Made by a program: the position numbers and the translations under genes
The notes under the pieces: generated by a model
Database searches by the model: none
Told to the model about the DNA's origin: nothing
The model's input: the letters and a program-made list of their open reading frames with translations, nothing else
Virus record (IMG/VR): IMGVR_UViG_3300005253_000051
Coordinates: 17,506-81,505 of that record
Strand: one strand, 5' to 3'
DNA length: 64,000 bases
Origin: a virus
Part shown: positions 1-64,000 of the stretch, piece by piece
How the letters are laid out: each line of letters begins with the position of its first letter
Position numbering within the stretch: the first letter of the stretch is position 1

Positions 1-300
1 GTCGGTGGCGGCGCGAGCTGCGCAAGCGGCGGCGCGAGCGGCGGCGTAGGCGGAATCGGCGTCGGTGGAGTCGGTGGCGGCATAGTCGGTGGCATAGGCG
101 GAGTAGATGGCGGCACGAGCACCGGCACGAGCGGTAGTACTGCTTATTTGTTCCCCGTTCACATAGCTCTCTGCAATCTCAATTGCAGTCACGACACCGG
201 ATCGTCGTTCGCCGCCGTAAAACGGCAACGCCAGACGAGCACACGCGGCGGCGAATCCGGTGGCATTTCGCAAGTCGTTCCATTTGCGTTCGTATTTCAT
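1..300 (-). CDS. Ala-rich Imm5-like paralog, copy 1 (runs off the window start)
   Basis: Manual translation MKYERKWNDLRNATGFAAACARLALPFYGGERRSGVVTAIEIAESY matches the N-terminus of the other copies. Confidence 0.8.
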   Translation of the reverse strand, partial: MKYERKWNDLRNATGFAAACARLALPFYGGERRSGVVTAIEIAESYVNGEQISSTTARAGARAAIYSAYATDYAATDSTDADSAYAAARAAACAARAATD

Positions 301-839
301 ACGTACGGAATCCAGCCTTTTCCAAACAGAACGCTGCGGCACTTGTCACACGTGATCGAGAGATCACTTCCTGAGATGTTGTCGCGGGCGCCGCAGTAGG
401 CTGTAAGCGGGTAGCAGCTATTTTCGGCGTGTTTGGGTTCCCATCGGCCGGGCTCGGGCAGACCGCCGGCATACTCGATTAGCTCGTAGACGCGCTGCTG
501 CTGTCCACGCGGGAAGTAGTGCGCCCAGAACTGATCGTGAAACGGATCATTGGTGCTCTTGCGGTAGTTGCATGAGCTACACGCAGGAACGCAGTTGCCC
601 AACACCGAGTGACCGCCGCGCCCGAGCGGCACGAAGTGCTCCAGCTGAAGCGGCCGGGTTTCGCACGAAACGCCGCAATAGGCGCACGTGTACTCGAAAA
701 ATTCGAGCGTGTAGCGCCATTCATCAAGCGTAATGCGGGCTATGTAGCCGCGTCTGCGAGCTTCTGTACGCGCGTTGGTCGCTTGGTACGTGGCGTACTT
801 GTAATGGGCGTCGCGGCCGTATCTGGGTCTTCGAGCCAT
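297..839 (-). CDS. HNH endonuclease
   Basis: CAYC...LEHFVPLGRGG...GNCVPACSSCNYRK, an HNH/McrA-type motif. Confidence 0.9.
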   Translation of the reverse strand: MARRPRYGRDAHYKYATYQATNARTEARRRGYIARITLDEWRYTLEFFEYTCAYCGVSCETRPLQLEHFVPLGRGGHSVLGNCVPACSSCNYRKSTNDPFHDQFWAHYFPRGQQQRVYELIEYAGGLPEPGRWEPKHAENSCYPLTAYCGARDNISGSDLSITCDKCRSVLFGKGWIPYV

Positions 840-843
840 GATT

Positions 844-1341
844 TCATCCTGCTAAGAGTTCTTTGGCTAGGTTCTCATCCCCGGCTATGATCGCAGCACC
901 CGCGGCTTGGCGCAGCTCTGTGTCAAAATCTTGACCGCCGCTGAGATCTCGGGTGACCCAGCGAGCGAAAGCGATTTGCAACTCGCTGTCACAGACGCCA
1001 GCACGGGAAGCGTAAACGGCGGCGCGAATGGCGTCGTCGGCGGCGTTGGCGGCGTTGGCGTAGGTGATGTCGGCAGCGTAGCCGGCAGCATAGGCGGCAA
1101 CACGAGCGGCATCGGCCGCGCCGCTCGCGTCGGCGGCGCGAGCGACGTGAAGGGCGTTAGCGGCGGCATAGGCGTCGGTAGCGTTTATTTGTTCGTCCTC
1201 TGCAATCTCGATCGCGACTACGACAACAGATCGTCGATCTCCCCTGTAAAACGGCAGTGCTAGACGCGCACACGTGGCGGCGAATCCGACCGCGTTCCGC
1301 TGATCAGCCCACTTTCGATCCCATTTAGGTCGTTGAACCAT
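844..1341 (-). CDS. Ala-rich Imm5-like paralog, copy 2
   Basis: NAVGFAATCARLALPFY...AIEIAE, an Ala-rich core and C-terminal ELRQAAGAAIIAGDENLAKELL. Confidence 0.8.
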   Translation of the reverse strand: MVQRPKWDRKWADQRNAVGFAATCARLALPFYRGDRRSVVVVAIEIAEDEQINATDAYAAANALHVARAADASGAADAARVAAYAAGYAADITYANAANAADDAIRAAVYASRAGVCDSELQIAFARWVTRDLSGGQDFDTELRQAAGAAIIAGDENLAKELLAG

Positions 1342-1364
1342 GGATCCACCCTATCAAAAATAAC

Positions 1365-1387
1365 TAAAGTAGACAACGTCTACTTTA
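1365..1387. terminator. Intergenic hairpin (terminator or operator)
   Basis: TAAAGTAGAC-AAC-GTCTACTTTA, a perfect 10-bp stem in an intergenic gap. Confidence 0.5.
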
Positions 1388-1460
1388 CGTCCGTATCGTT
1401 GAGAAATACGGACGTAGGCTGGTTCTTGGGCCGCGCCAAATGCCTGTGAATCCGAGCTGG

Positions 1461-1972
1461 TTATGCGAGTATCTCACGAGCGAGATCTTCATCGCCTGCC
1501 ACGATCGCGGCGCCCGCGGCTTGGCGGGTTGCCTCGTCGATGGGCCACCGTGGGCTGATATCCCGTACGATCCAGCGCGCGAACGCCACATCCATATCGT
1601 GGGCATCGACGCCAGCTTTGATAGCGCGAGCGATGACGCCCCTGGTTTGGGTAGCGTACCGGGTAATAGCACCCTTGGCTTTTGTGAGTGCGCGATTAGC
1701 TATATAAAGGTCCTGTCTGGCTTCTACGATTGCGCGATTAGCATCGCTGAAAGTTGCTTTGACGATGCTTAAATCATCGTTGCTAGAGGCCGGACCGAAG
1801 GCTTTATCAGCGATATCCCAGGCATTTTTGGCAGTCTTAACAGCTTTGATAGCAGTTTTCTGAATTGCCTTGGCGAGAAGTAATTCTCTTTCGTAGAACG
1901 GCAGTGCCAAACGGGTGCATTCAGCCTCGAACTCAAACTCGTTTTTCAGATTAGCCCATTCACGTTTGTAGT

Positions 1973-1976
<4 letters not shown>
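1461..1976 (-). CDS. Imm5-like paralog, copy 3, with a replaced central segment
   Basis: Conserved ECTRLALPFY and FARWIVRD...RQAAGAAIVAGDEDLARE ends; the middle is an unrelated, AT-richer helical segment. Confidence 0.8.
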
Positions 1977-2461
<485 letters not shown>

Positions 2462-2467
2462 CCCGCC

Positions 2468-2719
2468 TCACCCCGTCGCCAAGTACAACCGGCGGCGCTG
2501 CGATCGTGACATTCGCAGCATCATGACCATGATCCGCGCCCCGGCCCAATCGTATTGGCTCATGCAGCGGTCAAAGCACCACTGCACGTCCTTGAGTTTG
2601 ATGTTCCCGTCGTCCAGTACCACGTGCAGGTTACCGCCCGCCTCGTTCCCGGGTCGCGCGTAGTAGACCTGGATCAACGCCAGCACTTCAGGAACGATCG
2701 GTTTTTCTGGATGCTTCAT
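2468..2719 (-). CDS. Hypothetical phage protein
   Basis: Co-oriented ORF containing GGNLHVVLDDGN. Confidence 0.6.
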   Translation of the reverse strand: MKHPEKPIVPEVLALIQVYYARPGNEAGGNLHVVLDDGNIKLKDVQWCFDRCMSQYDWAGARIMVMMLRMSRSQRRRLYLATG

Positions 2720-2927
2720 CAGCCCACTTGCGCCAGCCATAGAGGTTGATACAGAAGAACGTCATCGCATTCGCAATCATCGACGGACTCCATATTTGGT
2801 AAGCGTAGATGCCCCACAAAACGATGCTCGCAATGCGAACGATCCAACCTTCGATTCGTTTCCAGGCGAGCAAAAGGTTGCCGAATACGTTGAGCGCGAA
2901 TGCTAAAAACCCGACGATTTCGATCAT
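2688..2927 (-). CDS. Small PnuC-like membrane protein
   Basis: Three hydrophobic helices ending in NLYGWRKW, as in half-size PnuC-like phage proteins. Confidence 0.6.
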   Translation of the reverse strand: MIEIVGFLAFALNVFGNLLLAWKRIEGWIVRIASIVLWGIYAYQIWSPSMIANAMTFFCINLYGWRKWADEASRKTDRS

Positions 2928-3138
2928 GCCTCTAGCAACTTGATGGCGCGCGAGATCTGTACGAGCGGTCGATCGTGCTCAGCGGCCCACGTCACCGATT
3001 GAACGCCCAACACCACCACCGGCAATTCCCGTACGAGATCACGAAAGCATCCGAGGCAGCGCCAATGCAGGCAAGTCTCGGGATGCTTGACCTTGAACGC
3101 GCGCGGGCGCTTCCGACAGTACTCGCAGAGTAGGGGCA

Positions 3139-3456
3139 TCAGCTTTTCTGGAATACCCATTTGGCTTCGTAACTTTCGTTGTAACCAGGCTTGTCATACA
3201 TCACTTGCCATCCGGCGGCGCGGAACATTCCTTCGATGTCAAGCCATCCCCTATCGAAGATACACGTTCGATCGAGTCCAGCATCGACTAATCGTTTCAC
3301 CACTTCGTTTTGAAGGATGGTTACATATCCGTTGCGGTAGTTCTCACAAATGAGATCGTTGAACACCTCGATCACGACACTAGGAATGGTTTCTTTTTTG
3401 TGAGCTGCTGCTTCGTCGGGTCGTATGGGTCTATCCATGGAAGTCCTCCATTTCAT
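3139..3456 (-). CDS. Hypothetical phage protein
   Basis: Co-oriented ORF abutting its neighbours. Confidence 0.6.
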   Translation of the reverse strand: MKWRTSMDRPIRPDEAAAHKKETIPSVVIEVFNDLICENYRNGYVTILQNEVVKRLVDAGLDRTCIFDRGWLDIEGMFRAAGWQVMYDKPGYNESYEAKWVFQKS

Positions 3457-3935
3457 CAATGCCTCCTGGCTGAGAGCACGTTCCGGGCGCCTGAGATCGC
3501 GCGCTCGTCCCACAGCAGTGACGGCATGTACGGCGCACGCCAGTACTTCGCCACTTTTTCAGCGAGCGCGACGCTGAAGGTTGTGTACGGTGGATCGTCG
3601 AACTCGAAGCGTTCGATATCGATAGGGCGCTCGCAGTCTTCGGTGCACAGATTGAAATTCGGAGCGCCTGCTATCGACAGCGTTTTGTTGTAGGTCGAGT
3701 GGCCCTGCGGCAGCACTTTGTCGTCAAGGGCGTAGTCGATCGACGGCAGCATGAAATCGAACACGTGCCAGGAACACACGGGCCCGTAGCCAATGGCACG
3801 ATATCGGTACATTTCATGAGCGCTGAGGGGAGGGGGGTGATCGGACAGCGCCAACGCGAAACTCGACGTGCGCACGTCGTTGACGGTCACGTAGTTGAGG
3901 TTGGTGAAGAGGATGTACGTTATTTTGCTCATCAC
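3456..3935 (-). CDS. Hypothetical protein
   Basis: Translationally coupled 159-aa ORF. Confidence 0.6.
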   Translation of the reverse strand: MMSKITYILFTNLNYVTVNDVRTSSFALALSDHPPPLSAHEMYRYRAIGYGPVCSWHVFDFMLPSIDYALDDKVLPQGHSTYNKTLSIAGAPNFNLCTEDCERPIDIERFEFDDPPYTTFSVALAEKVAKYWRAPYMPSLLWDERAISGARNVLSARRH

Positions 3936-4486
3936 CTGTGGACGCTACGCCTTCGGGAATATTCAAGCAGCTGCCGGGCTAGATCCTCATCGCCGGCCAC
4001 GACGGCTGCGCCCGCGGCAGCGCGTAGTTCTTCGTCTAAATCTCGACCACGGCTGAGATCTCGGATGACCCAGCGTGCAAAGGCGATCTGAATCTCACTG
4101 GAATCGACACCAGCGTGAGAAGCGTCGGCGGCGGCGTAGGTGACATAGGCGGCAGCGGAGTCGTCGGTATAGGGGGAGTTGGTAGCGTGAGCGGCGGCCC
4201 AAGCGGTAGCACTGGCGACGCGAGCAGCGTCGGCGGCGGCATAGGCGGCAGTGGCGGCATAGGCGGCGCGGGTGGCGCGGGCGGCAGCGCGAGGGGCGCC
4301 GCGAGCGGCGGCGCTAGCAGCGGCACTATCTATTTGCTTCTTGTTCGCATAGCGCTCCGCAATCTTGATTGCAGCTATGACAGCAGATTGTTGATCGCCG
4401 TTATAAAACGGCAGCGCCAGACGCGCGCATTCAACTGCGAATCCAACTGCATTGCGGAGATTACTCCATTTCCGATCGTATTTCAC
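3932..4486 (-). CDS. Ala-rich Imm5-like paralog, copy 5
   Basis: GTG start, then KYDRKWSNLRNAVGFAVECARLALPFY; conserved C-terminus. Confidence 0.8.
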   Translation of the reverse strand: MKYDRKWSNLRNAVGFAVECARLALPFYNGDQQSAVIAAIKIAERYANKKQIDSAAASAAARGAPRAAARATRAAYAATAAYAAADAARVASATAWAAAHATNSPYTDDSAAAYVTYAAADASHAGVDSSEIQIAFARWVIRDLSRGRDLDEELRAAAGAAVVAGDEDLARQLLEYSRRRSVHR

Positions 4487-4695
4487 GCACTCCGCCCCCA
4501 CGCCAATTCGTTGCACCGAATTTCATCTTTACAACGAGGACAGAAAACAACTTTCCACATGATATCCGGGGTCTCTCGGTCGTACACCGTGCGTATATCA
4601 GAAGGCTCGTATTCTGCAAGCACGAGACAGTTGCGGCACCGCGCACGCGCTACGACATTCACCTTATTCGGATCTTCTATGATTTTAGCCATCAC
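4483..4695 (-). CDS. Small Zn-ribbon protein
   Basis: CRNC...CPRC. Confidence 0.55.
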   Translation of the reverse strand: MMAKIIEDPNKVNVVARARCRNCLVLAEYEPSDIRTVYDRETPDIMWKVVFCPRCKDEIRCNELAWGRSA

Positions 4696-5327
4696 TTGAT
4701 CGCACTGAGCACCAGCTCAGTTTGAAATCCCGTCGCGGCGTAGTCGTCGGCGTGCATCGGCGGCTGAAAGTGAAGTATGACAACTTCCTTGCCTTTCGCG
4801 GCGCGCACGATGCCCAACAGATGGGTCTGCGACTCCGGCGCGTTTTCGTCCTCGGGGATATAGCTCCAATACTGGCTCATGGTCTTGGCTACCGAGTGAA
4901 CTGGGAACTTCGTGGTGTAGTCGAACGCACAGACAGAATCGGGGCTGTATTTGGCGTTGATGAACGCTCGAAGCCGCGCCTCGCCCAGATCTCGATCTGT
5001 TTTATGCTCCGGACCCGGATCGGGAATCGTGAGCACATGAGATCTAATTTCCTCGAACCTATCGGGTCGTACGTCGTAGCTGTTGAGCTGAAGCGCGGCG
5101 CCTGCGAAGTACGAGTAGCCGAGCACCTTGCCTGTTTTTACGGCCACGATTTCAATCGCGAGATCACCCGGTTCGGCGGTGACGGATTTGCCTCGAAACG
5201 GGCGTCGCCGCTCTACCGCGTTGAGCGTTTGTGAATTAGTCTCAACCGGGTGCGCATGAATGACGCGCAGAAGACGCCCGCCGCGCACGTGGACCCAGCC
5301 GAACCGCTTGCGTAGTGAGAGCTTCAT
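4692..5327 (-). CDS. Hypothetical protein
   Basis: Coupled ORF starting MKLSLRKRFG. Confidence 0.6.
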   Translation of the reverse strand: MKLSLRKRFGWVHVRGGRLLRVIHAHPVETNSQTLNAVERRRPFRGKSVTAEPGDLAIEIVAVKTGKVLGYSYFAGAALQLNSYDVRPDRFEEIRSHVLTIPDPGPEHKTDRDLGEARLRAFINAKYSPDSVCAFDYTTKFPVHSVAKTMSQYWSYIPEDENAPESQTHLLGIVRAAKGKEVVILHFQPPMHADDYAATGFQTELVLSAIK

Positions 5328-5863
5328 TGAAGCCTCCTGAACCGTGACATAAATTCTCGCCGCGCGGTTTCCACCGACCACCCTTCGATCCGGTCCTTCA
5401 ACGGCTCGACTCCCTCAAGCACCTCCCACTCCTTCCAACAGGGCTCCATCAGATCACGCTTCTCGGTCGCCAGCATGATGAGATCAGCTCGTTTGATCTC
5501 ATCAACCGCATCCAATCGCTCCATGAGTGATTCCCGAGAAAAAAACTTCTCGAACACAGCGCTCTCAACTCGCTTTTCTATGCGCCGGAAGTCGGGAAGC
5601 ATGTACTTGAGCGGCGCCACCATATCGCCGGTGTAGGCTTCGGCCGCATCGTGCAGTAGCGCGGTGAGCTGGCCGGCTTTGCTACCAGTGATGATATCGC
5701 ACACGTAGCAGGAGTGCTGCGCGACCGAGTAGAACTCGGTGCAGTGACCGTTGAACCGGCACTGCTTTGACAGCGCGTGGGCGATGTCCTCGATGTTGAT
5801 TGCGTCCGGGGACGGGTCCTCGAAATCGAATACCTGCCCGCTTCTAGTTTGAAACCAGGTCAT
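5324..5863 (-). CDS. HD-domain phosphohydrolase (YfbR-like deoxynucleotidase)
   Basis: RFNGH, SVAQHS, LLHDAAEAYTGD and KRAD motifs. Confidence 0.9.
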   Translation of the reverse strand: MTWFQTRSGQVFDFEDPSPDAINIEDIAHALSKQCRFNGHCTEFYSVAQHSCYVCDIITGSKAGQLTALLHDAAEAYTGDMVAPLKYMLPDFRRIEKRVESAVFEKFFSRESLMERLDAVDEIKRADLIMLATEKRDLMEPCWKEWEVLEGVEPLKDRIEGWSVETARREFMSRFRRLQ

Positions 5864-6922
5864 GTTTGTTTCCTTCTTTGGAATTCATGGTACGGGGACC
5901 AAAACGTGGTCGGATCGAGGCTCTAGGTAGGGATCGAGTATGGTTCGTTCCAATCTCCGCCGATCAGCCCGTAGTAGAGTTTGCGCGCAGACTTTTCATC
6001 GGCTGCACGAAGTGTAAAATCCGGTCCCTGGGTAAACTGAACATCGACTGTCCACGGACAACCGTGCTTGGGATGGAGCTTATCTGGCATGTTTTCCCAG
6101 CTGCATATATCGACACGTGCGATTATGCGCACCATGGTTTTCTTCTTCACTACTGCCCTCCACCGGTTTTGCGCTCATCGAACAATCGATCTCGTTTGCG
6201 ATCAAGTGCTTCGATTTGCTGCACGAGTTTGCGCATCTTCTTGTCTTTCATTCGTTGTCTCCTGGCGGCCGGCGGCGCGGCCGGGTGCGGCGCAGTCGTC
6301 ACACTTCACCGATTCGCGATCCCGAACACTCGCTCAAACACTGAAGAGTCCATGCTCCAGAACCATTCGGGCTCGTCTTCGAGCCAGCAACGGAAAAGGT
6401 AATGGTTCTTTGGCCGGAATGCCCGTATGCGTACACCTTCCTTCGAGACGTACGTAACGGCGCTGTTCTTCAGTTTCTTTTCCTCGGCTAGTTCTTGCTG
6501 GCCTTTCAAGAAACCGAGTTTGGCGACTTCTGCCACCTCTTCGAGTGTCCATTCGATGTTACCGTATCGGGCGGCTTGGGTTGCTTGACGATAGATTTCT
6601 TGCAGCAGCGTTGATGGCATTGTTTAGTCCTTTCGACGGTTTTTCAGCTCCCTCTCGAACTCGTAGATCTTGTCTTCCTAGTCCTCCGGCAAAAGCTCGA
6701 CTTGGCACTCCGGGAACTTTTTCGCTCGTGCGTCTTGATGGGCGCGTAGTTGCCGGGCTCTATTCAGTGCATCCTCCGCTCTAAATGCTGCTGTCGTAGC
6801 AGAGTCTTCAGCCTGGCACGCGCCGCAGATCTCGTTCCAGTTGGCTCCCTGAACGCGCACGCGCCGTTTGTACCCACAACGAGTACACGCCTTAGCTTCG
6901 ATGGTCGTGGGGATTCCCATGG

Positions 6923-7150
6923 TTACTGCGGCACCACGGCCAAACCGATAGGTCTTTTCCAGATGAGCCTATGCGACGCTATAGAGGTAACAAGCTCCCA
7001 CCCGTCGGCTCCCAACTTGTTCAGTTCGTCTTTTTGAGGGTACTCTTGTTGAGAATACCGCCAGGACGTTACCTTGTACTCCCAGCGCTTCGTTGAAATA
7101 TCTGTATACATGGCCGCTTGGACGCACCCCGCGCCGCCGTATTCAAGCAT
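6923..7150 (-). CDS. DUF4177-like protein
   Basis: WEYKV...LNKLGADGWELV. Confidence 0.7.
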   Translation of the reverse strand: MLEYGGAGCVQAAMYTDISTKRWEYKVTSWRYSQQEYPQKDELNKLGADGWELVTSIASHRLIWKRPIGLAVVPQ

Positions 7151-7643
7151 TCACGATATCGTGAGCAGTTTTCGACAGCTCCAACACCGTCGTACCCACC
7201 AGCTCGGCCGCTAGCTCGGTGGCGCCGCCGTACGCCGCGGCCAGCGCCGCACTTCTCAGCTCGGCATCGAGCCCCTTGTCGTGCGCCGCAAGACGCACGG
7301 CCCAGCGTACCGCGGCTTGGAATCGCTTCTCCTGTTGCTCACGGTACCGGCCGTAGACGTAGCCTTGCGCGAATTGCGCGGACTCTAAGTATTCTTGGGC
7401 CACGCGGGGATCGTCGCAGAAGATCGCGGACAAGATACGAGCCATGGCGAGATTGCTTCCCAGTCTCCCTGCGCGCTCGTCGATCGCGTCTCGAATTTCG
7501 TCCAGATCAGCTTTTGCGAACTCGGCGCCCGCGGCGTAGTCGAGCACCGCGTTGATGCCGCGTTCAAGTACGAGATCAACGTGTGCGTCGTCGCGTACCA
7601 GCTCAGCAATGAGCCCCAGTTTCATTCTGAACAGGTCTTCCAT
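7143..7643 (-). CDS. Helical protein with a C-terminus related to the Imm5-like paralogs
   Basis: VRWAVRLAAHDKGLDAELRSAALAAAYGGATELAAEL resembles ARWVVRDLS..LDEELRQAAGAAIVAGDEDLARQL. Confidence 0.55.
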   Translation of the reverse strand: MEDLFRMKLGLIAELVRDDAHVDLVLERGINAVLDYAAGAEFAKADLDEIRDAIDERAGRLGSNLAMARILSAIFCDDPRVAQEYLESAQFAQGYVYGRYREQQEKRFQAAVRWAVRLAAHDKGLDAELRSAALAAAYGGATELAAELVGTTVLELSKTAHDIVNA

Positions 7644-8098
7644 CGTGTTACACTCCTTGTGGATGCCACAGACCCCCGGCTGTGTTTTTTAGATAGTTCC
7701 CGGGTGGCTTACTACACCTATGATCAAGTAGAACACCAAGCGTGGAGGGGCCACGATGCGGTACAAGATCTGATTTTGGCCGCCCTGCCGTCGCATCCGG
7801 GTAGGGTGGCTTTTTTCATGATTCGCTATCCTTGAGAATGGCGTCCACCCACGGAGGGGGCTGCTTTTCTGAGTCGGCCGTGGCTTCTTTCCCCCACTCG
7901 AAGCCATCCTGGATCTCTTTATTCAAGAGCACCCACGCTGTATGAGCTGTGCAACAGAGCGACAAGAAAACCTCGCTCAGCACGTGCCCGCTCTTCATGA
8001 GTTTTTCTGCCGTGATATCGGCGCTCTCAGAAACGTTGGCGAGCAATCGCATCGCTCCTTCTAGATCATTTTCAAGATCGAACAGGTCTTCTTCCATT

Positions 8099-8317
8099 TC
8101 ACCCCGTATTCACGATTTTCTGTTTCAGCGTCGAGAACCCAATCCCGAGCTTCTTGGCTGCGCGGTCGCGGTTTCCGTCGCTCTTGGCGAGCACAAAGTT
8201 GGTGTAGAATTTCTCGAACGCATGGCGGGCTCGACGCAGATGCCACGGTCGCTTTATCGAGATCAGGGTATTGATCAGCGTGTCCACTTGGGTTTTGAGC
8301 TGTTTTTCTGGTGTCAT
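8099..8317 (-). CDS. Fis-family helix-turn-helix protein
   Basis: FEKFY...LAKSDGNRDRAAKKLGIGFSTLKQKI is a Fis/NtrC-type HTH. Confidence 0.85.
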   Translation of the reverse strand: MTPEKQLKTQVDTLINTLISIKRPWHLRRARHAFEKFYTNFVLAKSDGNRDRAAKKLGIGFSTLKQKIVNTG

Positions 8318-8367
8318 TTTTTGAGACTTACCACAAAAAGGCTAGAAATTCAACTGTGCCACTCGCG

Positions 8368-9835
8368 GTCGCATCTTGAAAGGCGATGCGCTGCCATTGC
8401 TAGTTCGTCGAGAACTGCGACGAGCCCGTCGCATCTTGAAAGGCGATGCGCTGCCATTGCTACGTCGCGTGCCACGCGCCAGGAGACGAGTTGGTGTGCC
8501 GTCGCATCTTGAAAGGCGATGCGCTGCCATTGCTACCTTCCTCTCGGCCGCGGGGTCGCATCTTGAAAGGCGATGCGCTGCCATTGCTACAGCACGACCA
8601 ACGTCGTTGGTTACGGCACCGACGTGTCGCATCTTGAAAGGCGATGCACTGCCATTGCTACCGCGAGCCATCGGTAAACAGTCGCTCGGCTCACTCCGTC
8701 GCATCTTGAAAGGCGATGCGCTGCCATTGCTACGTGGCCGACGCGGCGAAGATCCTGGGCGTATCCACGTCGCATCTTGAAAGGCGATGCGCTGCCATTG
8801 CTACCTCCTCGATGTAGTCGCATTCGACGACCGAGCACGAAAGGTCGCATCTTGAAAGGCGATGCGCTGCCATTGCTACTAGACGGACCGTCTTCGAGTA
8901 CCCGTGATCCAGTCCGTCGCACCTTGAAAGGCGATGCGCTGCCATTGCTACCCGCGCTGGGATCAATTCCGTGAGGAGATCAGACTCGACGTCGCATCTT
9001 GAAAGGCGATGCGCTGCCATTGCTACAAACCAGCGGCGGCGTTCGCGTTCGCTCCCTCCCCCAGTCGCATCTTGTAAGGCGATGCGCTGCCATTGCTACG
9101 CACCAACAGCGCGACGACTGCGCAGAATGACTGGGAGTCGCATCTTGTAAGGCGATGCGCTGCCATTGCTACAGCATATCCATGGAGGAGCACCCCGAGC
9201 TATCAGCCAAGGTCGCATCTTAAAAGGCGATGCGCTGCCATTGCTACGGATGCGGTGCGTACGGCGATTGCGTGAGACAAAGTGAGTCGCATCTTAAAAG
9301 GCGATGCGCTGCCATTGCTACCGAGCTGGGCGACGGCGAACAGAAAACAATTCTGGTCGTCGCATCTTAAAAGGCGATGCGCTGCCATTGCTACATGCGG
9401 CGCACGCCGGTGAGAACAATGCTTCCGCGACGTCGCATCTTAAAAGGCGATGCGCTGCCATTGCTACAGGCAACCTGGCCCCTAGTGGAGTGGACAATTC
9501 GACTGGTCGCATCTTAAAAGGCGATGCGCTGCCATTGCTACACGATGACATTTTTGCGTGCCCATTCATCTGGTGCGACGTCGCATCTTAAAAGGCGATG
9601 CGCTGCCATTGCTACGGATCGGTGCTCTAGCAATCAGCCCACGCTCTTTCGCGTCGCATCTTAAAAGGCGATGCGCTGCCATTGCTACCGTGAAGCCTAC
9701 TGGCGACAGAGCTATCCGGGCACCGTGTCGCATCTTAAAAGGCGATGCGCTGCCATTGCTACAGCCCTACGTAAACGTGTCGATCTGCGTTGATCTCGCG
9801 TCGCATCTTGAAAGGCGATGCGCTGCCATTGCTAC
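8368..9835 (-). CRISPR. CRISPR array with 21 repeats of 36 bp and 20 spacers (18 of 35-39 bp, plus one of 24 bp and one of 18 bp)
   Basis: Minus-strand repeat GTAGCAATGGCAGCGCATCGCCTTTCAAGATGCGAC with a 3' hairpin CGCATC/GATGCG; unique spacers; co-oriented with the adjacent RuvC gene. Confidence 0.99.
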
Positions 9836-11367
9836 GGCGCCTCTGGATCTTTGTGTTTTTTCGCAAACCTAGGCGTGCTTTTTCGAGTGGTTGGGTTACG
9901 GACGTTTCCGATCGCATACATATTCATCATGTTTTGCGTGCTTACGCGGTCACGATCTTCTACGACACCACAGCCCCCACACGTCACCACGCGCTCGGGC
10001 CCGTAGCTGTTGACGAAGCTGCAAGCCGGGCAATGGTTGGTCGTATCGACCGCACAGACGACGGAAACACCCGTGATGCGGCCAAACACGCGCGTGATCT
10101 CTTCAATCACCTCGCCGGGCGCGGCATGATGACCCTGGCGTCGAGCCGGCTTCGGAAGGCTCGTTTTGTTTTCCTTCATCTTCTTGTGGCAGGAATCCTT
10201 GATGACCGCATGCGCGTAGCGTCGGCGTAGATCACGCAGCCAGACGCGCACGTCGTTGCGCCGCCGGGTGACCGACCGGTTACGACACCCTGCTTCGTAC
10301 TGCCACAAGTGCCGCTCCTTCTTGATCCACTTGGTGTGCTCTCCTGGTTTTGCGACACGTCGAACGCTCAGTGTCGATTTCAGTCGTGCGAAAAGTTTTT
10401 TGTTCGAGAATCCGCAAACGGCCAAAATGACGCTCCAAAAACGCTCTTGTTTTTGTAACTCCACAAGGTTCTGATCACGCGCTGATCGTATCCGATCAGC
10501 TTGATCAGCATGCTTCATCCATTTAGGAGGGAGCACCAACTCGTACTCGGCACCGTCGTCACCACGCGCGTAAGCGATGCGCATGCCGTCGTCGGTCTTA
10601 CGCCAACCGACATCGATAGCGACAGCGCCTCGCTCGGCGTTGTCTTTGCGCTCGGGGATATCGCGGCGCGTGAACTGCACAGACCAGATGACACGATCTG
10701 CGACGTACTTGCGGGCGATCTTGACCCACGTGGCCGTACCTTGAAGGGGACGATGCATCTCGAAAGGTAGTGGCTCGGCCCACACAGGCGCTTGGCCTTT
10801 GGATCCCACACGAAGACGGAGCGTGTAGCGCTGTTGCTTTTTCTTACGAGGATCCGGCGCCGACTTGATCAAGAACATCCGGTCTGGATCCTTGTCGCGC
10901 TGGATTTGGACCGCACACATATCACCCTGGCGCCAGCTGCGGAATTTCACCAGCGAGAAAGATTCAGTCTCTTTCCAAGCCGCCGAAAAGTCTTGTTCGA
11001 TCACAAGATAGGTGCCCCAGTATAGGCCACCTTCGGCCGCTTTCTTGCGGAACGGCTTCACGTCAAGAGGAGGCTCAGAACGGTACTGCTTGCGCAGTGC
11101 CTTGTAATGAGCGCGGCAAACCGGACAGAATTTCTTGCACTCGTGCTTTCGTGGTTTGCGTTTCTTGCTTTCCGCTTTATCACAGGTCGAACAAGATTTT
11201 TTGCACACGTGTGTTGCCGGTGAAGGGGGACGATCCCCGCCCCACATAGTCGTGCGCCTCTCGTTCTCCGCTTCGACGAGACTGTTGTAGTAGACACGGC
11301 CCAGGTTCATTTGGGCACACAAGGTGTCCCCACCGGGGAGTGCTCCGTACTTGTAGACTTTGGTCAT
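9832..11367 (-). CDS. cas12: Compact type V CRISPR effector, Cas12m (V-U1/V-M)-like and TnpB-derived, probably nuclease-inactive
   Basis: N-terminal VYKYG; RuvC-I AIDVGWRKTDDGMRIA; RuvC-II AVIKDS lacking Glu; Zn finger CPAC..CGGC; RuvC-III DRDRVSTQN; directly abuts the CRISPR array. Confidence 0.85.
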   Translation of the reverse strand: MTKVYKYGALPGGDTLCAQMNLGRVYYNSLVEAENERRTTMWGGDRPPSPATHVCKKSCSTCDKAESKKRKPRKHECKKFCPVCRAHYKALRKQYRSEPPLDVKPFRKKAAEGGLYWGTYLVIEQDFSAAWKETESFSLVKFRSWRQGDMCAVQIQRDKDPDRMFLIKSAPDPRKKKQQRYTLRLRVGSKGQAPVWAEPLPFEMHRPLQGTATWVKIARKYVADRVIWSVQFTRRDIPERKDNAERGAVAIDVGWRKTDDGMRIAYARGDDGAEYELVLPPKWMKHADQADRIRSARDQNLVELQKQERFWSVILAVCGFSNKKLFARLKSTLSVRRVAKPGEHTKWIKKERHLWQYEAGCRNRSVTRRRNDVRVWLRDLRRRYAHAVIKDSCHKKMKENKTSLPKPARRQGHHAAPGEVIEEITRVFGRITGVSVVCAVDTTNHCPACSFVNSYGPERVVTCGGCGVVEDRDRVSTQNMMNMYAIGNVRNPTTRKSTPRFAKKHKDPEAP

Positions 11368-11401
11368 GGTTTCTAAGACGTCTAGGCCGTCGAATTATTC
11401 A
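11368..11401 (-). promoter_or_regulatory. Recurrent promoter-like motif upstream of cas12
   Basis: TGAAT-N16-CGTCT-N8-ATG; the same arrangement occurs upstream of the starts at 15457, 15975, 17623, 29916 and 20842. Confidence 0.65.
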
Positions 11402-11613
11402 TCTGAACTGATCTCCTTCCATCGAACAACGACTTCCTCGTCGCCGTCAATTTCCAGGTCCATACCCGACCAATCCCCGCCTCCGGGTACACGCACAAAG
11501 ATCTCCACGCTAGCCGGTAGATCGGTAGCGTAGTGGTCCTTGATGAATTTGATCAGGTCGGCGCGGCCGATTCGAACCGTGTACGTTGATTCTGTTGTCT
11601 TTGTTTTTTCCAT
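11395..11613 (-). CDS. Hypothetical phage protein
   Basis: Co-oriented ORF containing VPGGGDWSGMDL. Confidence 0.6.
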   Translation of the reverse strand: MEKTKTTESTYTVRIGRADLIKFIKDHYATDLPASVEIFVRVPGGGDWSGMDLEIDGDEEVVVRWKEISSDE

Positions 11614-12121
11614 GGGCTTACTCGATCAACCATCCTGCTCGCGCCGGGCACCCATCGCCAACGATGATTTCCCAGCCGTATGTAGGCTCGGGCCGCACCT
11701 CGATAACCTCGGTGCGGTAGTAGCGTTCGCCGGAAAAAAGCAGCCCTCGCACATTCGTGGGCTCTTCTTTGACCACTAGCGCCGTTTGGCCGTCGGCGGG
11801 TGAGTAGGTGGACACGATCATCATTTCGTACGTCCCCAGCGGAAAATGGTTTTCATTTTCGTTGTCTCCTCCAGTAGCGCGTGGCGTGATTGCCGATGCG
11901 CTCCCAGCATTCTTGTGATGGCCCGCGGATGTCTTTGCCGTCGGGTTTCGTCGATGCGATCGCGATCAAGACATCGAGCAACACGCACTCTTCGAGCATG
12001 GTCACCGGCTCGACCCCGAGGCTTCCACAGCGCTGTGACACGTGCTTGATCTGGTTCTCAGGTCCTTGTCGCAGCACGACCGCGAGCGCGACGCCGACAG
12101 CCTTTTCAAGCTCGTGATCGA

Positions 12122-12343
12122 TCACCTTTCGACTCTGTGACGAATATACGCAACCGCATCGAAAGCGATCGTGTATAAGAACTGCACGGGCGAAGTCGTG
12201 AACACGACTTTAATGGTCACCATGTCGGGATACACCTCGATTACTTCTCCTGTAATGACGGGTCCACCAACTAACCCGACGTCGAGTTGCTGTCCGATCT
12301 TGGTTGCGAATACGCGCCTAAACACGATTTTCTTGTTGCTCAC
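12122..12343 (-). CDS. Possible Sm/Hfq-like fold protein
   Basis: LDVGLVGGPVITGEVIEVYPDMVTI...TIAFDAVAYI follows the Sm1/Sm2 pattern. Confidence 0.45.
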   Translation of the reverse strand: MSNKKIVFRRVFATKIGQQLDVGLVGGPVITGEVIEVYPDMVTIKVVFTTSPVQFLYTIAFDAVAYIRHRVER

Positions 12344-13101
12344 TCGTCTACCTCCGTGAACTCGAAATCTAACTCAAACACGATGGACCCGAAGTCCTCA
12401 GTGAAGTCCTCTTTCGCTTTCTGGATCTGTCGTGGCCCGAGGCTGGCGCCCTCGCCTTCGGCGCTCCAGCCCGTGTCGGTCACGGCGACCGTTCGAAACT
12501 CGCCGTTTTCGTCCTTGGGCCACAGCGCCGCGAACATCAGTTCGCCGTTGGCGTCGCGCGGCCAGCTCTTCGGGAACACCGGCTTGGCATAGAGGCGTTT
12601 CTTCTTCGTTGGTTTGGCTTTTCCGCCCACGGCTCGTCTCCTTCAGGATGCGGCGCATGCGTGGCAAGATGGCCTCGACGCCGTTCTCGATCTCTTCTGC
12701 GGTCCATTTGACGGGTAGATCGTTGATGACGTCCTGTGCGATTTTCCGCGCGGTGCGCGGCGGCCGTGCTTTCATTCCCATGATCAGCTCCCTAGTAATT
12801 TGGGCATCGAGCCCGAGTTGATGGCATATCGGGTCACGTCACTTCCCTCCACGCCAAAATGCGGTGTTTGCCGTGTGGAGTAAATCGGTGCCGACAATGA
12901 ACGACGATTCCCCGGCATTGAGCGCTACGAATTTGATTCTCGACTTTTTTCAAGCGCTTGCGCAGCTTGCGCACGATTTTGGAATCGATGATGCGGTTCC
13001 AGCCCTTGCTTTCGTCGGCGAGCATCGCGGGCGTGATGAATAGCCACTCTCGAACAGTAATTTTTCGACCATCAGGCATCGTAATGCTCATTTTCTAGCT
13101 C

Positions 13102-13686
13102 CTAAGCTGCGTTTTCTACCAGGTAAGCGGCCATCTTGTAATCCCCCACGGCCGCGGCGGCGAGCGCCGCCTTGCGCACCATGTTCCCGAGGCGCCGGTC
13201 CAGGGTGCGCTCCATGTCCTTGACCACCCAGCGGCCGACGATGACGTCGCGCTCGGAGTTGTCGAGACCAATGTTCTCCCAATACGCGTGTACCTTGTCG
13301 AAATTCACATAGCGCTGGAGGTTATAGGGAATCACAATGCGTGCTGAATGCACCGCCATCGTAGGAACAACATTCGCAGCGGAACGAAATGCGTGGCGCA
13401 TACGCGGATGAACATGTTCAATGTCATCTAAATTATTGATCGCTAGGCTCATTTCCAGCGGATCGATCCACTGCTTGGACTCCCACAACTCTACGAATCG
13501 GATCACGCTCACGATCTTGCTCTTGTGCTTTCCTCGATACTGCGGCAATGCTGCGCGAACGAGCGCCGCCGCGCAGCCCGCCATCGACCGCGGACACTTC
13601 CAGTCGTAGTTAATAGTCATCTTCTTCTTCAGGGCAAAGTTGATCCCCCACCCGTACACCATCATTTTCCATTTGACCTGGCTCAC
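13102..13686 (-). CDS. Divergent member of the Imm5-like family
   Basis: MAGCAAALVRAALPQYRG...VIRFVELW and RWVVKD...RKAALAAAAVGDYKMA. Confidence 0.65.
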   Translation of the reverse strand: MSQVKWKMMVYGWGINFALKKKMTINYDWKCPRSMAGCAAALVRAALPQYRGKHKSKIVSVIRFVELWESKQWIDPLEMSLAINNLDDIEHVHPRMRHAFRSAANVVPTMAVHSARIVIPYNLQRYVNFDKVHAYWENIGLDNSERDVIVGRWVVKDMERTLDRRLGNMVRKAALAAAAVGDYKMAAYLVENAA

Positions 13687-14719
13687 AATCGCCTCAGCTT
13701 GAGCAAGCCGGCGCCCGACTTGGTGATGAATCCGTGGCCGGGGTTGTGCAAGACGATCTCTCCGTCGCTGTCGATCCGGTACACGATCCAGTCGCCGTGA
13801 TGCTCAGACCGGTACTTGTCCCCGAGGCGTGGGCGTCGGGTGAGCACTTGTGCTAGCCAACTATCCACGAGCGCGATCCAGGTAATCGGTGTAGCGCTGA
13901 AACGCCCGCCAGACCGCATCGCGGTATTTGGTATCGCAGGCATTGCCGACGATTCGTCCGGCGTTGCGCGCGGCGCTCACGCTGTCGTACTCCTGGGAGT
14001 ACACGGTCGCCCACCAAAGATCTTGCTCTCGGTTGTAGTACATCGACAGGCGAAGTTTCTTTTCGGCGATCTCTACCATCAATCGTGGGTCCATTTACTC
14101 GTTCCTCTGAGCATAAAAGCTCAGTAGTTCATCCTTCACCAATTGGTAGCGAAGCTCATCCACTCCTCTCATAATAAACTTGATAAAATCGAGAAGACCC
14201 CGCAGATCTTGCTTACCATTCGCATTTATATAGGTCTGAAAAGCACTATTAGGATTCCAGTGCTTCAAGAACAAATCAGCAATCATCGCTTCTCGGGTCG
14301 GTACGTCTCCGGGTATGAACTGCTGAATCTGCCGCAGATGTTCTATTTCATACATTTCCCGCTCCTGTGATGAGGCACTCACGCGAGCAAAACAACTCGC
14401 TCTCGGTGAGACGCCAGCCAGCGGCAAACGCGACGCTCACGGTCTTGTAGACGCCAGAGATGCGGCATGTATCGCACCGCAGTTCTGCAACATGCTCAGA
14501 AAGCCGCAGCCGCGTGATTGTGGTGAAAAGCCTGCGCGGTTCGCTCTTCATGAGCCCGCTGTCTGGCCACCTGCGCATGGTGTTCATGACGCGCGGCGAG
14601 GTTGTCGTATTCACAGGCGTCGCAAAACTCCTGCTCAGTTGGTTCACCACACCGCGCGCAAGGCTGGAATTTGTGCATGACCTTCCCCCTGTCGCTGTGA
14701 GTGTACCGCTCATCATCCC

Positions 14720-15457
14720 TTAGGCGGCGATGCAATCGAGCGTGTCGGCCATCAGCTCCAGGCCGCTAAACATGCCGATCGCCGCGTCGATGGCTTCGAG
14801 GTCAAGATCGGGCTCGCGCTCGGCTTTCTTGGCCGCTTTCAACTCGGCTCGCGCGGCTTTGGCGCAGTCGATCGCGGTTGTGATCGAAAACTTCTGCATG
14901 CCCGCGGCGAGTTTGCCCAGGTTTTTGACCTTGCTCTGATAGAAGCTACCCCACTGCGCCGAAGTGCAGCCTTCTTCAAGCCTGGTTTTCATGTCGCTCA
15001 GCGTCTCGCGGATCGTGCGCGCGATTTCCTGCGCGGCGGCTTCGTTGTCGATTTCCAATTTGACCGGCACGAAGCCGATTCGAACGCGTCGCGCGCACCA
15101 GCTCTGTGCCGCGCGCTGGTTGAATAGATCCGCGACAGCTTGAAGCTCGCGGAAGTCTTCCCGCAGATGAATCAGCTGATTTTCCTCGCAAATCCAGCCG
15201 ATCGCGGTGTAGGCGCAGCGTCTGCGCAAGATGCCCGCGGCCTTGCTCCTGAGCGCGTCGGCTTTCTGGCACAATTCCTTGTGATCGGTGCGCTTGTTGG
15301 TCTTCCACTCGCGCTCTTCGCCGTCGCCGTCGTTGATCTCGTGCTCGGATAGTGTCTCGCGGGTGTAGGTCACCCCGCCGCTGGCGGCGCTGATGTCCAT
15401 GATCACGTAGCTCGGCTGCACTTTGAAGGTCTCGGTCTCGGTGGTTTGGTTGGTCAT
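14720..15457 (-). CDS. Conserved helical phage protein (possibly DUF3150-like)
   Basis: 245-aa ORF with strong codon bias and its own promoter motif, near the MoxR/vWA genes. Confidence 0.55.
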   Translation of the reverse strand: MTNQTTETETFKVQPSYVIMDISAASGGVTYTRETLSEHEINDGDGEEREWKTNKRTDHKELCQKADALRSKAAGILRRRCAYTAIGWICEENQLIHLREDFRELQAVADLFNQRAAQSWCARRVRIGFVPVKLEIDNEAAAQEIARTIRETLSDMKTRLEEGCTSAQWGSFYQSKVKNLGKLAAGMQKFSITTAIDCAKAARAELKAAKKAEREPDLDLEAIDAAIGMFSGLELMADTLDCIAA

Positions 15458-15714
15458 GTTCTTGAGACTGATCAGGGCTGCAATCTATTCAACCGGTGGA
15501 AGACGAATTCTTGAACACAAGTCTCTGATAGCCTCGTTGATCTCCATGAATATTTCTGTAATGTCTTGATGATATGCTGCTAGATCAGCCGGCCTTATTT
15601 CAGACCACGTAATCCCACCTAAAATACTAATCGCCATTCCTGCCAATTTGGTGTGAGCCTTCTCGGCTTCAACAGCGCTCATCTTCGTTGACATTTTTTA
15701 GCTCCATACGTTTT

Positions 15715-15780
15715 GTCTTGAACTACCAAGCGTGCAAAGGCGATCTGAATCTCGCTGAAATCTACGCCGGCGCGAGCCAT
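15715..15780 (-). pseudogene. Fragment of an Imm5-like paralog C-terminal block
   Basis: Translates MARAGVDFSEIQIAFARLVVQD, compared with AGVDSSEIQIAFARWVVRD in full copies. Confidence 0.75.
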
Positions 15781-16351
15781 GACTCACCCGTCCGCTGCAA
15801 TTGAGCGGGCCCAGTACTGAGCCGCTCTGTCGGTCGCTGCTTGTGCGACGTCGTAAAGTCCCCGGGTACGAGCGTCGCGAGCAAGCGTCTCCCACTGTCG
15901 CGCGTTGACTCCTAGCGCCATACGCAGGGTGCTCCGGGTCGGACCGTACGTGCAAGTTGAAAACTTGTTGGTCATGCTGGGTAGACGATCCCAGTCCTGA
16001 TCTATTCATCGGATTCGACCGTGCCCACGTCGTGATCCCTTCTTTGGGTGGCATGTTCCGCCGTCCCATTCGCATTTACCACCAAGTACGCGAATCCAGT
16101 TGCCGCACTTAGCGCAGATTTCTGCGCGAGGGTTAGGTGGATAATCGATCATCGCTTCCACGTCTTAATTGGACCACTGCCTGTCATGCCTAGTCGTACC
16201 TCCCACAACATGGGTAACTCGATCTTCTCGAACCATCCGGGGACCGCTTTCTCGGCGGCTTCCTGCGTCCCGTACGCGGCTATAAAGTAGTTCCCTGTGC
16301 CGAAAATGCCGCCAACGCCGCGTCCGTACAGTTTGAATCGCTTTCGAGCCA

Positions 16352-17623
16352 TCAACAGCTCCCAATCTCGATGACCCGGGCGCCCTCCGGCACGCTAGCC
16401 CCGTCATAGCCCACGAGCGCCACGACTTTTTGACGAGCACTCGATGGCCACGGAGGCCACACCAAGCCGCCGTCGGTGAGGTGAATCATCACGTCGAAGC
16501 GACCCGCGGCGGCGACCTTCCGGTAAGCGTCTTCGGCGCACGTGCCGCCGCGCCCTCTGAGCGTCTTTTTGATCTCAGCGGGATGGCACTTCGGTGAAAG
16601 CCAGCCCTCCCACTGAACGCCATGATCGTGGGTCACGAGGTAGACCGAGACCCCCGAAGCCTGCGAGATCTTCATCGTCTCAGCGACGAACTGGGACAAC
16701 TCTTCATCCGAAACCGAGCCCGAAGTGTCGATCACGACTGCGGCGCGCGCCGCTGTCGCGTGCCAGCCCGGAAACTGCGCCCCGCGTGCTCGTGAGCGAC
16801 GCCCGCGGCGCGTCCAGGTCTGCGAGTCCCGACCGTGGACCGCGAGCGCAGAAGCCATCCCACGACGCACCACAGCGGCCCAGTTGACGCGAGCTGGCGG
16901 AATGTCGCATATGGTCGCCAGCGCCGCACCCGCGGCGTCGCCGGCTTTGCGCGCCATGGCCTGGGCCTGCGCCGCGATCTTGGACCACTCTTGATCGAGT
17001 TGCGTTTCGCTTTTGGGCTCTTCGCCGTCCTCAGAACCCTCGGGGGGCATGACACCACAGCCGGCGCCGGGGGTAAGGCCGTCGCCGCTCATGGATACCG
17101 AAGGCTTGTCCTGTAAATTCTGAACGATCTGATCGTATATCCGCTCAGCGTGCCAAGTTTCCCACCCGGACTCAGGAAAAATTGCGCCTTTGGAATAACT
17201 CTTGAGCCCCGAGGTCACCAGTGCGTGGTTGATCGCCATGTCCCCGGCGATGTTCCAGACCGAGATCGGCTTTGCGTCAGGATTTGGTTTTCCATCTGGA
17301 AGAGTAGGAGGATACGGTTTCCCATCGGGACCGACGGGGATAACCATCACGGTCCGATTGCCTTGCCGCGCCGCGTGGCGCATTAAAAGATGCATCAGCT
17401 CGTGCGCAATCACCCACTTGAACTGGGCATCGCTGAGTTTTTTGCAAAATGGCGTGTGCAAATAGATGATCCCGTCGGCGGTGACGCCCATGGTATTGAC
17501 CTTGAAACCCACCGCGTCCTCACGAAATCGGACCTTAGCTGCGGGAATCGCGAAAAACGGGGAGTACCAACCCAGGGCGATCGATAGGCGCTTGGCTTTT
17601 TCGACGATTTTGCTCATGGTCAT
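16352..17623 (-). CDS. Metallopeptidase-like plus vWA domain protein (DUF2201-like)
   Basis: HELMH zincin motif, WNIAGDMAIN, MIDAS DTSGS, RGGT and TDG. Confidence 0.9.
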   Translation of the reverse strand: MTMSKIVEKAKRLSIALGWYSPFFAIPAAKVRFREDAVGFKVNTMGVTADGIIYLHTPFCKKLSDAQFKWVIAHELMHLLMRHAARQGNRTVMVIPVGPDGKPYPPTLPDGKPNPDAKPISVWNIAGDMAINHALVTSGLKSYSKGAIFPESGWETWHAERIYDQIVQNLQDKPSVSMSGDGLTPGAGCGVMPPEGSEDGEEPKSETQLDQEWSKIAAQAQAMARKAGDAAGAALATICDIPPARVNWAAVVRRGMASALAVHGRDSQTWTRRGRRSRARGAQFPGWHATAARAAVVIDTSGSVSDEELSQFVAETMKISQASGVSVYLVTHDHGVQWEGWLSPKCHPAEIKKTLRGRGGTCAEDAYRKVAAAGRFDVMIHLTDGGLVWPPWPSSARQKVVALVGYDGASVPEGARVIEIGSC

Positions 17624-17674
17624 GCCCTTGAGACTGATCGAGGCTGCGATCTATTCATCGTGTTAACCTGAAGC

Positions 17675-17893
17675 ATGGCGCAGAAGAAAATTGTAGTAGA
17701 TGGTATGCGGCTATGGTTCAACAAGGACACCTGCACAGTAAACCCTGTCAAACCTACTCAGGGTAAATGGGCGTTGCTATTCAAAAAAGCGGCGGCGCGC
17801 GGTGGAAAATTTGAGTTGAAATTTGCTGGACTAGAAACAATGGGACACGCAGATGTTGTACTTCGATCTACCGAGTGCAAACGACTTCGATGA
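17675..17893 (+). CDS. Hypothetical protein, lone plus-strand insert
   Basis: AT-richer 72-aa ORF filling the gap between minus-strand genes. Confidence 0.5.
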   Translation: MAQKKIVVDGMRLWFNKDTCTVNPVKPTQGKWALLFKKAAARGGKFELKFAGLETMGHADVVLRSTECKRLR

Positions 17894-18416
17894 GCTGGCG
17901 AGCCAGATCTTCATCGCCGGCCACGATTGCCGCGCCTGCGGCCTGGCGCAGCTCTTCGTCTAGATCTCGGCCACAACTGAGATCTCGAACTACCCAGCGA
18001 GCAAAAGCGATCTGAATCTCGCTGGAATCGACACCGGCGTCATCGGCGCCGCGGGCGGCATCGGCGGCGTCGGCAGAAGCATCAGCGGCAGCATCAGAAT
18101 CGTAGTTGACGACGTTGGCGGCACCGTAAGCAGCGTAGGCGGCGACGGAAGCAACGGCGGCAGCGGCGATAGTGGCCCAGGCGGAATGAGGGGTCGGGTA
18201 GGGGCCGGCAGGGGCAGCAGAAACAGCGGCTCCAGCTACACGATGAGCATCGGTATCATCTATTTGCTCACCGTTCGCATAACATTCTGCAATCTCGATC
18301 GCAGCTACGAGATTAGATCGTTGATCGCCGTCGTAAAACGGCAGCGCTAGACGCGCACACGCGGCGGCGAACCCAACCGCATTGCACCGGTTGTTCCAAT
18401 CTCGTTCGTAGTTCAT
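17868..18416 (-). CDS. Ala-rich Imm5-like paralog, copy 6
   Basis: MNYERDW..NAVGFAAACARLALPFY and the conserved C-terminus. Confidence 0.8.
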   Translation of the reverse strand: MNYERDWNNRCNAVGFAAACARLALPFYDGDQRSNLVAAIEIAECYANGEQIDDTDAHRVAGAAVSAAPAGPYPTPHSAWATIAAAAVASVAAYAAYGAANVVNYDSDAAADASADAADAARGADDAGVDSSEIQIAFARWVVRDLSCGRDLDEELRQAAGAAIVAGDEDLARQLIEVVCTR

Positions 18417-18612
18417 GCAATCTATTCAGCCGTTAATGCACGAACCGGACACCCGTTCTCGTGGTAGCCACTGTGAAGCGTGCAACCACACCATTGACAT
18501 CGCGGTCGCCCAAACGCTCTAATCTGTTCTTCACTAAATTCCCTCTGCCATTCATAAAGATGTTCCGACGAACAAAAAAACTGGGGCGGCGTACATTCAC
18601 GACAGTACGAAC

Positions 18613-19179
18613 TCATGTTATTCCTTTGACGAGCTGGCGAGCTAGATCTTCATCACCAGCCACGATTGCTGCGCCCGCGGCTTGACGCAGCTCTTCGTCA
18701 AGATCTTGATCATCGCCGCTGAGATCTCGGACGACCCAGCGCGCGCAGGCCACTTGAATCTCGCTGTTGCAGACGCCAGCACGACCAGCGTGATTGGCAG
18801 CAGCGGCGGCGTAGTGGACGATGCGAGCGGCAGGGGCATAGCGAGCGATGCGAGCGGCAGCGACGTCGGCGGAGACGGCGTAGTAAGCGGGGGTAGCGTA
18901 GACGGCGATGGCGGCGTCTGCGGCGGCGGCGGCACAAGCGGCAACAGCAACGTCGGCGTCGGTGTCGGCATCGTAAACAACATCCTGTGCAGCGTTGGCG
19001 GCTTTGAGCGAGGCGGCGGCAACGCTAAGGGCACCGTTCACACAGCATTCTGCAATCTCGATCGCAACTACGAGATCTGATCGTCGATCACCGCTGTAAA
19101 ACGGCAGCGCCAACCGCGCGCATTCCGCAGCAAATCCAACCGCGTTGTGGGGGTTGCCCCATTCCCGTTCGTAGTTCAT
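18613..19179 (-). CDS. Ala-rich Imm5-like paralog, copy 7
   Basis: MNYEREW..NAVGFAAECARLALPFY and the conserved C-terminus. Confidence 0.8.
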   Translation of the reverse strand: MNYEREWGNPHNAVGFAAECARLALPFYSGDRRSDLVVAIEIAECCVNGALSVAAASLKAANAAQDVVYDADTDADVAVAACAAAAADAAIAVYATPAYYAVSADVAAARIARYAPAARIVHYAAAAANHAGRAGVCNSEIQVACARWVVRDLSGDDQDLDEELRQAAGAAIVAGDEDLARQLVKGIT

Positions 19180-19753
19180 TTACGCCTTGGACGAGCTGGT
19201 GAGCCACTGGCGTAAATCTTCATCAAGATGATCTTCGATGGAGCTGTCCGAAGAGAAGTAAGGGACCTCCTTACCGGACGCGATCGCTATGCCAGCTCGG
19301 ATCGCGCCAGCGATCGCGACCCGTACGCTGTCGTTGAATACTCGAAAATCCCTTCGATCCTGGAAAGGAATGGGGATCTCCCATCGACATTTTGTGTCGT
19401 TGTAGTAGATCTCCAACTTCATGATTTTGCTCATTGGTGTTTTCCTTCAAAAATCAGCTCATTTATCTTGGATTCAGCTTCCTCTCGCGAAAGAAATATC
19501 TCTAGGCGGCCGATGGAGATGCCGTACTCGTTCAGTCGAACGACTTGATATTCAGTTCCACCAAACAACCTATGAGTGACGACCATGAAAATAACCTGTC
19601 GGCCTAACGAGTCGGCGCGCCTCGCTCGGACTCTGAATTCTTGATCAGACTCATCAAACCACCATCGCCTTCGCTTTCGTCGCAGACCGAAGAGGACTAA
19701 CACAAGGTTGTCAAGCCCAGGACCATAGAATAGATCAATCGCGTCGGTCTCCT

Positions 19754-20842
19754 TCACAGACCCATCGCGTTCCCGGCCTTGCCGAGCAAAGTCACCATGG
19801 CTTTTTTGCCCTTCGCCTGAAAGCGCTTTTTCCCGTGCTGCCGGCGGGACATGAGCGCTTTGGCCGCCGATGCGCCGATTTCATCCCGCAGGCGGCTCGC
19901 GTAGATCCACGCCGCCCAGCAATCCGCATCTGCGACGTTGGCCAAAAGCCCGAGCGCGCCTACCTGGTACATCGCGTTGTCCGGCACCTTGGCGCCGTCG
20001 GGGTTGACCACGATCTCGCTGATCGTGGGTAGGTGGATTCGGTACTCGCGGATCCCCATGTAGCTCGCGGCCCCATGCTCACCCACCGAACCCGACAGAA
20101 TCAGGTGAGCGATTTCATCGCCCACGTTCTCACCTGCTTGCGCCCACGCGCACAGCCCGCGTTCCCAGTCGCGCGGCGATGCCCACTTGGCGCCTTCGTT
20201 GACCGCAGCCGGTGGCGGGTCAAACTGGACCATTTCGGGCGCATGCTCAGCCGTCGCGGCGAAATCCTGTGCCAGCGCCCGTAGCGGGCTGTCATCGGCG
20301 CCCAGCTTGTACAAATAACTTTGGAACTCAGACAGTGTAGGTTCGAAGGTGTAGACGGAGAACCGGCCCATGAGCGGCGCACAGGGCTCGGTGCCACCCG
20401 GAGACTGCTCCACGGGGTTGGCGAACGCGATCACACGGGACTCAGGGTGAAGCGTCACATCGCCGAACGTGCGTTCCAGGATGCCGCGGAGTAAAACCGC
20501 CTGAACCGCCGGGGGCGCGGTGAACAGCTCGTCGAGAATCAGCAAGCATGGTTTTTCGGCCGCTTCGCGGATCACGCGCATCGGAATGCGGTCGAACGCA
20601 CCGCCATCGCCCACGACCGGGAATCCGCCGATGTCCGTCGGATCACACGTGGACCCGATGACCGTGACGGCTTCGAGCTGAAAGCCGAGCGCCGCGGAAA
20701 GCTCAGGGACCAGATCATGGCCGAGTGTGGTTTTGCCCACGCCGGGCGAACCGATCAACAGGACGGCTTTGTTCGCGATGAGGTACGGCATAATGACGGG
20801 GAGCGCGGTCGAAAAAGTGAGTTTGGGATACGTGGTGGCCAT
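19754..20842 (-). CDS. MoxR-like AAA+ ATPase
   Basis: Walker A GSPGVGKT, Walker B LILDE, sensor FANP, and SPRDWE. Confidence 0.9.
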   Translation of the reverse strand: MATTYPKLTFSTALPVIMPYLIANKAVLLIGSPGVGKTTLGHDLVPELSAALGFQLEAVTVIGSTCDPTDIGGFPVVGDGGAFDRIPMRVIREAAEKPCLLILDELFTAPPAVQAVLLRGILERTFGDVTLHPESRVIAFANPVEQSPGGTEPCAPLMGRFSVYTFEPTLSEFQSYLYKLGADDSPLRALAQDFAATAEHAPEMVQFDPPPAAVNEGAKWASPRDWERGLCAWAQAGENVGDEIAHLILSGSVGEHGAASYMGIREYRIHLPTISEIVVNPDGAKVPDNAMYQVGALGLLANVADADCWAAWIYASRLRDEIGASAAKALMSRRQHGKKRFQAKGKKAMVTLLGKAGNAMGL

Positions 20843-20917
20843 GGTCTTTGTCCTGGTTTGGGATGCGCTGTGAGATAACTCAGACGGAACCCACCTGATC
20901 AAATTCATGAAAAACAG

Positions 20918-20949
20918 AAAAAGCCCGAAACCACTAAGGGTTCCGGGCT
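20918..20949 (-). terminator. Rho-independent terminator ending the 21-27 kb structural block
   Basis: Minus strand AGCCCGGAACC-loop-GGTTTCGGGCT followed by a T run. Confidence 0.75.
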
Positions 20950-20969
20950 GATCCAGGCTAGAAATCGAA

Positions 20970-21680
20970 CTACACGAACTCCGCAGAAATCTCCGTGTCG
21001 GTATTGCCTCCACCGATGGCGCCCGCTTTCACTCCGATAAAGTCGATGAGATCCCCCATAGAAACAGGCACAGTGGAAACTAGATTACTTGCGCTTCCGA
21101 TAGCTCCAGTAAGCAAAGTCACCGAAGCAGCATCGATCCCGTTCACACGGAGACGGTAGTCAATGGGGCTGCCGTTCCCACCGGCCGCATTGTGTCTAGC
21201 AAAAAACTTCTGGAACACGCCAGGACGAGGCGCATTGAACGTGAAATCACGTGATGAAGACGCATTTCCTTGTCCTCGACCGGGCGTGAGAAAAACTGTT
21301 CCGGGACCCGCTGTCAGGAAATCGTTTCCCCATAAGGCAAGAGCGCTGGTACCCCCACCAGGCCCCGCGCCTCCAGCTTGGTTGAGGATGAATGGCCGAA
21401 CGGAAAGCCCGTCTGGCTGAAAAGCCCCGTTAGCGCCGAACGCCCGTAAAATGGTGTGCAGATGAGCAACCCATACATCGACATTTGGACCTGGAGATGT
21501 CGCAGTGCGGACTACCGTAACGGTTGTTCCGTTCGCTGTAACGACAAACGGCCCGAGTGCCGGGGCGACGAAATCGGGGATGAGGGGGAACCCGTCCTGA
21601 TTCAGATCATGGTCGAGTATTTGGGGGACGCCGACTACCAAACCGGTAAACATCAGCGTCCGATAAAGTCGATTCGCCAT
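20970..21680 (-). CDS. Putative virion spike protein
   Basis: N-terminal domain shared with the three C1q-like paralogs (FTGLVVGVP..H.L..PD.VAP..VDVW...HT..R.FG..QPDG...PFILNQ), followed by a different beta-rich C-terminus. Confidence 0.6.
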   Translation of the reverse strand: MANRLYRTLMFTGLVVGVPQILDHDLNQDGFPLIPDFVAPALGPFVVTANGTTVTVVRTATSPGPNVDVWVAHLHTILRAFGANGAFQPDGLSVRPFILNQAGGAGPGGGTSALALWGNDFLTAGPGTVFLTPGRGQGNASSSRDFTFNAPRPGVFQKFFARHNAAGGNGSPIDYRLRVNGIDAASVTLLTGAIGSASNLVSTVPVSMGDLIDFIGVKAGAIGGGNTDTEISAEFV

Positions 21681-21689
21681 CCCCCTGCC

Positions 21690-21872
21690 TTACCGAGAGT
21701 ACTTAGCACAGCGATGCCGGCCGCCGCTGATCAACTTGAGGCGGATGCACCGGCGTTTAGTGACCTTTCGGTGCTTTGGAGCCATCCCGGGCCCGCGATA
21801 CTTCGCACACCGCTTCCCGGCATCAGTCATCTTGTAACGGATACACGTCCTGAATTCACCACGAAGTGCCAT
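21690..21872 (-). CDS. Small basic Cys-containing repeat protein
   Basis: Two copies of CIRxKxxxxGxRCAKY. Confidence 0.7.
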   Translation of the reverse strand: MALRGEFRTCIRYKMTDAGKRCAKYRGPGMAPKHRKVTKRRCIRLKLISGGRHRCAKYSR

Positions 21873-22273
21873 GGTTCTAGCCTATCACACCAGTGTTGGC
21901 GGCTGAAATTTCCCTGTTTTCGCCCATGCAAAGACCGCGGCACCTACCACGATCGCCGCAAACGAAACCGTGATGATGGTTGTCGTACGCTGTAATCGAA
22001 AGATTTTCTTCGTTAATTCAGCATGTTGCTTTGCAATCTCTTGCTCTTTTTCTTGCAAGCGAAGCAGGTTAGCCCGGAACTCTTCTTCAGTCTGTCCGAA
22101 TGAAACATGACTTACCAACATTGACAGTTACTCAAAGGGCTTCTAGTGTGCGCCCATGTGCGTGCGATTCATAGACCGATTTGAGTTTTGGCGTTGCTGT
22201 CATTGCGAAGGACTAAATAATCACGAGCGCTGGAAGTGCGCACTCTGTGGCGTCCTGCCCTGTTTTGCACGAA

Positions 22274-22720
22274 TTAACTTCCAGCTTTCAAGTATCGATA
22301 AAGCAATGCCCCGTCCAAAACCAGGCTGAAAACACCAACACCTGCAGCACCAACGCGTGCCCACCCCGGAAGTTGCTTTCGAGTCGCCAAGTACGCCATA
22401 AATGGCACCACGAGAGCCACTGCGGCCAGCTCGCTTCCTACATGCCACGCGCGCTGGCGCTTACTGATGCAGATGGCACGGTCGGCCGGGTTGATTGGGA
22501 GCACGTGCTCGACAGGGGCGCCGGCTTCCTGAGGCTGGCAGACAACCTCGTCCCACTGGCCGCGCTCAGTGCAGTCACGCATGAACTGATCAGTGGTCAT
22601 GTGTGCATCGAAGTAGCGCTGTGCTTCATCACGCGTCTTGCCGTAGAACACGTGGCGCACGACCGGATAAGCGTCTCCGACGGCTTTTTCGTAGATGTCT
22701 TGTGTGAGCGCGTACATCAC
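22274..22720 (-). CDS. Membrane protein
   Basis: Two C-terminal hydrophobic helices. Confidence 0.6.
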   Translation of the reverse strand: MMYALTQDIYEKAVGDAYPVVRHVFYGKTRDEAQRYFDAHMTTDQFMRDCTERGQWDEVVCQPQEAGAPVEHVLPINPADRAICISKRQRAWHVGSELAAVALVVPFMAYLATRKQLPGWARVGAAGVGVFSLVLDGALLYRYLKAGS

Positions 22721-22868
22721 CGCACTCTATCGCCATTGGGTTTACTGAAACATCGTCGCTTTAGGCATTGAAGCCCTTCATAGTAGTCTGGGCAGAGAGC
22801 GCGTTTGCAGCTAGAGCAATGCATGCTAGGTGGCTGTCGATTGCAGTAATGGACTTTCGATCAGCACA

Positions 22869-23564
22869 TCAACTCAGGCAGATCGGCGTGAGCGCACACA
22901 TGAAGTTGAAGCAAGTAATGGCAAAGGGCCCAACAATGCGGTTAATTATCTGTGTCCGTGGACCGGTTAAGCCGATAGGTGCAAACAACTCATCATGGAT
23001 CGCTACTTCAGAGTTCTCACTGAGCGAAACACCAAATGTCGATTCACCCGACTGCTCTAGCGTCATACCCGTAGGGGGTGTTTGCAGATCAATAAACTGG
23101 CCCCCGTGAGCGTCCGCGCTAACACAATACACGAGCACAGTATTCTGAATCGTGGTGAGTATCGAGGGCGCCGTCATGACAATGAACGGGGCACCAAAAC
23201 TGATATTGATCCCGGGGTTTTGAGCATTGATAGGCGTTGTCGGATTCACGTTGGTATAACCGGCCATGTTGACAGCGTAAATGGCCGCCTGAACCGTACT
23301 AAACGTTGCGATCAGTGGTGATCCAACTGGAACCACCAAAGAAAATACTGCGAATTGTGTAATATGGGTGCCTGTTGGGGTTTGAGCTAGCTGCACCCAC
23401 GGATCAGAACCAGTCTGAATAATCGGATCTGAAGTTACAGCCGGTACGGTTGCAGCTACCGCAGCGATCAGAACATCACCTGCGACGGTTCCAACTGGGT
23501 AGGCAGCCGCGATCGAGGTGACAGGGGCTCCCACTCCAACAGCTGTACAAAGTACATTAGACAT
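22869..23564 (-). CDS. Beta-rich putative virion surface protein
   Basis: Thr/Val/Gly-rich; PVGTVAGDVLIAAV and YTNVNPTTPI resemble surface beta-sandwich domains. Confidence 0.55.
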   Translation of the reverse strand: MSNVLCTAVGVGAPVTSIAAAYPVGTVAGDVLIAAVAATVPAVTSDPIIQTGSDPWVQLAQTPTGTHITQFAVFSLVVPVGSPLIATFSTVQAAIYAVNMAGYTNVNPTTPINAQNPGINISFGAPFIVMTAPSILTTIQNTVLVYCVSADAHGGQFIDLQTPPTGMTLEQSGESTFGVSLSENSEVAIHDELFAPIGLTGPRTQIINRIVGPFAITCFNFMCALTPICLS

Positions 23565-23565
23565 C

Positions 23566-23967
23566 TTACTCGTTGGTATGCACAGTGCAGGAGGTCTCGC
23601 GAATTGCGATGACCGCTGTCACGCTACACGGAGGACCGTTGTAAAAAACAGCATCACCAGGGCTAATGTGCGTGTGAGGATTCCAGAACAACACGTTGAT
23701 CGTGGTGAGAGCGGGCGCTACAAAAATGACTTCCACAGTGCCTGTGGGACCCTGTGCAGGTTCTGAGTGCGTCACACCGAGCCAAGCATCAATCGGCATC
23801 AGCGGCACCACCATAACTCGTGACGCATTCAGGAGAGAGCCGAACAGAGGCGGATCAGGATCAAAATTTAGGTTGGTCTGAATGAGCCCGGTATCGACAA
23901 CGGTAACCCCAACCGACAGCTCGATTTGCTGCCGGTTCCACATGAGCTGTCCTGCTTGAAGTGACAC
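23566..23967 (-). CDS. Putative structural protein
   Basis: Beta-rich ORF within the coupled structural block. Confidence 0.5.
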   Translation of the reverse strand: MSLQAGQLMWNRQQIELSVGVTVVDTGLIQTNLNFDPDPPLFGSLLNASRVMVVPLMPIDAWLGVTHSEPAQGPTGTVEVIFVAPALTTINVLFWNPHTHISPGDAVFYNGPPCSVTAVIAIRETSCTVHTNE

Positions 23968-24218
23968 TATCTCCCAGGGCGATACTTGGCACAGCGGCGT
24001 CCAGCGCGCGTCATCTTGAAGCGCACGCAGTGACGTAGACTGCCGCCCATGGTGCCCGGCCCGTACTTAGCGCACCTGCGACCAGCACGGGTCATCTCAT
24101 AGCGCAAGCAGGTCTTGTACTCGCCACTGAGCCCCTTGCTAGGGCCGTACTTCGCACAGCGTTTGCCAGCACGGGTCATCCTGAAACTAATACAGGTCTT
24201 ATATTCTCCGTGCATCAT
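23967..24218 (-). CDS. Small basic protein with three tandem repeats
   Basis: Three copies of about (GEYKT)CxxF/YxMTRAGK/RRCAKYxP. Confidence 0.8.
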   Translation of the reverse strand: MMHGEYKTCISFRMTRAGKRCAKYGPSKGLSGEYKTCLRYEMTRAGRRCAKYGPGTMGGSLRHCVRFKMTRAGRRCAKYRPGR

Positions 24219-24230
24219 GGTCGAATCCTC

Positions 24231-24665
24231 CTACGAGGCATCAGTGAACGGGCGCCCGACTACCAGCACCGTGAGAAAGGCCAGATCGCTAAAAAGAGTT
24301 GAATACAGCGTGCCCCCAACCAATTCAATTAGCGGCGCTAGCACACCCGGGGCCTGGTAAAACCTCAGGTGCCCTGAATTGATTCCAGCAGGGGCTGTAT
24401 CGCGCTCCCATAAGACAGACAGGCTCGTGGTGCCCCCCACCCCCGGAGTAGGTTGCTCTAGCAAGGTGGGAATGCAAGCATGAACCTCTCGAAAAAGATT
24501 CAGCCCCGCAATCCCAAAATCTAGAGGTTCACCGCCTACAGGATAAGTATTCCCGTCGGCAGGATCAATCGCGATATCTGCGACCACGATCGGCAGATCA
24601 CCAGCGTTCGGAGACGGAAGCGTGGTGTTGGTGTTGTACCGAACAGTGATGGTAGAAAGAGCCAT
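24231..24665 (-). CDS. Putative structural protein
   Basis: TYPVGGEPLD-containing beta-rich ORF. Confidence 0.5.
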   Translation of the reverse strand: MALSTITVRYNTNTTLPSPNAGDLPIVVADIAIDPADGNTYPVGGEPLDFGIAGLNLFREVHACIPTLLEQPTPGVGGTTSLSVLWERDTAPAGINSGHLRFYQAPGVLAPLIELVGGTLYSTLFSDLAFLTVLVVGRPFTDAS

Positions 24666-24667
24666 TG

Positions 24668-24820
24668 CTACCTTTCCAGACAGTCACTCATACAGCGGCG
24701 AAACCGAGGTTTGCCCTTGCACACCCTTCGAGCGCAGTTGGCGAACCTCTTCTGCTGTGATGTTTCACGACGACCGAGTGTCCTGCGACGGGGGCGATAG
24801 CGTTTGCGTCTACGAGCCAT
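24668..24820 (-). CDS. Protamine-like Arg-rich peptide
   Basis: MARRRKRYRPRRRTLGRR...CARRVC...CMSDC with an upstream GAGGAAG RBS. Confidence 0.7.
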   Translation of the reverse strand: MARRRKRYRPRRRTLGRRETSQQKRFANCARRVCKGKPRFRRCMSDCLER

Positions 24821-24830
24821 GTTCTTCCTC

Positions 24831-25583
24831 CTAGAAGAGACTGTGAATGGCAAATTCTGGGTTAAGACCTTGGGGAATCACGGTGCTAGAAGCATTGTTG
24901 GTGAATGCAAACACCTCCAGAAAATCTCCAGCAGTTAGATCGAAATCGCTAGCAAACTCTGTGGTGACGTCAAACCCAACGGTTCCTGTCAAAGTTTCCG
25001 TGGCTTCTACAAGGATTCCGTTGATGGCAATCGTAAGCCTCTGCGTGTGATTGGCAATGGGAGCAACTGTCCCGTACTTGGCGGTAACAGCATACCGACC
25101 GGGGCTAGCGATCACGAAACGACTGAGTGGAAGATTTACGATTCCACCGAAATCGTATTCGAGCGTATTGAACAAGAGCTTCGTATCAGGAAAACCCGCA
25201 GGGATTGCTTGCGTGACCGTATTCCGCATCTTCCCTGCAGCAGTTGCCTCTCCTGCCGACGAAACCCCTTGATTGAGGATGAATGGCTGCGGGACCAAGG
25301 AGCCATCTGGTTGAGCGCCAGGTTGAGGCTGAGTCGATCCGAACTCACGGCGAATCGTGTGCCACGAGCTAGCCCAAACATCGACCGCATCAGGAGACTC
25401 GTCGGCTAGACGCGTGACCGTGATGTCGATGTCGTCTGCCGTAACTTGGAAGCCACCTTCGTTCGGCGCCACAATATCAGGGACGAGGTTTCGCGGAGGG
25501 TTGACCAGTCCATGAGGAAGAGAAACCGGAACACCAACAACTAGGCCGGTGAACTGGACGATGCTTTCGATTTTGATTCCCAT
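24831..25583 (-). CDS. Putative receptor-binding protein with a C1q-like C-terminal domain (paralog 3)
   Basis: KLLFNTLEYDFGG...RFVIASPGRYAV...DLTAGDFLEVF fits the C1q/TNF-like pattern. Confidence 0.7.
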   Translation of the reverse strand: MGIKIESIVQFTGLVVGVPVSLPHGLVNPPRNLVPDIVAPNEGGFQVTADDIDITVTRLADESPDAVDVWASSWHTIRREFGSTQPQPGAQPDGSLVPQPFILNQGVSSAGEATAAGKMRNTVTQAIPAGFPDTKLLFNTLEYDFGGIVNLPLSRFVIASPGRYAVTAKYGTVAPIANHTQRLTIAINGILVEATETLTGTVGFDVTTEFASDFDLTAGDFLEVFAFTNNASSTVIPQGLNPEFAIHSLF

Positions 25584-25594
25584 AGTCCTGAACC

Positions 25595-26344
25595 CTAGAA
25601 GTTGCTGTGGATGGCGAACACAGGCTCGCGGCCGTTTGCAATCAGTGTACTAGCGCCGGCAGACAAGAATGCAAATACCTCCAGGAAATCTCCAGCGACT
25701 AGATTGAAGTCGCTAGCGAATACTGGAGTGATTCCGAACGCGATTGATGCTGTCAATTCTTCTACAGTCTCCACAAAAATCCCGTTGATGGCAATCGTAA
25801 GTTGCTGCGTGAAAGCAGCACCGGGGGCAGTCGTCGCATACTTGGATGTAACGGTATACCGACCAGGTTCAGTGATCACGAAACGATCAAGTCCGATGTT
25901 TACGATTCCACCGAAATCGTAATCGATCGAGTCAAACGCGACCTTTGTGTTTACCCCTGCGGGGATTGCTTGAATAACAAGCGCTCGTATCTTTGCGGTA
26001 ACAGCTGCCTCCCCTGATTCCGAAACCCCTTGGTTGATGATGAACGGCTGTGGAACCAGCGAACCATCCGGCTGAATACCGGGCTGAGGCTGAGTCGATC
26101 CGAACTCGCGGCGGATCGTGTGCCACGAGCTAGCCCAAACATCGACCGAATCAGGAGACTCGTCGGCTAGGCGCGTAACCGTAATGTTGGTGTCATCGGC
26201 AGTGACCAGGAAGCCGCCTTCGTTTGGCGCCACAACATCAGGGACGAGCTTTCGCGGAGGGTTGACCAGCCCGTGGGGAAGAGAGACCGGATCATCAACA
26301 ATGAGATCGATGAACTGGACGATTGCTTCGATTTTGATTCCCAT
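25595..26344 (-). CDS. Putative receptor-binding protein with a C1q-like domain (paralog 2)
   Basis: Tandem paralog; KVAFDSIDYDFGG...RFVITEPGRY. Confidence 0.7.
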   Translation of the reverse strand: MGIKIEAIVQFIDLIVDDPVSLPHGLVNPPRKLVPDVVAPNEGGFLVTADDTNITVTRLADESPDSVDVWASSWHTIRREFGSTQPQPGIQPDGSLVPQPFIINQGVSESGEAAVTAKIRALVIQAIPAGVNTKVAFDSIDYDFGGIVNIGLDRFVITEPGRYTVTSKYATTAPGAAFTQQLTIAINGIFVETVEELTASIAFGITPVFASDFNLVAGDFLEVFAFLSAGASTLIANGREPVFAIHSNF

Positions 26345-26359
26345 AGTCCGAACCCAACC

Positions 26360-27106
26360 CTAGAAGTTGCTATGAACAGCGAACATAGATTCACGAAGAC
26401 CCGTGAGTGTGGAGGCGCCAGTGTTGAGTAGAGCAAACACCTCCAAGAAATCTCCAACGGCTAAATCGAAGTCGCTAGCGAATACTACGGTAACTCCCCG
26501 GCCAGCGATTGATGTAAGAGTTTGAGTAGCCTTTACGAGAATCCCGTTGATGGCAATCGAAAGCCTTTGCACGTGGTTGGCACCAACAGATTGTGTGCCG
26601 TACCTAGCTTCGACGCTGTATCGACCAGCGGTAACGATCACGAATCGATCGAGCCCGATGTTTACGATTCCACCGAAATCGTAATCGGTCACATCGAATG
26701 TGAGTTTCGTGTCTGCCGCCGCTGGAAGCACTTGAGCGACAGAAGCTGTAATCTTCCCGGAGACGGCCGCCTCTGCCGCTTGTGAAACCCCTTGGTTGAT
26801 CACGAATGGCTGCGGAACCAGTGAACCATCTGGCTGGATACCGGGCTGGGGTTGAGTCGATCCGAACTCGCGCCGCATTGTGTGCCACGAGCTGGCCCAG
26901 ACATCGACCGCATCAGGAGAATCGTCGGCAAGACGCGTGACTGTGATGTCGATGTCGTCTGCGGTAACTTGGAAACCGCCTTCGTTCGGCACCAAAAGGT
27001 CGGGGACAAGATTTCGCGGAGGGTTGACCAACCCGTGGGGAAGAGCGACCGGCACGCCAACAGCTAGATTGGTGAACTGGACGATGCTTTCGATTTTAAT
27101 TCCCAT
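26360..27106 (-). CDS. Putative receptor-binding protein with a C1q-like domain (paralog 1)
   Basis: Tandem paralog; KLTFDVTDYDFGG...RFVIVTAGRY. Confidence 0.7.
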   Translation of the reverse strand: MGIKIESIVQFTNLAVGVPVALPHGLVNPPRNLVPDLLVPNEGGFQVTADDIDITVTRLADDSPDAVDVWASSWHTMRREFGSTQPQPGIQPDGSLVPQPFVINQGVSQAAEAAVSGKITASVAQVLPAAADTKLTFDVTDYDFGGIVNIGLDRFVIVTAGRYSVEARYGTQSVGANHVQRLSIAINGILVKATQTLTSIAGRGVTVVFASDFDLAVGDFLEVFALLNTGASTLTGLRESMFAVHSNF

Positions 27107-27213
27107 GGGATAACTCTACTCGCTTCCAGCGGGGTTCGAACTGCTCTTACCATACCAAACCATTCGGGATCACTGTAGTAATGAAGCCCGCCAGAGCTGA
27201 AAATAGAGTTATT

Positions 27214-28026
27214 TCATAACGTTGTCGTGATGATCACGCACGGAGCATCCCCACGGCCGGCGGGGTCTGAGTTGATCGCGCGCTTTTCGCCCGTAAGTTC
27301 CAAGTGAGCCCACTCGCTGTAGAGATACTGGATCAACTCGGTGTTCGCGTTGTGCGCGATCACTGCGACGCCGCGCTCATGGGCTAGGAAAAGCTCTTCG
27401 GCGAGTCGAGTCTGATCGTCGTCGGAGAACCCCGAGGCGACGTAGTTTACATAGCCGCCATGGTAGGGGGGATCTATGTAGAGCAAGTCGCCGCACTTCG
27501 CCGCGTGGATCGGCTCGACAAAATCTAGTGCTACCAGCGTCGTGCCTTGGAGTACAGTGGCTACTTCCTGGAGGTGTTCGAGGTTCGGAAAAAGCCCCGC
27601 GTCGCGCCGATTCGGATCGCCAAAGGGCACGTTGAATCCCCCGCTTTTGTTCTCGCGGTGCAACCCGTTGAAGCCGGTTTTGTTCAGATAGATAAACCGC
27701 GCTGCACGCTCGATCGAACACGTTGGATCTTGCTCACGGATCCAGCAGTAGTAGTCCTTGGTGATGCAGTTGCCCAGCATATCCAGCATCGTCCTAAGCC
27801 GCTCGCACGGTACATCCCGAACGACGCGGTAGAGGTTCATCAGGTCGTCACAGGCGTCGCTGAGGAACATCTGAGGACGCGCTACAGCCAGCGCCATCGC
27901 GCCGCCGCCGACGAACGGCTCGATATACCGGCCGCCGGTCTTGTCGAGCAACGTTGAGATGCGCGAGCTGAGAACGGGGACAGCCCATGCTTTCCCGCCC
28001 GCCCACTTGAGTAGGGGCTTAGTCAA
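27214..28026 (-). CDS. dam: DNA adenine methyltransferase, Dam/D12 family
   Basis: LKWAGGK, EPFVGGG, YLNKTGFNGL and DPPY. Confidence 0.93.
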   Translation of the reverse strand: MTKPLLKWAGGKAWAVPVLSSRISTLLDKTGGRYIEPFVGGGAMALAVARPQMFLSDACDDLMNLYRVVRDVPCERLRTMLDMLGNCITKDYYCWIREQDPTCSIERAARFIYLNKTGFNGLHRENKSGGFNVPFGDPNRRDAGLFPNLEHLQEVATVLQGTTLVALDFVEPIHAAKCGDLLYIDPPYHGGYVNYVASGFSDDDQTRLAEELFLAHERGVAVIAHNANTELIQYLYSEWAHLELTGEKRAINSDPAGRGDAPCVIITTTL

Positions 28027-28657
28027 GATGTGCCCAACTAATGCCGTTTACGATCCTACTGATTTGTGATCTAGAAACACCGTATTTTTTGGAAAGCGCT
28101 TTCTTGGTCATTGAGTCTTTGGCGTACGCTTTACGAATCATTTTTACTTGGTACTCGTTCAGCTTTTCTCCTGGTTTTGGAATACCTTTATTCTGAAATG
28201 TATTCTGTCCCCAACGAACACCATTTACGATTTTCCTGATCTGCCCTTGGGACACACCATAATTTTCAGCTAGTGCCTTAGCCGTCACTGAACTTTCAGC
28301 GTATGCTTTACGAATCGCCGTTACTTGGTCCCTGCTCAGCTTTTGTGCTGGTATGCCTTTCTTCTGAAAGACATTCCTGCCCTTGTTCCACATGTCGCGG
28401 CTATTATCAGCAGCCGTTCCTAACCACAGGTGATCAGGCCGGACACAGATAGGATTATCGCAGTGATGACATACCATCAGCCCTTCGGGGATTTCCCCGT
28501 AAACTAATTCCCACGACACACGGTGTGCTCTACGTGATGACCATGGCCCTGAACGAACTTGACCGTAGTCGCCCCGAGTCTTAGAGCCAGTCCACAGCCA
28601 GCACTCCCCCGACTTGTCTACCTTGACCCAGAACCGATCAGCTAATGCCCTAGTCAT
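28019..28657 (-). CDS. HNH homing endonuclease with two C-terminal HTH repeats
   Basis: CWLWTG, AHRVSWE, VCHHCDNPICVRPDHL, then two KL...IRKAYA...YGVS...IVNG..W units. Confidence 0.9.
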   Translation of the reverse strand: MTRALADRFWVKVDKSGECWLWTGSKTRGDYGQVRSGPWSSRRAHRVSWELVYGEIPEGLMVCHHCDNPICVRPDHLWLGTAADNSRDMWNKGRNVFQKKGIPAQKLSRDQVTAIRKAYAESSVTAKALAENYGVSQGQIRKIVNGVRWGQNTFQNKGIPKPGEKLNEYQVKMIRKAYAKDSMTKKALSKKYGVSRSQISRIVNGISWAHLD

Positions 28658-28781
28658 TTTTCATCACCGGGAAAACACACCTGGTGAGCCTATCGACTTT
28701 TCTCTCTAGTGACAGCACGCGCCACACGAACATGCTCACCCACATAGACAACCCCACCACCACAAACTCGATGCCTGTCAT
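28650..28781 (-). CDS. Small single-pass membrane protein (43 aa)
   Basis: Manual translation MTGIEFVVVGLSMWVSMFVWRVLSLERKVDRLTRCVFPVMKND fills the gap exactly. Confidence 0.55.
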   Translation of the reverse strand: MTGIEFVVVGLSMWVSMFVWRVLSLERKVDRLTRCVFPVMKND

Positions 28782-28783
28782 GG

Positions 28784-28981
28784 TCAACACAGTTTCGGAA
28801 AGGCGCTCGTGCATCCCAGATTGGGATCAGAGCAAGGGCCACAGAACGTGAAGCGGTAGCAAGTAGCCTTGAGGGAACAGATAACAGACCACAGAGTGAG
28901 CACGCCGCCAGCTCGAACATGATCGAGTTGACGGACGGTGAGCCTGGACAACTTGAGCTTAGATCGTTGTTTACGTTTCAT
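28784..28981 (-). CDS. Lanthipeptide/RiPP precursor-like peptide
   Basis: Leader KLKLSRLTVRQL..VRAGG followed by a core with six Cys and many Ser/Thr. Confidence 0.6.
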   Translation of the reverse strand: MKRKQRSKLKLSRLTVRQLDHVRAGGVLTLWSVICSLKATCYRFTFCGPCSDPNLGCTSAFPKLC

Positions 28982-29057
28982 CTACTCCCCTCCGATAATC
29001 GCGGTGTAGATCTCGCCGTTCACTACGGAGCCGATGCTCTGCGACGCCTTCGCCAGT

Positions 29058-29672
29058 TCACTTAGAACCTTTTCGAGCAGAGCTATCTCGCTTCTTCCGG
29101 CCATTCCTTGTGTTGCTATCGCGCCGCTGCTGCCCTGAATCGCGAGCATCGAGATCGCGTCGGCCGACGACTTCACCATCTCCTTGATCTGGCGAAGCGT
29201 CGCGATCTTTTCCATGATCTCGCTCTGAGCTTTTGCCATCGTCGCCGCTGCCCCGAGCACTTCCTTCTGAATCGTGTGCTTCGGAACCATCTGGATCTGT
29301 ACGTTCGCCTGTGCCTGGCTCATCTAGAAACCTCTTTTCTAACCAGCGGCAAATGTAGCTCACTGGACTTTCTGCAAATCGAATCGCGTGGGTATCGGTC
29401 ATCCCCGCGGGCTCGAAGCGCATGTTTTTGAACTTGTCCACAATGACTTGCAATGGCGTGCCCGTCTGCAAAAGCAGAGAGACCGCGATGGCCCACGCAT
29501 CGATAAAACCAGAGACGTCGGAACCCTGCTTGTCCATCTTGACGAAAATCTCGCCGAGACGTCCATCGGGGTAAAGCCCGACGGTAACGTAGCCCTTATG
29601 GTCCTCCTTGGCGTGGATTACGAACTTGTGCGTGATGCCGCGCCGCTCTGCGGGCAGACGTTCTCTAGTCAT
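29058..29672 (-). CDS. Stand-alone TSCPD domain (class II ribonucleotide reductase C-terminal domain)
   Basis: RERLPAERRGITHKF..GYVTVGLYPDGRLGEIF...SLLLQ...RFEPAG. Confidence 0.85.
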   Translation of the reverse strand: MTRERLPAERRGITHKFVIHAKEDHKGYVTVGLYPDGRLGEIFVKMDKQGSDVSGFIDAWAIAVSLLLQTGTPLQVIVDKFKNMRFEPAGMTDTHAIRFAESPVSYICRWLEKRFLDEPGTGERTDPDGSEAHDSEGSARGSGDDGKSSERDHGKDRDASPDQGDGEVVGRRDLDARDSGQQRRDSNTRNGRKKRDSSARKGSK

Positions 29673-30691
29673 GTTTTCCTTTTGGTAACTCAAACTCCGA
29701 AGCGGCAGCAAGTTCGGCGCTCAGTTGGCGCGTGTAGACTCGATCCAATTCAGGAAGCCCGCTTTCTAGAGTCATGGCCCACGTCTGAAGTCCGATCACC
29801 AGAGCGATCAGCTCTTGGTGGATCTTGTCGTCTGGCACGAGTGCTAGCCGAGTTGTAATTAGATCTAGGACTTGCTCAACGACCTCTCGTGAGCGATGTA
29901 CTGCTTCGGGTGTCATTGTAGAAAGACGCCTCTACTGGATCGGAAATTCACCATACCTTACTCATGAAACGCTTGCTTGCGATGCGCTTGAGCAGTAGCA
30001 ATAGCTTCTAACCAAACCTCGTTGTTGGACACGGGTACCCAAAGAATGCCTTCATCTGTTTCGACTTTGAAATGCACTTCTGCATTTTGGGTAACTGTAG
30101 CCAGGTCGGTATCGTTTTCTTCATAGGCTTCATGAAGCAAAACCCGAACAGGAAGACCTTCCCGAAGAGCGCCCGACCAAAGCAAGTACCTACCAGGATT
30201 CATATGGCTCAAAACGTGATGCATTAGTTGCTCTTTTCCTTTTCCGACTCCGGCGGCAGCCGCCGCCCCTCAGTGAGTGGTGTACTGCGACGCCTCTACT
30301 GGATACCTAGCTTTTCGCTAACAAGCACCGCCCAGCACTCATGGCATCGTCCCCCGGTCCCTCTCGCCGTAAACGGAAGTCCGCATTCACACGGCGGCGG
30401 CAGGGGCGGAAGATCGTCCGTGTTCAGCACGGACGACACACTCATGCCCAGCACAGGCGGCACCAAGTCTTTCTGAATGGAACGAATCCGACGCCAAATC
30501 ACGGCGCCCAACGTGAGCGTGACCAAGAGTCCCACGATCCGAACACCCGCAGACCACGGGTTGTCGTCTCGAATTTCGGCGGCTACTAGAAAAACGAACT
30601 CGATCAACGAAATCGTGCCGAGAAGCGCTGCCGCTGCGAGAATCTTCTTGACGTTCTTAGACGCCGTTTCACTGAGTCCAGGAATCATTTC

Positions 30692-31099
30692 TCAGTCCTC
30701 TCGAATTCGATCGACTAGATCGTCTAACTCGGTCGGCAACCCCGATGCGGCTATCTCGTCTTCCGTCCACATGAGCGCCATCATGTTCCACAGCACCGCC
30801 GCGCCATGGTCTTCGTCGATCTTGCCCTCGATCCAGTCGGCAAGATGTCGCTCCAGTGACGCGAGCGTGCGCTGAAGGGGGATCCCCTTGCGCCAGTTAT
30901 TGGGGCCGTACTTCTCGGCGCCCGCAGAGTAGAGATCCGCGAGCCGGCGAAGCGGACCGAGCGGAATCAGATCGAAACGCGGCTTGCCGCTTTGCATGTC
31001 GCGCTGGGCGCCGGTTTCAAAGTCCTGGCGCTCGCCGGAGTCCTTGACGACGTACTTATTGCTCTTGCACTTGAGATCGGGTTTGCTCATGATCCCCAT
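30692..31099 (-). CDS. dATP/dGTP diphosphohydrolase-like protein (DUF5664 type)
   Basis: GKPRFDLIP...GAEKYGPNNWRKG...SLERH...EDH..AVLWN. Confidence 0.85.
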   Translation of the reverse strand: MGIMSKPDLKCKSNKYVVKDSGERQDFETGAQRDMQSGKPRFDLIPLGPLRRLADLYSAGAEKYGPNNWRKGIPLQRTLASLERHLADWIEGKIDEDHGAAVLWNMMALMWTEDEIAASGLPTELDDLVDRIRED

Positions 31100-31923
31100 C
31101 CTAATTCGTTAACGAAGCGCTGGACCTTGTCTAGAAATTCATCGGCTTCACGCTCCGTAGGGAAGTCCCCTTTATCCACGGCGGGGACTGATGCCGTAGC
31201 GAGGATCTTTGCGAGTGCCTTGACTTCGTGCCTAGTAAGAAACATCCCGTTGAGCCGGTAGTCCTCGAACGCTTCCCACGCCAGCGGCACGATCGGCTTG
31301 ATTAGTTCAGCCATGGCCTCGGCATAGACGCGGATCTCGTACTGCGCGTGCGAGTCGAGGCGAAGGCTCAGAAAGTGGAACAGGTTGTGAAGATCGATCT
31401 TCCAAATCCACTGCGTGTAGGTCGAGAGCGGCAGGTTGATGCGCGCCAGCTCGCGCGCCATACCGGCTTCGAGGCGGTACTGATAGGCCGAGAACGCATC
31501 GTCACTTTCACGCTTGAACGATTCCGCGTGAAGATCAGCATTAAGTACCGTTTCAGACGCAGAACCTTGCTTGTTATTCTTAGACTGCCGCATCAGTCGA
31601 ATCGACAAAGGCGTATAGGACTCCGCTGGTAGTTCCGAATAGCGTGCACTCATCTCGTTGATGCTGGCCGTACGATGACGCACCCACTGCCGCGCGACGA
31701 AGATCGGCATCTTCGCCCGGAACTTCAGTTCCACCATCTCGAACGGAGTCGTGTGGCGCTTGCGCATGAGGTAGCGGATCAGACCGCGGTTCTCTTGCAC
31801 GGGTCTCACGTTCTCACCCGCGATGGATACGCGAGCGGCATCAATGATCGCTTGATCGTCGCCCATGACGTCCACTAACTCGACGAAGCCGTGGTGGTCA
31901 AGAACGTCAATTCGTTTGGTCAT
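31087..31923 (-). CDS. thyX: Flavin-dependent thymidylate synthase
   Basis: AARVS, HTTPFE, signature RHRTASINEMSARY, and LRLDSHAQYEIR. Confidence 0.97.
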   Translation of the reverse strand: MTKRIDVLDHHGFVELVDVMGDDQAIIDAARVSIAGENVRPVQENRGLIRYLMRKRHTTPFEMVELKFRAKMPIFVARQWVRHRTASINEMSARYSELPAESYTPLSIRLMRQSKNNKQGSASETVLNADLHAESFKRESDDAFSAYQYRLEAGMARELARINLPLSTYTQWIWKIDLHNLFHFLSLRLDSHAQYEIRVYAEAMAELIKPIVPLAWEAFEDYRLNGMFLTRHEVKALAKILATASVPAVDKGDFPTEREADEFLDKVQRFVNELGWGS

Positions 31924-32292
31924 GCTGTGTTTTCTCCAGCGGGATAGCGTTAATAGAGCCGAACTTGTCCACCAAGAATTTGCTAAGTGTGAGACCAAAG
32001 CCGTCGCAGATGCTGCATTCGTAATCACCGCGGAGCAAAACTAATCCCCACCCATCCGGCATTGGAACCCGCACCAGCTTAAAATCACGCCTGAGAGGAA
32101 GGCTTATATCGATAGTTCTGTGTTGCTCGAACTCGAACAACATCACCACCCATCCATCGCTTTCGCCCTGCACTATGCGTATTCTAAAACCCATTTGGAT
32201 TTGGTTTTTGAACACGCTGCGAGTCCAAGTCCACTCAGCATCAAAAAGAGCCTTGGCGAATTGCACTTGCAAATTGTCAGTGGTCATCCGAT

Positions 32293-32856
32293 CTATCCTC
32301 CATGCTTAGTGCCACGGCCGTCGTTCTCGGCGATGTCGTGAAGGCCGCAGAAGCCACTGTCGTAGCGACCTTCGTTCGAGCACCCAGCCCTGATACACAA
32401 CAGGGGCAGGCGCATCTCGAATCGCAGCGGCATATGCCACAAGCCCGTCGAACTCCCTCGAAAGTAGTCGGCGACGAGCTGCGTGTTACGACTCTCGTAG
32501 TACTCGGCATAGACCACGCGCGCGATGCCTGCATTGACGATGCGCTTGGCGCAGTCGTAGCAGGGAATCACCGTGCAGTAGAGCGTGCAGCACTTCGCGC
32601 GGCCCCCGGCGTAGTCGAGCGCATTGGATTCTGCGTGCAAGGTGCGTACGCAGCTCATTCGGCCGTCGATCTCTTTCAGCTCGTGGCCGGCGTCGTCACA
32701 GTGCTCCATGCCCGCGGCAGAGCCGTTGTAGCCGGTGGCAACGATGCGATGATCAGGATCCACGATGACGGCGCCGACGTGTTTTCTATCACATGTCGCG
32801 CGTGTCGCCACGACATGCGCGAGCATCAGAAAGTACTGGTCCCAGTTGGGTCTCAT
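32293..32856 (-). CDS. dCMP deaminase
   Basis: VGAVIV, TGYNG, HAESNA and PCYDC. Confidence 0.93.
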   Translation of the reverse strand: MRPNWDQYFLMLAHVVATRATCDRKHVGAVIVDPDHRIVATGYNGSAAGMEHCDDAGHELKEIDGRMSCVRTLHAESNALDYAGGRAKCCTLYCTVIPCYDCAKRIVNAGIARVVYAEYYESRNTQLVADYFRGSSTGLWHMPLRFEMRLPLLCIRAGCSNEGRYDSGFCGLHDIAENDGRGTKHGG

Positions 32857-33117
32857 TTGGTTTCCTTGCGCTTATCAAACAAGAGACGGATATCATCGGC
32901 GATCTCGATGCTTCCGTTGTCGTAGAGAAAGCGCTGGAAGTGAATAGCCTCTTCGTTGTCCGTGAAGGACGCGACGGCATCAGAGATGATGAGGGCTCCT
33001 CCCTTAGCAATGACGTAACGGACAAGGCACCAACTTTCTGGGTATTCCTGGCAGTCGTCTTGCCACTCGATCTTGTAACTGATCTTCGCGTCCATTTATC
33101 CTATCCTGGTAAAACAA

Positions 33118-33171
33118 GGAGCCCGGCCAATCGATGGCGACCAACCAGGGAATGAAAACTGGCCGGGCTCC
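33118..33171. other. Intergenic 12-bp inverted repeat with a 30-nt loop
   Basis: GGAGCCCGGCCA...TGGCCGGGCTCC. Confidence 0.6.
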
Positions 33172-33824
33172 TCTCAAACCTTCTTGCTTTCGTAGTAGGT
33201 GTGACTACACCGATTGCAGCAAAAGTGCCGAGAGTTTGGGATGTACCTAATGACCCAGTTCAGGCCATCTCGAAAGCTTTTGTGTCGCTGTTCCACCTCT
33301 ACGACACCGACTTGCGTATCGACGCCAACCAGATCATCGATGATCTCGCGCGTGCCGCACCAGTCGCAAATCCCGAGCAGGTAGTGCCGGACATTGGCGG
33401 TTTTTCCACTGATACCAACCGGCGCCTTGGCTTGGGTGAGCAGGTCGAATATGACATTGGAGTGCTCGATGGTATGAGATGTCGAAAATGGTTTGATCAT
33501 GTTTTCCTCTCAACTAGTTCGCAGTGCTTCGCACCACCTCTTGATGCTTCGCCGCGTTGTCTTTCCACTCATCGATCGCGCCCTGGATCATCTCGTCCAG
33601 ACTTGGTTCACCGTCTCGAAAAATTCCGACCGCGTTCCACGCTTTCAAATCGCTCACGTTGAGTGAGTCGCGAACGCCAAGCGGGATAACGCAACCACAG
33701 GCGTGAAGACCCCACGAGATTAGAGGCGTTGAAAAATAGGTGTCCTCTTCTTCCTCGTAGTAGTACGCGCGCCAGCCATCCGCCGGCAGAAGTTGAATCA
33801 GCTGAAGGTGTTTCTCGTCGTGGT

Positions 33825-34340
33825 TCATTTTCCCCTTACCCAGTGAAGCCCTATACCGACGGAATCCCAGACGTTGTGGTGCAAACTCTTAGTTTTCGGT
33901 AGCTCCACGCGCCTTGTTTCGGCGGCCGTGAGCGCGCGTTGCGTGCGCTCAACGCTAACTTTTTTCGGAGTCTGCCCCTTCCACTCGCGAGGCAGCAGCA
34001 ACTCTACATGGACCGACGGCCACTCGCGCTTGAAGTCGTTCGCGATGGCACCAACGACGACTGCAAGCGAGATCAAGTCGTTGGGATCGCCTTTTAGCAG
34101 GTGCTGCCGGTAGACCTGCGGTTTTTCAATCACGACGATATTGACGTCCATCGCCCAATCTAGAACCCAAGAAGTCGCATCACGTACGAGGCTGAGCCAG
34201 TCGCCGTTTTTCTTTATCAACGCCGCCCCGGCAAGTTCTGTCCCCGACCACGCTGCAATCCCGATCTCGTTGACGCCGGGGTCGATACTAACCGTATGGA
34301 TCATGGACAACCTCTGCTGGGTCAAGTTGTCGCAATGCAA
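33825..34340 (-). CDS. RuvC-like Holliday junction resolvase
   Basis: SIDPG, VVIEKP, PREWKG and HNVWDSVGIG. Confidence 0.85.
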   Translation of the reverse strand: MHCDNLTQQRLSMIHTVSIDPGVNEIGIAAWSGTELAGAALIKKNGDWLSLVRDATSWVLDWAMDVNIVVIEKPQVYRQHLLKGDPNDLISLAVVVGAIANDFKREWPSVHVELLLPREWKGQTPKKVSVERTQRALTAAETRRVELPKTKSLHHNVWDSVGIGLHWVRGK

Positions 34341-34724
34341 TGCGAACCAGACGCGAAAAACTCATGTGCCCATGACCTAACTTTTTGAGCGCGCGCATCT
34401 TTTGGTTCGCGGCTTTCAGGTCGCTTTCGTACAGCGAAATTGTAACAGTTTTGCGTGACACTGGTGTGACACGAGTATGAACACGGAAAGCGCAGGTGTC
34501 AACCGTTCAATGCTTTTTGCGCCTCAATATAGGCATTCAACATGTCGCGCAAGTCACGAACCCCTTCTGGAGAAAGGAGGACGCCCCTATCTATGACTAG
34601 ATTGTCGCTAAACCCTATCGATACGACATCAACCCCTTCTGGGTGTGCAATAGTCACGCGGCCCATGCCTTTCTCTAAGCATCTCGGACCGGGAATGCTG
34701 CATTCCAAAATGAATTTTTGATTT

Positions 34725-36926
34725 TCAATTGCCATCGTCGTGCACCCACTTTGTTTTTTCTTCGCCTTCTACGTTCATGTACTTCTCGGGCCTACTCGGT
34801 AGCAAGATCCCGTTTTCGATCACTGGCTTTCCGCCCTTGTACCAGCGCCGGTGCATCGTCGCCGATGCGCTGATCGGCACGTCGGGGCACCACTTCCGCA
34901 TGACCTCTTCCATGATCGCTTGCAGTCGATACGCAGCATCTGATGCCCGCTGGCCGGTGTAGGGATTCTCGGCGCCGATCTCGTCGTGGGCGAACAGCCA
35001 CGGGCGGCACCCGTACAGCGCTGAGTCTTCGCCGGCCGCCGTCTTGCCGGTGTAGCACTCGCGCGCGACTTCGTAGCCGGCTTCCTTGGCGCCCATCGCC
35101 GCCAAGTGCTGAAAGAAGCCGTTGCAGATCGCCGTGTAGCGAACTTGACCGCGAACCATCCCAGAGCGAACGAACTCGATGTGCTTGGCTTCGTTTTCTT
35201 GACCGACGAGCGCACCACAATATCGGAAGTAGTCGTGCATCTCGCGCCACTTGGCACGAAACCCTTGGTGCAGTTTGCAGGCGTGATCGAAGGTTACCTC
35301 GATGCCGTAGCCCTTGGCGTAGCTCACGAATGCATGCGGTCCCATACCACCGGCAAATCCGTAGTTCGCGATTTTGCAGTACTGCCGGACGCCGTTGTCA
35401 CCTGCGATCTCGGGGTCGCCGTCTTTGTAGCGGCGCAGGACTTCATCGTACGAGATCTCTAGCGTGTCGGCCGCCATCGCCAGGTGAAAATCTTGGCCGG
35501 CGCGCGCTGCGTCGGCGATGTAGCTGTAGCCGAATAGGTCAAGACAAACCTGCGCTAACGTGAGCATTTCCAACGTGTCGTAGTCACAGAACATGAACAC
35601 GAAGCCGAGCCGCGCGACGAAGCACTCACGCACGCCGCCCGCGCGTGGTGGATTTTGCAGGTTGGGCTTGCCGCATGAGGTGCGCAGCGTCTCTAGGATC
35701 GGGTTGTAGCGGCAGTTGATCGGAACTTCGATCCCGAGTTCAAGCGCGGGCACGTATGTGCTGAGCACCTTGCCGATGCGCACGCACTCAGATACGGCGT
35801 GAAGCCCATCGTCGTCGCTGTTGATGAGCACGTCGCGCTCCGTACAAACCTGTTTCGTCTTCGTGAGCTTGACCCTCTTGCTTTGTCGCTCACAGCTGTC
35901 CACGACGGCCGCCTTGATCTTTTTCATGTCGCGCGTGCCGACCGCGCGCATGTAGCCGTACTCCTTCGCGATGATTTCTTGCTCTGCGTAGTCGCCTTTG
36001 AGTAAACGCTTTAGCTCCTCGACGCCTCCGCGATCTGTGCGCACGCCCCACGTACTCATCAGCGCAAGAAACCAGTGCGCCTTGGCTTGGTAGATCTCAC
36101 CTGGGATCCCCTCGGGCGCAACGATCAACTCCTGACTGTCGTGGACGCCGAGGTTGTCCACCGAGTCGCCGATGGCGTAGTCGAGCGCATCTTGCGGCCA
36201 CTCATCAAGAGGCACGCCGTCTAGCTCGTTGTAATGCAACCGCCAAGTGTCCTCGCCTTTCTGGATGATCTTGCCCAAGTGACGAAGCACGAGATTTTGC
36301 AGAGAGAAATTCTGCTTCTTCATCTCGCCCAGTTCGTTCTCGACGAACTTTAGCTCGCCGTTGGCGTTGTCGATCAACATCTGGCGTAACTGGACGCACC
36401 GGATGCGGCCTTCGTCGAGCGCCTTGAACACGAGCGGAATGAGCGTCTCGTCTTCAGCGCAGAGTACAACTAAGTCGAAGCCGATGAAGTTGGCCCCTGT
36501 GAGAATCGCATCGCCCGACAATAGTTCCCGTGCGCGCTCGATGGCTTCATCACGAAGCAAAATCGAGCCGTCGCCCTCGGTCCAGCAAACGAGCTTGGGC
36601 GCGGGCATGCCGGGCTTGATGAGGTGCGTCTCGGTGTCGGCGGAGATGACCTTCATCGATGGTTCCTTTTCGCTGGTCTGCCATACGATGGCAGCTCGAT
36701 TCGATCGCGTTGGTCGTCGATACCCGGAATCGAAAACCCAACCCATCTGAGCTAGTTCTCGAATACGCGCCGAAGCCGTTTGATGCTTCAAGTCGAGATC
36801 GACCTCGATCTCGTCACACGTTCGACCATTACGATCACGGATGCGATCGCGAATCTGGTGGTGAAGCCTGCTGATATGCGGCTCCATCGATGATACCGCC
36901 GCGAGCGACGTCTCTTGATAGCTCAT
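34725..36926 (-). CDS. polA: DNA polymerase family A (3'-5' exonuclease plus polymerase), in frame with an N-terminal winged-helix domain; an internal start at 36656 is likely
   Basis: ExoI ADTET, NLQN, motif A DYDTLE, motif B RQYCKIANYG and motif C HDE. Confidence 0.92.
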   Translation of the reverse strand: MSYQETSLAAVSSMEPHISRLHHQIRDRIRDRNGRTCDEIEVDLDLKHQTASARIRELAQMGWVFDSGYRRPTRSNRAAIVWQTSEKEPSMKVISADTETHLIKPGMPAPKLVCWTEGDGSILLRDEAIERARELLSGDAILTGANFIGFDLVVLCAEDETLIPLVFKALDEGRIRCVQLRQMLIDNANGELKFVENELGEMKKQNFSLQNLVLRHLGKIIQKGEDTWRLHYNELDGVPLDEWPQDALDYAIGDSVDNLGVHDSQELIVAPEGIPGEIYQAKAHWFLALMSTWGVRTDRGGVEELKRLLKGDYAEQEIIAKEYGYMRAVGTRDMKKIKAAVVDSCERQSKRVKLTKTKQVCTERDVLINSDDDGLHAVSECVRIGKVLSTYVPALELGIEVPINCRYNPILETLRTSCGKPNLQNPPRAGGVRECFVARLGFVFMFCDYDTLEMLTLAQVCLDLFGYSYIADAARAGQDFHLAMAADTLEISYDEVLRRYKDGDPEIAGDNGVRQYCKIANYGFAGGMGPHAFVSYAKGYGIEVTFDHACKLHQGFRAKWREMHDYFRYCGALVGQENEAKHIEFVRSGMVRGQVRYTAICNGFFQHLAAMGAKEAGYEVARECYTGKTAAGEDSALYGCRPWLFAHDEIGAENPYTGQRASDAAYRLQAIMEEVMRKWCPDVPISASATMHRRWYKGGKPVIENGILLPSRPEKYMNVEGEEKTKWVHDDGN

Positions 36927-37015
36927 TAGCTCCCCCGAACCCATGATCAAAAAATCAGCGCGACGCCCACCCGCCCGGCGAAGGAGAGCAGGCGTCACGC
37001 TAATTGGGAGCCGAA

Positions 37016-37582
37016 CTAGCTCGCGGCCTGTGCGGCCTGTGCAACCTGCGTGGCCTGCGCGACCTTCGCCACTTGAATCTTGGTGCGCGCCTCTTCGGAC
37101 GTCATCCACCGGTGCCGCGTGAACGGATTACCAGCCTTGGTGTCCTTGTTGTAGGCGTAGACGCCCATGACCAAACCAGCCAGAGGGTTGTTCTCGCCCA
37201 CGACTTCGTCGGCGATGTCTTCGTCCATCTCGACGTCTTCAGCGCTCGGTGGAAGGCCGTCTACCTCAGCATCACGACCCTGAATCCACAGGCCCATGCG
37301 CATGAAGTCTGCGATGTTACCCAGAGCTGGATCCTTGTCCAACGTGACCATCATTTCGCCCGGCGCCCCCGGTCTCATCTTGTCGCTGTCGGTCTCCCTG
37401 ATCAGGCACTCGACGACGAAGAAATCGACGTTCTTGCGCGTCTTGCCCGTCTTGCAACGCTGAATTTCGACGACGTAGTGCGCGTCTGGGATGAAATAGT
37501 GGCCACCCATGGTACTGCGCTGGCCCTTGATATCTCCGAAAAGTCCCATTTCTCTTTCTCTTTCTCGGCCGAAGCCGTTCAT
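37016..37582 (-). CDS. Putative ssDNA-binding protein
   Basis: Position between helicase and polymerase, acidic beta-rich composition; function inferred from context only. Confidence 0.45.
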   Translation of the reverse strand: MNGFGREREREMGLFGDIKGQRSTMGGHYFIPDAHYVVEIQRCKTGKTRKNVDFFVVECLIRETDSDKMRPGAPGEMMVTLDKDPALGNIADFMRMGLWIQGRDAEVDGLPPSAEDVEMDEDIADEVVGENNPLAGLVMGVYAYNKDTKAGNPFTRHRWMTSEEARTKIQVAKVAQATQVAQAAQAAS

Positions 37583-38014
37583 TTTCGGGCCCCGTAGGGC
37601 CGCTTCCTTTGCGCGCTACAGTAGCACGCTACGAGCGATCTAGTTCCACGAATACGACGAAGAACTCGAACCAATCTGGTTCTTCATTTGTCGTCGGAAA
37701 CGCATCGGCTGCTTGCTTTTCGCCGTCTGTCCAGTAGGTTGAAAACCTGTCTACGTCGTCTTTCAATCGCTTGATGAACTCTTCCCTAGTCATCTTCAAA
37801 TCCTTGTCGCGTAGAGATCAATTATTTTCGTCGGGGCGTCCCTGATGTGCGATCGCCGGACGATCGCATACGCTGAGTGCTTCGTTGATCTGTTTCAAAG
37901 TCCAGTTGTTGTCACGTGCTTTAGCAATGACCTCGACGTGTTCAACGTCCACGGGACCCTTGTCATCCGTGTAAATGGTGATGACCAGTGCTCTGTTTGA
38001 ATCATCAATCATCT

Positions 38015-39655
38015 TCAAATCCTTGTCGCGTAAAGCACTTTCTGAACGTGCCCCTTGGTCTGCTGGATGAACTCGGCGTCCTCGATAATCGAGCCCATCG
38101 ACGCCGCCAGCTCCGATGTGTGACCAAACCAGTCGATCGTCACTTCGTCCGCCATTTGCCCCGGTCGGTGCGTACGCCCGGCGACCTGCTCGAACACCTG
38201 CCCGCTGCCTGGCAACGTCGTAAGCAAGTTGCGGCTGTAGTGCTGTAGATTTTTGCCCGTGCCCTGCGCCTTGACGCTGCAAATGATCACTGGATCACGA
38301 GCAAGATCTGCGTCGGTGCCCGCGCCGTAGTGCGGCCACCTGGTTTTTTTGGCGATGCGCTCGCCGAGGGCCTTGTGCTGGTACCAGATGATGCCGCCGT
38401 CTTTTTGGCCCCACTGGATCGCGGCATTGACGATGAAAGGGTCTTTCCACACCGGTACCGTCGGCGGCACAGGACGATCTCTCACCGCTGCCCAAGGTGC
38501 CCAAGACGGCACATTGATCCTGCCAGCCTTCGCGGCCAGGTAGACGAGCAAGGGACTATCCAGACCCTTTCTGGAACGCTTGAGAATGTCTCGCACATCA
38601 CAATTCCAATTCTTCCGCGCTTCGAGCCACTCGAAATCCGGCTTTCCATCGGGCCAATCCCAGCGCAGGTAGAACCCACACGCGAGCTGGCGCATCACAC
38701 GCGATAGCGCCAACGGACTGTCAAACTCATCCCCCTCGATCGACCACGTAGCCTTGGTGATCTGGCGTAGTTCTTCGATAACCGCGGGTACCTGCGGAAT
38801 GAGTTTCTGGATCACGAGGCTCGTGCCAATCATGTTCTTTTTGCCGGCCACCACGCCGGGCGTCTCGACGAATCGGCGGCGATACCCGTCGCGAACACCC
38901 TCACCATTGGAGCAGAATTGCTTGAGCACACCGGGGCGCATGCGGTAGTCGGGCTTAACATCGATCGCTCCGGCCCAGTCCATGATCTCTCGGTAGCCGC
39001 GGGGAAGAGGCGAGTTTTTTCTGAGCGCCAACTCCACAAGATGCGCGCTCTCGATGATGCTCCGATTTTCCATCGTTCCCGAGAGCATGACGAACCGACA
39101 GCCGGGATTCTCGGCCATGTACCGCCGAAACCGTTTGGTACGCGCCGACTGTAAACGCTTGAGCAAATGCGCCTCGTCCGCGATGATTAGATCGGGTTTG
39201 ATCTCGTCCAAGATCTCAGCCGATTTGGCCGACGACAGTTCGGTGTACTTCACGATATGCAGGCGATCGAGCGGCAAATCGAAGTACCGGCCGTAGACTT
39301 CATCGATCTCGCGCAGTGTTTTTTCCTTGAGCCTCGGAGGAACGAGCAGCACTGCGCAGTCGCTGTCCATCGCGGTGGGTAGCGCGAGAGAGATGAGCGT
39401 TTTTCCCGATCCAACGCCGATATCCCCCACTAAACCGTCGGCAGTCGCCGCTTCGATCAACGCCGCAGATTGGAGCGGCCAAAAACGCATCGCGTCTGAA
39501 GGAGCGTTGGGCCGCAGAAACATGCACGTCACGTCGAGAACAGCCTCAAGATCGAGCACGCGCCTCGGCAACGCTGAAATGCGCTTGAACTCTACTGAGT
39601 TCGTGACGACGCCGATGGCGCCGTTGATGTCGGCAAATCGGCCCATACGAAACAC
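38015..39655 (-). CDS. Superfamily 2 helicase
   Basis: GVGSGKT, DEAH, LSGT and QVAGRTHRPGQ. Confidence 0.92.
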   Translation of the reverse strand: MFRMGRFADINGAIGVVTNSVEFKRISALPRRVLDLEAVLDVTCMFLRPNAPSDAMRFWPLQSAALIEAATADGLVGDIGVGSGKTLISLALPTAMDSDCAVLLVPPRLKEKTLREIDEVYGRYFDLPLDRLHIVKYTELSSAKSAEILDEIKPDLIIADEAHLLKRLQSARTKRFRRYMAENPGCRFVMLSGTMENRSIIESAHLVELALRKNSPLPRGYREIMDWAGAIDVKPDYRMRPGVLKQFCSNGEGVRDGYRRRFVETPGVVAGKKNMIGTSLVIQKLIPQVPAVIEELRQITKATWSIEGDEFDSPLALSRVMRQLACGFYLRWDWPDGKPDFEWLEARKNWNCDVRDILKRSRKGLDSPLLVYLAAKAGRINVPSWAPWAAVRDRPVPPTVPVWKDPFIVNAAIQWGQKDGGIIWYQHKALGERIAKKTRWPHYGAGTDADLARDPVIICSVKAQGTGKNLQHYSRNLLTTLPGSGQVFEQVAGRTHRPGQMADEVTIDWFGHTSELAASMGSIIEDAEFIQQTKGHVQKVLYATRI

Positions 39656-40211
39656 TCATTTTTGTTCGATAGCTGCTGCAATTTCCCGAAGAGCTGATGC
39701 TATATCGGCACTCCCTTCTTTAATTGAAACAGCGAGAAATTCTATAGCACCCATAGCAGGAGTAGTTGCATCCCCCACACCTAACCACTTTAGTTGTGAG
39801 GCAATGTTTTCCAGAGCACTAACAAACTCAGGAGCATAATCAAGTCCACTGAACTCACCCATCAGAAAACCGCTCGCACGATCTCGATGGCGACATTATT
39901 CAGAGACTCCTGCGGAGGTGCCCCCTCATAGGCATCCACAAGAATAGCCTCAATCGCTAAACAGCCGTCATCGATGATCACGGAAGGAAACCGCCAAACC
40001 ACATCGGATTCCCCAAACACGGCGAGGAACGAAGCGAAGATGTGAACGGGATCTTTCCAAATGAACTTCACAACATTAGGAGCGGTCCACCACAAAGCAG
40101 CCTTTCGATAGAGTTCGAGATCATCTTCTGCTCGCACACTAAAAATTTTCTCTAGATCAATCACGTACCTGCGCCGGATCTCGTGATCGGTATAATCTCG
40201 TTTTTCCCCCA

Positions 40212-41876
40212 TCAGAAAACGGCCCGCACGATCTCGGACGCCAACGGGATCAACGCCGACAACGCATCCTGAGCGCCGAGTGATTTGGATCGCACGACCA
40301 TGACCGAAGGAAGACGCCCGGCGTCGCTCTGCGCTTTGATCGAGATGACCACAGCTGCTTTTTCTTGGGCATATGGCAAGAGGCGATAGTCCGGCAGACT
40401 GGCCTCTTCGGCGATCTTGTCGGCCACGCTCGAAAACCAATCCTCGAACAGCGTGTATTCGGTGTTCCGTGTCGGCATGCAATCGACGTACAGAATCAGG
40501 GCGGGTTCAGCAGTCTCCCCTGATTTCACGCACGCCTCAGCCATAAGGACCTGCATCTTTAATGCTGCAATCTCCTCTTTCGCTTCCGTAAGAGCTTTCC
40601 ACTCCTCGGGTGGATGATAATCCGGGTGTCCCGGTCGATCCCGAGGAGATGGAACTCCACCCTGAACAGACACCCTGGCCATCGCCCTGGTCATAGCTTG
40701 CTCTTCGGTAAGATCGTGCCAGGCTGTCACCGGTACTTCAAGACCCTCTGCGACGGCTAGCGCCCGTGCCTCTCCCTCAGCCTTCCGCAGCTTCTCCCTG
40801 TCGCGCTCGATCTTGCGCAGCGCCTTTTCCGCCGCGGTCATCTTCTTGCGCCCAGGTTTGCCCTTGGTCGCTTCTTGAATCTGCACGGCTTCCTCGGGCG
40901 TCGTGGTACGTGGGGGTGCATCCGGGGCCAACACACCCGTGGGGACTGGCGTCGGCTCGGGCGCCGGTGGCGCAGGCACCGGGGCGACGGTCATAGGCGG
41001 TGGGCCCGGCAGAGCAGGCACCAAGGCGACGGCAGCAGTCGGCGGGACCGGAAGTGTGGGCGTCGGGGCCGGAAGCGTGGGCGCCGTGCCGACTCCGTTG
41101 CCGGCTCTCATCTCCGCTTGCTTCTTCCGTAGGTCGGTCAAAAACGACATGTTCACTTTTCCTTTGGTTCCGAGTTGCTTGAACGGTGACGGGACGATGA
41201 CTCCACAGCGCGCTCGATGAGGACACCCGCCGTACATGCTGCACGCTGTGATAGTGGGTTTGGTTTGCATGACCTCGGTGCATTTAGCCACTTCGATCAT
41301 TTTTTCGACGATGACAAGACGCTTGTTCCACTCCGCTCGGACGTGTTCACGATCGACGATCGTCTTGACGGGTTTGATGAGTGGCGTCTTGCGCCGCGTG
41401 TGAATGTACGTATGGCCTAATTCGATCTCGCCGACGTAGCCTTCCTGGTAACACCACTCGGCGTAGCTGATGAGTTGTGTGTTCTTCGAAAGCTCGTCCG
41501 GTGTCTTGGCATATCGAAAATCACTCGTGCTCTTGTAGTCGCGCACGCGCATCGGCGCGCTCTCGTATTCGATCAAATCAACGTAGCCGATCCACGGAAG
41601 ATCGCCAACTGTTGAAAGCTGAATTTTCAGCTCTACGAAACAATTGATATCCGGCGTCGGAAGGTACGGCTTGAGCGCTATGACGAATTTTTTGAACTCG
41701 TCGTCGCGGATCCAGCCGTAGAGCAAGTAGTGCTCGATAGCTCCGTGAATGTCGGACCCGAGCTGCATGGCTCGGCTCTTGGGCGAACGAAATCCTGCAA
41801 CCCGCTCGAACCACCAGAGCCTCTCACACCTCTCGAATGTTGTGACCTGTGATGCGCTAACATTTTTCAGCTTCAC
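40212..41876 (-). CDS. PD-(D/E)XK (RecB/Cas4-like) nuclease with a Pro-rich linker and C-terminal extension
   Basis: SASQVTTFERC, GSDIH, GYVD..RDYKS, QL..Y and CSMYGGCPHRARC. Confidence 0.85.
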   Translation of the reverse strand: MKLKNVSASQVTTFERCERLWWFERVAGFRSPKSRAMQLGSDIHGAIEHYLLYGWIRDDEFKKFVIALKPYLPTPDINCFVELKIQLSTVGDLPWIGYVDLIEYESAPMRVRDYKSTSDFRYAKTPDELSKNTQLISYAEWCYQEGYVGEIELGHTYIHTRRKTPLIKPVKTIVDREHVRAEWNKRLVIVEKMIEVAKCTEVMQTKPTITACSMYGGCPHRARCGVIVPSPFKQLGTKGKVNMSFLTDLRKKQAEMRAGNGVGTAPTLPAPTPTLPVPPTAAVALVPALPGPPPMTVAPVPAPPAPEPTPVPTGVLAPDAPPRTTTPEEAVQIQEATKGKPGRKKMTAAEKALRKIERDREKLRKAEGEARALAVAEGLEVPVTAWHDLTEEQAMTRAMARVSVQGGVPSPRDRPGHPDYHPPEEWKALTEAKEEIAALKMQVLMAEACVKSGETAEPALILYVDCMPTRNTEYTLFEDWFSSVADKIAEEASLPDYRLLPYAQEKAAVVISIKAQSDAGRLPSVMVVRSKSLGAQDALSALIPLASEIVRAVF

Positions 41877-44427
41877 CGCCGTAATTCACTTTCATTTGGT
41901 CCAGGTCACCAATTTGATACTCGGTAGCCCACCCAAAAACGTTGTCCGAATCGATCTTGTGAAAATTACACCGTTTTCCATCGACCTTTTTGTTGATCGT
42001 TCCGTTCGACAATTTTTTAAGAGCCGCTCCTATGTATTGAGCGCCGTTTTTGTGTACCGGAGTCTTCATGTAGAGATCCCAGCAGTCAATCGCTCCCTGC
42101 GTGTTAACGAGTAGTTTGCCTGCACCCACCTGAGCCAGCGGGGTTTCTTTCTTGGTGCGGTAGACCTTGGTCAATATCTCCGGTGCGCTCATGAAACGCA
42201 CAAGCCACTCGAACACGTCTTGGTGCGGACCCTGCATCAATAGCCGACGGTGGATCTCAGAGCTTTCCCCCTCGACGATGAATCGCTTGCCGGGGGTGAC
42301 AACGCGATTGTCCCGCAGCCACAGCAGGTGTCTCGCCATGAGATCGCCCACTACCCATCGATCGGTGAGACAGTTTGCCGGGTTGTTCTCGACGAGCCAA
42401 TCTGCCGCGGCTTCGGTTGCGCTCAGGTGAAGGAATCGACGCGACACCGCCTTCATGTCTTCTTGCGTCATATTTTCGCTGCCCATCGATAGCACCGAAT
42501 CATTGTTCGCGCCGATGAGCAGCCGCACGCTGCCACGCACACGGTGATTCGCGAGGTACTTCTCGGTGCTGGTGAAGCTCGTGGCGCCGATGAGCGCACG
42601 TAGTTTGATAGAAATATCCTTGACGCCCTTCGGCAACCCTTCATCGACGTAGATCAGGGGGCACTGAAAGATGTCGGCGTTGAAACCCGATCCTCCGATC
42701 ACGTTTTCGATCAGCGTTGGGCCCCCGTCTTGCCACAGACGGGCGACCCCTTCGGATAAGAGATTTTTCCCTGAACCGGTGGCGCCCGACAAATAGAGCG
42801 CGCAGCACGGCTTGTCGAGAAAGGTCACAACCGCGAGCCAATCGAGAAGTTTTTCGTGGTCGCTAGACAGAAGTAAAAGCCACGTAGCGATGTTGGTATC
42901 GAACCGAGGAGTAAGATTCCGCAAAGGCAAAACGGCGTGATAGAACTCGCGCTCGTCTGTGCTGAAGTAGCTTTCCTGTAGCGTCATATCACCGATGATC
43001 TTCCTGGCGTTGGTGGCGTACTCCTGAAGTATGCGGCCGATGGTTTTCTGCTTCTCAACGTCCTTGTCGTTGATATACGTGAGATCGAAAATTGCCGTCG
43101 TCTCCCATGCATCCCGTGCATAGACGAGCACTTCGTCGCGCGTGAGTGGGTGGCTGTAGCGCTGAGGCTCGTTGAAGTCGAAGACGTGGAAAGTCGTTTT
43201 GTGCTGGATGATCGCATGCTGGCGAACGAACGCGGACTCGTGTTGATCGTCGCTGGGCTCGTTGGGCTCATCTGGTTCATCTGGTCCGATTGATTTGCGC
43301 AGCGCTCTTGCTAGCGCTTGGAGCTGCGGCGATTGCTTCGCGTCTTTGACGCGAAAATCTTCCTGAGCGCGCGCCAGTTTTTCCGCTGCTTTTTCTAACT
43401 CCTCGTCGAGCGTCTTCTCTGCGCCGGGTTCTGCGGCCCAGATCGAAAGCGATGCCTCCAGCACGCGGGCGAGCACGACAGGATCCATCGTGCGCGCGGT
43501 CGGGCTTATCCAGACGATTGTGGAGCAAACCGCCTGCATTACCGCATCGCGATTACCGGAGTCGGCGAAACTCTGTCCCATGAGCACCGCGTTGATCGCC
43601 GCTTTGTTGCGATGCTGTGGATCGAGCACGCGCATTGCGTTGACGACCGGCAGCAAGACGACATCGACCGGTACTGGTCCGGGCGCGGGCGCAGACGGCG
43701 CGGCTGGCGGCGGCACAGGAACAGCGACAGATATCCTGGAGATCCCAGCTGCGATCTCGCTGGGGTCATAACGCACTGCATTATTGAGGTACTCCAGACG
43801 GACAAGAGCGCGGGCGCCGCCTTTGAGATTGTCAAAGCCGGGCACGCGCCATACGCGCTGGATGGTGGCCGTCGAATCTACTTGCCAGCCCTTGGCTGCC
43901 CCCCTGTCGATGAGGGTCTGCTGAAAGCTCTGATAAGCTCTCTGGGCCTGCTTACGATCGGCCGGCGTCCGAAGAATCCAGGGCTTGTGGAACAGCCAGT
44001 AGGGGTGCCAGCCGTACCCGGTGAACACCAACATGCTGGGGTCGGGCCCGCCGTAAAGCAGGTCGAGCGCGGCGTCGTCGGTTGGTGGAAGATTCTGTGC
44101 TGCGTGGGCGCCTGGGATCTCAGGGTGAGCGACGTCGAGATCTCCTGCGAAACCCGGAAGGGCGATGACATCCTGTTTCCCGCCCTGTTGTCGATGACTC
44201 AAACCATCGCAGCGAAGTCCAAGACCAAAGTAGACGTTCTTGGTTTGATTCTCAGCAGTTAACTCGGCTATGTCGTCGTCGGTAGCAACGACCAGATCGA
44301 CTAGCGGCACATGGAGTGATTCCCGGGTTGGATTCAGCCAAATTGTAATATTTCCACATGATGGGCTCCCTGTGGGCCACAGCGCCGAGAAAAACTCTCG
44401 CATCCGCTCCCCCGCATAGCTCGACAA
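41857..44427 (-). CDS. Primase fused to an SF3/D5-like helicase
   Basis: N-terminal GDLD, TGYGWHPYW and RVWRVPG primase motifs; C-terminal GATGSGKN, YVDE and IGANN. Confidence 0.88.
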   Translation of the reverse strand: MSSYAGERMREFFSALWPTGSPSCGNITIWLNPTRESLHVPLVDLVVATDDDIAELTAENQTKNVYFGLGLRCDGLSHRQQGGKQDVIALPGFAGDLDVAHPEIPGAHAAQNLPPTDDAALDLLYGGPDPSMLVFTGYGWHPYWLFHKPWILRTPADRKQAQRAYQSFQQTLIDRGAAKGWQVDSTATIQRVWRVPGFDNLKGGARALVRLEYLNNAVRYDPSEIAAGISRISVAVPVPPPAAPSAPAPGPVPVDVVLLPVVNAMRVLDPQHRNKAAINAVLMGQSFADSGNRDAVMQAVCSTIVWISPTARTMDPVVLARVLEASLSIWAAEPGAEKTLDEELEKAAEKLARAQEDFRVKDAKQSPQLQALARALRKSIGPDEPDEPNEPSDDQHESAFVRQHAIIQHKTTFHVFDFNEPQRYSHPLTRDEVLVYARDAWETTAIFDLTYINDKDVEKQKTIGRILQEYATNARKIIGDMTLQESYFSTDEREFYHAVLPLRNLTPRFDTNIATWLLLLSSDHEKLLDWLAVVTFLDKPCCALYLSGATGSGKNLLSEGVARLWQDGGPTLIENVIGGSGFNADIFQCPLIYVDEGLPKGVKDISIKLRALIGATSFTSTEKYLANHRVRGSVRLLIGANNDSVLSMGSENMTQEDMKAVSRRFLHLSATEAAADWLVENNPANCLTDRWVVGDLMARHLLWLRDNRVVTPGKRFIVEGESSEIHRRLLMQGPHQDVFEWLVRFMSAPEILTKVYRTKKETPLAQVGAGKLLVNTQGAIDCWDLYMKTPVHKNGAQYIGAALKKLSNGTINKKVDGKRCNFHKIDSDNVFGWATEYQIGDLDQMKVNYGGEAEKC

Positions 44428-44451
44428 CTACCAACGCTGCCGAGACTAGAT

Positions 44452-44480
44452 TTTGTACGCCTCCTGCGAAGCGGAGTCAA
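44452..44480 (-). promoter_or_regulatory. Sigma70-like promoter for the replication operon
   Basis: Minus strand TTGACT-N17-TACAAA upstream of the primase-helicase. Confidence 0.55.
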
Positions 44481-44509
44481 GAGGCTAATCCCGGAAGGGT
44501 GTGTCATTT

Positions 44510-45060
44510 ATGACACTACGAGGGGTACGAGGGGTTTTCGGAAAACTATTTTATTTGGTTCTGGCTCCCTCTTCAGCTCTTCTATTTCTCTTCTCTATTA
44601 TTCTATTTATTTTCTATTATATCTCTATCTCTATATTATTTATTACACTTTTACCAAAACCCCTAGTACCCCTCGTAGTACAGTATAATAAGGCAAAATC
44701 ATAGGCTTTTTCACTACGAGGGCTACCCTCGTAGACCCCTCGTGAGCCCTCGTAAAAGCCCTCGTAGTGCCCGCTTGTGCGCCCACGGGATTTCGAATAA
44801 ATAAAAAACGCTCACTTTTTTACATCGATGTAAAAAAGTGAGCGTTTTTTAGATCTAGCACCATAGTTACAAAATCAGTGCTTTCGGGGGGCTATAGTTA
44901 CAAAATGAGGTTACTACGAGGGGTCTACGAGGGGTCTACGAGGGCTACCCCTCGTAGTGAAATACTCGATCTGAGGGCACAAAAATGGCCCCCATGCTCA
45001 GTAGCCTGGGGGCCGGTGGTCCCATGCTGGTTGGCCAGGGAGCCGGGGGCCATTGCCTCC
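44510..45060. repeat. Putative origin or genome-end region: CTACGAGGG iterons in both orientations, an AT/pyrimidine-rich tract and a central palindrome
   Basis: About a dozen (C/G)TACGAGGG or CCCTCGTA units; a TCTAT-rich tract at about 44570-44650; ATAGTTACAAAAT twice. Confidence 0.8.
44802..44851. repeat. Perfect 50-bp palindrome
   Basis: TAAAAAACGCTCACTTTTTTACATC/GATGTAAAAAAGTGAGCGTTTTTTA, with no loop. Confidence 0.97.
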
Positions 45061-45355
45061 GCTCATCGCGGTTTCGGGGGACACGCAAGATCGGAAAGCG
45101 TCTCTACTATATGAAGATCGCTACCAGAGTCAAGTGCTACATAGGAACTTCAGTTCTGAGTGGGCGGCAGTGACACTGATTCGGCCTTCTCTGGCGCCTT
45201 CGACGGCTTCCCACACGTGCTGGATGGTGTCCAGGATGCGCGCGGCATCTTCTACGTTCTCGTTTTTCACTAGATCACCAATGATTTTCCAGGCTTCGTT
45301 CTTCAGAACTGCTCCTGTAGAGATCTTGGGCGGAATCGTATAGAGTCTTGGCATC

Positions 45356-45805
45356 ATGGCAATCTCCTTCACATTGCTTTCAGCGAACAAGTACCAACTC
45401 GTTTATCGAGCTTCTCAAGATGGCGCAGCAGGGGCCGAACAGCTCATCACCAATCGAGATGCAACTGGTCTCGCAGGTGCCGATCTTCGTCTTGATTCCA
45501 GAGGTGCTGTAGGCGGATTTGGTGTGGGTGGTGCCATATTCGAGATGGTTTCAACGCCGACGGTTGATGATGCAGCCGCTAAAGCTCTCCTGATCTCAGG
45601 GATAGGGAGAGTCCTTATCACGATCGAACAACGCTCTGCACCGGCTAACGTGGCAGATCGGCAGGTATGGGCCGCTAACATCTTGGAAGGGGGCGGCGAT
45701 CCTGCTTCAGCAGGGTTCGCTGTGATAGCGATTGCCGGCCCCGATGTTGGACCAGCTTCTGCTATCGTTCGTGTTCAACGACAGCACAGTTACGTAAATG
45801 AGTAG
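45356..45805 (+). CDS. Hypothetical protein, possibly structural
   Basis: 149-aa Ala/Gly-rich ORF. Confidence 0.55.
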   Translation: MAISFTLLSANKYQLVYRASQDGAAGAEQLITNRDATGLAGADLRLDSRGAVGGFGVGGAIFEMVSTPTVDDAAAKALLISGIGRVLITIEQRSAPANVADRQVWAANILEGGGDPASAGFAVIAIAGPDVGPASAIVRVQRQHSYVNE

Positions 45806-46079
45806 TTAGCTGTCTTTAGGGGCAACCGTAAACAACTCTTTGGCGTCGGCGACGCGCTCTTGTCGGAAGGCGTCGATGTCGGCCGCATGCCGGGCTTGGG
45901 AACAGAACGCGCCAGCCATTTCCAGGATGCGGGGGTCGTCGGTGACTTCCTTCAGGTGACGCCCTAGCGCGTCAAGTTGCGCGTGGGGCCAACCACGAAC
46001 GGACTCGGGGTTGAGGTTGGACACAGCGAATTGGATGACCGGTAGCGCGGCATACAGCGCGGCTCGCAGGTCGGCTTCG

Positions 46080-46394
46080 TCATCCTGGATCTCCGGGGGG
46101 CATTTCTTCAATGCCAGGTTCTCCGCTACCAGCTCGTCGATCCTCTTCTTCATCGTCTGGAATGTCTGGTAGGGGACTGTCATCAAGATTCCCGAGTAGT
46201 TCACGTTCACATCCGACATTTTCCTCTTCTTCCCTTCTTTTGTGCTTTTGAGGGGGCAACTTTACCCCTAGTTCCTGGGCTTTTTTGTAGAACCACCCTC
46301 GTTCTTTGCCCAAATACTCCGCCGCATCTGAGGCACTTCCGGTAAATTCGAGTGCGTGGCGCAAGATGATGCGGTCGCTTTCATCACGCATCAT
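46080..46394 (-). CDS. Second Fis-family HTH protein
   Basis: ILRHALEFTGSASDAAEYLGKERGWFYKKAQELG. Confidence 0.7.
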   Translation of the reverse strand: MMRDESDRIILRHALEFTGSASDAAEYLGKERGWFYKKAQELGVKLPPQKHKRREEEENVGCERELLGNLDDSPLPDIPDDEEEDRRAGSGEPGIEEMPPGDPG

Positions 46395-46404
46395 CCTGTA
46401 ACGG

Positions 46405-46872
46405 TTAGACTTTTTCATCGTTACCCGTAGTAATGATTTCGCTAGTGACGGCGTCGTAGGCGGCAGAAGCAGAATCATAGGCGGAGATGGCGGCGGCATA
46501 AGCAGCGGTGATGGCATCAAGGTCATCCGCAGTGGTATCGGGGTCATCTTGAGTAGTTTCCGTCTCCATGAGGTTGGACCATCCGAGCACTTGGAGGTAA
46601 GCCACAATAGGGGTAAAGACCATCCCGAGCGCGCCAGCGACGACAATCGCGAGTGGATGGTCGCCTGCGAAGCCCAGAAGGGGGAGATCGTAGTGCCGGC
46701 CAAGCACTACCGCGGCGCCAGCACAGTAGAACGTCCCCGAGCACGCTGCACACAGCGTCCAATACTCCAACCACGCCGGGAAACGGCTCCAGAGCCATTG
46801 TGTTATTTTGGCGCGCGCGAGCAGATAGTATAGGGCCGTAGAAATTGTAATATAGAGTACTACTGTGTTCAT
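46405..46872 (-). CDS. Membrane protein
   Basis: Three hydrophobic segments and a CAAC motif. Confidence 0.6.
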   Translation of the reverse strand: MNTVVLYITISTALYYLLARAKITQWLWSRFPAWLEYWTLCAACSGTFYCAGAAVVLGRHYDLPLLGFAGDHPLAIVVAGALGMVFTPIVAYLQVLGWSNLMETETTQDDPDTTADDLDAITAAYAAAISAYDSASAAYDAVTSEIITTGNDEKV

Positions 46873-47441
46873 TTGGTACCGTTTCCTCGTGGTTTTGGGT
46901 TAAGTGCGGCGCCTTGGGTTTGCTCGTGGTCGTCGGAGCCAAACACAGAGGCGCGAGTGTCGGCCGAGGTGATGTCGCCTTTGTCGGCGCCGTCTGGGGC
47001 GTATCTTTGTTCCCAAGATGCACAAAGTGCACGATATTCTACGAAATCTCCGGCCATTTTGTTTTTGGCGCACAGACCCATGGTGCCTTGTTGGAGCCGG
47101 ATCATCCCCTCGTCTTGACTTTCGATGAGTTTGAGCGCGCGCTTGGCGTCGAAACTGCGGCCAATTAGCGAGATTCCCTCTTTTTCTAGGTTCAGTCTCG
47201 CTTTGTACTCCAGTTCGCGACTCCTCTTTACGTAGTAAACTTGTTGTGCTTTCGGGCCGTTATCGAAATGGATGCAATTCTGGCAGCGTTTTGAACGCTC
47301 GATTGTCGGCGCCGAGATGAATAGGTCGGGCTTGTCGCTGGCATTCATGGGTCCTATCATAGACATTCTACGGAATCCGACAAGTGGTGGTTGACGGATT
47401 GGTAACAAGCGCTTAGTTTCGAAGGGTATGGCAGCCGTCAA
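46869..47441 (-). CDS. Hypothetical Cys-containing protein
   Basis: CQNCIHF...GLC...CASW. Confidence 0.55.
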   Translation of the reverse strand: MTAAIPFETKRLLPIRQPPLVGFRRMSMIGPMNASDKPDLFISAPTIERSKRCQNCIHFDNGPKAQQVYYVKRSRELEYKARLNLEKEGISLIGRSFDAKRALKLIESQDEGMIRLQQGTMGLCAKNKMAGDFVEYRALCASWEQRYAPDGADKGDITSADTRASVFGSDDHEQTQGAALNPKPRGNGTK

Positions 47442-49269
47442 AAAACAAGTCGGGTTTGATCTCGCTAAGTTGGCAAAGCTCCCTGGGCCTTTCCGGCTGT
47501 ATCTAACGCGACAACTTCCCGGTGGTCAAAAAGAACCGATCCCTCTGCCGCAGACTGAGTGGTCGAACCAAGAGGTAATCGACTTCGAGAACACCGTTGT
47601 CACTCGTATTTCAGGCGGCGGCAATTACGCGGCGCAGCTTACGACTCTCGACGGCGGCGACGGTTTTACTTGGGAGTTTGGTTACAGCGAAAAACTGTAT
47701 CCTTCGATGGTGCCCCCCGGACTCCAGTCCGCGTATGTGCCTCCACCTGTGACTGTCCAAGGAGCCCCAGTGGCTACACCTGCTCCGATCCCGTATGGCC
47801 TTCAGATTCAGAATCAGAATCAGCCACTCGCGCAGCCGCAGGCGCATTTCGCGACGCCGATTTCCCAACTCTCGGGTCCAGCATACATGTATCCCCCTGG
47901 GTACGGACAACCCATTCCACAGTACCCGTATCCGAGTCCCTATCAGCCACCGCGGCAGGCGGCGGACTCGAAAGAGGACGCGCTGAAAAAGGAACTGGAA
48001 CAGATCAGGCTTGCGAATCAGCAAGCGGAGCACCGACGCGAACGAGAGTCTGATGCAGCGCGTCATACCGCTCAAATGACTTCGTTGCGAGAGGAGATCC
48101 GCCGCGCTTCTGAAGCAGTGAAGCAACCGGCTGGCGAGTCGCCGGAGTTGGTCGCACTCAAGAGCCAGAACGCGATGCTTCAAAAGCAGATTGAAGCTCA
48201 GGCACAGGCCCAGCGCGATATGATGACCAAGATAGAGCGGCAACAAGCCGAGTCACGGGATCAGACGGCGCGAGATGTCGCGCAGCGGCAACACGAAGAG
48301 CGCATGCGCCAGATGGAGGAAAACAGCCGCCGTGAGATGCAGGGTCTCAAGGATCAGATGGCGCTGGTACAGGCCAATAATGGCAAACAAGATCCGATGC
48401 TCCCCTTTCTCATGGAATCGCAGAGGCAGGCTGCCGATGTAGCGCGCGAGCAGGCGCGCACCGCAGCCAGTGCGCCTCAGCAGCTCATGAGCATCGTCGA
48501 AGGTGTGCGGCGTAGCTCCGGTGCTGATCAGATCATGACGAACCTCGCGGGTGCTTACGACTCCGTGAACAACATGGTGATGCGCAACGCCGAGATGATG
48601 GGCAACTTCATGGCGCAGAGCCAAGGTTCACCCGTGATGGGGCTTATCGGCGATGCTTTGCATTCCGGCAAAGAAGTGCTAGCCCAGATGGTGACGGCGA
48701 AGTCGAAATCAGAAGAAGCACGGGCTCAGGCCGACGCCGCCCGCGATCAGCAGACTGCCGCGATTGAATACGCACGGGCTAACGCCGCCGCAGCGGCAGC
48801 GGCCCAGAGCAAGGGTAATGGCGTACCTGAAGAGGATCAGGTCATTCAGGCGACTGAGGCGCGACAGGAAGCAGAAGTCGAGGCGGAACAAGCCAATCAA
48901 GAGGTAGCGAATCTAGAGCCGAAGCTTTTCGGCTCTCTGCTCTGGCCCGAGATTGAAAAACTCCGGCAGTGGATTGCCAAGGAAGGGATCGAAAATGTTG
49001 ATCCCCGTGGCATCGTAGTCATGTTGATCCAGGCAGCTGGAAAGATGAAGGAGAATGGGCTCGACGCCCCCGTCCTCTACTTGTTTGAAAATCAGCAGTG
49101 GGCCGAACTGTTCGATCGTGTCATTCCTGATGTGACCGCTGAATTTGCCAGCGAGTGCGTCAAGATCATGTCTGAGATTAGCACTCGGCTTGCGACAGTG
49201 ACCAAGCCCGAAGAAATTGAGGAGATCCTTCGAGGACCCTCCAAAACCCCGGAACAGACAGCGAACTAG
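47428..49269 (+). CDS. Large Pro-rich and coiled-coil protein
   Basis: 613 aa with a Pro/Gln/Tyr region followed by long Gln/Glu/Arg heptads. Confidence 0.8.
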   Translation: MAAVKKQVGFDLAKLAKLPGPFRLYLTRQLPGGQKEPIPLPQTEWSNQEVIDFENTVVTRISGGGNYAAQLTTLDGGDGFTWEFGYSEKLYPSMVPPGLQSAYVPPPVTVQGAPVATPAPIPYGLQIQNQNQPLAQPQAHFATPISQLSGPAYMYPPGYGQPIPQYPYPSPYQPPRQAADSKEDALKKELEQIRLANQQAEHRRERESDAARHTAQMTSLREEIRRASEAVKQPAGESPELVALKSQNAMLQKQIEAQAQAQRDMMTKIERQQAESRDQTARDVAQRQHEERMRQMEENSRREMQGLKDQMALVQANNGKQDPMLPFLMESQRQAADVAREQARTAASAPQQLMSIVEGVRRSSGADQIMTNLAGAYDSVNNMVMRNAEMMGNFMAQSQGSPVMGLIGDALHSGKEVLAQMVTAKSKSEEARAQADAARDQQTAAIEYARANAAAAAAAQSKGNGVPEEDQVIQATEARQEAEVEAEQANQEVANLEPKLFGSLLWPEIEKLRQWIAKEGIENVDPRGIVVMLIQAAGKMKENGLDAPVLYLFENQQWAELFDRVIPDVTAEFASECVKIMSEISTRLATVTKPEEIEEILRGPSKTPEQTAN

Positions 49270-49587
49270 ATGAACTTTTTGCAGGTCATCTACTTCTATC
49301 AGACCGGGTGTCCCGCTTGTGAAGAGATACGCCCCTTGTTGGACAAGGCCGTGGCGCACTACGCGCAATGTGGCGTCGTGGTTCGCTACGTGGACGTGCA
49401 CCACGAAGGGCTTACTGCCGACACGATGCAGGTCCAGGAAACGCCCACGGTCATCGGCACACGCAACCATTCGCCGGTCACTCGCATGATCGGCGCCCAG
49501 AACGCAGATCAACGACTCGGACAGTTATTCACTGAACTACTCAGCGGCGGCTCGTGCGCGGTCCAGCCATGGCGGGGAGACGTGTAG
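49270..49587 (+). CDS. Thioredoxin-like protein
   Basis: FYQTGCPACEEIRP and the cis-Pro motif VQETPT. Confidence 0.85.
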   Translation: MNFLQVIYFYQTGCPACEEIRPLLDKAVAHYAQCGVVVRYVDVHHEGLTADTMQVQETPTVIGTRNHSPVTRMIGAQNADQRLGQLFTELLSGGSCAVQPWRGDV

Positions 49588-49949
49588 AAATGGTCAAGAA
49601 GGTAGAGATCAAAATCGAGCTTGATGGGGGATCGATCTCGATCGACTGCGAGAATCCCAAGGTTATTTTTTCTGCCTGGGATTCAGAATATTTGGGACGT
49701 ATTGTTTTCTCTTTGGTACAGGAGATACAAAGGCACAAAGAGAACGCCGAGGCAAAATCTCGGTCGGAGCGCCGATGAAACGCAAACGCAAACTCAAACT
49801 GTCTAGACTCACCGTTCGTCAACTCGATCGTGTTCGAGCCGGCGGCGGCAGCTTCATCACGCTGTGGTCTGTCATTTGTTCGGGGGGGCGTACTTGCTAC
49901 CGCTTCACCTGGTGTGGCCCTTGTTCTGATCCCGCTCTTGGGTGTTGAG

Positions 49950-50459
49950 CTACTTCCGTTTCCCGTAGCCCTGTGCGACCGCAATGACCGGGGTGATGAC
50001 GGGGAAGAAGCTGCCCAGCGCGAACCAGACGAGCGCCCAACCGACGCTATTGTTGCGCTTGTAACCGTGGTACGCGCTCACGGCGCCCGAAGCGGTGCTC
50101 AGGATTCCCCACGCCCAGGCGTACTTTTTGTAGTAGGGGTAGAGGCCGTTCGCTTTTCCTTTCGATAGCGCTAGGGCGTCTCCGACAACCCTAGCGTCAC
50201 CACCCGCGGCAATGATCACCGCTGCTAGTTTTTCTTGCGTAGGTCTGTCGTATTGACGAAATACCTCTGCTAACCCAGACATTTGGAGCGAAAACGTCGC
50301 CATCTGTTCGGCGAGTTGGACTGCCGTCGCCGTGATTTGTTCGTCCGACAAAACCGCGCCCAGAGTCGCCATCTCGCGAACCGACAGGGTGCCAAGAGAC
50401 GGCATGTCGCGAACGGACAAGGTACCGAGACCGGGACCGGATGTGTTCAGGGTCATCAT
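49950..50459 (-). CDS. Putative virion membrane protein
   Basis: N-terminal LGTLSVR(D/E)M repeats; C-terminal SAYHGYKRNNSVGWALVW transmembrane hairpin. Confidence 0.7.
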   Translation of the reverse strand: MMTLNTSGPGLGTLSVRDMPSLGTLSVREMATLGAVLSDEQITATAVQLAEQMATFSLQMSGLAEVFRQYDRPTQEKLAAVIIAAGGDARVVGDALALSKGKANGLYPYYKKYAWAWGILSTASGAVSAYHGYKRNNSVGWALVWFALGSFFPVITPVIAVAQGYGKRK

Positions 50460-50471
50460 GATCGATTTCTC

Positions 50472-50960
50472 CTAATGGCGGCGGCTGTACCAGTAGCCGC
50501 CAGCGACAGTTACTCCGGCCCCGAGCGTAAGCGCGACGATCCAACCCCAAGGGGTTTTTTTCGCGGCGATGCGTTTGTAGGCATCCCAGTGAGAAAGGAG
50601 CGCACGGGTCTCGTTGACGACTACGAAGAGGGAGCTAAGATCAATACCGATTTGCGGGTAGGCTCCCTGCTTGGTCATCGCGGCGATACCGGCACCGGTT
50701 GTAGGTTTAGAGATTAGGATGAGCGACGTAACGGCGTTGTCGAATCGCTCCGCTTCGGTTTTGGATATCGGGATGTAGTTCTCAGGCGAGTCACCAGGGA
50801 AGAGCCATCCTTCGACGGGACCCAGCAACTCGGGGGAGTATAGGGCCTTGAGCCCCTTGCCCTCGTTGATGAGCCTTTGAAACATGACCAGGAATGCGCG
50901 CACGACGCTCTCGGCGGCGGGGCCTGCCATGGAAGGGGGGGCACTAAGAAAGCTCAGCAT
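50472..50960 (-). CDS. Protein with a C-terminal membrane anchor
   Basis: PWGWIVALTLGAGVTVAGGYWYSRRH. Confidence 0.65.
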   Translation of the reverse strand: MLSFLSAPPSMAGPAAESVVRAFLVMFQRLINEGKGLKALYSPELLGPVEGWLFPGDSPENYIPISKTEAERFDNAVTSLILISKPTTGAGIAAMTKQGAYPQIGIDLSSLFVVVNETRALLSHWDAYKRIAAKKTPWGWIVALTLGAGVTVAGGYWYSRRH

Positions 50961-50964
50961 GGGT

Positions 50965-51279
50965 TTAGATTTCCTTCGTTGCTACATCGAATACGAGAAC
51001 CATAGCTAAAATCGCGGCGGTACCAAGTAGGAGAGGAGGCAAGATCCCCCATCCAAACCCGCGGCCAGCACCGCGGCCAGCGGTCTCTGCGACCGCCTCG
51101 ACGGTTGTCGAGAGTCGTTGAGGAAGCGTGTCAAGCACAGTGACTGCTCGATCCGCAATGGCGACGCCGGATTTGGCGGCTTCACTGAGCACTAGAGCAA
51201 CCTGGAGGAGATCAGCGCCGGTGATGTCGAGCTGTCCCAGAGTGCCTCCGAACGGCACTACGTGTGACGACGTGAGCAC
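50965..51279 (-). CDS. Protein with a C-terminal membrane anchor
   Basis: GGTLGQ at the N-terminus and a hydrophobic C-terminus. Confidence 0.6.
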   Translation of the reverse strand: MLTSSHVVPFGGTLGQLDITGADLLQVALVLSEAAKSGVAIADRAVTVLDTLPQRLSTTVEAVAETAGRGAGRGFGWGILPPLLLGTAAILAMVLVFDVATKEI

Positions 51280-51282
51280 AGG

Positions 51283-51591
51283 TCATTTCCACGAGCAGCG
51301 GGCAGTTTTGGCGAGTCGCTTGGCTTTGTTGGCGGCGGCGCGGTATTTGCGGGCGGCGCTTGGTTTGCCGGCGCGCTCGGCTACATCAGCCATTTGTTCC
51401 CCGCGGCGGAAGGCAGATAGGAGTCCCATACAGTCGGGCACGCACGGGCCACGATAAGCCATGACCGGAAATTTCAGCTTGCCAGGCATCAGAAAGGCCC
51501 TGGTTCCGCAGCGCTTTCTCAGATCGCGGCGCTGAAATTTGCCTCGTGGCATCCGCTTAGACCAGCCTATTCGGGTTACTCGTCGTGCCAT
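51283..51591 (-). CDS. Highly basic protein
   Basis: MARRVTRIGWSKRMPRG...CGTRAFL..KFPV; Arg/Lys-rich. Confidence 0.65.
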   Translation of the reverse strand: MARRVTRIGWSKRMPRGKFQRRDLRKRCGTRAFLMPGKLKFPVMAYRGPCVPDCMGLLSAFRRGEQMADVAERAGKPSAARKYRAAANKAKRLAKTARCSWK

Positions 51592-51680
51592 AACTGTGGA
51601 CGATACCATTGAAATCGTTGTACTACTAATGTAGGGCACCGCCCCAGAACCCGGATCGGGTGTAAGATCGGAGAAATCTC

Positions 51681-52574
51681 ATGCTATTTGCTGGAGTATT
51701 CGGAGTAGCACCCGGCGCCCCGACCACACCGGATGGTCTGCGCCCCGGCACGCTGGTTGTTTTGGAGCCTGGTCTTCCTCCCATTCGGCCGCCGAATTAT
51801 CGTCAACTGGCACGAGAGGAAGCGGCACGCGCTCGTGCTGCGTACGATTCTGCGTTGACGAAAGCATTTGCGACTGGAGAACAAGCAGTTAGGTCGGGCG
51901 GAACCGATATTTCCAATGCTTCGGCTGCTGAAGCCGTGGCGGTGGCGCAAGAGGTTCTTTCGTTCGTAGTGAGCGCCGAACAAGCGGCAGCAGCACCCGT
52001 AGTGAATCAAGCCGCCTACGAGAAAGCCAAGGCGCAAGCAAGTGTTGCTGTCCAGAAAAAGAACCGCGTCGATGTACTTTTCGCGATCGCGAAGTCTGAT
52101 GCAGATACGGCCGTCGCTGTCATGAAACTTCGCGTAGACGCCGAGGGCGCAGCTACGAGCGCTGAAGGTAGCGCTGCGGTTGCAAAAACAGCTGCGGGGG
52201 CGGCACAAGACGACGCCAGGATTGCTCTCACGATTCGAGCTGAGACAGCAGCCACCGAGGCCGTCGAGTTTTCAGTAGCGGCAGAAAAAGCAGCTATTGA
52301 GGCTAGAAATTCATCGAATACAGCAACGGCTACCCACTACACCAATGTTGTCCCAATTCAGGTAGCTTCTGCGACCGCAGTCGCGCTCTCGAAAACCGCC
52401 GAGGTGTACGCCATGAAAGCCCGGCTATCGGCGGACGTGGCCGCGGAGGAAGCAGGCAAGGGCTCGCCTCCGAGTGATCTTGACAAGTGGTATACGAAAC
52501 CTTGGGTCTGGGCTGTGATCGGTGGCGGCGTTTTGGTGGTCGGCGGCGGCTCATATTTTGTTTTTCGTCGATAA
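51681..52574 (+). CDS. Ala-rich helical protein with a C-terminal membrane anchor
   Basis: Long Ala-rich helix, then WYTKPWVWAVIGGGVLVVGGGSYFVFRR. Confidence 0.75.
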   Translation: MLFAGVFGVAPGAPTTPDGLRPGTLVVLEPGLPPIRPPNYRQLAREEAARARAAYDSALTKAFATGEQAVRSGGTDISNASAAEAVAVAQEVLSFVVSAEQAAAAPVVNQAAYEKAKAQASVAVQKKNRVDVLFAIAKSDADTAVAVMKLRVDAEGAATSAEGSAAVAKTAAGAAQDDARIALTIRAETAATEAVEFSVAAEKAAIEARNSSNTATATHYTNVVPIQVASATAVALSKTAEVYAMKARLSADVAAEEAGKGSPPSDLDKWYTKPWVWAVIGGGVLVVGGGSYFVFRR

Positions 52575-52588
52575 CTGAGGGATAGAAC

Positions 52589-52948
52589 ATGCTCTACGGA
52601 AACAACTACGGTTTGAGTGTATCGCCATTCGGGGTCGAACAACCTCCTCCAGCGCCTCCGCCTCTGATTCCGCATGAGCGTCAAAGGTTGCAAGGGCTAC
52701 CAAGTCTCAGGGGTTTTGGTCAAGCCGATGAAGTGACGGCCGGGGTCCAGACGGCAATCGCGAAGGGCAAGGTCAAACAGATCGCGGTGGTGGATACAAA
52801 ACCAGCCACGATTTTGGTCATGTCGTTCTCTCAGTTCAAAAAAGAGTTTCTCAAAGCTTGGTACGCCAAGTGGTGGGTGTGGGCGATTGCCGGCAGCGTT
52901 GTTGCCGCGGGCGGCGGCACCTACTTGTACATGCGGAGGCGGCGATGA
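52589..52948 (+). CDS. Membrane-anchored protein
   Basis: WYAKWWVWAIAGSVVAAGGGTYLYMRRRR, homologous to the preceding anchor. Confidence 0.75.
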   Translation: MLYGNNYGLSVSPFGVEQPPPAPPPLIPHERQRLQGLPSLRGFGQADEVTAGVQTAIAKGKVKQIAVVDTKPATILVMSFSQFKKEFLKAWYAKWWVWAIAGSVVAAGGGTYLYMRRRR

Positions 52949-53646
52949 TTCTGGGATCAGAACTGGGGAATTTCGGGCGCACCAAAAAAGAGTGGGAATC
53001 GTACCGAGCTGGGTTGAGCCAGGCAAAGCGGAACATCCTCGACTTGAAAAGAGCGCTTTTCTTTATTTCAGCGCAGACGGGCGAAGGCAAGTTCAATCCA
53101 CAGTTTACTGAGAACGAGTACGATCTAGACGCCGAGTTTAGTCTCGATTTGACCCATGCCATCGTCGAGCTAGCCGATGCGGTCTTGAAAAAGATCGGCG
53201 TCACCGACGAAGTGCCTGGGCTCAACACGTTGCTCAGCATCGCATCGCATCGCGCTGTTGTGGCCGGCTTATATTCGGCTCAAAAAAGCGAGATCGATGG
53301 GTACATTCAACGGCTCGCCAACTCAGTCACCGGGTACACCAACAAGGTGCTCAACTTTATCGACGACGTTCGAGACAGAGTTGGGAACTGGACCGGCAAA
53401 TTGAGCATTGCTGATTTGAAAGCTGTCTTTTATTTCATCATCAAGGGTGGTTCGGTGCCGCCTGTTCCAAGTTTGGGCGAGCGTGGACCCACGGTTCCGG
53501 CCCCGTTGCCTTGGGTGACCGTGACACCTAAGTTCCCTGGACTGTTGCCGGTTAGCCCTGAGCGGGTAGTAGTAGGTTATCCAGTGGATTCTTTCACGGT
53601 CCACGATCCAGCGATCAACAAGTGGCGAGTGTTCGTCCGCGCTTAG
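52945..53646 (+). CDS. Putative virion protein, paralog of the next gene
   Basis: Similar helical layout and C-terminal YPVDSFTVHDPAINKWRVFV. Confidence 0.7.
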   Translation: MILGSELGNFGRTKKEWESYRAGLSQAKRNILDLKRALFFISAQTGEGKFNPQFTENEYDLDAEFSLDLTHAIVELADAVLKKIGVTDEVPGLNTLLSIASHRAVVAGLYSAQKSEIDGYIQRLANSVTGYTNKVLNFIDDVRDRVGNWTGKLSIADLKAVFYFIIKGGSVPPVPSLGERGPTVPAPLPWVTVTPKFPGLLPVSPERVVVGYPVDSFTVHDPAINKWRVFVRA

Positions 53647-53652
53647 GGCCCT

Positions 53653-54267
53653 GTGTCGGCGACTGTTTCTACGCTTCAGAAAGCGCTCACGGAGGTGAGT
53701 CGCTGGATGCAGCGCGGCGAGTACAACCCCGGGCGCACCGACGGTACGGTGGACATCTGGACGGCGAACGCAGTGCTAAACGTGATCGCTGATGCGCTTG
53801 AAAAGATTCCCAAGTTCAAGGATCTGATCGATGGGCTCGGCATTGCCTGGGACTTGTTGACATCGCGAACTGGGATTTTAACTGCGTGGATCGCATTTGA
53901 GGGGCAGATCATAACCGCGATCGACCATATTGCTGATGCTCTCGCGCCGCTTTTGAAGGGCATCGTCGAAGTGCTCACGCGGATGCGCCAGGAAATGAAT
54001 AATTTCGACGTCGAGCTTTCTCTTGACGACATCGTGCGCGCGGCCAAATACGTGCTCGGGATGCTGAGCGCGCCGCCAGCGCCGTCCGAGCTAGTGGAGG
54101 AAGAACCGATAGTCGTAGGACCACCCGGAACCGCACAGCCCGACGAGATTTCGAAGCAAGTCCGAGAACAGTTGGCTAAAAAACTCAAAGTCGAGCTGTT
54201 CCCTGAGACGGCGTTCGCTGTCTACAATCCTACCCAGAAGAGCTACCACGTTCTGGTGTCCGCATGA
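53653..54267 (+). CDS. Protein with an N-terminal peptidoglycan-binding-like domain
   Basis: VSTLQKAL...YNPGRTDGTVDIWTANAV resembles PG_binding_1. Confidence 0.6.
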   Translation: MSATVSTLQKALTEVSRWMQRGEYNPGRTDGTVDIWTANAVLNVIADALEKIPKFKDLIDGLGIAWDLLTSRTGILTAWIAFEGQIITAIDHIADALAPLLKGIVEVLTRMRQEMNNFDVELSLDDIVRAAKYVLGMLSAPPAPSELVEEEPIVVGPPGTAQPDEISKQVREQLAKKLKVELFPETAFAVYNPTQKSYHVLVSA

Positions 54268-55229
54268 GACCCATGGTCACGACCATGACGCTGCCTACGG
54301 GCGTGGTGGTAAAGGTCGAATCACCTAACGCTGTTGTCCGGGGCACGTTCACAGCTTTCGGCAAAACTATTATCAACCCAACGCTCTTTGTTCCATTTTT
54401 GCGTCTTACAGGCGCGATGGAAGAAGGCACCGCGGATCGACAAGAATGGGATCACACCTGGGATCGAACGATCATCAAACGCAACGAAGCGTGTGTGACC
54501 GGCAATGATCAACGCTGTCGAACGTACGAGGTAATACTCGACGGTCTCACCAAAGGCGTGATCCCGTTTGCTCGTTTCACGAATATGTCGGATGGCCGAT
54601 GGTGGGGGAAGTTTTACGATGCGAGCGTTGACACAGTGACGGTTCGACCGTCTCCGACAGAAAAACTCATCAACCTGATCAGCACTTCATCGTCGGCAAC
54701 ATTTCAGGGTGTACTCGGTGACGTTGGCAGTTGGATCTCAGATACGGTGTCGGACATCGGAAGCGCCATCGTCGAGTTTGCAAACCAGGCATGGGATATT
54801 CTTGAAGACGGCATTGAAGCCGCTTGGGAATTTCTCAAAGACGTGCTGGCAGCGCTCCTGGATATCTGCGATCGACTCAAAAAGTACTTGCCGCCGGGGG
54901 AGAAAAAGGACGTTGCTCTCGCTGCGTTGTCGGTGGTGGCGCCTGGCGTTGGATCGACAGTGGCCGGCGCTATCGCGTTGGCCGAGAAGATTTGCAACGC
55001 AATCGCGGTGATTGCGTTTGCTACGCAAGGGCCATTGCCTCCACCCCCGCTGAATCCTCAAGGACGCCAAGATGCTGAAGATGAGGACAAATTCATCAGG
55101 ATGGTTTCGGTAGTGATGGAGGTTAGGCCGCCCGTCGAACCTGAGCCTGAGCGGGTGGTGTATCCTCCAGGGAGTTTCAGCGTCTACAATCCGTACACTC
55201 AGCGTTATCACATCTTGGTAGATCTATGA
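54264..55229 (+). CDS. Putative virion or entry protein
   Basis: Amphipathic helices, a hydrophobic segment and C-terminal YPPGSFSVYNPYTQRYHILV. Confidence 0.65.
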   Translation: MRPMVTTMTLPTGVVVKVESPNAVVRGTFTAFGKTIINPTLFVPFLRLTGAMEEGTADRQEWDHTWDRTIIKRNEACVTGNDQRCRTYEVILDGLTKGVIPFARFTNMSDGRWWGKFYDASVDTVTVRPSPTEKLINLISTSSSATFQGVLGDVGSWISDTVSDIGSAIVEFANQAWDILEDGIEAAWEFLKDVLAALLDICDRLKKYLPPGEKKDVALAALSVVAPGVGSTVAGAIALAEKICNAIAVIAFATQGPLPPPPLNPQGRQDAEDEDKFIRMVSVVMEVRPPVEPEPERVVYPPGSFSVYNPYTQRYHILVDL

Positions 55230-55374
55230 GCAAGTATGTCCTTCAGGGAGCCAATGGCAGCGAGATGCCTTCAAAATCTCGACTCTGTCTACAATCCAGT
55301 GCTATCACACGGATCTAGACGCCGACTGTGTTCTTGGTCTAAGCTAAGTCCTATACCTCCAAGGAGAAACCCTC

Positions 55375-55770
55375 ATGTTGCAAGCAGCTTACACGCAGTA
55401 CTCAGATCCGTCGGTGCCGCCCCAGGCGATTCCGCACAACATTCCGCAGACCCCGTGGTCGCAGTTGTATCGATCGGCTCCGGGTGCGCAGATTCCATCC
55501 ACGATGCTTCCCCAGCTCAGTGGTCCGTCTCCGATTCAGTTTCAGGGCGCGCTCGGCCAGCCGACCCGCGGAGGCGTGACTCTTGTCGGTCTTGGTCAAG
55601 AGCCGGCGATCGGTCCCAAGACGTTGCTCTTGCTCAATGCGGTCATCGCGGCCGGAGTGGGCGTGGCTCTGGCGTACACCATGCAAAGCGATCGGCCAGC
55701 TTTGTGGACCGCCGCTCTGTTCGGTAGTGTATCGGTGGCCAGTGGTGCTCTCTGGATGAGCGCGAAGTAG
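55375..55770 (+). CDS. Membrane protein
   Basis: AGGAG RBS, Pro/Gln-rich N-terminus, GALGQ and GLGQ, two transmembrane helices. Confidence 0.7.
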   Translation: MLQAAYTQYSDPSVPPQAIPHNIPQTPWSQLYRSAPGAQIPSTMLPQLSGPSPIQFQGALGQPTRGGVTLVGLGQEPAIGPKTLLLLNAVIAAGVGVALAYTMQSDRPALWTAALFGSVSVASGALWMSAK

Positions 55771-55771
55771 G

Positions 55772-56062
55772 ATGTTGGTCGCGGTTCCCCTCGGAGGTTT
55801 TCGAGAGGACGCCATCGATGTCCTCTCGATAGTAGTCGGTGATGCTCAAGCCCAGAACTTCGTTTCTGGGCTTGAGCGACATATTCGAGCAGAGGCAAAA
55901 AGGGGTGCGGAGCAAGCCGCCCCGACGATCGAGGCAAGAGTACGTAAAGCCGCCAAAGACGCGGTGAAACCGTACGTGATTGCGTCCTTGATCATCGGTG
56001 GTCTCGGTGCGGTTGTCGGAGGTTGGGCGCTCGTTCGCTCGTACAGTCGGTACAGGAGATGA
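55772..56062 (+). CDS. Membrane-anchored protein
   Basis: C-terminal transmembrane helix and basic tail. Confidence 0.65.
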   Translation: MLVAVPLGGFREDAIDVLSIVVGDAQAQNFVSGLERHIRAEAKRGAEQAAPTIEARVRKAAKDAVKPYVIASLIIGGLGAVVGGWALVRSYSRYRR

Positions 56063-56063
56063 C

Positions 56064-56648
56064 ATGATCCATGCAGACATGAGGGGATACGTAGGGGTCG
56101 CTCCTGGAACGACGACGTTCACTCTGGGCAAACCGCCGCTGTACGCGCGGATGCCGCAACATCCGACGCAGGCGTGGCTCATCCCACAGGACGCCTACAG
56201 CCAGCAGCAGAAGATCGCTGTTCCGCCGAACCAGATGATCCCGCGCGAAGGCGCGCATATTCCGATCCCGGCGTACCCGACCCAAGCGTATGTGGACTGG
56301 CCGATGGTCAACGACCGGGTGCGGATGGCGATTCCGCCGAACCAGCACTACGTCGGCCCGCAGACGATCAAGGTTCACGTGCCGCCGGTACAGCACACGT
56401 TCGGCCCTTTTCCGAACGACTACATGCTGTCGAAGATCAGTCCGTACCGCGGAGGGTATTTGCCCTATTTCAAGGGCTGGATTTCGGGTCTCGACAAAGA
56501 CGGCAAGTTGGTCACGATTTTCACCCTCGCCGGGCCCGAAGAGGAAGAGAAGGCTGCGAAGCGCTGGGGACGTGCGGCGGGGATCGTGGTTCTTCTAGGA
56601 ATCACCGCGACGGCGGCAGCTGTTGCGATTGCTTGTTTGGCAAAGTGA
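56064..56648 (+). CDS. Pro-rich repeat protein with a C-terminal anchor
   Basis: GYVGVAPGTTT N-terminus shared with the 60920 protein; two PTQA...IA(V/I)PPNQ-like repeats. Confidence 0.7.
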   Translation: MIHADMRGYVGVAPGTTTFTLGKPPLYARMPQHPTQAWLIPQDAYSQQQKIAVPPNQMIPREGAHIPIPAYPTQAYVDWPMVNDRVRMAIPPNQHYVGPQTIKVHVPPVQHTFGPFPNDYMLSKISPYRGGYLPYFKGWISGLDKDGKLVTIFTLAGPEEEEKAAKRWGRAAGIVVLLGITATAAAVAIACLAK

Positions 56649-57004
56649 GATGTTGAATTCTTATCCACAGTTTTCTTGTAGTTGGTGCCGCTATCGATAT
56701 GGCATCGACCCCTACCTCTTCACGTACTGCAATTCATGCAGCCGCCGATTGGATCGAGCGCATCGTGAGCGTGTACACATGCGCGACGCAAGTGCTGCTG
56801 CGATTGCACGTTTGGCAGCAAAGTGAATCGATCATTACAATGTCCACCATGCCCTCCGTGCTCACGGCAGCTAGAAAATCCAGGGGAGCACGCCGCTCGA
56901 AACTGGGCGATTTTGGCATCGGTTGTGAGTGTTTTGGCACTCGGTACTTCGACAGTGATCGGGGTCCTAGAGTTTCGTCGGCATAGGGCGAGGGAAAAAG
57001 AAAA

Positions 57005-57256
57005 GTGATCAACAAGGCCCCCGTTGATCGATTCACGTTGGCGCATGGGGGCGTCGGTGCTGTCTACGGGCTTGTTCGTTTTCCGTGGTGGGTTGCTCTC
57101 ACGCTCGGAGTCGGCTGGGAACTTGTCGAAATCGAACTAAAGAAACGAATACCGATCATTTTCCCGCACGCGAGCCAAGACACCCTACCGAATGCGACGA
57201 TAGACGTAATCGCGGTCATGATAGGATGGGTTGTCGGTCGGAAAATACGAGGATAA
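57005..57256 (+). CDS. Small membrane protein
   Basis: DRFTLAH...GWELVE...NATID hydrophobic pattern. Confidence 0.6.
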   Translation: MINKAPVDRFTLAHGGVGAVYGLVRFPWWVALTLGVGWELVEIELKKRIPIIFPHASQDTLPNATIDVIAVMIGWVVGRKIRG

Positions 57257-57422
57257 ACATGGCACAACGAAAATCGTGTCCACGGTATACGGTAGAGGCA
57301 GGGCGGATGATCTATCGCAACGGGGAACCGTTCATTGGTGTGACACGCGAGGGAAGTACGAGACCTGTTGATGCGGACGCGATGACGCGTAAAATTGCTC
57401 GTCATCTCAACAAGCAATGTAA

Positions 57423-58187
57423 ATGAAAGCCAGTAAAACAGAGATCGCGCTGTACGCTCTCTCGGGTGTGTCGTTGATTGGGGCCGTGATCACGTATTTC
57501 AACCAGCGCAAAAAGCCCGCTGAAGATCGCTTCTACGCTCCGATGTTCGCGCTCAGTGGCGGCTTGCTCGTCGGCGCCGGTGCTATGTCGTACAAGCGCA
57601 TGAGCAGTCGCGCGCTCGCGGGCGGCCTCGGGCTCACGAACGACTCGACGCACTACAACAACGGCATGACGCTGCGCACGTGGTCGGATCCCGAGATGGA
57701 CGTCTACTCGCGAGTCGAATTGCTACAAGGTCTCGTGGCATCGTCGAACAAGGATCCGCTCGTCCGCAAAAAGGCACTCGCGGTCACGCACACGTGCCCG
57801 GCACGCGATGATGCATGCGAATTGTCGGCAATCTTCGAGCACAACTCTGATCCTGAAAATGTTCGCTACACTGGTGACATCGGCGCACATGTGCTCGTGC
57901 CCGGTGGTGAGCCCGAAGCCGTGGACACGTTCCAGACGGCGAAGCGCACGCTCGAATTCCGCGGTGGTGACTGCGACGATCATGCCGTGTTGAACGCGAC
58001 CATGGCATCGCAAAACGGTTTTGATACCAAGTTCCGCATCACCAGCAACACCGGCGCGACCTGGGATCACATCTATGCCATGGCGCGCCGCAACGGTGGC
58101 AAGTGGCGCGCGCTCGATACAACACTCGGCCCCGGAAAGTTCGGCAAGGAGCCACGGCAGGCGAAGCACCTCGACTTCCCCGCATAG
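57423..58187 (+). CDS. Transglutaminase-like (Cys-His-Asp) enzyme with N-terminal transmembrane helices
   Basis: VRYTGD, GDCDD (Cys), HIY (His) and WRALDTT (Asp). Confidence 0.88.
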   Translation: MKASKTEIALYALSGVSLIGAVITYFNQRKKPAEDRFYAPMFALSGGLLVGAGAMSYKRMSSRALAGGLGLTNDSTHYNNGMTLRTWSDPEMDVYSRVELLQGLVASSNKDPLVRKKALAVTHTCPARDDACELSAIFEHNSDPENVRYTGDIGAHVLVPGGEPEAVDTFQTAKRTLEFRGGDCDDHAVLNATMASQNGFDTKFRITSNTGATWDHIYAMARRNGGKWRALDTTLGPGKFGKEPRQAKHLDFPA

Positions 58188-58195
58188 GAGACACC

Positions 58196-58756
58196 ATGCT
58201 CTTTGGACAAGTCGATTGCCCTTCTGGATTTCACTGGGACTCAATTGAAGGCCAGTGCGTTGCAGGTCGAGCGCGGCCTGTTTTTACGACCATGCGGCCG
58301 GATATCGTCGATGTCATTCCGGCGCCGCCACCGGCACCACCGACGCCTATTGCACCGACCATTGTACGGCTTCCTCGTCAAGAGTTGCGTCCAGAACGCC
58401 CCGGTTGGAAGTGGTGGTACTGGCTTTTGCTTGCTGGCGGCGTGGGCGGTACGGGCGCATTGCTTTACTACGGACTCAAGCGTAAACGTCCTACAAGTGC
58501 GAATCTACGTGGGGGTCGTAAACGTAAACTATTACTTCCTAGGTATAGTGAGCGGAAAGGGTGGTATGGAGGTTCCAAAAACACACTTTTCGTTTTTACC
58601 GATAAGCGTACGGGGAGTTCTGTTGTACGGCCTGTTTATGATGCCAGAGGCATTGGTCCAGCAGCAGCAGTACGTGTAGCTACACGCGCTGAAGCCGAAA
58701 AAGAATGGCAGTCTCCTTTACGTGCTGGATGGCAAACTCTTGGTCGTAGGCGTTAG
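58196..58756 (+). CDS. Membrane protein with a basic C-terminal region
   Basis: AGGAG RBS, CPSGFHWD..C, Pro-rich linker, transmembrane helix and KRKR. Confidence 0.65.
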   Translation: MLFGQVDCPSGFHWDSIEGQCVAGRARPVFTTMRPDIVDVIPAPPPAPPTPIAPTIVRLPRQELRPERPGWKWWYWLLLAGGVGGTGALLYYGLKRKRPTSANLRGGRKRKLLLPRYSERKGWYGGSKNTLFVFTDKRTGSSVVRPVYDARGIGPAAAVRVATRAEAEKEWQSPLRAGWQTLGRRR

Positions 58757-59334
58757 GTGATTCCCAACTCGGCGCGCGCCTGCTGGTGAGCTGCGTTGAT
58801 CGCCTTGAACATCTCTTCGTCGCCGCCGTGATCCGGGTGGTGTTTCCTCGATAATTTATGGAACGCCTCTTTGACTTCTTCGCGTGTCGCGTCCGGCGGC
58901 AACCGCAAGATCGACCACCACGTTTTTTCGTGACCTTTGCTCGTCTGCTGGAACGGCAAGAACGCATCTTGCCAGCGCATCAGCCCGTGCTTGACTGCTT
59001 GGTCTAACGATTCGAGCATGAGCGAGATGATGCGTAGATTGCCTTGTGCCGATGTCGCGCGGGTGGTTCGGATCGAGTACCGGATTTTTTCGTAGGTGAA
59101 ATCGACGTTGGCGCTGCTGTCGTCGGAGTGGATCACGAACGGAATCGGCACGTGCTTCAGCACGTAGTAACCGGGTTTGTTGTTACCAGGAGGGTCCGTG
59201 ATCCATACCGAGTCTGGATCTTCTTCGACCGAGGGGAAAAAGCGCTGTCCTCCCAGGCTGTTCATGAGAGCTGAAATTCTGCCCTCAGGATCGATGAGGC
59301 TCGTCCCGAGTTTACTCACCCATTCAGAAATCAT
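58753..59334 (-). CDS. DnaJ (J-domain) protein
   Basis: WWSILRL...VKEAFHKLSRKHHPDHGG. Confidence 0.88.
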   Translation of the reverse strand: MISEWVSKLGTSLIDPEGRISALMNSLGGQRFFPSVEEDPDSVWITDPPGNNKPGYYVLKHVPIPFVIHSDDSSANVDFTYEKIRYSIRTTRATSAQGNLRIISLMLESLDQAVKHGLMRWQDAFLPFQQTSKGHEKTWWSILRLPPDATREEVKEAFHKLSRKHHPDHGGDEEMFKAINAAHQQARAELGIT

Positions 59335-59537
59335 CAGATTCCCCCGGGTACTTGTTTGTCGAGCAAACGACGGACATATGCTGCTACCGAAATTGATTCG
59401 GAGTCGGCTAAGTTTTCGATCCGCTGTTTTAAGTTCGCGCTCACTGAGGTCTCGATACGCTCGGGGAATTTAGTTTGTCGAGTTCGCTTTTTTACCACCG
59501 CGTGGATCCTCAGTTTGAGGGGTTGTCTCTTAAACAT
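59334..59537 (-). CDS. Ribbon-helix-helix regulator
   Basis: RIETSVSANLKQRIENLADSESISVAAYVRRLL. Confidence 0.75.
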   Translation of the reverse strand: MFKRQPLKLRIHAVVKKRTRQTKFPERIETSVSANLKQRIENLADSESISVAAYVRRLLDKQVPGGI

Positions 59538-59557
59538 AGGGACTGAACCCTCTTATC

Positions 59558-59616
59558 TTACCTCAGAGCACCGGGGAGTTACCTCATGCTAAAGTAACTT
59601 TCCTCAATTTCCCTCA
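59558..59616. promoter_or_regulatory. Phased TTNCCTCA repeats in a divergent intergenic region
   Basis: TTACCTCA at 59558 and 59579, TTTCCTCA at 59599 and TTCCCTCA at 59609. Confidence 0.55.
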
Positions 59617-59679
59617 AAACAAGAGTAATTTCAATAGGTTTGGTTTGACAGCAAATAAGAAGTAGGGCCAACTAAGAAC

Positions 59680-59988
59680 ATGATGAGCGCCGCGATCATG
59701 ACTCGCCCCGACGACGTATATCGCACGGGCGTGATTCAGCCGTACAACATCATGACGCGCACTGCCGGCCAGCAAGCGCAGGACTCCATCAGCCGGTTCA
59801 TCCAAGTTGCTCGCCCTCACGGTGCTTACGTCGGCCTCGACGGAGCTGGTTTTGGTCTTGTAACCCCCGAAGTGATCCGCACTCTCGGTGCCGAAAACGA
59901 TGAGGACAAGACGAACAGATACTACTGGGCAGCCGGTGGTGTGCTTCTCGGCTTGCTCGGCGGCGTTCTCATCGGAAGGGCGCTGTAG
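59680..59988 (+). CDS. Membrane-anchored protein
   Basis: C-terminal transmembrane helix. Confidence 0.7.
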   Translation: MMSAAIMTRPDDVYRTGVIQPYNIMTRTAGQQAQDSISRFIQVARPHGAYVGLDGAGFGLVTPEVIRTLGAENDEDKTNRYYWAAGGVLLGLLGGVLIGRAL

Positions 59989-59999
59989 GAATCGGTGTC

Positions 60000-60185
60000 G
60001 TGCCTAGCGTTTACACCATTTCCGGCGCTTCTCAGAATGCACACGCCTTCCAGATCTCGACGCTAACAGGGGCGGAAGATGAAATTGATCGAGTCAAAAG
60101 ACAAAGCTGGTACATCGCTGGAGGTAGTGCGGTTATCGGCATTCTCATCGGAGTTTTTGTCGGCATCGCGGTGAAGGGGTCCTAA
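60000..60185 (+). CDS. Small membrane-anchored protein
   Basis: Shares MPxVYTISG with the next gene; C-terminal transmembrane helix. Confidence 0.65.
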   Translation: MPSVYTISGASQNAHAFQISTLTGAEDEIDRVKRQSWYIAGGSAVIGILIGVFVGIAVKGS

Positions 60186-60189
60186 CTCG

Positions 60190-60873
60190 ATGCCGCACGT
60201 GTACACGATTTCTGGATCTACGGAGGGGCGAATGGCTCGACGACGACATTATGGAACGTTCATGGGACCCGACGGCCTCAGCCCACTCGTTGGCGCAGCG
60301 GCCGGTGCAGGTGTTGGAACAATCACAGCTATTGCAGTTCGTCGATTTTCGTCGATGGACAGCTGGAGTGAGCTGGTTGGCATGGGCGGCGGGGTTCTTA
60401 CGGGGCTCGTCATGATGTTCCCCGAAGGCTCACGGCAAGCAGGCATTGCTGCCACAGTGACTGCGATTCTCAATAACGGCGTGCGCTTTGCGGCCTCGAA
60501 GATCTTCGAGAAAGAGAAGATCCGCGATGCGATGGGCGAGCTGGCGACTCTCAAGGAAAAGTCCCCCGAGAAGCTCGCGCTCAAGACCCAGTACGACGCG
60601 CTTGTTGCTCAGATCGAGACGGTCAAGGTGGTCAAGGACAACATGGGCCTTGTGCGGCCAGAGCAGGTCCCTACGCTGGCCGGCGGTCTCGGAGCAGTGT
60701 CGGCGCATCCGATGCAGCTGGCGGCGGTCTCGACACACGATCCGGGGGCTCTGGGAACTCTGTCGGTCCGCGATATGCCCCTGGCTGATGGCGGTGAGAC
60801 GGGGGCGGGACCTCCGGTTCAACTCGTCGGCCTTGGGAAGCACTACGGTGCCACGATTTACGGTTCCCGGTAA
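60190..60873 (+). CDS. Putative major virion membrane protein
   Basis: Gly-rich transmembrane helices and a C-terminal region with several LG motifs, including LGTLSVRDMP; directly upstream of the capsid candidates. Confidence 0.6.
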   Translation: MPHVYTISGSTEGRMARRRHYGTFMGPDGLSPLVGAAAGAGVGTITAIAVRRFSSMDSWSELVGMGGGVLTGLVMMFPEGSRQAGIAATVTAILNNGVRFAASKIFEKEKIRDAMGELATLKEKSPEKLALKTQYDALVAQIETVKVVKDNMGLVRPEQVPTLAGGLGAVSAHPMQLAAVSTHDPGALGTLSVRDMPLADGGETGAGPPVQLVGLGKHYGATIYGSR

Positions 60874-60919
60874 GACGCCGTGGGCCATTGAACAACGTTA
60901 GAAAAACGGAGGAATCACA

Positions 60920-61627
60920 ATGGGTTATGTAGGCGTCGCACCAGGTACCACCACCATCACTTTGCCCGATGGCCGCACCGTTGCACTGTCCGACTGGATC
61001 GACGACAAGCTGTACGGCTCGATCCAGCTCGTCAACGGGCAGACCAACGAAGTCATGGCGTTTTCCAACGGCCGCAGCCAGCCGATTCCGAACGGGACGC
61101 GCGTCCAGACCCGCGTGGACACGAATGTGCCCCGCGCTGGCGAAGCGGGTCTTCCGAAGGACTGGGAGATGTACGTGTACGGCTGGGGCATCAAACTCGT
61201 TCGCGCGATGCGTCCGCCGAGCGGTGCTACACAGCCTGTGCTGGCCGACGGCAACGGTGCACTTTCGGATCCGGTCGATCAGCGTACGTACTTCAACCTG
61301 GATCGAGTGATCTTTTTCCAGTACAGGTACAACAACAAGGCGTACACCGATGGTGTCATGCAGGACTACCCACAGGGTGGCGGCCTGAACCTCGTGACGA
61401 CCAACGCCGCTCGCGAGCAGGTCACCAACGGTATTCCCAGCCCGCGCGACCGCGTTGCGCTGGTCATCCCGGTGTACGAGCGTGAGAACCTGGGCTATTC
61501 GGGGATTTTCCAGCCGGAAGCCCCGCTCGGCATCAACCAGCCGCCTTCGGATGGCGACCAGGTACAGTTGACCTTCGTCGATCTGAAACTTTACAAGTGG
61601 GGCCTCATCCGCCGTACCGTCGTCTAG
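60920..61627 (+). CDS. Candidate major capsid protein (large, single jelly-roll type)
   Basis: Strong GGAGG RBS, strongly biased codons, beta-rich 235 aa, downstream hairpin; the fold is inferred. Confidence 0.5.
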   Translation: MGYVGVAPGTTTITLPDGRTVALSDWIDDKLYGSIQLVNGQTNEVMAFSNGRSQPIPNGTRVQTRVDTNVPRAGEAGLPKDWEMYVYGWGIKLVRAMRPPSGATQPVLADGNGALSDPVDQRTYFNLDRVIFFQYRYNNKAYTDGVMQDYPQGGGLNLVTTNAAREQVTNGIPSPRDRVALVIPVYERENLGYSGIFQPEAPLGINQPPSDGDQVQLTFVDLKLYKWGLIRRTVV

Positions 61628-61640
61628 TCGATCTAGTCTT

Positions 61641-61669
61641 GGGATCTCGGGACAGTTTCCCGAGATCCC
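61641..61669 (+). terminator. Stable hairpin between the two capsid candidates
   Basis: GGGATCTCGGGA-CAGTT-TCCCGAGATCCC. Confidence 0.7.
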
Positions 61670-61702
61670 TTGGCTTCGTGTACTATGGCAACAGGGTGAG
61701 AC

Positions 61703-62197
61703 ATGGGCATTTTTCCGACGTCATTTGCCGACCAGTCCATCAAGTATCGGATTCCGTATTCGATGCCGGGCGAGTTGATCGTTGATACCGGTCTCACTAA
61801 CGTAGAGTTTCCGGCGGCGGCGTTCCTGCAAAACACAGAGTTGCCGTTTGAAATTCACGCTGTGAAGCTCGTCGCAGCGCAGGATTTGAACGCAGCGGGA
61901 CAGCCGTTTGTTCCGATCGCTGATCCAGCCCCGAGCATTGATCAGTTTTGGCGCGTGCGAATCCGCGACACGAGCAAGATCAACGCTGTGATCACGAAAA
62001 ATGCCCAGCTCGTGGCATCGCTCAAATCCGATCTGAGCGGCTATTGGGAGTGGGATTATCCCTACACGATCGTCAATTCGGAGGGGTTCACGATCTCGGT
62101 GGACAATCTGTTGACGGCACCTGCTCGACTCCGTGCCGCGATTACGTTCATCGGTTACTCGCTGGTTATTCGTCCCCCGAGCCAGACACGCGGATAG
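61703..62197 (+). CDS. Candidate second capsid protein (small jelly-roll type)
   Basis: 164-aa beta-rich protein ending in ITFIGY; position next to the first candidate. Confidence 0.45.
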   Translation: MGIFPTSFADQSIKYRIPYSMPGELIVDTGLTNVEFPAAAFLQNTELPFEIHAVKLVAAQDLNAAGQPFVPIADPAPSIDQFWRVRIRDTSKINAVITKNAQLVASLKSDLSGYWEWDYPYTIVNSEGFTISVDNLLTAPARLRAAITFIGYSLVIRPPSQTRG

Positions 62198-62236
62198 GTT
62201 GGACGCTCAGCTCTGGCGCTGGCATCATGGGAAAAC

Positions 62237-62983
62237 GTGAAGCCAGTCGTCAAAATGGAACCCACCAAGTTTCGCACCGTGTCGCTTCCTGCTGTGGGGA
62301 GCCGATCAGATGCGGCGGTTCCACTAGTTGAACCGCGACCGACGTTTCAACGCGTCGTCATCGTTCAGAGCACCGGCGCGCCAGGTGCTTTCGTTTCAGC
62401 AAGCGCGCAAGAGTTAAACACGTCCGGAGCTATCTTCGGTTTGGGTTTTCAGCTCATTGTGCCTGGTCCTTTTTCGTCGATGGTGCTGGTGATTTCTCCG
62501 CATCAGACGCTTTACGGGGTGGGGACATCCCTGGTGATTCCCACGAGGGTGTCCATATCAACTTCGGTCGAAGTGCCAGCGGTCTCTAAAGAATTCGAGG
62601 ATGAATGCCCATCCACTTGGTTTCGCACGATTTCGATTCCGACGGTTGAAGCCATTCAGATCGTGCCTGGTGGAGGCATTCCGAAGCGGGTCGTCATCGA
62701 GAGTCGTCCGCCCCCGTTGCCGGCGCCAGCTTCGTCGATTTTCATTTCTGATTCTGCGGAAGAGCTGAACATCCCCTCGCCCGTTCCAGGGGGCTCGTTC
62801 GAGTTGTTGCGTTCGGGTAGCCGGCCGCCTCGTGTCATCTTCATCACAGCCCCTCAGCAGCCGCTGTATGCCATCCATCGGCCTGCGATGGGTCCGGCGA
62901 ACATCTCCGTGTCCGTGTCTAACCTTCATCTGGCGGCGTTACGCGGCCCCACAGGTATCCCTGGCCCGGACGGTGAAGAATGA
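62237..62983 (+). CDS. Two-domain beta-sandwich repeat protein
   Basis: Two FRT...RVVI...F(I/V)S.SA.EL...P.Q.LY...IS units. Confidence 0.65.
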   Translation: MKPVVKMEPTKFRTVSLPAVGSRSDAAVPLVEPRPTFQRVVIVQSTGAPGAFVSASAQELNTSGAIFGLGFQLIVPGPFSSMVLVISPHQTLYGVGTSLVIPTRVSISTSVEVPAVSKEFEDECPSTWFRTISIPTVEAIQIVPGGGIPKRVVIESRPPPLPAPASSIFISDSAEELNIPSPVPGGSFELLRSGSRPPRVIFITAPQQPLYAIHRPAMGPANISVSVSNLHLAALRGPTGIPGPDGEE

Positions 62984-63642
62984 CGGGGATGGCGCCGACC
63001 ACTTTCCGCACGCACACGCTCCGGCCGCTGGGGCAAGATGCGGTTACGATCGCGTCACCTGCACCGCACTTCCGCCGGGTGATTATCTTTCAGCGCCTCG
63101 CGCTCACGGGCGCATTCATTTCACGAAGCGCCACCGAGTTGACTATCCCAGACCAGGTACAACCCGGAGACGCATATCAGCTCCCTGTGACCCCAGCACA
63201 GCCCAGGGTGTTCGTGCTGGCTCCTGGAGATGCGCTGTATGCGGGCGGGGGAACATCGGCTGGCGGACTGGCTAGTGTGTCGGTATCGATCTCACAAGAG
63301 ATTCTTGGCCTTGCGCCGATTTATGAAGTTAGGACGGTGTTTCGCACTTTTACGGTGCCTATCAGTGGCATCAACCCGTCGATCACGATTGTTCCTATCG
63401 CCCAGGTCCCTCGACGCATGATCGTGACCTCGGTCTCTGTAGGCGGCGGCGTTTTTCTGAGTACGTCGGCTCAAGAGCTGGACATTCCTCAAGTGGTACC
63501 CGGTGAAGGGTTCGATGTCGGGGGCGGAGGTATTTTTGTGGTCGGGCCTGGGCAGGCTTTGTATGGGATACGTACTTTTGCTCCTGCGGCACAGATCTCA
63601 GTTTCGATCTCAGACATCCACCTAACATCTGGATCTTCCTGA
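62980..63642 (+). CDS. Two-domain beta-sandwich repeat protein (paralog)
   Basis: The same unit twice. Confidence 0.65.
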   Translation: MTGMAPTTFRTHTLRPLGQDAVTIASPAPHFRRVIIFQRLALTGAFISRSATELTIPDQVQPGDAYQLPVTPAQPRVFVLAPGDALYAGGGTSAGGLASVSVSISQEILGLAPIYEVRTVFRTFTVPISGINPSITIVPIAQVPRRMIVTSVSVGGGVFLSTSAQELDIPQVVPGEGFDVGGGGIFVVGPGQALYGIRTFAPAAQISVSISDIHLTSGSS

Positions 63643-63917
63643 TGCAGCAGTCCATTTTTCAAACGATTACGTTGGTGGCCGATGGCATCGGGCGCATTGT
63701 CGTGCCTGCGGATCCGTCATGGCGGCGTGTCCTCATTGGAAATGTGATCGGGACCATTTTCATTTCTGCTAGCTTCAGTGAAGATGTTCTAACCGATGCG
63801 ATTCGTGTAGGTGGAGGGGAAACGTTTGTTATTTCACCCACTCAGATGCTGTACGCGACAGTGTTCAAAGCGGGTGCCGTTTCTACCATTTCCATCCATG
63901 TATCTCACGTGGTCTAG
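63642..63917 (+). CDS. Single-domain member of the same family
   Basis: FQT...RRVLI...FIS...PTQMLYA...ISI. Confidence 0.6.
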   Translation: MQQSIFQTITLVADGIGRIVVPADPSWRRVLIGNVIGTIFISASFSEDVLTDAIRVGGGETFVISPTQMLYATVFKAGAVSTISIHVSHVV

Positions 63918-64000
63918 GCACGTGATAAAGTAGGGCATGGACAAGGGCTGCTGTGGACGATCGCTGCGTCGCGTAGGTATCGGCGGGGGCTTTCGTCACC

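Follow-up and report, generated by a model that had tools for sequence, protein, structure and literature searches.

A virus-borne CRISPR module with a compact, probably nuclease-inactive Cas12m-like effector in a complete marine-sediment virus genome

The locus lies in IMG/VR virus record IMGVR_UViG_3300005253_000051, a complete virus genome of marine-sediment origin (81,505 bp, direct terminal repeats, CheckV completeness 100), which bears out the viral setting proposed in an earlier sequence-only reading. The window analysed is the stretch of 64,000 nucleotides comprising bases 17506–81505 of this record, and coordinates refer to the window unless marked as genome positions. On the minus strand, a cas12m-like gene (9832–11367), recognized by its open reading frame (ORF) and translation, by PADLOC and by matches to solved Cas12m structures, encodes a 511-aa protein with a RuvC triad of D252, K390 and D473 and a TNB zinc ribbon (C446/C449/C463/C466). 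It is directly followed, as that reading had described for its RuvC/zinc-finger ORF, by a CRISPR array of 21 repeats and 20 guides (8368–9835, minus strand). The 36-nt repeat reads GTAGCAATGGCAGCGCATCGCCTTTCAAGATGCGAC on the minus strand; all 21 copies were detected with repeat model R1 (32.9–40.4 bits), and the common repeat variants are confined to the loop of the hairpin, which on the minus strand reads TTTCAA, TTACAA or TTTTAA. Eighteen spacers measure 35–39 nt, and two near the distal end measure 24 and 18 nt; these adjoin the last repeat (8368–8403, minus strand), in which the first base is changed from G to C. The position of the short spacers just inside an altered last repeat marks the distal end as the old, worn end of the array. 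The earlier statement that cas1 and cas2 are missing from the window extends to the complete 81.5-kb record, which gave no match to Cas1 or Cas2; likewise, Cas1 was missing from all ten other viral records bearing relatives. The cas12m-like ORF was the single gene in the whole record to match the TNB zinc ribbon.

The gene and the array are physically fused. Bases 2–4 of the first, gene-proximal repeat (9800–9835, minus strand) form the cas12m stop codon TAG (9834–9832), so that no leader lies between gene and array. This stop-in-first-repeat layout is shared by four of four distinct loci of the compact clade described below, with overlaps of 27 nt in L001, 27 nt in L003 and 7 nt in L004; judged by their titles, the papers matched in a literature search describe no cas gene that stops within its own array. 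At the other end, the cas12m start codon is 27 nt from the stop of the upstream gene, and a promoter-like motif, TGAAT-N17-GTCT (11376–11401, minus strand), ends 8 nt ahead of the ATG, with the first of its two boxes overlapping the upstream gene's stop codon. The same motif also occurs a short distance before the starts at 8317, 15457, 15975, 17623 and 29916, and its nine matches in the window compare with 1.96 expected (0 of 100 shuffles reached nine). Sigma-70-type promoter sites were not found in 7900–11700.

Sequence, profile and phylogenetic comparisons assign the protein, which the earlier reading had called Cas12m-like, to the Cas12m (V-M/V-U1) family. The best PADLOC model was Cas12u1 (E=1.2e-50; residues 2–482 against model positions 3–528 of 533); a PADLOC model labelled Cas12f scored almost as well (E=6.3e-49), so the PADLOC labels alone cannot separate V-M from V-F. 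A single-protein search of solved structures matched Cas12m only (23vw_A, E=1.3e-15; Cas12m2, E=4e-9). A family profile built from 52 relatives matched 23vw_A over nearly the full length (E=1e-40; positions 8–470 against 24–576), followed by Cas12m2 (E=1e-20) and UnCas12m4a (E=3e-15), and the three best solved matches were all Cas12m. The profile matched TnpB-like L79 (E=8.5e-10) and ISDra2 TnpB (E=0.036) in the C-terminal part only, and Cas_phi3 (E=0.059) in the zinc ribbon only. The Pfam PF07282 match (E=6.6e-4) was below the family cut-off, and the protein fell in no NCBIfam family. Motifs I, II and III of the split RuvC domain align with those of Cas12m2 and 23vw_A, and the four zinc-ribbon cysteines C446, C449, C463 and C466 are invariant in all 52 clade members. 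Two other family assignments were rejected. A TnpB of the IS200/IS605 type, which shares the RuvC and zinc-ribbon core, is at odds with the 21 repeats and 20 different spacers that follow the gene, a feature in which the locus differs from TnpB/omega-RNA elements, and with the weak match to solved TnpB given above; such elements have transposon ends, in many cases a TnpA gene, and one long omega-RNA at the 3′ end in place of a spacer array, and no long omega-RNA region was found. Type V-F (Cas12f), whose members depend on a tracrRNA with an anti-repeat, is disfavoured by the missing anti-repeat (below) and by solved OrfB_Zn_ribbon/IS605 OrfB chains, which we take to be Cas12f, matching at only E ~0.04 and in the zinc ribbon.

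The phylogeny that had been proposed as a check placed the protein among 57 sequences that form a compact, monophyletic clade (FastTree support 0.997), with a mean length of 501.5 aa compared with 589.4 aa for the remaining sequences. In Cas12m, the PAM-distal part of the heteroduplex is read by a long coiled-coil REC2 ('Roof') insertion. By alignment of profile models, the REC coiled-coil insertion, described as crucial for Cas12m2 (Omura 2023), is about 40 residues shorter here than in 23vw_A. At the tip of the insertion there is a conserved His/Cys-x-x-Cys/His motif, a putative zinc knuckle, with H52 present in 46 of 52 clade members, C81 and C84 each in 49, and H87 in 32.

The RuvC motifs lie at residues 250–256 (AIDVGWR), 388–392 (VIKDS) and 470–475 (EDRDRV). 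HMMER alignment to Cas12m2 set D252 opposite His317, K390 opposite Asp485 and D473 opposite Asp579, the three residues named as the RuvC triad of that protein (Omura 2023, PMC10442227). At these aligned positions, both parts of the sequence-only reading of the site held: the aspartates of RuvC-I and RuvC-III are kept, and a lysine takes the place of the RuvC-II glutamate. The arrangement is nearly fixed, as D252 and D473 occur in 52 of 52 clade members and K390 in 51 (one Ser), and the full set of 57 comprises 56 D-K-D triads and one D-S-D. D471 is also invariant (52/52); the residue after K390 varies (D in 30 of the 52 members, N in 14, K in 5, and others). Further acidic positions are E419, kept by 90% or more of the clade, and position 399, where 43 of 52 members have an acidic residue; an acidic residue from elsewhere may occupy the RuvC-II position. 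Altered RuvC triads are reported as typical of the Cas12m family, those named in the literature consulted being HEK/HQK, HDD, DED, NED, DND and NDD. The D-K-D triad was not met there, although this triad or the compact clade may already be recorded in supplementary material of Wu 2022, Bigelyte 2024 or Altae-Tran 2023.

Because tested relatives do not cut and a lysine stands at RuvC-II, we infer that the protein has no nuclease activity. The invariance of D252, D471 and D473 could equally mean retained catalysis, and one particular residue fixed at a site looks like selection for function rather than decay. On this alternative, the D-K-D pocket would still be catalytic, its two aspartates and lysine working with one metal ion as in PD-(D/E)XK nucleases; the protein would cleave or nick RNA or DNA, or would process its pre-crRNA at this site. 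For TnpB branches, altered sites that are conserved have been argued to possibly retain nuclease activity (Altae-Tran 2023), and the route by which Cas12m processes pre-crRNA is described as still unexplained. However, dsDNA was bound but never cut by Cas12m proteins with D-E-D, H-D-D or N-D-D triads, the intact D-E-D included (PMC11013384); reversion of the Cas12m2 H-D-D site to D-E-D did not restore cutting, and that site, which also binds the non-target strand, contains one Mg (Omura 2023, PMC10442227). Furthermore, RuvC-site mutations in Cas12m2 or MsCas12m are reported not to abolish pre-crRNA processing. A catalytic pocket thus appears unlikely, and we favour a protein that has lost cutting.

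The repeat fits the crRNA pseudoknot of PmCas12m, the two registers coinciding when positions are numbered from the 3′ end of the repeat, and covariation among 15 repeats from viral loci agrees with this fold: 89.2% of cells pair, compared with 64.6% in shuffles (0 of 500 as high), and changes on both sides of a stem occur in 31 cells as against 11. With partners slid out of register, pairing reached at most 42.5%. Rfam gave no match at E values up to 1. An anti-repeat search over both strands of the 81.5-kb genome outside the array found a longest repeat match of 11–13 nt (best E=0.41), and thus no tracrRNA anti-repeat is visible; the earlier reading had seen no room for an adjacent tracrRNA. 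These results fit a repeat that forms a pseudoknot handle as in Cas12m crRNA, without a tracrRNA.

The array varies between natural variants. The repeat had no other match in IMG/VR or in species-representative genomes, and a single match among metagenome contigs, L034, in which the cas12m coding sequence is identical (1,536 of 1,536 nt) and the second spacer is shared, while the first, gene-proximal spacer differs from that of the window. The whole cassette of promoter, gene and array (8356–11407) is missing from one contig of run X2 (depth 21.3), in which 8355 is joined to 11408 through 12 other letters; this is a single contig with a far side of only 30 nt.

Comparisons with phage, plasmid and IMG/VR viral sequences, to the extent given here, gave no target for any of the 20 spacers; Cas12m targets carry a T-rich or C-rich PAM on the 5′ side. 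Neither the 50,697 phage records nor the 72,556 plasmid records yielded a blastn match to the whole array, and exact 26-nt seeds from three of the 20 window spacers and from the first spacer of L034 had no match in IMG/VR. In a comparison of 251 spacers (20 from the window and 231 from viral loci) with the present genome and all 33 viral loci, near-identical locus pairs set aside, no match was more than partial (at most 18/19 nt). As a side observation and a lead only, the translations of two spacers, GVSRATVYRWLA and VADAAKILGVS, resemble helix-turn-helix peptides; a regular-expression search found their helix-turn-helix motif in no gene of the phage.

Repeat-like elements also occur singly. 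One (55248–55283, plus strand; model R1 34.1 bits, E=3.6e-5) lies between a stop at 55229 and a start at 55375, sense to the local genes, and keeps the 5′ part CAATGGCAGCG and the 3′ CGAC, with stem II altered on both sides. A second, also sense to local genes and with its fold intact, lies at genome positions 5359–5394 (31.2 bits), and a weak third element (2475–2510, minus strand; 19.2 bits, E=0.06) may be chance. Of the 15 model matches in G001, a related record, 11 fall outside the main array. The two stronger elements, fold intact and sense to their genes, and the scattered matches of G001 would suit a module that mainly regulates phage or host genes, with the lone repeats serving as fixed guide RNAs or as Cas12m docking sites on phage messages. 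Against this, matches of the 20 array spacers to the phage genome itself do not exceed 13 nt, and the guide that follows the repeat at 55248 has a genome match of only 13 nt (E=0.03) inside a paralogous coding segment, a match that duplication explains equally well; in addition, the differences in the 20-spacer array from one variant to another are more in keeping with defence or competition than with fixed regulation. We therefore regard regulation as the main role as improbable. An inert relic, that is, a decaying TnpB or Cas12 gene with a fossil array, as the lost catalytic glutamate, the two short distal spacers, the altered last repeat and the empty target searches might suggest, was rejected as very improbable because the ORF is intact, 26 columns are invariant across 52 relatives with 42–55% identity to the 511-aa protein, the repeat stems covary, a phage-type promoter motif precedes the gene, and a second variant combines an identical protein with a different gene-proximal spacer.

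Taken as a whole, the features computed here (family membership, the altered triad, the gene–array fusion, a repeat RNA fold with covariation, the absence of adaptation genes, and an array that varies among natural variants) are likely best explained by a type V-M (Cas12m) CRISPR module that is carried by the virus and belongs to a compact sub-lineage. In such a module, one phage-type promoter would probably drive a single transcript with the cas12m message followed by the pre-crRNA as its 3′ part. By analogy with relatives, crRNAs would be released from this transcript either by the protein itself or by an RNase of the host; each would carry its guide at the 3′ end and, at the 5′ end, a pseudoknot handle of about 30 nt that derives from the repeat, and a tracrRNA would not be needed. 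The complex would then bind PAM-flanked dsDNA and block transcription or replication without cutting, like all tested Cas12m; the RuvC pocket, with lysine in the place of the metal-binding glutamate and with D252 and D473 kept, would bind no more than a single metal ion and hold on to the displaced strand. Rival mobile elements would be the most likely targets, and a repressor role against competitors or host genes, as proposed earlier, may be inferred.

The reference set for comparison comprised MmCas12m2 (PDB 8HHL/8HIO), GoCas12m, PmCas12m and the 577-aa Cas12m of PDB 23vw. Like Cas12m (V-M, formerly V-U1), the system has a split RuvC whose motif I shows the GWR context, a zinc ribbon of the form CxxC..CxxC, a repeat of 36 nt that fits the two-stem pseudoknot in an unchanged register, and an array directly 3′ of the gene, and it is without tracrRNA and adaptation genes. 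Unlike the known Cas12m, it has a protein of 511 aa rather than 577–614 aa, the D-K-D triad, a REC insertion shorter by the margin given above with a Cys/His motif at its tip, and a stop codon inside the first repeat, and its carrier is a complete virus genome. Cas12j (CasPhi) and Cas12l (Cas-lambda) of huge phages are compact crRNA-only type V effectors without adaptation genes, and are active nucleases of ~700–800 aa; the likeness lies in a compact phage-borne effector, the profile match to Cas_phi3 being weak.

Type V-M on plasmids and some prophages has already been recorded in a review. The closest published case of a phage carrier is MvCas12m of myxophage MV-1, a 610-aa protein with an intact D-E-D and eight spacers, termed the first phage Cas12m by the preprint that describes it; there too, the array adjoins the gene, cas1, cas2, cas4 and a tracrRNA are missing, and protospacers were not found (bioRxiv 10.64898/2026.09.14.751636). 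Our scan of IMG/VR recovered 33 viral loci with relatives, which indicates that Cas12m-like systems are common in viruses, that the 2026 phage case is no one-off, and that phage Cas12m is far commoner than the 'first' claim implies. A single-protein scan of IMG/VR gave no result. In prokaryote genomes, a pattern-based scan with two peptide patterns from the clade alignment confirmed no relative, a result that does not prove absence. The genes flanking compact-clade loci had nothing in common with this phage at E 1e-5, and synteny therefore gave no clue. New here are the stop-in-repeat layout, the covariation of the repeat fold, the variant array beside an identical gene, the cassette-less contig and the lone repeats.

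These features raise the question of how spacers are gained without a leader or adaptation genes, as the changed proximal spacer beside an identical gene in a fused locus suggests. One tentative and rather less probable extension of the V-M reading would be a largely virus-borne Cas12m lineage in which effector gene and array are fused and the last cas12m codons act as the CRISPR leader; spacers might still be gained gene-proximally without viral Cas1 and Cas2, supplied by a host integrase that acts in trans or by recombination with the arrays of co-infecting relatives, crRNA processing would trim the effector message, and lone repeats could extend the protein to phage transcripts or promoters. 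The fixed lysine at the RuvC-II metal site also offers a natural test of the role of the Cas12m pocket after cutting is lost. Cas12m proteins are now engineered as compact DNA binders of 596–601 aa (one engineered form 581 aa); the compact clade, at ~500 aa, is some 90 residues below them, and a natural protein of this size without the catalytic glutamate would, provided that it binds DNA, be useful as a scaffold. Elsewhere in the window, a PD-(D/E)XK exonuclease gene at 40212–41876 showed a weak match to a PHROG annotated as 'CRISPR/Cas system associated' (E=1.2e-4).

The cas12m-like open reading frame (9832-11367, minus strand) translates into 511 aa and is followed on the same strand by an array at 9835-8368 of 21 copies of a 36-nt repeat (GTAGCAATGGCAGCGCATCGCCTTTCAAGATGCGAC on the gene's strand) with 20 spacers, as the sequence-only reading had described. 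The TAG stop codon forms bases 2-4 of the first repeat, giving a four-base overlap between gene and array that leaves no leader between them. Spacer lengths fall at 35-39 nt in 18 of the 20, two near the far end measuring 24 and 18 nt; the final repeat is changed at its first base, and the far end of the array looks old and worn. The common repeat variants are restricted to the hairpin loop (TTTCAA, TTACAA and TTTTAA) and are arranged in blocks along the array. When translated, two neighbouring spacers give peptides resembling a helix-turn-helix, which is a lead only. No match to the repeat longer than 13 nt was found outside the array on either strand, so no tracrRNA anti-repeat was seen, in keeping with the earlier remark that an adjacent tracrRNA had no room. 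The reported lack of cas1 and cas2 in the window extends to the whole 81,505-bp record, where neither Cas1 nor Cas2 was matched; furthermore, Cas1 was absent from all 10 other viral records checked, six of which are at least 90% complete.

Compared singly with solved structures, the protein matched Cas12m only (23vw_A, E = 1.3e-15; Cas12m2, E = 4e-9). A profile of 52 relatives matched 23vw_A over nearly its whole length (E = 1e-40), followed by Cas12m2 (1e-20), UnCas12m4a (3e-15), a TnpB-like protein (8.5e-10) and, more weakly, ISDra2 TnpB (0.036). The best PADLOC model was Cas12u1, the old name of Cas12m (E = 1.2e-50), with a model labelled Cas12f close behind (6.3e-49); the proposed HMM search thus bore out the Cas12m-like identity. 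Pfam returned a zinc ribbon only, below cut-off, NCBIfam gave no match for the 511-aa protein, and a TNB zinc ribbon occurs in one gene only of the whole record. The ESM Atlas includes a modest-confidence model of the sequence (pTM 0.59), and the structural cluster closest to it is a 561-aa family (TM 0.79) in which viruses make up 87% of the taxon-recorded members.

HMMER alignment to Cas12m2 places D252, K390 and D473 opposite His317, Asp485 and Asp579, which Omura et al. 2023 (PMC10442227) name as the H-D-D triad of that protein, and the triad here is therefore D-K-D. The residue opposite K390 in 23vw_A is Glu. The lysine read at RuvC-II in the raw sequence is borne out by the alignments. 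A word-indexed search recovered 87 relatives, 51 at 38-51% identity (404-583 aa) and 36 at 23-36% (465-731 aa); an exhaustive search gave 2321 matches at E <=1e-3 and 76 at E <=1e-30, with a gap among full-length matches from E 1e-58 to 1e-39. From 226 proteins, 222 were aligned after fragments below 380 aa (P0094, P0096, P0097 and P0130) had been dropped, and a FastTree phylogeny of 569 trimmed columns resolved a compact clade of 57 sequences (support 0.997). P0100 (521 aa, D-E-R; support 0.999) is sister to this clade, and the next branch out is a D-E-D protein of 584 aa; P0095, also D-E-D, falls outside the clade. The triad is D-K-D in 56 of the 57 members and D-S-D in the truncated P0052 (404 aa), while the other 164 sequences include 127 D-E-D, eight N-D-D, six N-E-D and three D-K-D. 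Clade members average 501.5 aa versus 589.4 aa outside. Judged from these alignments, the lysine at RuvC-II is a derived, fixed state rather than the decay of a single genome, since D-K-D recurs across the clade and K390 is kept in 51 of 52 aligned members, where the next residue varies freely. Passages of PMC10442227 name the Cas12m triads HEK/HQK, HDD, DED, NED and DND, and those of PMC11013384 and the 2026 PmCas12m preprint name NDD; D-K-D is not among the triads in these passages.

The protein is probably a non-cutting, crRNA-guided binder of double-stranded DNA with an altered pocket. By analogy with tested relatives, it would bind DNA in a crRNA-guided, PAM-dependent manner without cutting, and the bound complex would silence the target. 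With Lys in place of the metal-bridging Glu, the aspartates D252 and D473 could between them coordinate a single metal ion, and Lys390 might reach a phosphate. Omura 2023 (PMC10442227) describes the H-D-D pocket of Cas12m2 as holding one Mg and gripping the non-target strand, and raises the idea that a pocket with positive charge might bind this strand directly. It is unlikely that the pocket is still catalytic, although D252, D471 and D473 are invariant in the 52-sequence alignment: Cas12m proteins with D-E-D, H-D-D and N-D-D triads did not cut in Bigelyte 2024 (PMC11013384). A mainly regulatory role is equally unlikely. No spacer target was found in the virus's own genome, in phage and plasmid records, in the 33 viral loci or, for 3 of the 20 spacers, with seeds in IMG/VR. 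It is very improbable that the module is a relic.

In the alignment, three stretches of 23vw_A have no counterpart in the clade: about 40 residues of its helical REC insertion, about 10 in the WED region and about 24 in the RuvC helical insertion. This REC insertion corresponds to the 'Roof' of GoCas12m (PMC11013384) and the REC2 coiled coil of Cas12m2 (PMC10442227). At its tip, His52, Cys81, Cys84 and His87 are kept in 46, 49, 49 and 32 of the 52 sequences, respectively, and the tip loop of the window protein has six Cys; the Cys/His set is a putative zinc knuckle.

The fused arrangement of gene and array was compared across 33 IMG/VR loci with relatives, five from the compact clade and 28 more distant. 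The five represent three distinct sequences (L001/L002, L003 and L004/L005). A k-mer script detected an array following the gene in 24 of these 33 loci, and some of the other nine end near the gene. In all three compact-clade sequences the gene's stop falls within the first repeat, by 27, 27 and 7 nt, as it does by 4 nt in the window, whereas in 13 of 15 distant loci measured a gap of 11-193 nt separates stop and array (683 nt in another; at L023 the frame extension ran over the array and yields no gap); a stop inside the first repeat is thus a compact-clade feature. By regular expression, 24 of 52 clade members have C-terminal peptides that the repeat AATGCCAGCGC.. would yield when read in either of two frames (..(E/Q)C(Q/P)xxGL in 18, ..NAS.. 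in six), besides several near variants. L004/L005 carry, about 400 nt past their main array and beyond a small ORF, a further short run of that array's repeat (7369-7650), and two adjacent units there carry an identical spacer.

The repeat also fits the guide RNA fold of a characterized relative. Passages of the 2026 PmCas12m preprint give crRNA pairs, counted back from the repeat 3' end, of -28 to -26 with -15 to -17 and, in a second stem, of -23 to -20 with -3 to -6; the window repeat forms both stems in the same register (GGC/GCC and CGCAU/AUGCG). Covariation was counted over 15 repeats, the window's own and one from each of 14 distinct viral loci. For this pseudoknot, selected with the window's repeat in view, 89.2% of cells were paired compared with 64.6% in shuffles (0/500 as high), and 31 cells were changed on both sides compared with 11 (0/500); partners slid by 1-3 columns paired at most 42.5%. 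Stem II was paired in 97.3% of cells, with 5/5 pairs covarying, and stem I in 75.6%, with 2/3. Three G-U cells are compatible with the gene's strand only, and the gene-sense repeat ends 3' in GAC in 14 of 15 (CAC in L018). Rfam holds no family matching the repeat.

A covariance model of the 15 repeats, using stem II only, was run over the whole genome with filters off and returned, beyond the 21 array repeats, two clear matches at 55248-55283 (plus strand; 34.1 bits, E = 3.6e-5) and, outside the window in locus L036, at G000:C1:5359-5394 (minus strand; 31.2 bits, E = 1.5e-4), and a weak one at 2475-2510 of the window (19.2 bits, E = 0.06). The two clear copies still have CAATGGCAGCG as well as the stem I partners and CGAC at the 3' end, with stem II altered on both sides. 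The copy at 5359-5394 has an intact pseudoknot with one G-U pair fitting the minus strand only, and lies about 130 nt 5' of a start at 5228. A stop at 55229 and a start at 55375, the latter preceded by AAGGAG, flank the copy at 55248; the sequence after this copy partially repeats the final codons of the two upstream paralogous genes and may be either a guide or a duplication. The string GTCTACAATCC has three exact plus-strand copies (54220-54230, 55182-55192 and 55287-55297; 0.66 expected), two as VYNP codons where the adjacent genes 53653-54267 and 54264-55229 resemble each other at their C-terminal ends, and the third within the partial copy that directly follows the lone repeat. Record G001 contains L001 with its compact-clade gene; its main array has four repeats, and 11 of its 15 model matches fall elsewhere (for example 4-39, 2635-2670, 10244-11172, 18356-18391 and 42585-43135); dispersed repeats thus recur in the compact-clade lineage.

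A promoter-like motif, TGAAT-N17-GTCT (26 nt; 11401-11376, minus strand), ends 8 nt 5' of the cas12m-like ATG, and the motif also lies just 5' of five other minus-strand starts. In the form TGAAT-N17-20-GTCT, which resembles ECF-sigma promoters, minus-strand copies at 8324-8352, 11376-11401, 15465-15491, 15983-16008, 17631-17657, 20882-20907 and 29924-29950 stand a few bases before start codons, so that transcripts would be nearly leaderless. The window has nine matches versus 1.96 expected, and 0/100 shuffles reach nine. Because neither a sigma-70-type site nor, on the gene's strand, a terminator-like site was found within 7900-11700, a single transcript spanning gene and array would be the simplest reading.

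The virus record (81,505 bp) carries direct terminal repeats, and CheckV rates its completeness at 100. The window codes for a family A DNA polymerase, a primase-helicase-like protein, a helicase, a PD-(D/E)XK exonuclease, ThyX and a MoxR-type ATPase with a VWA partner, and its DNA is present in marine-sediment metagenome runs of two studies. A plus-strand block at 47428-63642 contains 12 ORFs without a PHROG family, none of them recognizable as a gene for capsid, portal, terminase or tail; the virion module of this complete virus is thus unlike those of known phages.

Metagenome contig L034 (2914 nt) is 97-98% identical to the phage, with a cas12m coding sequence identical at 1536/1536 positions and 20 mismatches in the 400 nt upstream of the gene; the first spacer of its array is absent from the window and the next is the window's second. 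A contig of run X5 (depth 2) joins 8927 to 9076, with two units missing, and after the repeat at 9137-9172 its gene-ward sequence is unlike the window. In these two cases distal spacers are shared and gene-proximal ones differ, the pattern expected of gene-adjacent spacer entry and a lead only; recombination between arrays fits the block pattern of repeat variants equally well.

Phage-borne Cas12m is as a kind already known: a review lists V-M systems on plasmids and in some prophages, a landfill virome paper places viral effectors with Cas12m/V-U1 (PMC12607003), and the phage Cas12m of another 2026 preprint, there called the first (bioRxiv 10.64898/2026.09.14.751636), is a 610-aa D-E-D protein, in contrast to the 511-aa D-K-D protein here. 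In the passages seen of the literature searched, no description was found of a compact clade in which Lys is fixed at RuvC-II, of a shortened REC tip with a Cys/His motif, of a stop codon inside the first repeat or, in a virus without adaptation genes, of spacers that change while the neighbouring gene stays identical.

The flanks of the compact-clade loci have no genes in common with this phage, and the cassette therefore sits in unrelated viruses. In run X2, a contig of depth 21.3 passes from 8355 to 11408 through 12 other letters and extends only 30 nt on the far side of this joint; the joint skips exactly promoter, gene and array, a single and modest observation. The cassette may be a recent transfer between related phage variants. 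Just 5' of it, run X4 shows many single-base differences at 11527-11753 versus two in the cas12m gene, and L034 likewise combines a divergent flank with an invariant cas12m. Directly 3' of the array, a 72-aa gene (8099-8317, minus strand) has a weak helix-turn-helix PHROG match (E = 0.0036), carries a separate copy of the promoter-like motif, and is retained in the cassette-less variant.

Follow-up and report, generated by a model that had tools for sequence, protein, structure and literature searches.

Cas12m, the effector of type V-M CRISPR systems, is described as binding DNA under the guidance of a crRNA alone, blocking transcription or replication without cutting, and processing its crRNA independently of the RuvC site (PMC11013384). 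Silencing by Cas12m is also reported in PMC10442227, where the Cas12m2 crRNA is depicted with a stem and a pseudoknot, and where Cas12m clades are defined by their RuvC triads (HEK/HQK, HDD, DED/NED, and DED/DND/NED); a preprint gives the triad of PmCas12m as NDD (10.64898/2026.03.26.714355). These systems are known from plasmids and from some prophages, according to a review (PMC11656645). As for arrays carried by viruses, a 2020 survey of huge phages described some directed against host sigma-70 and against regulatory genes of other phages, together with effectors lacking a catalytic residue (PMC7162821), and a preprint on myxophage MV-1 presents MvCas12m as the first Cas12m in a phage (10.64898/2026.09.14.751636).

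Here we describe a locus of this general kind in IMG/VR record IMGVR_UViG_3300005253_000051, a viral genome of 81,505 bp with direct terminal repeats that is rated complete. The window, i.e., the whole stretch of 64,000 nt that was analysed, spans bases 17506–81505 of this record, and all coordinates below refer to the window unless stated otherwise. Our preferred explanation, to which we assign a probability of roughly 0.6 as a whole, is that the virus carries its own type V-M-like locus, composed of a compact Cas12m-family protein followed by a 20-spacer array, that spacers 5 and 6 were derived from DNA encoding helix-turn-helix (HTH) domains, and that the guides would bring about binding of foreign DNA without cutting.

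The locus resembles described type V-M systems (Cas12m, Cas12m2, GoCas12m, and PmCas12m) in the sequence and fold family of its effector, in a predicted crRNA without anti-repeat, in a 3′ stem and pseudoknot within the repeat (as depicted in PMC10442227), in an effector gene located beside the array with no Cas1, in a non-canonical RuvC triad, and in its carriage by a mobile element (cf. PMC11656645). It differs from them in effector size (about 500 aa in the clade found here vs. 577–614 aa for solved type V-M chains), in its triad (D-K-D, with a lysine at RuvC-II, vs. the published triads cited above), and in its carrier, a virus instead of a plasmid or chromosome. D-K-D is not named in the parts of the Cas12m literature used for this comparison, and a full-text search combining “Cas12m” and “DKD” returned no paper. 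This lysine triad and the small size are variant features within Cas12m.

MvCas12m, as presented in its preprint, is likewise encoded by a virus, with an adjoining array, no cas1, cas2, or cas4, no tracrRNA, and no protospacers for its spacers, but it is a 610-aa protein with a DED triad and 8 spacers, compared to 511 aa, DKD, and 20 spacers here. Its claim to be the first in a phage also contrasts with the 17 IMG/VR loci in which we detected genes for proteins related to this effector; an array is present at 14 of these loci. The systems of huge phages (PMC7162821) share with this locus a virus-borne array and an effector lacking a catalytic residue, for which silencing was proposed over cutting; their targets, however, are presented as coming from spacer matches, whereas here the link to a type of target comes from the reading of two spacers.

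The effector and its genomic surroundings

The effector gene (9832–11367, minus strand) encodes a 511-aa protein in which alignments identify D252 at RuvC-I, K390 at RuvC-II, where lysine replaces glutamate, and D473 at RuvC-III, along with a zinc ribbon (C446/C449/C463/C466). Individual comparison to Pfam yielded only Cas12f1-like_TNB, below the cut-off. A search across 1.84 billion representatives recovered 2321 relatives at E ≤ 1e-3, including a close clade with 41–56% identity and lengths of 470–530 aa, as well as more distant members of 550–650 aa. When compared to solved Cas12m chains, the profile built from this family obtained E-values of 4.1e-105 and 5e-66, and the effector alone matched both Cas12m (23vw_A, E 1.3e-15) and Cas12m2 (8hio_A, E 4.1e-9) in the PDB. 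By sequence, the effector belongs to the Cas12m family. An AlphaFold2 model (pLDDT 83.6) is consistent with this assignment: the first four Foldseek ranks were occupied by Cas12m2 and Cas12m structures (8hhl, 8hio, 8hhm, and 8pm4; E 5e-21 to 5e-19, TM 0.5–0.57), with TnpB and Cas12f ranked below, and the modelled protein has the Cas12m fold. No close relatives of the effector were found in the genome collection.

None of the 13 close-clade members departs from this lysine at RuvC-II. Across 147 family representatives, DED was the most frequent triad (98), followed by DKD (16), NDD (7), NED (6), and rarer others, and the 16 DKD carriers (P0002–P0014, P0062, P0111, and P0115), which include all 13 close relatives, are compact proteins of about 470–530 aa. 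An aspartate directly follows the lysine in 10 of the 13 close-clade members, and this neighbouring residue might substitute for the missing glutamate. K390 fits a DNA binder or silencer rather than a cutter, with the presumed loss of cutting deduced from this one residue, and the lysine may not be decisive, because published Cas12m proteins with an intact DED also fail to cut. By analogy with characterised Cas12m, guides of this locus most likely direct binding and not cutting. The preliminary description of this DNA, made from the letters of the window, had suggested that targeting of DNA-binding regulator genes by the array would suit a silencing effector, and the idea of silencing agrees with what adjoins the array, namely a Cas12m-family protein with a lysine at RuvC-II and thus a predicted binder or silencer.

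No Cas1 and no adaptation gene was found in the 81.5-kb genome, no tRNA gene was found within the window, and a promoter scan came back empty. A ThyX gene (31087–32028, minus strand) encodes a protein with 50–60% identity to ThyX mostly from Kapabacteria, Ignavibacteria, and Bacteroidota MAGs, which is a weak hint that the host lineage may lie near these groups. Other genes on the minus strand encode a fusion of an HNH endonuclease with HTH_3 and with segments like sigma-70 region 4 (28019–28657), a Dam-type methyltransferase (27214–28026), and a DUF2201 metallopeptidase/VWA protein (16352–17623) with an AAA_5 ATPase nearby (19754–21013). Directly downstream of the array and on the same strand lies a gene for a 72-aa Fis-type HTH_8 protein (8099–8317, minus strand). 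We considered whether a small HTH gene is a conserved neighbour behind such arrays and rejected this idea, as HTH matches were obtained for only 2 of 64 downstream ORFs across 20 loci.

Two short similarities between spacers from other loci and this genome were also recorded. A word of 14–15 nt common to spacers 14 and 19 of a distant relative's array (locus L016) recurs four times in the virus, at 9467–9481, 9961–9974, 17348–17362, and 19012–19026 in full-record coordinates, the last of which corresponds to 1507–1521 of the window; this recurrence suggests that the viral genome contains a brief motif in several copies, and as targeting it is probably due to chance. Separately, a spacer from metagenome locus L078 matches 27 of 30 bases, in several registers, at 19682–19730 of the record (2177–2225 of the window), and this match is to low-complexity tandem-repeat DNA and is not a convincing protospacer.

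The CRISPR array and its predicted guides

In our repeat/spacer table, the array (8368–9835, minus strand) consists of a 36-nt repeat that occurs 21 times and separates 20 spacers of 18–39 nt. It begins at the stop codon of the effector gene, which overlaps the first repeat (9800–9835). The three variants of the repeat differ at a single position, located in the loop of the predicted hairpin. At the opposite end of the array, the repeat copy at 8368 is degenerate, its end base being altered, and spacers 1 and 3, located there, are the shortest of all (24 and 18 nt), so that 8368 marks the old end of the array. Contigs from two sediment runs match this region up to 8355, after which about 42 unrelated bases replace the last repeat (8355/8356); populations thus vary at the old end of the array or in the sequence flanking it.

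The arrangement of effector and array is shared with relatives. At 14 of the 17 IMG/VR loci encoding related effectors, the gene is followed immediately by an array in the same orientation, two more of these loci contain a two-repeat unit, and array extraction likewise succeeded for many of 55 metagenome loci. Thirty distinct repeats were aligned in the orientation of the effector (8428–8463 on the minus strand, along with repeats from loci L002–L089) and scored for covariation. The 6-bp stem adjacent to the spacer was paired in 92.8% of cells, with six out of six pairs changed on both sides, and a pseudoknot helix, in which the 5′ side of the loop pairs with the segment upstream of the stem, was paired in 73% of cells, with all five pairs changed on both sides. 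The resulting score of 0.678, compared to 0.216 for shuffled alignments (0/500 reach 0.678) and 0.10–0.20 for slid partners, is somewhat flattered by the derivation of the structure from the same sequences as those scored. Across Cas12m-like arrays from viruses and metagenomes, almost every repeat has GAC as its last three bases ahead of the spacer.

Based on the layout of the relatives and on the covariation of stem and pseudoknot on that strand, the guides are minus-strand RNAs, i.e., of the same strand as the effector gene. The array would be transcribed together with the effector gene, and each crRNA would retain the 3′ part of the repeat, including the 6-bp stem and the pseudoknot, before its guide. 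Allowing as many as 8 mismatches, the 81.5-kb genome yielded no reverse-complement copy of the repeat, hence there is no anti-repeat in this genome, and an Rfam search gave no match. Together with the predicted stem and pseudoknot of the repeat, this is consistent with putative guidance by the crRNA alone, with no tracrRNA.

Helix-turn-helix readings of spacers 5 and 6

Spacer 5 (8662–8697, 36 nt) reads as GVSRATVYRWLA on the minus strand (reverse complement, frame 0), and spacer 6 (8734–8768, 35 nt) reads as VADAAKILGVS on the plus strand (frame 0). The preliminary description had given these positions, strands, and peptides exactly, and it had further noted that both peptides look like parts of HTH domains, a likeness that probably extends beyond chance when considering the placement of Pfam matches, the clean control frames, the peptide patterns, and the comparison with 278 spacers of related arrays. 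Since the crRNA strand is the minus strand, the guide from spacer 5 corresponds to the sense of its HTH reading, and the guide from spacer 6 to the antisense.

In-frame translations, including the flanking residues derived from the repeats, were scanned against Pfam at a lax threshold. For spacer 5, eight of nine weak matches were to HTH families (HTH_23, E 0.016, and HTH_29, HTH_7, YfeC-like, HTH_17, HTH_22, HTH_Tnp_IS630, and HTH_28), with E-values of 0.016–0.21 that all remained below the cut-off. Six of these eight HTH matches were confined to spacer-coded residues 13–23/24, and the other two began in the flank and ended there. For spacer 6, the matches, also below the cut-off, were to RWP-RK, HTH_17 (E 0.048, profile positions 4–21), Itf52_C, and HTH_AraC. 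Peptides of 11–12 residues are too short to reach the cut-off of any family. As a control, the scan was repeated on 15 translated ORFs that cross the array in different frames, and their sole HTH match was again to spacer 5, with HTH_23 at residues 76–86 of 8611–8922 (minus strand).

Regular expressions for HTH-like peptides, written after the two peptides had been seen, had background frequencies of 9.5e-5 and 5.6e-4 on random 36-mers of the same viral DNA. No other spacer matched among 131, and a set of 278 unique spacers from related arrays contributed one extra match, weak and not HTH-like. HTH-like spacers thus amount to 2 of the 20 in this array and to none of the 258 other unique spacers of related arrays, which gives no indication of a preference for HTH genes in this family of arrays. 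Codon usage was a poor guide to the reading frame (36% accuracy): it chose the HTH frame for spacer 6 and was uninformative for spacer 5, for which a different frame scored best, at 0.5. In one sediment run, spacer 6 carries an A>G change at 8763 that leaves the peptide of the HTH frame unaltered. As one change would be silent in about one case out of four (an estimate, not a computed value), this is to be taken only as a hint.

These observations bear on the simplest alternative, namely that the spacers come from arbitrary DNA and that their HTH readings are the best of six frames over 20 spacers. The peptides are merely 11–12 residues long, every family match lies below its cut-off, the patterns were picked after the fact, two bacterial genomes encode non-HTH proteins that contain “VADAAK”, and any of four loose patterns would be expected in about 2 of 278 spacers. 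However, the stricter pattern has a background of only 9.5e-5 per 36-mer, the two spacers are adjacent, each matches two patterns, both map to adjoining parts of one profile, and the frame control yielded no HTH match elsewhere. The core of the spacer 5 peptide, moreover, sits inside genuine HTH domains of other proteins (see below). On balance, a chance resemblance seems unlikely, and the two spacers were likely both copied from HTH-coding DNA.

A peptide-pattern search, in which the 103-aa ORF of the array served as query and SRATVYRW was among the patterns, retrieved one IMG/VR locus and at least four genome loci, all of them encoding HTH proteins. Among the five matches listed, GVSRATVYRW, the 10-residue core of spacer 5, is present in three and VSRATVYRW in the other two, and in all five proteins the core peptide lies within the HTH, these being two TetR-like proteins from Lentzea, in which the exact 10-residue core is found, and three phage-like proteins with an N-terminal HTH. 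We take the latter three, going by the motif, to resemble the N-terminal HTH of small terminases; the one support for this label is the Terminase_5 and Phage_terminase matches of the L009 protein discussed below. All five loci were rejected as protospacers, because just 20–24 of 36 bases match spacer 5.

When placed on the HTH_17 profile, the stretch with spacer 6 covers positions 4–21 and the residues of spacer 5 cover positions 12–22, such that the two spacers represent overlapping parts of one motif and have the residues G-V-S in common. The DNA of these G-V-S codons differs at 6 of 11 bases, so a single site of origin is excluded; the sources could be a pair of homologous genes, or one gene with two HTH repeats. 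In our preferred explanation, spacers 5 and 6 would have been acquired consecutively from DNA encoding domains of the HTH_23/HTH_17 kind, with spacer 6 running from helix 2 to the turn and spacer 5 from the turn to the recognition helix, in different sequences and on opposite strands.

A gene with repeated HTH domains was encountered beside one related array. At 11432–11959 (plus strand) of locus L009, 0.8 kb behind the array of a distant relative and followed by an RtcB-like gene, a 175-aa protein contains three tandem HTH_23 repeats and also matches Terminase_5. Its third repeat is identical to the spacer peptides at 7 of 12 and 6 of 11 residues. Genes with multiple HTH repeats therefore exist in these viruses.

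As to the type of gene from which the spacers were taken, candidates could include a regulator, an excisionase, a transposase, a resolvase, or a small terminase. The preliminary description had called such peptides typical of resolvases, transposases, excisionases, and small regulators; the best family matches here include HTH families of transposase, resolvase, and homeodomain-like type, and peptides of this type are also found in HTH domains resembling those of terminase small subunits. Since the same type of peptide is found both in TetR-type regulators and in small-terminase-like HTH proteins of phages, “regulator” is one option among others.

Searches for targets and possible roles

No protospacer was found for any spacer across the phage, plasmid, viral, bacterial-genome, and sediment-run searches made. 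The spacer search that the preliminary description had proposed, here of the whole array against phage, plasmid, and bacterial collections, likewise returned none. Specifically, blastn with 11-base words, which reaches about 5 mismatches per spacer, left the array unmatched in both a set of 50,697 phage records and one of 72,556 plasmids, and an exact search of IMG/VR with spacers 5 and 6 gave 0 and 0 matches. Comparing the 20 spacers to the 81.5-kb genome itself (blastn-short) revealed just chance matches of 13–19 nt. Among 5 + 401 bacterial genomes around one of those with ThyX relatives, 9 had matches at E ≤ 0.01, and the 8 matches inspected were partial, at most 32 nt long, and in 5 cases extended into repeat sequence, i.e., were at chance level. 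Finally, in four marine-sediment runs, which belong to three studies, the array itself was recovered as repeat-spacer-repeat pieces with spacers 2, 6, 7, 10, 11, 18, 19, and 20, and no spacer-only pieces were found in these four runs. The PAM of type V-M systems is 5′ T-rich (TTN/YTN). If a Leu precedes the Gly in the target HTH, as is common in this motif, its codon in front of spacer 5 would provide a YTN PAM.

Virus-borne mini-arrays have been reported to act in conflicts between related viruses (review PMC11656645), which raises the question of whether the spacers are aimed at close kin of this virus, with the HTH genes being genes of these relatives. Yet portoglobovirus-type arrays include spacers matching related viruses, whereas the whole array compared here to 10 viral records with related effectors produced only short matches at chance level (E 0.026 or worse), and no cross-targeting was detected between the 278 spacers of related arrays and either the collected loci or this virus. 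This comparison extends no closer than viruses with related effectors, given that the DNA polymerase of the virus has no close relative in IMG/VR. None of the virus's own genes encodes the peptides of spacers 5 and 6. We consider a conflict among kin very unlikely as the origin of these spacers.

A different proposal is that the array is a specialised silencer, selected for guides against HTH regulators of rivals or of the host (repressors, excisionases, and sigma- or TetR-type regulators) and acting by rewiring regulation. Several features point in this direction, including the location of two adjacent spacers on the same small motif, an effector that looks non-cutting, the occurrence of the exact 10-residue core in TetR-like regulators of Lentzea, and the precedent described in PMC7162821, where phage spacers were directed at sigma-70 of the host and at regulatory genes belonging to other phages. 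Such a specialisation is nonetheless hard to reconcile with HTH-like readings in just 2 of the 20 spacers here and 0 of 258 others, with HTH families of transposase, resolvase, and terminase-like type that fit the peptides equally well, with the lack of a target in the collections searched, and with the virus's own HTH genes, which remain unmatched, and we regard it as distinctly improbable. Of the corresponding statement in the preliminary description, that the array targets genes for DNA-binding regulators, the two HTH-like spacers stand, while no protospacer and no array-wide preference for HTH genes were found. The boldest version, which we hold to be a long shot, would have the lysine-substituted Cas12m of the virus silence HTH master regulators (a repressor, excisionase, or Cro-like switch) of rival prophages or plasmids in its host, using guides on both strands against the most conserved part of the gene, with one family of guides giving access to many alleles.

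The explanation we prefer, that of a virus-borne type V-M-like locus with two HTH-derived spacers, asks less of the array. Its crRNAs would lead the effector to foreign DNA, where transcription or replication would be blocked with no cutting, and the target would most likely be another mobile element in the same host.

The significance of these results lies mostly in the locus and less in the two spacers, whose reading is a plausible but unproven hint. The locus adds a well-documented case of a virus-borne type V-M locus, along with evidence that arrays are found beside relatives of its effector, both in viral records and in metagenomes. Its compact clade of about 500 aa, with a lysine at RuvC-II, may also interest engineers of small DNA binders. 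If targets were found, they would show what a virus silences by means of a CRISPR effector that does not cut, and whether guides land preferentially on conserved DNA-binding motifs. Should the regulator-silencing reading prove true, the virus would be taking control of the regulatory switch of a competitor in a programmable manner, and not destroying the competitor's DNA.

Follow-up and report, generated by a model that had tools for sequence, protein, structure and literature searches.

The stretch between positions 47428 and 63917 of the 64,000-nucleotide DNA analysed here (the window, to which positions refer unless genome coordinates are specified) raises the question of what kind of particle, if any, its genes would build. 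An earlier note had read it as the work of an unusually large, tailless and membrane-containing virus akin to the sphaerolipoviruses and Thermus phage P23-77. Our analysis indicates that the region most likely encodes two jelly-roll shell proteins amid membrane proteins, a build known so far only from viruses several times smaller.

Genome context and the two jelly-roll proteins

The window is part of a complete virus record of 81,505 bp (IMGVR_UViG_3300005253_000051) with identical ends of 121 bp, which corresponds to a genome of 81.4 kb. The record is classed by IMG/VR under 'direct terminal repeats' with a CheckV value of 100; the genome is viral and complete, and the same DNA was found in marine-sediment metagenomes from two studies. 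The genome encodes its own replication set, consisting of a primase-helicase, PolA, a helicase, a PD-(D/E)XK exonuclease and ThyX, as well as an integrase. It also encodes an M23 peptidase and an SLT transglycosylase, both with membrane anchors, and the host of this virus is presumably a peptidoglycan-bearing bacterium. The earlier statements that PolA and ThyX are present and that the lineage exceeds 64 kb, far above known sizes, are both borne out, as the relatives described below span 77-221 kb.

In terms of a candidate shell, the adjacent beta-rich ORFs of 235 and 164 aa to which the earlier note had drawn attention are real and conserved. Structure models predict an all-beta jelly roll for both proteins, and the HK97 fold was not seen in either. 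The conserved shell candidate of 235 aa models as a single barrel, and two independent rankings place shell proteins from archaeal viruses that contain a membrane as its top three structural matches. Chains of PDB entry 6OJ0 (Sulfolobus polyhedral virus 1, SPV1), which are either VP4 or VP10, are among the structural matches. Among the matches of the 164-aa protein, capsid proteins score no higher than nucleoplasmin-like proteins and a monooxygenase. The match lists also hold several decoration, cement and fibre jelly-roll chains of tailed phages, in which jelly rolls are known to serve these functions as well. At the level of sequence, profiles of the two proteins gave no match to solved capsid proteins, and a comparison with 50,697 phage records revealed no link either.

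No other gene product of the lineage is nearly as conserved as the 235-aa protein (54-67% identity, versus 28-48% for its neighbours), and the 164-aa protein is far more variable. At least 365 homologues of the former (110 representatives at 50% clustering) occur on contigs of up to 232 kb, all of them unnamed, and we found no description of such a virus lineage in the literature. Across 18 loci, the shell gene is present in all, a transglutaminase-like gene on the same strand in 16, and the second jelly-roll gene in 15. One of these loci sits inside a Gemmatimonadota chromosome, which has seven genes in common with the 81-kb genome over 45 kb; among the shared genes are those for MoxR, a VWA-metallopeptidase and a 245-aa neighbour.

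The integrated relative and the integrase would also suit a non-viral integrative element or plasmid, in which the jelly rolls would be surface proteins, adhesins or nucleoplasmin-like chaperones and the many membrane proteins a transfer or secretion apparatus; that no packaging enzyme was found (see below) points the same way. We nonetheless regard such an element as quite unlikely. Families for conjugation, relaxases or type IV secretion were absent from the Pfam scans, the single TraF match being to a thioredoxin fold, and capsid proteins top the structural matches of the 235-aa protein. Moreover, a virus is suggested by the phage-type genes for replication and nucleotide metabolism, by the M23 and SLT lysins and by the fibre paralogues with their TNF-like character, and both IMG/VR and CheckV rate the record, like its relatives, as a complete virus with terminal repeats.

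Membrane-anchored proteins and other genes of the module

The features of the region are collected in Table 1. The module to which they belong runs across the record ends into genome positions 1-7100, and a fibre family lies apart from it at 20970-27106.

Table 1. Features of the proposed morphogenesis region and the fibre family, in window coordinates
Position	Strand	Feature	Characteristics
20970-21680, 24831-25583, 25595-26344, 26360-27106	-	Four paralogues, candidate receptor-binding fibres	N-terminal domain of ~110 aa in common
46869-47441	-	190-aa Cys-containing protein	Conserved core; divergent from 613-aa gene
47428-49269	+	613-aa protein, putative scaffold or assembly protein	Conserved N-terminal domain (~100 aa), Pro/Gln/Tyr-rich linker, charged coiled coil, C-terminal globular domain
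49270-49587	+	Thioredoxin-like protein, 105 aa	Pfam Thioredoxin, E 1.1e-9
49950-50459	-	169-aa membrane protein	Conserved core; C-terminal hydrophobic region kept, hydropathy 2.07
50472-51279	-	Two small C-terminally anchored membrane proteins, 162 and 104 aa	162-aa protein fits tail-anchor pattern; 104-aa protein, hydropathy 2.42
51283-51639	-	118-aa strongly basic protein, speculatively DNA-binding or condensing	No family match at E <= 0.001
51681-52948	+	297-aa Ala-rich and 119-aa proteins	Both end in a Trp-x-Trp, Gly-rich membrane anchor, then Arg
52945-55229	+	233-, 204- and 321-aa proteins in a row	Similar short C-terminal beta module behind Pro-rich linker
55772-56648	+	96- and 194-aa tail-anchored membrane proteins	Hydropathy 2.06 and 2.58
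57005-57256	+	83-aa small hydrophobic protein	
57423-58187	+	Transglutaminase-like protein (papain-fold Cys-His-Asp)	N-terminal membrane anchor; Pfam Transglut_core, E 9.4e-5, 23.1 bits (cut-off 23.0)
58103-58756	+	217-aa ORF, start uncertain	Central Trp/Gly-rich hydrophobic segment; no family match
58753-59334	-	193-aa protein, C-terminal DnaJ (J) domain	Pfam DnaJ, E 3.8e-11; phrog_9210, E 8.6e-15
59680-60873	+	102-, 61- and 227-aa membrane proteins	Directly upstream of shell gene
60920-61627	+	235-aa single jelly-roll protein, candidate major capsid protein	GGAGG ribosome-binding site upstream
61703-62197	+	164-aa second jelly-roll protein, candidate penton or second capsid protein	
62237-63917	+	248-, 220- and 91-aa genes, speculatively vertex or spike parts	Five copies of a beta-rich domain of ~100 aa (2+2+1)

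The ORFs around the jelly-roll pair are strongly enriched for membrane proteins with a C-terminal anchor. With a 19-residue hydropathy scan at a threshold of 1.6 or above, from which the beta-rich 62237 protein was left out, ten ORFs pass (starts at 49950(-), 50965(-), 51681, 54264, 55772, 56064, 57423, 59680, 60000 and 60190). Four more (50472(-), 52589, 57005 and 58103) have either weaker hydrophobic segments or C-terminal anchors that are rich in Gly and aromatic residues and lead into Arg/Lys, such that about 14 of the 25 curated ORFs of 47428-63917 are membrane-anchored, in agreement with the earlier count of more than a dozen. A strict tail-anchor pattern (at least 18 uncharged residues ending no more than 15 residues from the C-terminus, then a basic residue) was found in 10 of the 38 ORFs of the structural part (47428 to the window end plus genome 1-7100), compared with 1 of 96 elsewhere. 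By tblastn, 10 of the 18 related loci match the 169-aa membrane protein at 34-64% identity, and 6 of the 18 match the 227-aa protein at the same position. Short N-terminal peptides recur: one is common to the 61- and 227-aa proteins, and the 11-residue peptide that opens the 194-aa protein also opens the 235-aa shell protein. The 321-aa protein carries two hydrophobic segments in addition to its beta module.

The transglutaminase-like gene, also recognized in the earlier note, belongs to the conserved core and lies 3.5-6.5 kb upstream of the shell gene; Cys184, His216 and Asp232 of its product are invariant in all 12 aligned homologues. The 190-aa protein matched no Pfam or PHROGs family, and has tblastn matches in the complete relatives G3 and G4 beside the homologue of the 613-aa gene. 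The 613-aa protein, which has no Pfam family and no Walker A motif, has homologues of similar layout of 699 aa (G4 and locus L014) and 711 aa (G3). Two small, very basic ORFs at window 51283-51639 and genome 7096-7299 are no more than candidates for a nucleoprotein-core protein.

Downstream of the jelly-roll pair, the five beta-domain copies align with one another at pairwise local scores 4.5-21 SD above shuffles, and their Atlas neighbours are cupin- or TNF-like, with a lead to PRD1_P5_spike_N of just 0.84. Three of the fibre paralogues (24831-27106) have a variable BclA_C (TNF/C1q-like) head, with Pfam E values of 1.1e-5, 3.3e-5 and 7e-3 that all fall below the cut-off; the fourth (20970-21680) matched no family, and unrelated genes lie between 21680 and 24831, inside the cluster. 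Homologous fibre domains adjoin the shell gene in three relatives (L013, L012 and L008) and occur also in G3, G4 and the Gemmatimonadota provirus.

Search for tailed-phage and packaging genes

About 134 ORFs were scanned against Pfam (E <= 0.001) and PHROGs, and the whole genome was searched in six frames with individual profiles; for the small ORFs of the replication region, the PHROGs results comprise the best 25 of 65 matched families. Beyond domain-level or weak matches, no terminase, portal, capsid or tail family emerged from the Pfam and PHROGs scans of these ORFs. In the six-frame searches of the whole genome, Terminase_6N, Phage_portal, Phage_capsid and FtsK_SpoIIIE each gave no match at E <= 1, with controls that did respond; an HK97 protein beyond detection is conceivable among the unassigned ORFs of 260-320 aa. 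The terminase, portal and HK97 capsid profiles were also blank in all five whole related records searched (80-221 kb, two with terminal repeats). In the same five records no FtsK/A32-type ATPase was found; the P-loop matches there all stayed below the cut-off, and one fell within a protein of the AAA_24 recombinase type. As a positive control, the same terminase search did produce matches in the Gemmatimonadota chromosome, more than 2 Mb from the provirus. The earlier claim that terminase, portal, HK97 capsid and tail genes are missing is thus true of the window and of the 17.5 kb outside it. The packaging ATPase that was expected outside the window did not appear: the six-frame FtsK_SpoIIIE search and a Walker A scan detected none in the complete genome, and the remainder of the contig yielded neither ATPase nor terminase or portal. 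The one real ORF with a canonical Walker A motif encodes MoxR.

These results bear directly on whether the genome might be that of a highly diverged tailed phage, with HK97 capsid, portal, terminase and tail beyond detection and the jelly rolls serving for decoration, as cement or in receptor binding. Its replication genes are of the type seen in tailed phages, two proteins of the 52945-55229 group have weak PHROGs tape-measure matches (E 0.0065-0.097), and Atlas clusters of the family are machine-labelled 'Viruses, commonest Uroviricota', a label based on those members, fewer than half, for which a phylum is known. We consider a tailed phage highly unlikely even so, as the terminase, portal and capsid searches are blank in the genome and five relatives while terminases are found by the same search in the Gemmatimonadota chromosome, and it would be unexpected for a lineage to conserve a decoration protein better than any other gene. 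Furthermore, the eight ORFs of at least 400 aa encode the primase-helicase, PolA, exonuclease, helicase, a Cas12-like protein, the VWA-metallopeptidase, MoxR and the 613-aa coiled-coil protein; every ORF large enough for a terminase or portal is therefore assigned, save for the last, which lacks a P-loop.

Icosahedral dsDNA viruses that have an inner membrane do not usually lack a packaging ATPase, and the morphogenesis set could simply be unrecognised. A virus with a jelly-roll capsid may also be built differently, for example with no inner membrane and with tail-anchored proteins that sit in the host membrane and serve assembly, exclusion or lysis there, or with an unrecognised motor such as the MoxR-type AAA+ protein and its VWA partner. 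Membrane proteins by themselves do not prove a virion membrane, the MoxR, VWA-metallopeptidase and 245-aa genes are shared with the Gemmatimonadota provirus, and the 248- and 220-aa proteins with their tandem beta domains might provide the shell with a second component of double-barrel type. We judge a build of this type rather unlikely. MoxR and VWA lie outside the universal core, since they have no BLAST match in G3 and G4, and of the 18 loci just one matches the tandem beta-domain genes. In addition, membrane-anchored peptidoglycan hydrolases are virion cargo of membrane phages such as PRD1, as far as the available descriptions of these phages go.

Taken together, we think it probable that 47428-63917 is the virion-morphogenesis core of a complete 81.4-kb bacterial virus with a jelly-roll shell, membrane proteins and no recognisable tailed-phage morphogenesis genes, 'membrane-containing' and 'tailless' being readings of its gene content. 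In such a particle, the 235-aa protein would form the capsomers of an icosahedral shell and the 164-aa protein its pentons or another kind of capsomer. Inside the shell would lie a protein-rich lipid vesicle with tail-anchored proteins and entry/lysis enzymes, and the TNF-like fibre paralogues and small repeated beta-domain proteins would decorate the vertices. Because no packaging NTPase was found, the DNA is more likely to be enclosed by condensation or co-assembly, as in SPV1, than to be pumped into a preformed shell.

Relation to known membrane-containing viruses

The sphaerolipoviruses, Simuloviridae and P23-77 (PDB 6H82, 6H9C, 6QT9, 3ZMN/3ZMO/3ZN6) have two vertical single beta-barrel capsid proteins, and share with the virus studied here two adjacent jelly-roll genes of a size suited to capsid proteins, a feature of the Helvetiavirae type, and a tailless inner-membrane build, deduced here from genes. 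Their genomes measure 16-31 kb in the descriptions available, as opposed to 81,505 bp here, and they carry a gene for an FtsK/HerA (A32-like) packaging ATPase beside the capsid genes. Neither our genome nor the five related records has an ATPase of the FtsK/A32 type, and there is no sequence similarity, such that the kinship proposed in the earlier note is not upheld.

With respect to phages of the double jelly-roll type, the Tectiviridae and Corticoviridae (PRD1, PM2) resemble the build proposed for the present virus in an inner membrane rich in small proteins, virion peptidoglycan hydrolases and TNF-like vertex spikes. They have one double-barrel capsid protein and genomes of 10-15 kb, and PRD1 is described as using the packaging ATPase P9. 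No such features were detected here, although the 248- and 220-aa proteins each hold two beta domains in tandem. No scanned ORF matched a P3 or P2 capsid Pfam family at E <= 0.001, and Atlas leads to P2, P3 and P5 families scored 0.75-0.84, below the trusted 0.9. SSIP-1, according to its accessible description, is a tailless bacterial phage that contains a membrane, builds its capsid from two types of protein and is nearly unlike anything in GenBank in its genome. Its circular genome of 43.8 kb, the largest among the records of such phages examined, is about half the size or less, and its 2,319-aa structural protein has no counterpart here; when both jelly-roll profiles and all ORFs were compared with the whole SSIP-1 genome, the best profile E value was 0.78 and blastp gave chance-level matches only. 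At 81.4 kb (relatives 77-221 kb), the present genome is much larger than that of any described single-jelly-roll, membrane-containing virus.

SPV1 (Portogloboviridae, PDB 6OJ0) has a shell of VP4 hexamers and VP10 pentamers, both small single jelly rolls, over a lipid layer (PMC8459092). Nine of its 45 ORFs have a putative function, namely seven DNA-binding proteins, a glycosyltransferase and a methyltransferase (PMC8459092), and hence no SPV1 ORF is annotated as a packaging ATPase. Its DNA is condensed as a nucleoprotein core (VP1, A-form DNA), and it has many small membrane proteins and CRISPR arrays (PMC8459092). SPV1 differs in its hyperthermophilic archaeal host and circular 20-kb genome without replication genes, compared with a bacterial host, marine sediment and 81 kb (relatives to 221 kb) with PolA, primase-helicase and more here, and the two share no sequence similarity. 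A nucleocapsid protein resembling VP1 was not recognised among the ORFs of the present genome. Overall, an SPV1-like, motor-less build fits better than kinship with P23-77 and the sphaerolipoviruses.

More tentatively, the virus may be one member of a widespread, undescribed high-rank lineage of bacterial dsDNA viruses of about 77-230 kb, in which a jelly-roll shell covers a lipid vesicle and DNA is condensed or co-assembled without a packaging motor. If true, the portogloboviruses would have a counterpart in bacteria whose genomes exceed theirs four- to tenfold, and this lineage would break the pattern in which only tailed phages and eukaryotic giant viruses exceed a ceiling of about 60 kb.

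A complete genome without detectable tailed-phage morphogenesis or packaging genes

The 81,505-bp record, of which the window takes up bases 17506–81505, is a single contig whose first 121 bases are the same as its last 121, and it is classed in IMG/VR as carrying direct terminal repeats, with a CheckV completeness of 100. The same DNA is contained in marine-sediment metagenomes of two studies (83–99% of sampled words). Availability of the whole genome makes it possible to decide whether an ATPase, a terminase or a portal is encoded beyond the window. Scans of its ORFs against Pfam (~134 ORFs) and PHROGs (~134 ORFs) returned no terminase, portal, HK97 capsid, scaffold, tail or FtsK/A32-type ATPase family. 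Of the profiles Terminase_6N, Phage_portal, Phage_capsid and FtsK_SpoIIIE, none matched the genome in six frames at E ≤ 1, with control genomes positive, and a canonical Walker A motif, sought in all six frames, occurs in only one real ORF, that of MoxR. In DNA this rich in G+C, greedy ORF calling yields false antisense ORFs (among them window 49541–49984, 55236–55727 and 58203–58679), and curated frames were used in their place. The PHROGs result for the replication region covers 25 of 65 matched families, and some small ORFs there may have further weak matches; the structural ORFs were rescanned singly.

ORF sizes are independent evidence against a terminase or portal. Specifically, the ORFs of at least 400 aa (about eight) are all named replication or accessory proteins save one, a 613-aa coiled-coil protein that lacks a P-loop, so that no ORF large enough to be a terminase or portal remains unassigned. 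The earlier note had described the virus as apparently tailless, with membrane-anchored ORFs, a transglutaminase-like gene and adjacent beta-rich proteins in the window and no terminase, portal, HK97 capsid or tail genes; these elements are all present as listed, and the tailless gene content extends over the whole genome, including the remaining contig, where neither terminase nor portal was detected. The FtsK/A32-like ATPase that it had expected beyond the window was not found in the complete genome.

Several apparent exceptions were considered. A 'Phage_T7_Capsid' match falls in an HNH-HTH protein covered by 27 overlapping HTH families and is spurious, and a 'TraF' match represents a thioredoxin fold. 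Tape-measure and 'minor head protein' PHROGs matches of the M23 protein are confined to its peptidase domain (residues 46–143), and the tape-measure matches of two structural-region proteins are at chance level (E 0.0065–0.097). A role of MoxR as a universal packaging ATPase is not supported, as it is present in a Gemmatimonadota provirus of this lineage but has no tblastn match in two complete relatives. In five whole related records (80–221 kb), neither Terminase_6N nor the portal and HK97 capsid profiles had a match, and FtsK had P-loop matches below the cut-off only, one of them in an AAA_24 recombinase-type protein; the P-loop ORFs of 333–353 aa in relatives are AAA_24 recombinase-type proteins.

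From ORF calls and the Pfam and PHROGs matches, the window's minus-strand half is a replication and nucleotide-metabolism block, which encodes an 856-aa DUF5906-type primase-helicase, a PD-(D/E)XK exonuclease, an SF2 helicase, a family A DNA polymerase (PolA), ThyX, a Dam methylase, HNH endonucleases, a dATP/dGTP pyrophosphohydrolase, a Cas12-like protein, and a MoxR-type AAA+ ATPase with its VWA-metallopeptidase partner. PolA, ThyX and CRISPR had been named in the earlier note. The 17.5 kb beyond the window add a tyrosine integrase, an M23 peptidase, an SLT transglycosylase and many ORFs without assignment.

Candidate shell proteins and their relatives

For the 235-aa jelly roll, our candidate shell protein, at least 365 relatives exist in a collection of 5.8 billion proteins, on contigs of up to 232 kb, and the family comprises 110 representatives at 50% clustering. 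The best 120 relatives are 61–88% identical to it, and none carries a functional name. In a first structural ranking, its best matches were the capsid proteins of SPV1 (Sulfolobus polyhedral virus 1; score 7.6, 137 residues aligned, rmsd 3.5), HHIV-2 (7.4) and HCIV-1 (7.3), the first non-capsid match being an unrelated monooxygenase (6.7). A second ranking, over Foldseek's best 1000 chains, again placed SPV1 first (8.4), followed by HHIV-2 (7.3), SH1 (7.1), the monooxygenase (6.7), the P23-77 VP16–VP17 complex (6.5), VP17 (5.4) and VP16 (5.1).

At the sequence level, PDB profile searches with the 235-aa protein and the 164-aa second jelly roll gave only chance matches (E 0.53 and 1), and hhalign found no detectable relation between the two families (probability 0.5%). 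A predicted complex of the two proteins (score 0.00, mark 0.32) is uninformative either way. When compared by tblastn with 50,697 phage records, the shell protein had one chance match (E 3) and the transglutaminase-like protein none.

Conservation was assessed over 18 loci, 15 from IMG/VR (contigs of 39–221 kb, pattern scans) and three in prokaryote genome assemblies. The shell candidate is found at all 18 (54–67% identity) and is the most conserved gene of this large family, followed by the transglutaminase-like gene (16 loci, 35–48%), the second jelly roll (15 loci, 28–42%), a 169-aa membrane protein (10 loci, 34–64%) and a 227-aa membrane protein (six loci). Wherever found, the transglutaminase-like gene lies 3.5–6.5 kb upstream of the shell gene and the second jelly roll downstream of it, both on the same strand. 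Two complete relatives with terminal repeats, of 137.9 kb (G3) and 85.6 kb (G4), have a limited number of genes in common with the present virus, namely the integrase, the Dam methylase, a gene pair encoding the 613-aa protein and a 190-aa protein, the 169-aa membrane protein, the transglutaminase-like gene, both jelly rolls and a BclA_C-like domain. A TSCPD-domain protein is common with G4 only and a weak PolA segment with G3 only; the other replication genes are largely not in common, and no ATPase is.

A further relative lies, apparently integrated, at 3.67–3.72 Mb of a closed 4.74-Mb Gemmatimonadota MAG chromosome (CP070815.1), which shows that the lineage includes integrated bacterial elements, presumably temperate ones. 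Seven genes are in common over 45 kb (3,674,048–3,719,165), namely those for the 245-aa protein, VWA, MoxR, a BclA_C-like protein, the second jelly roll, the shell protein and the 169-aa protein. The 180 kb examined around the provirus includes 400 masked bases, and the terminase matches of this chromosome lie far away, at 0.05–1.6 Mb. The remaining two assemblies carry the labels Actinomycetes and Polyangiales; they consist of short binned contigs and constitute weak host evidence.

The membrane-protein block and associated genes

Tail-anchored membrane proteins and membrane-anchored wall hydrolases abound in a block of ~24 kb, which runs on over the record ends into genome 1–7100. In its window part, ~14 of ~25 genes encode a hydrophobic anchor, mostly in small proteins with a C-terminal Gly/aromatic-rich segment followed by Arg/Lys. 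A hydropathy threshold of 1.35 was unspecific, being passed by 33 of 96 ORFs outside the module, and a threshold of 1.6 with the tail-anchor pattern was used instead; the strict pattern is seen in 10 of 38 ORFs of the structural part versus 1 of 96 elsewhere. Genome 1–7100 continues the pattern, with the M23 peptidase, the SLT transglycosylase and several unassigned proteins membrane-anchored.

Positions of features in the window or, where stated, in the whole genome
Feature	Position	Strand	Remarks
MoxR AAA+ ATPase, VWA-metallopeptidase (DUF2201), 245-aa protein	16352–21013	minus	three-gene accessory module
Four fibre-candidate paralogues	20970–27106		common N-terminal domain of ~110 aa
HNH-HTH protein	28019–28657		
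149-aa Gly/Ala-rich protein	45356–45805	plus	probably beta-rich, no family; just upstream of structural block
Structural region, window part	47428–63917	plus, one minus-strand island	~25 genes
169-aa membrane protein	49950–50459	minus	'LGTLSVRDMP'-type peptide twice
Small basic protein	51283–51639		
194-aa tail-anchored protein, N-terminus	56064–56110		11 residues as in 235-aa protein
J-domain (DnaJ) protein	58753–59334	minus	opposite strand amid structural block
61-aa membrane protein	60000–60185		first ~8 residues as in 227-aa protein
227-aa membrane protein	60190–60873		'LGTLSVRDMP'-type peptide once
235-aa candidate shell protein	60920–61627	plus	shared N-terminus at 60920–60960
164-aa second jelly roll	61703–62197	plus	
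M23 peptidase (344 aa) and SLT transglycosylase (261 aa)	genome 4194–5985	minus	hydrophobic anchor in each
67-aa extremely basic protein	genome 7096–7299		edge of membrane-protein block; two ~30-aa repeats, Arg-Gly run between

In Pfam, the transglutaminase-like protein scores at the cut-off (E 9.4e-5). It is anchored at its N-terminus, and its Cys-His-Asp triad shows no change in 12 of 12 homologues. Some short peptides are found in more than one of the region's membrane proteins, which are otherwise unrelated; taken with the conserved Cys-His-Asp protein, such peptides could mark sites of processing. The sequence G-Y-V-G-V-A-P-G-T-T-T forms the identical N-terminus of the 194-aa tail-anchored protein and the 235-aa protein, in whose model this arm is of low confidence (pLDDT 52–76); it may be a docking arm tying the shell to the membrane.

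The structural region also encodes a thioredoxin-like protein and the J-domain protein, which may recruit host Hsp70 for assembly. Three consecutive proteins of the region have a common C-terminal module, and three genes at the window end contain five copies of a ~100-aa beta domain (4.5–21 SD above shuffles). The architecture of the 613-aa coiled-coil protein is kept in homologues of 699 and 711 aa. A role as a capsid-size ruler is unsupported, as length does not scale with genome size (613 aa at 81.5 kb, 699 aa at 85.6 kb and 711 aa at 138 kb). The two small basic proteins are candidates for DNA condensation, and the M23 protein has an extra C-terminal domain of ~120 aa.

With respect to host recognition, three of the four paralogues in the minus-strand half bear variable BclA_C (TNF/C1q-like) heads (Pfam sub-cut-off, E 1e-5 to 7e-3). 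Judged from sequence, a constant anchor with a variable head is the layout usual for receptor-binding proteins, and we regard them as fibre candidates; in relatives, BclA_C-type fibre-candidate proteins adjoin the shell gene. The MoxR/VWA/245-aa module is 30–42% identical to that of the provirus (its 3,674,048–3,677,350) and has no match in G3 or G4.

Proposed build and place among known viruses

Of the known groups, Portogloboviridae is the closest in predicted build. The two would be alike in a shell made from a pair of small jelly-roll proteins, in a lipid layer and in a nucleoprotein core (all three predicted here), and neither has an annotated packaging ATPase, whereas host domain, habitat, genome size (20 kb versus 81 kb) and replication genes differ, and there is no sequence similarity. 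The two-jelly-roll layout is also that of the sphaerolipoviruses and P23-77, to which the earlier note had likened the virus; kinship with them is not supported, given the missing packaging ATPase, a genome that is too large, and P23-77 matches that rank below the monooxygenase. That note's broader idea of an unusually large jelly-roll lineage survives in its shell candidates and genome size, but not in sphaerolipovirus-like packaging, as no FtsK/A32 ATPase is encoded. Kinship with SSIP-1 was rejected at the sequence level, where no relation was found. Given these differences, the virus falls outside all of these families, and there is a realistic chance that it represents a new high-rank lineage. 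As far as can be told by analogy, it would work like the SPV1 type.

In terms of architecture, the 235-aa protein would form the facets of an icosahedral shell, and the more variable 164-aa protein the pentons or a second capsomer. Inside the shell would lie a lipid vesicle, with the small anchored proteins embedded in it along with the M23 and SLT enzymes and the transglutaminase-like protease; these enzymes may act during entry, maturation or exit. Vertex structures would be built by the TNF-like paralogues and perhaps also by the repeated small beta-domain proteins. With no motor, the DNA would be enclosed through condensation and co-assembly, as in SPV1 (PMC8459092). On balance we favor this overall reading of a large tailless jelly-roll virus with a lipid vesicle and motor-less DNA enclosure, if by a modest degree.

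Described prokaryotic viruses with a jelly-roll shell and an inner membrane all have small genomes, about 16–44 kb in the records and abstracts consulted. A 2026 review puts eight of ten virus realms below ~60 kb, with large genomes only in Duplodnaviria and eukaryote-infecting Varidnaviria, and relates the size of a genome to the architecture of its capsid and to how densely it is packaged. Our full-text searches found no paper on large jelly-roll tailless bacterial viruses; papers or supplements beyond those could have one. If true, a bacterial jelly-roll lineage of 80–220 kb with PolA replication, CRISPR-Cas and an integrase, and without a packaging ATPase, would provide a direct test of these ideas on size and capsid. 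It would also be a new kind of large phage for sediment and soil viromes, labelled tailed by current pipelines, and because the family is common (at least 365 relatives) the answer is relevant to virome annotation. The question it would pose is how 80–220 kb of DNA is enclosed by a virus that has neither terminase nor FtsK-type motor.
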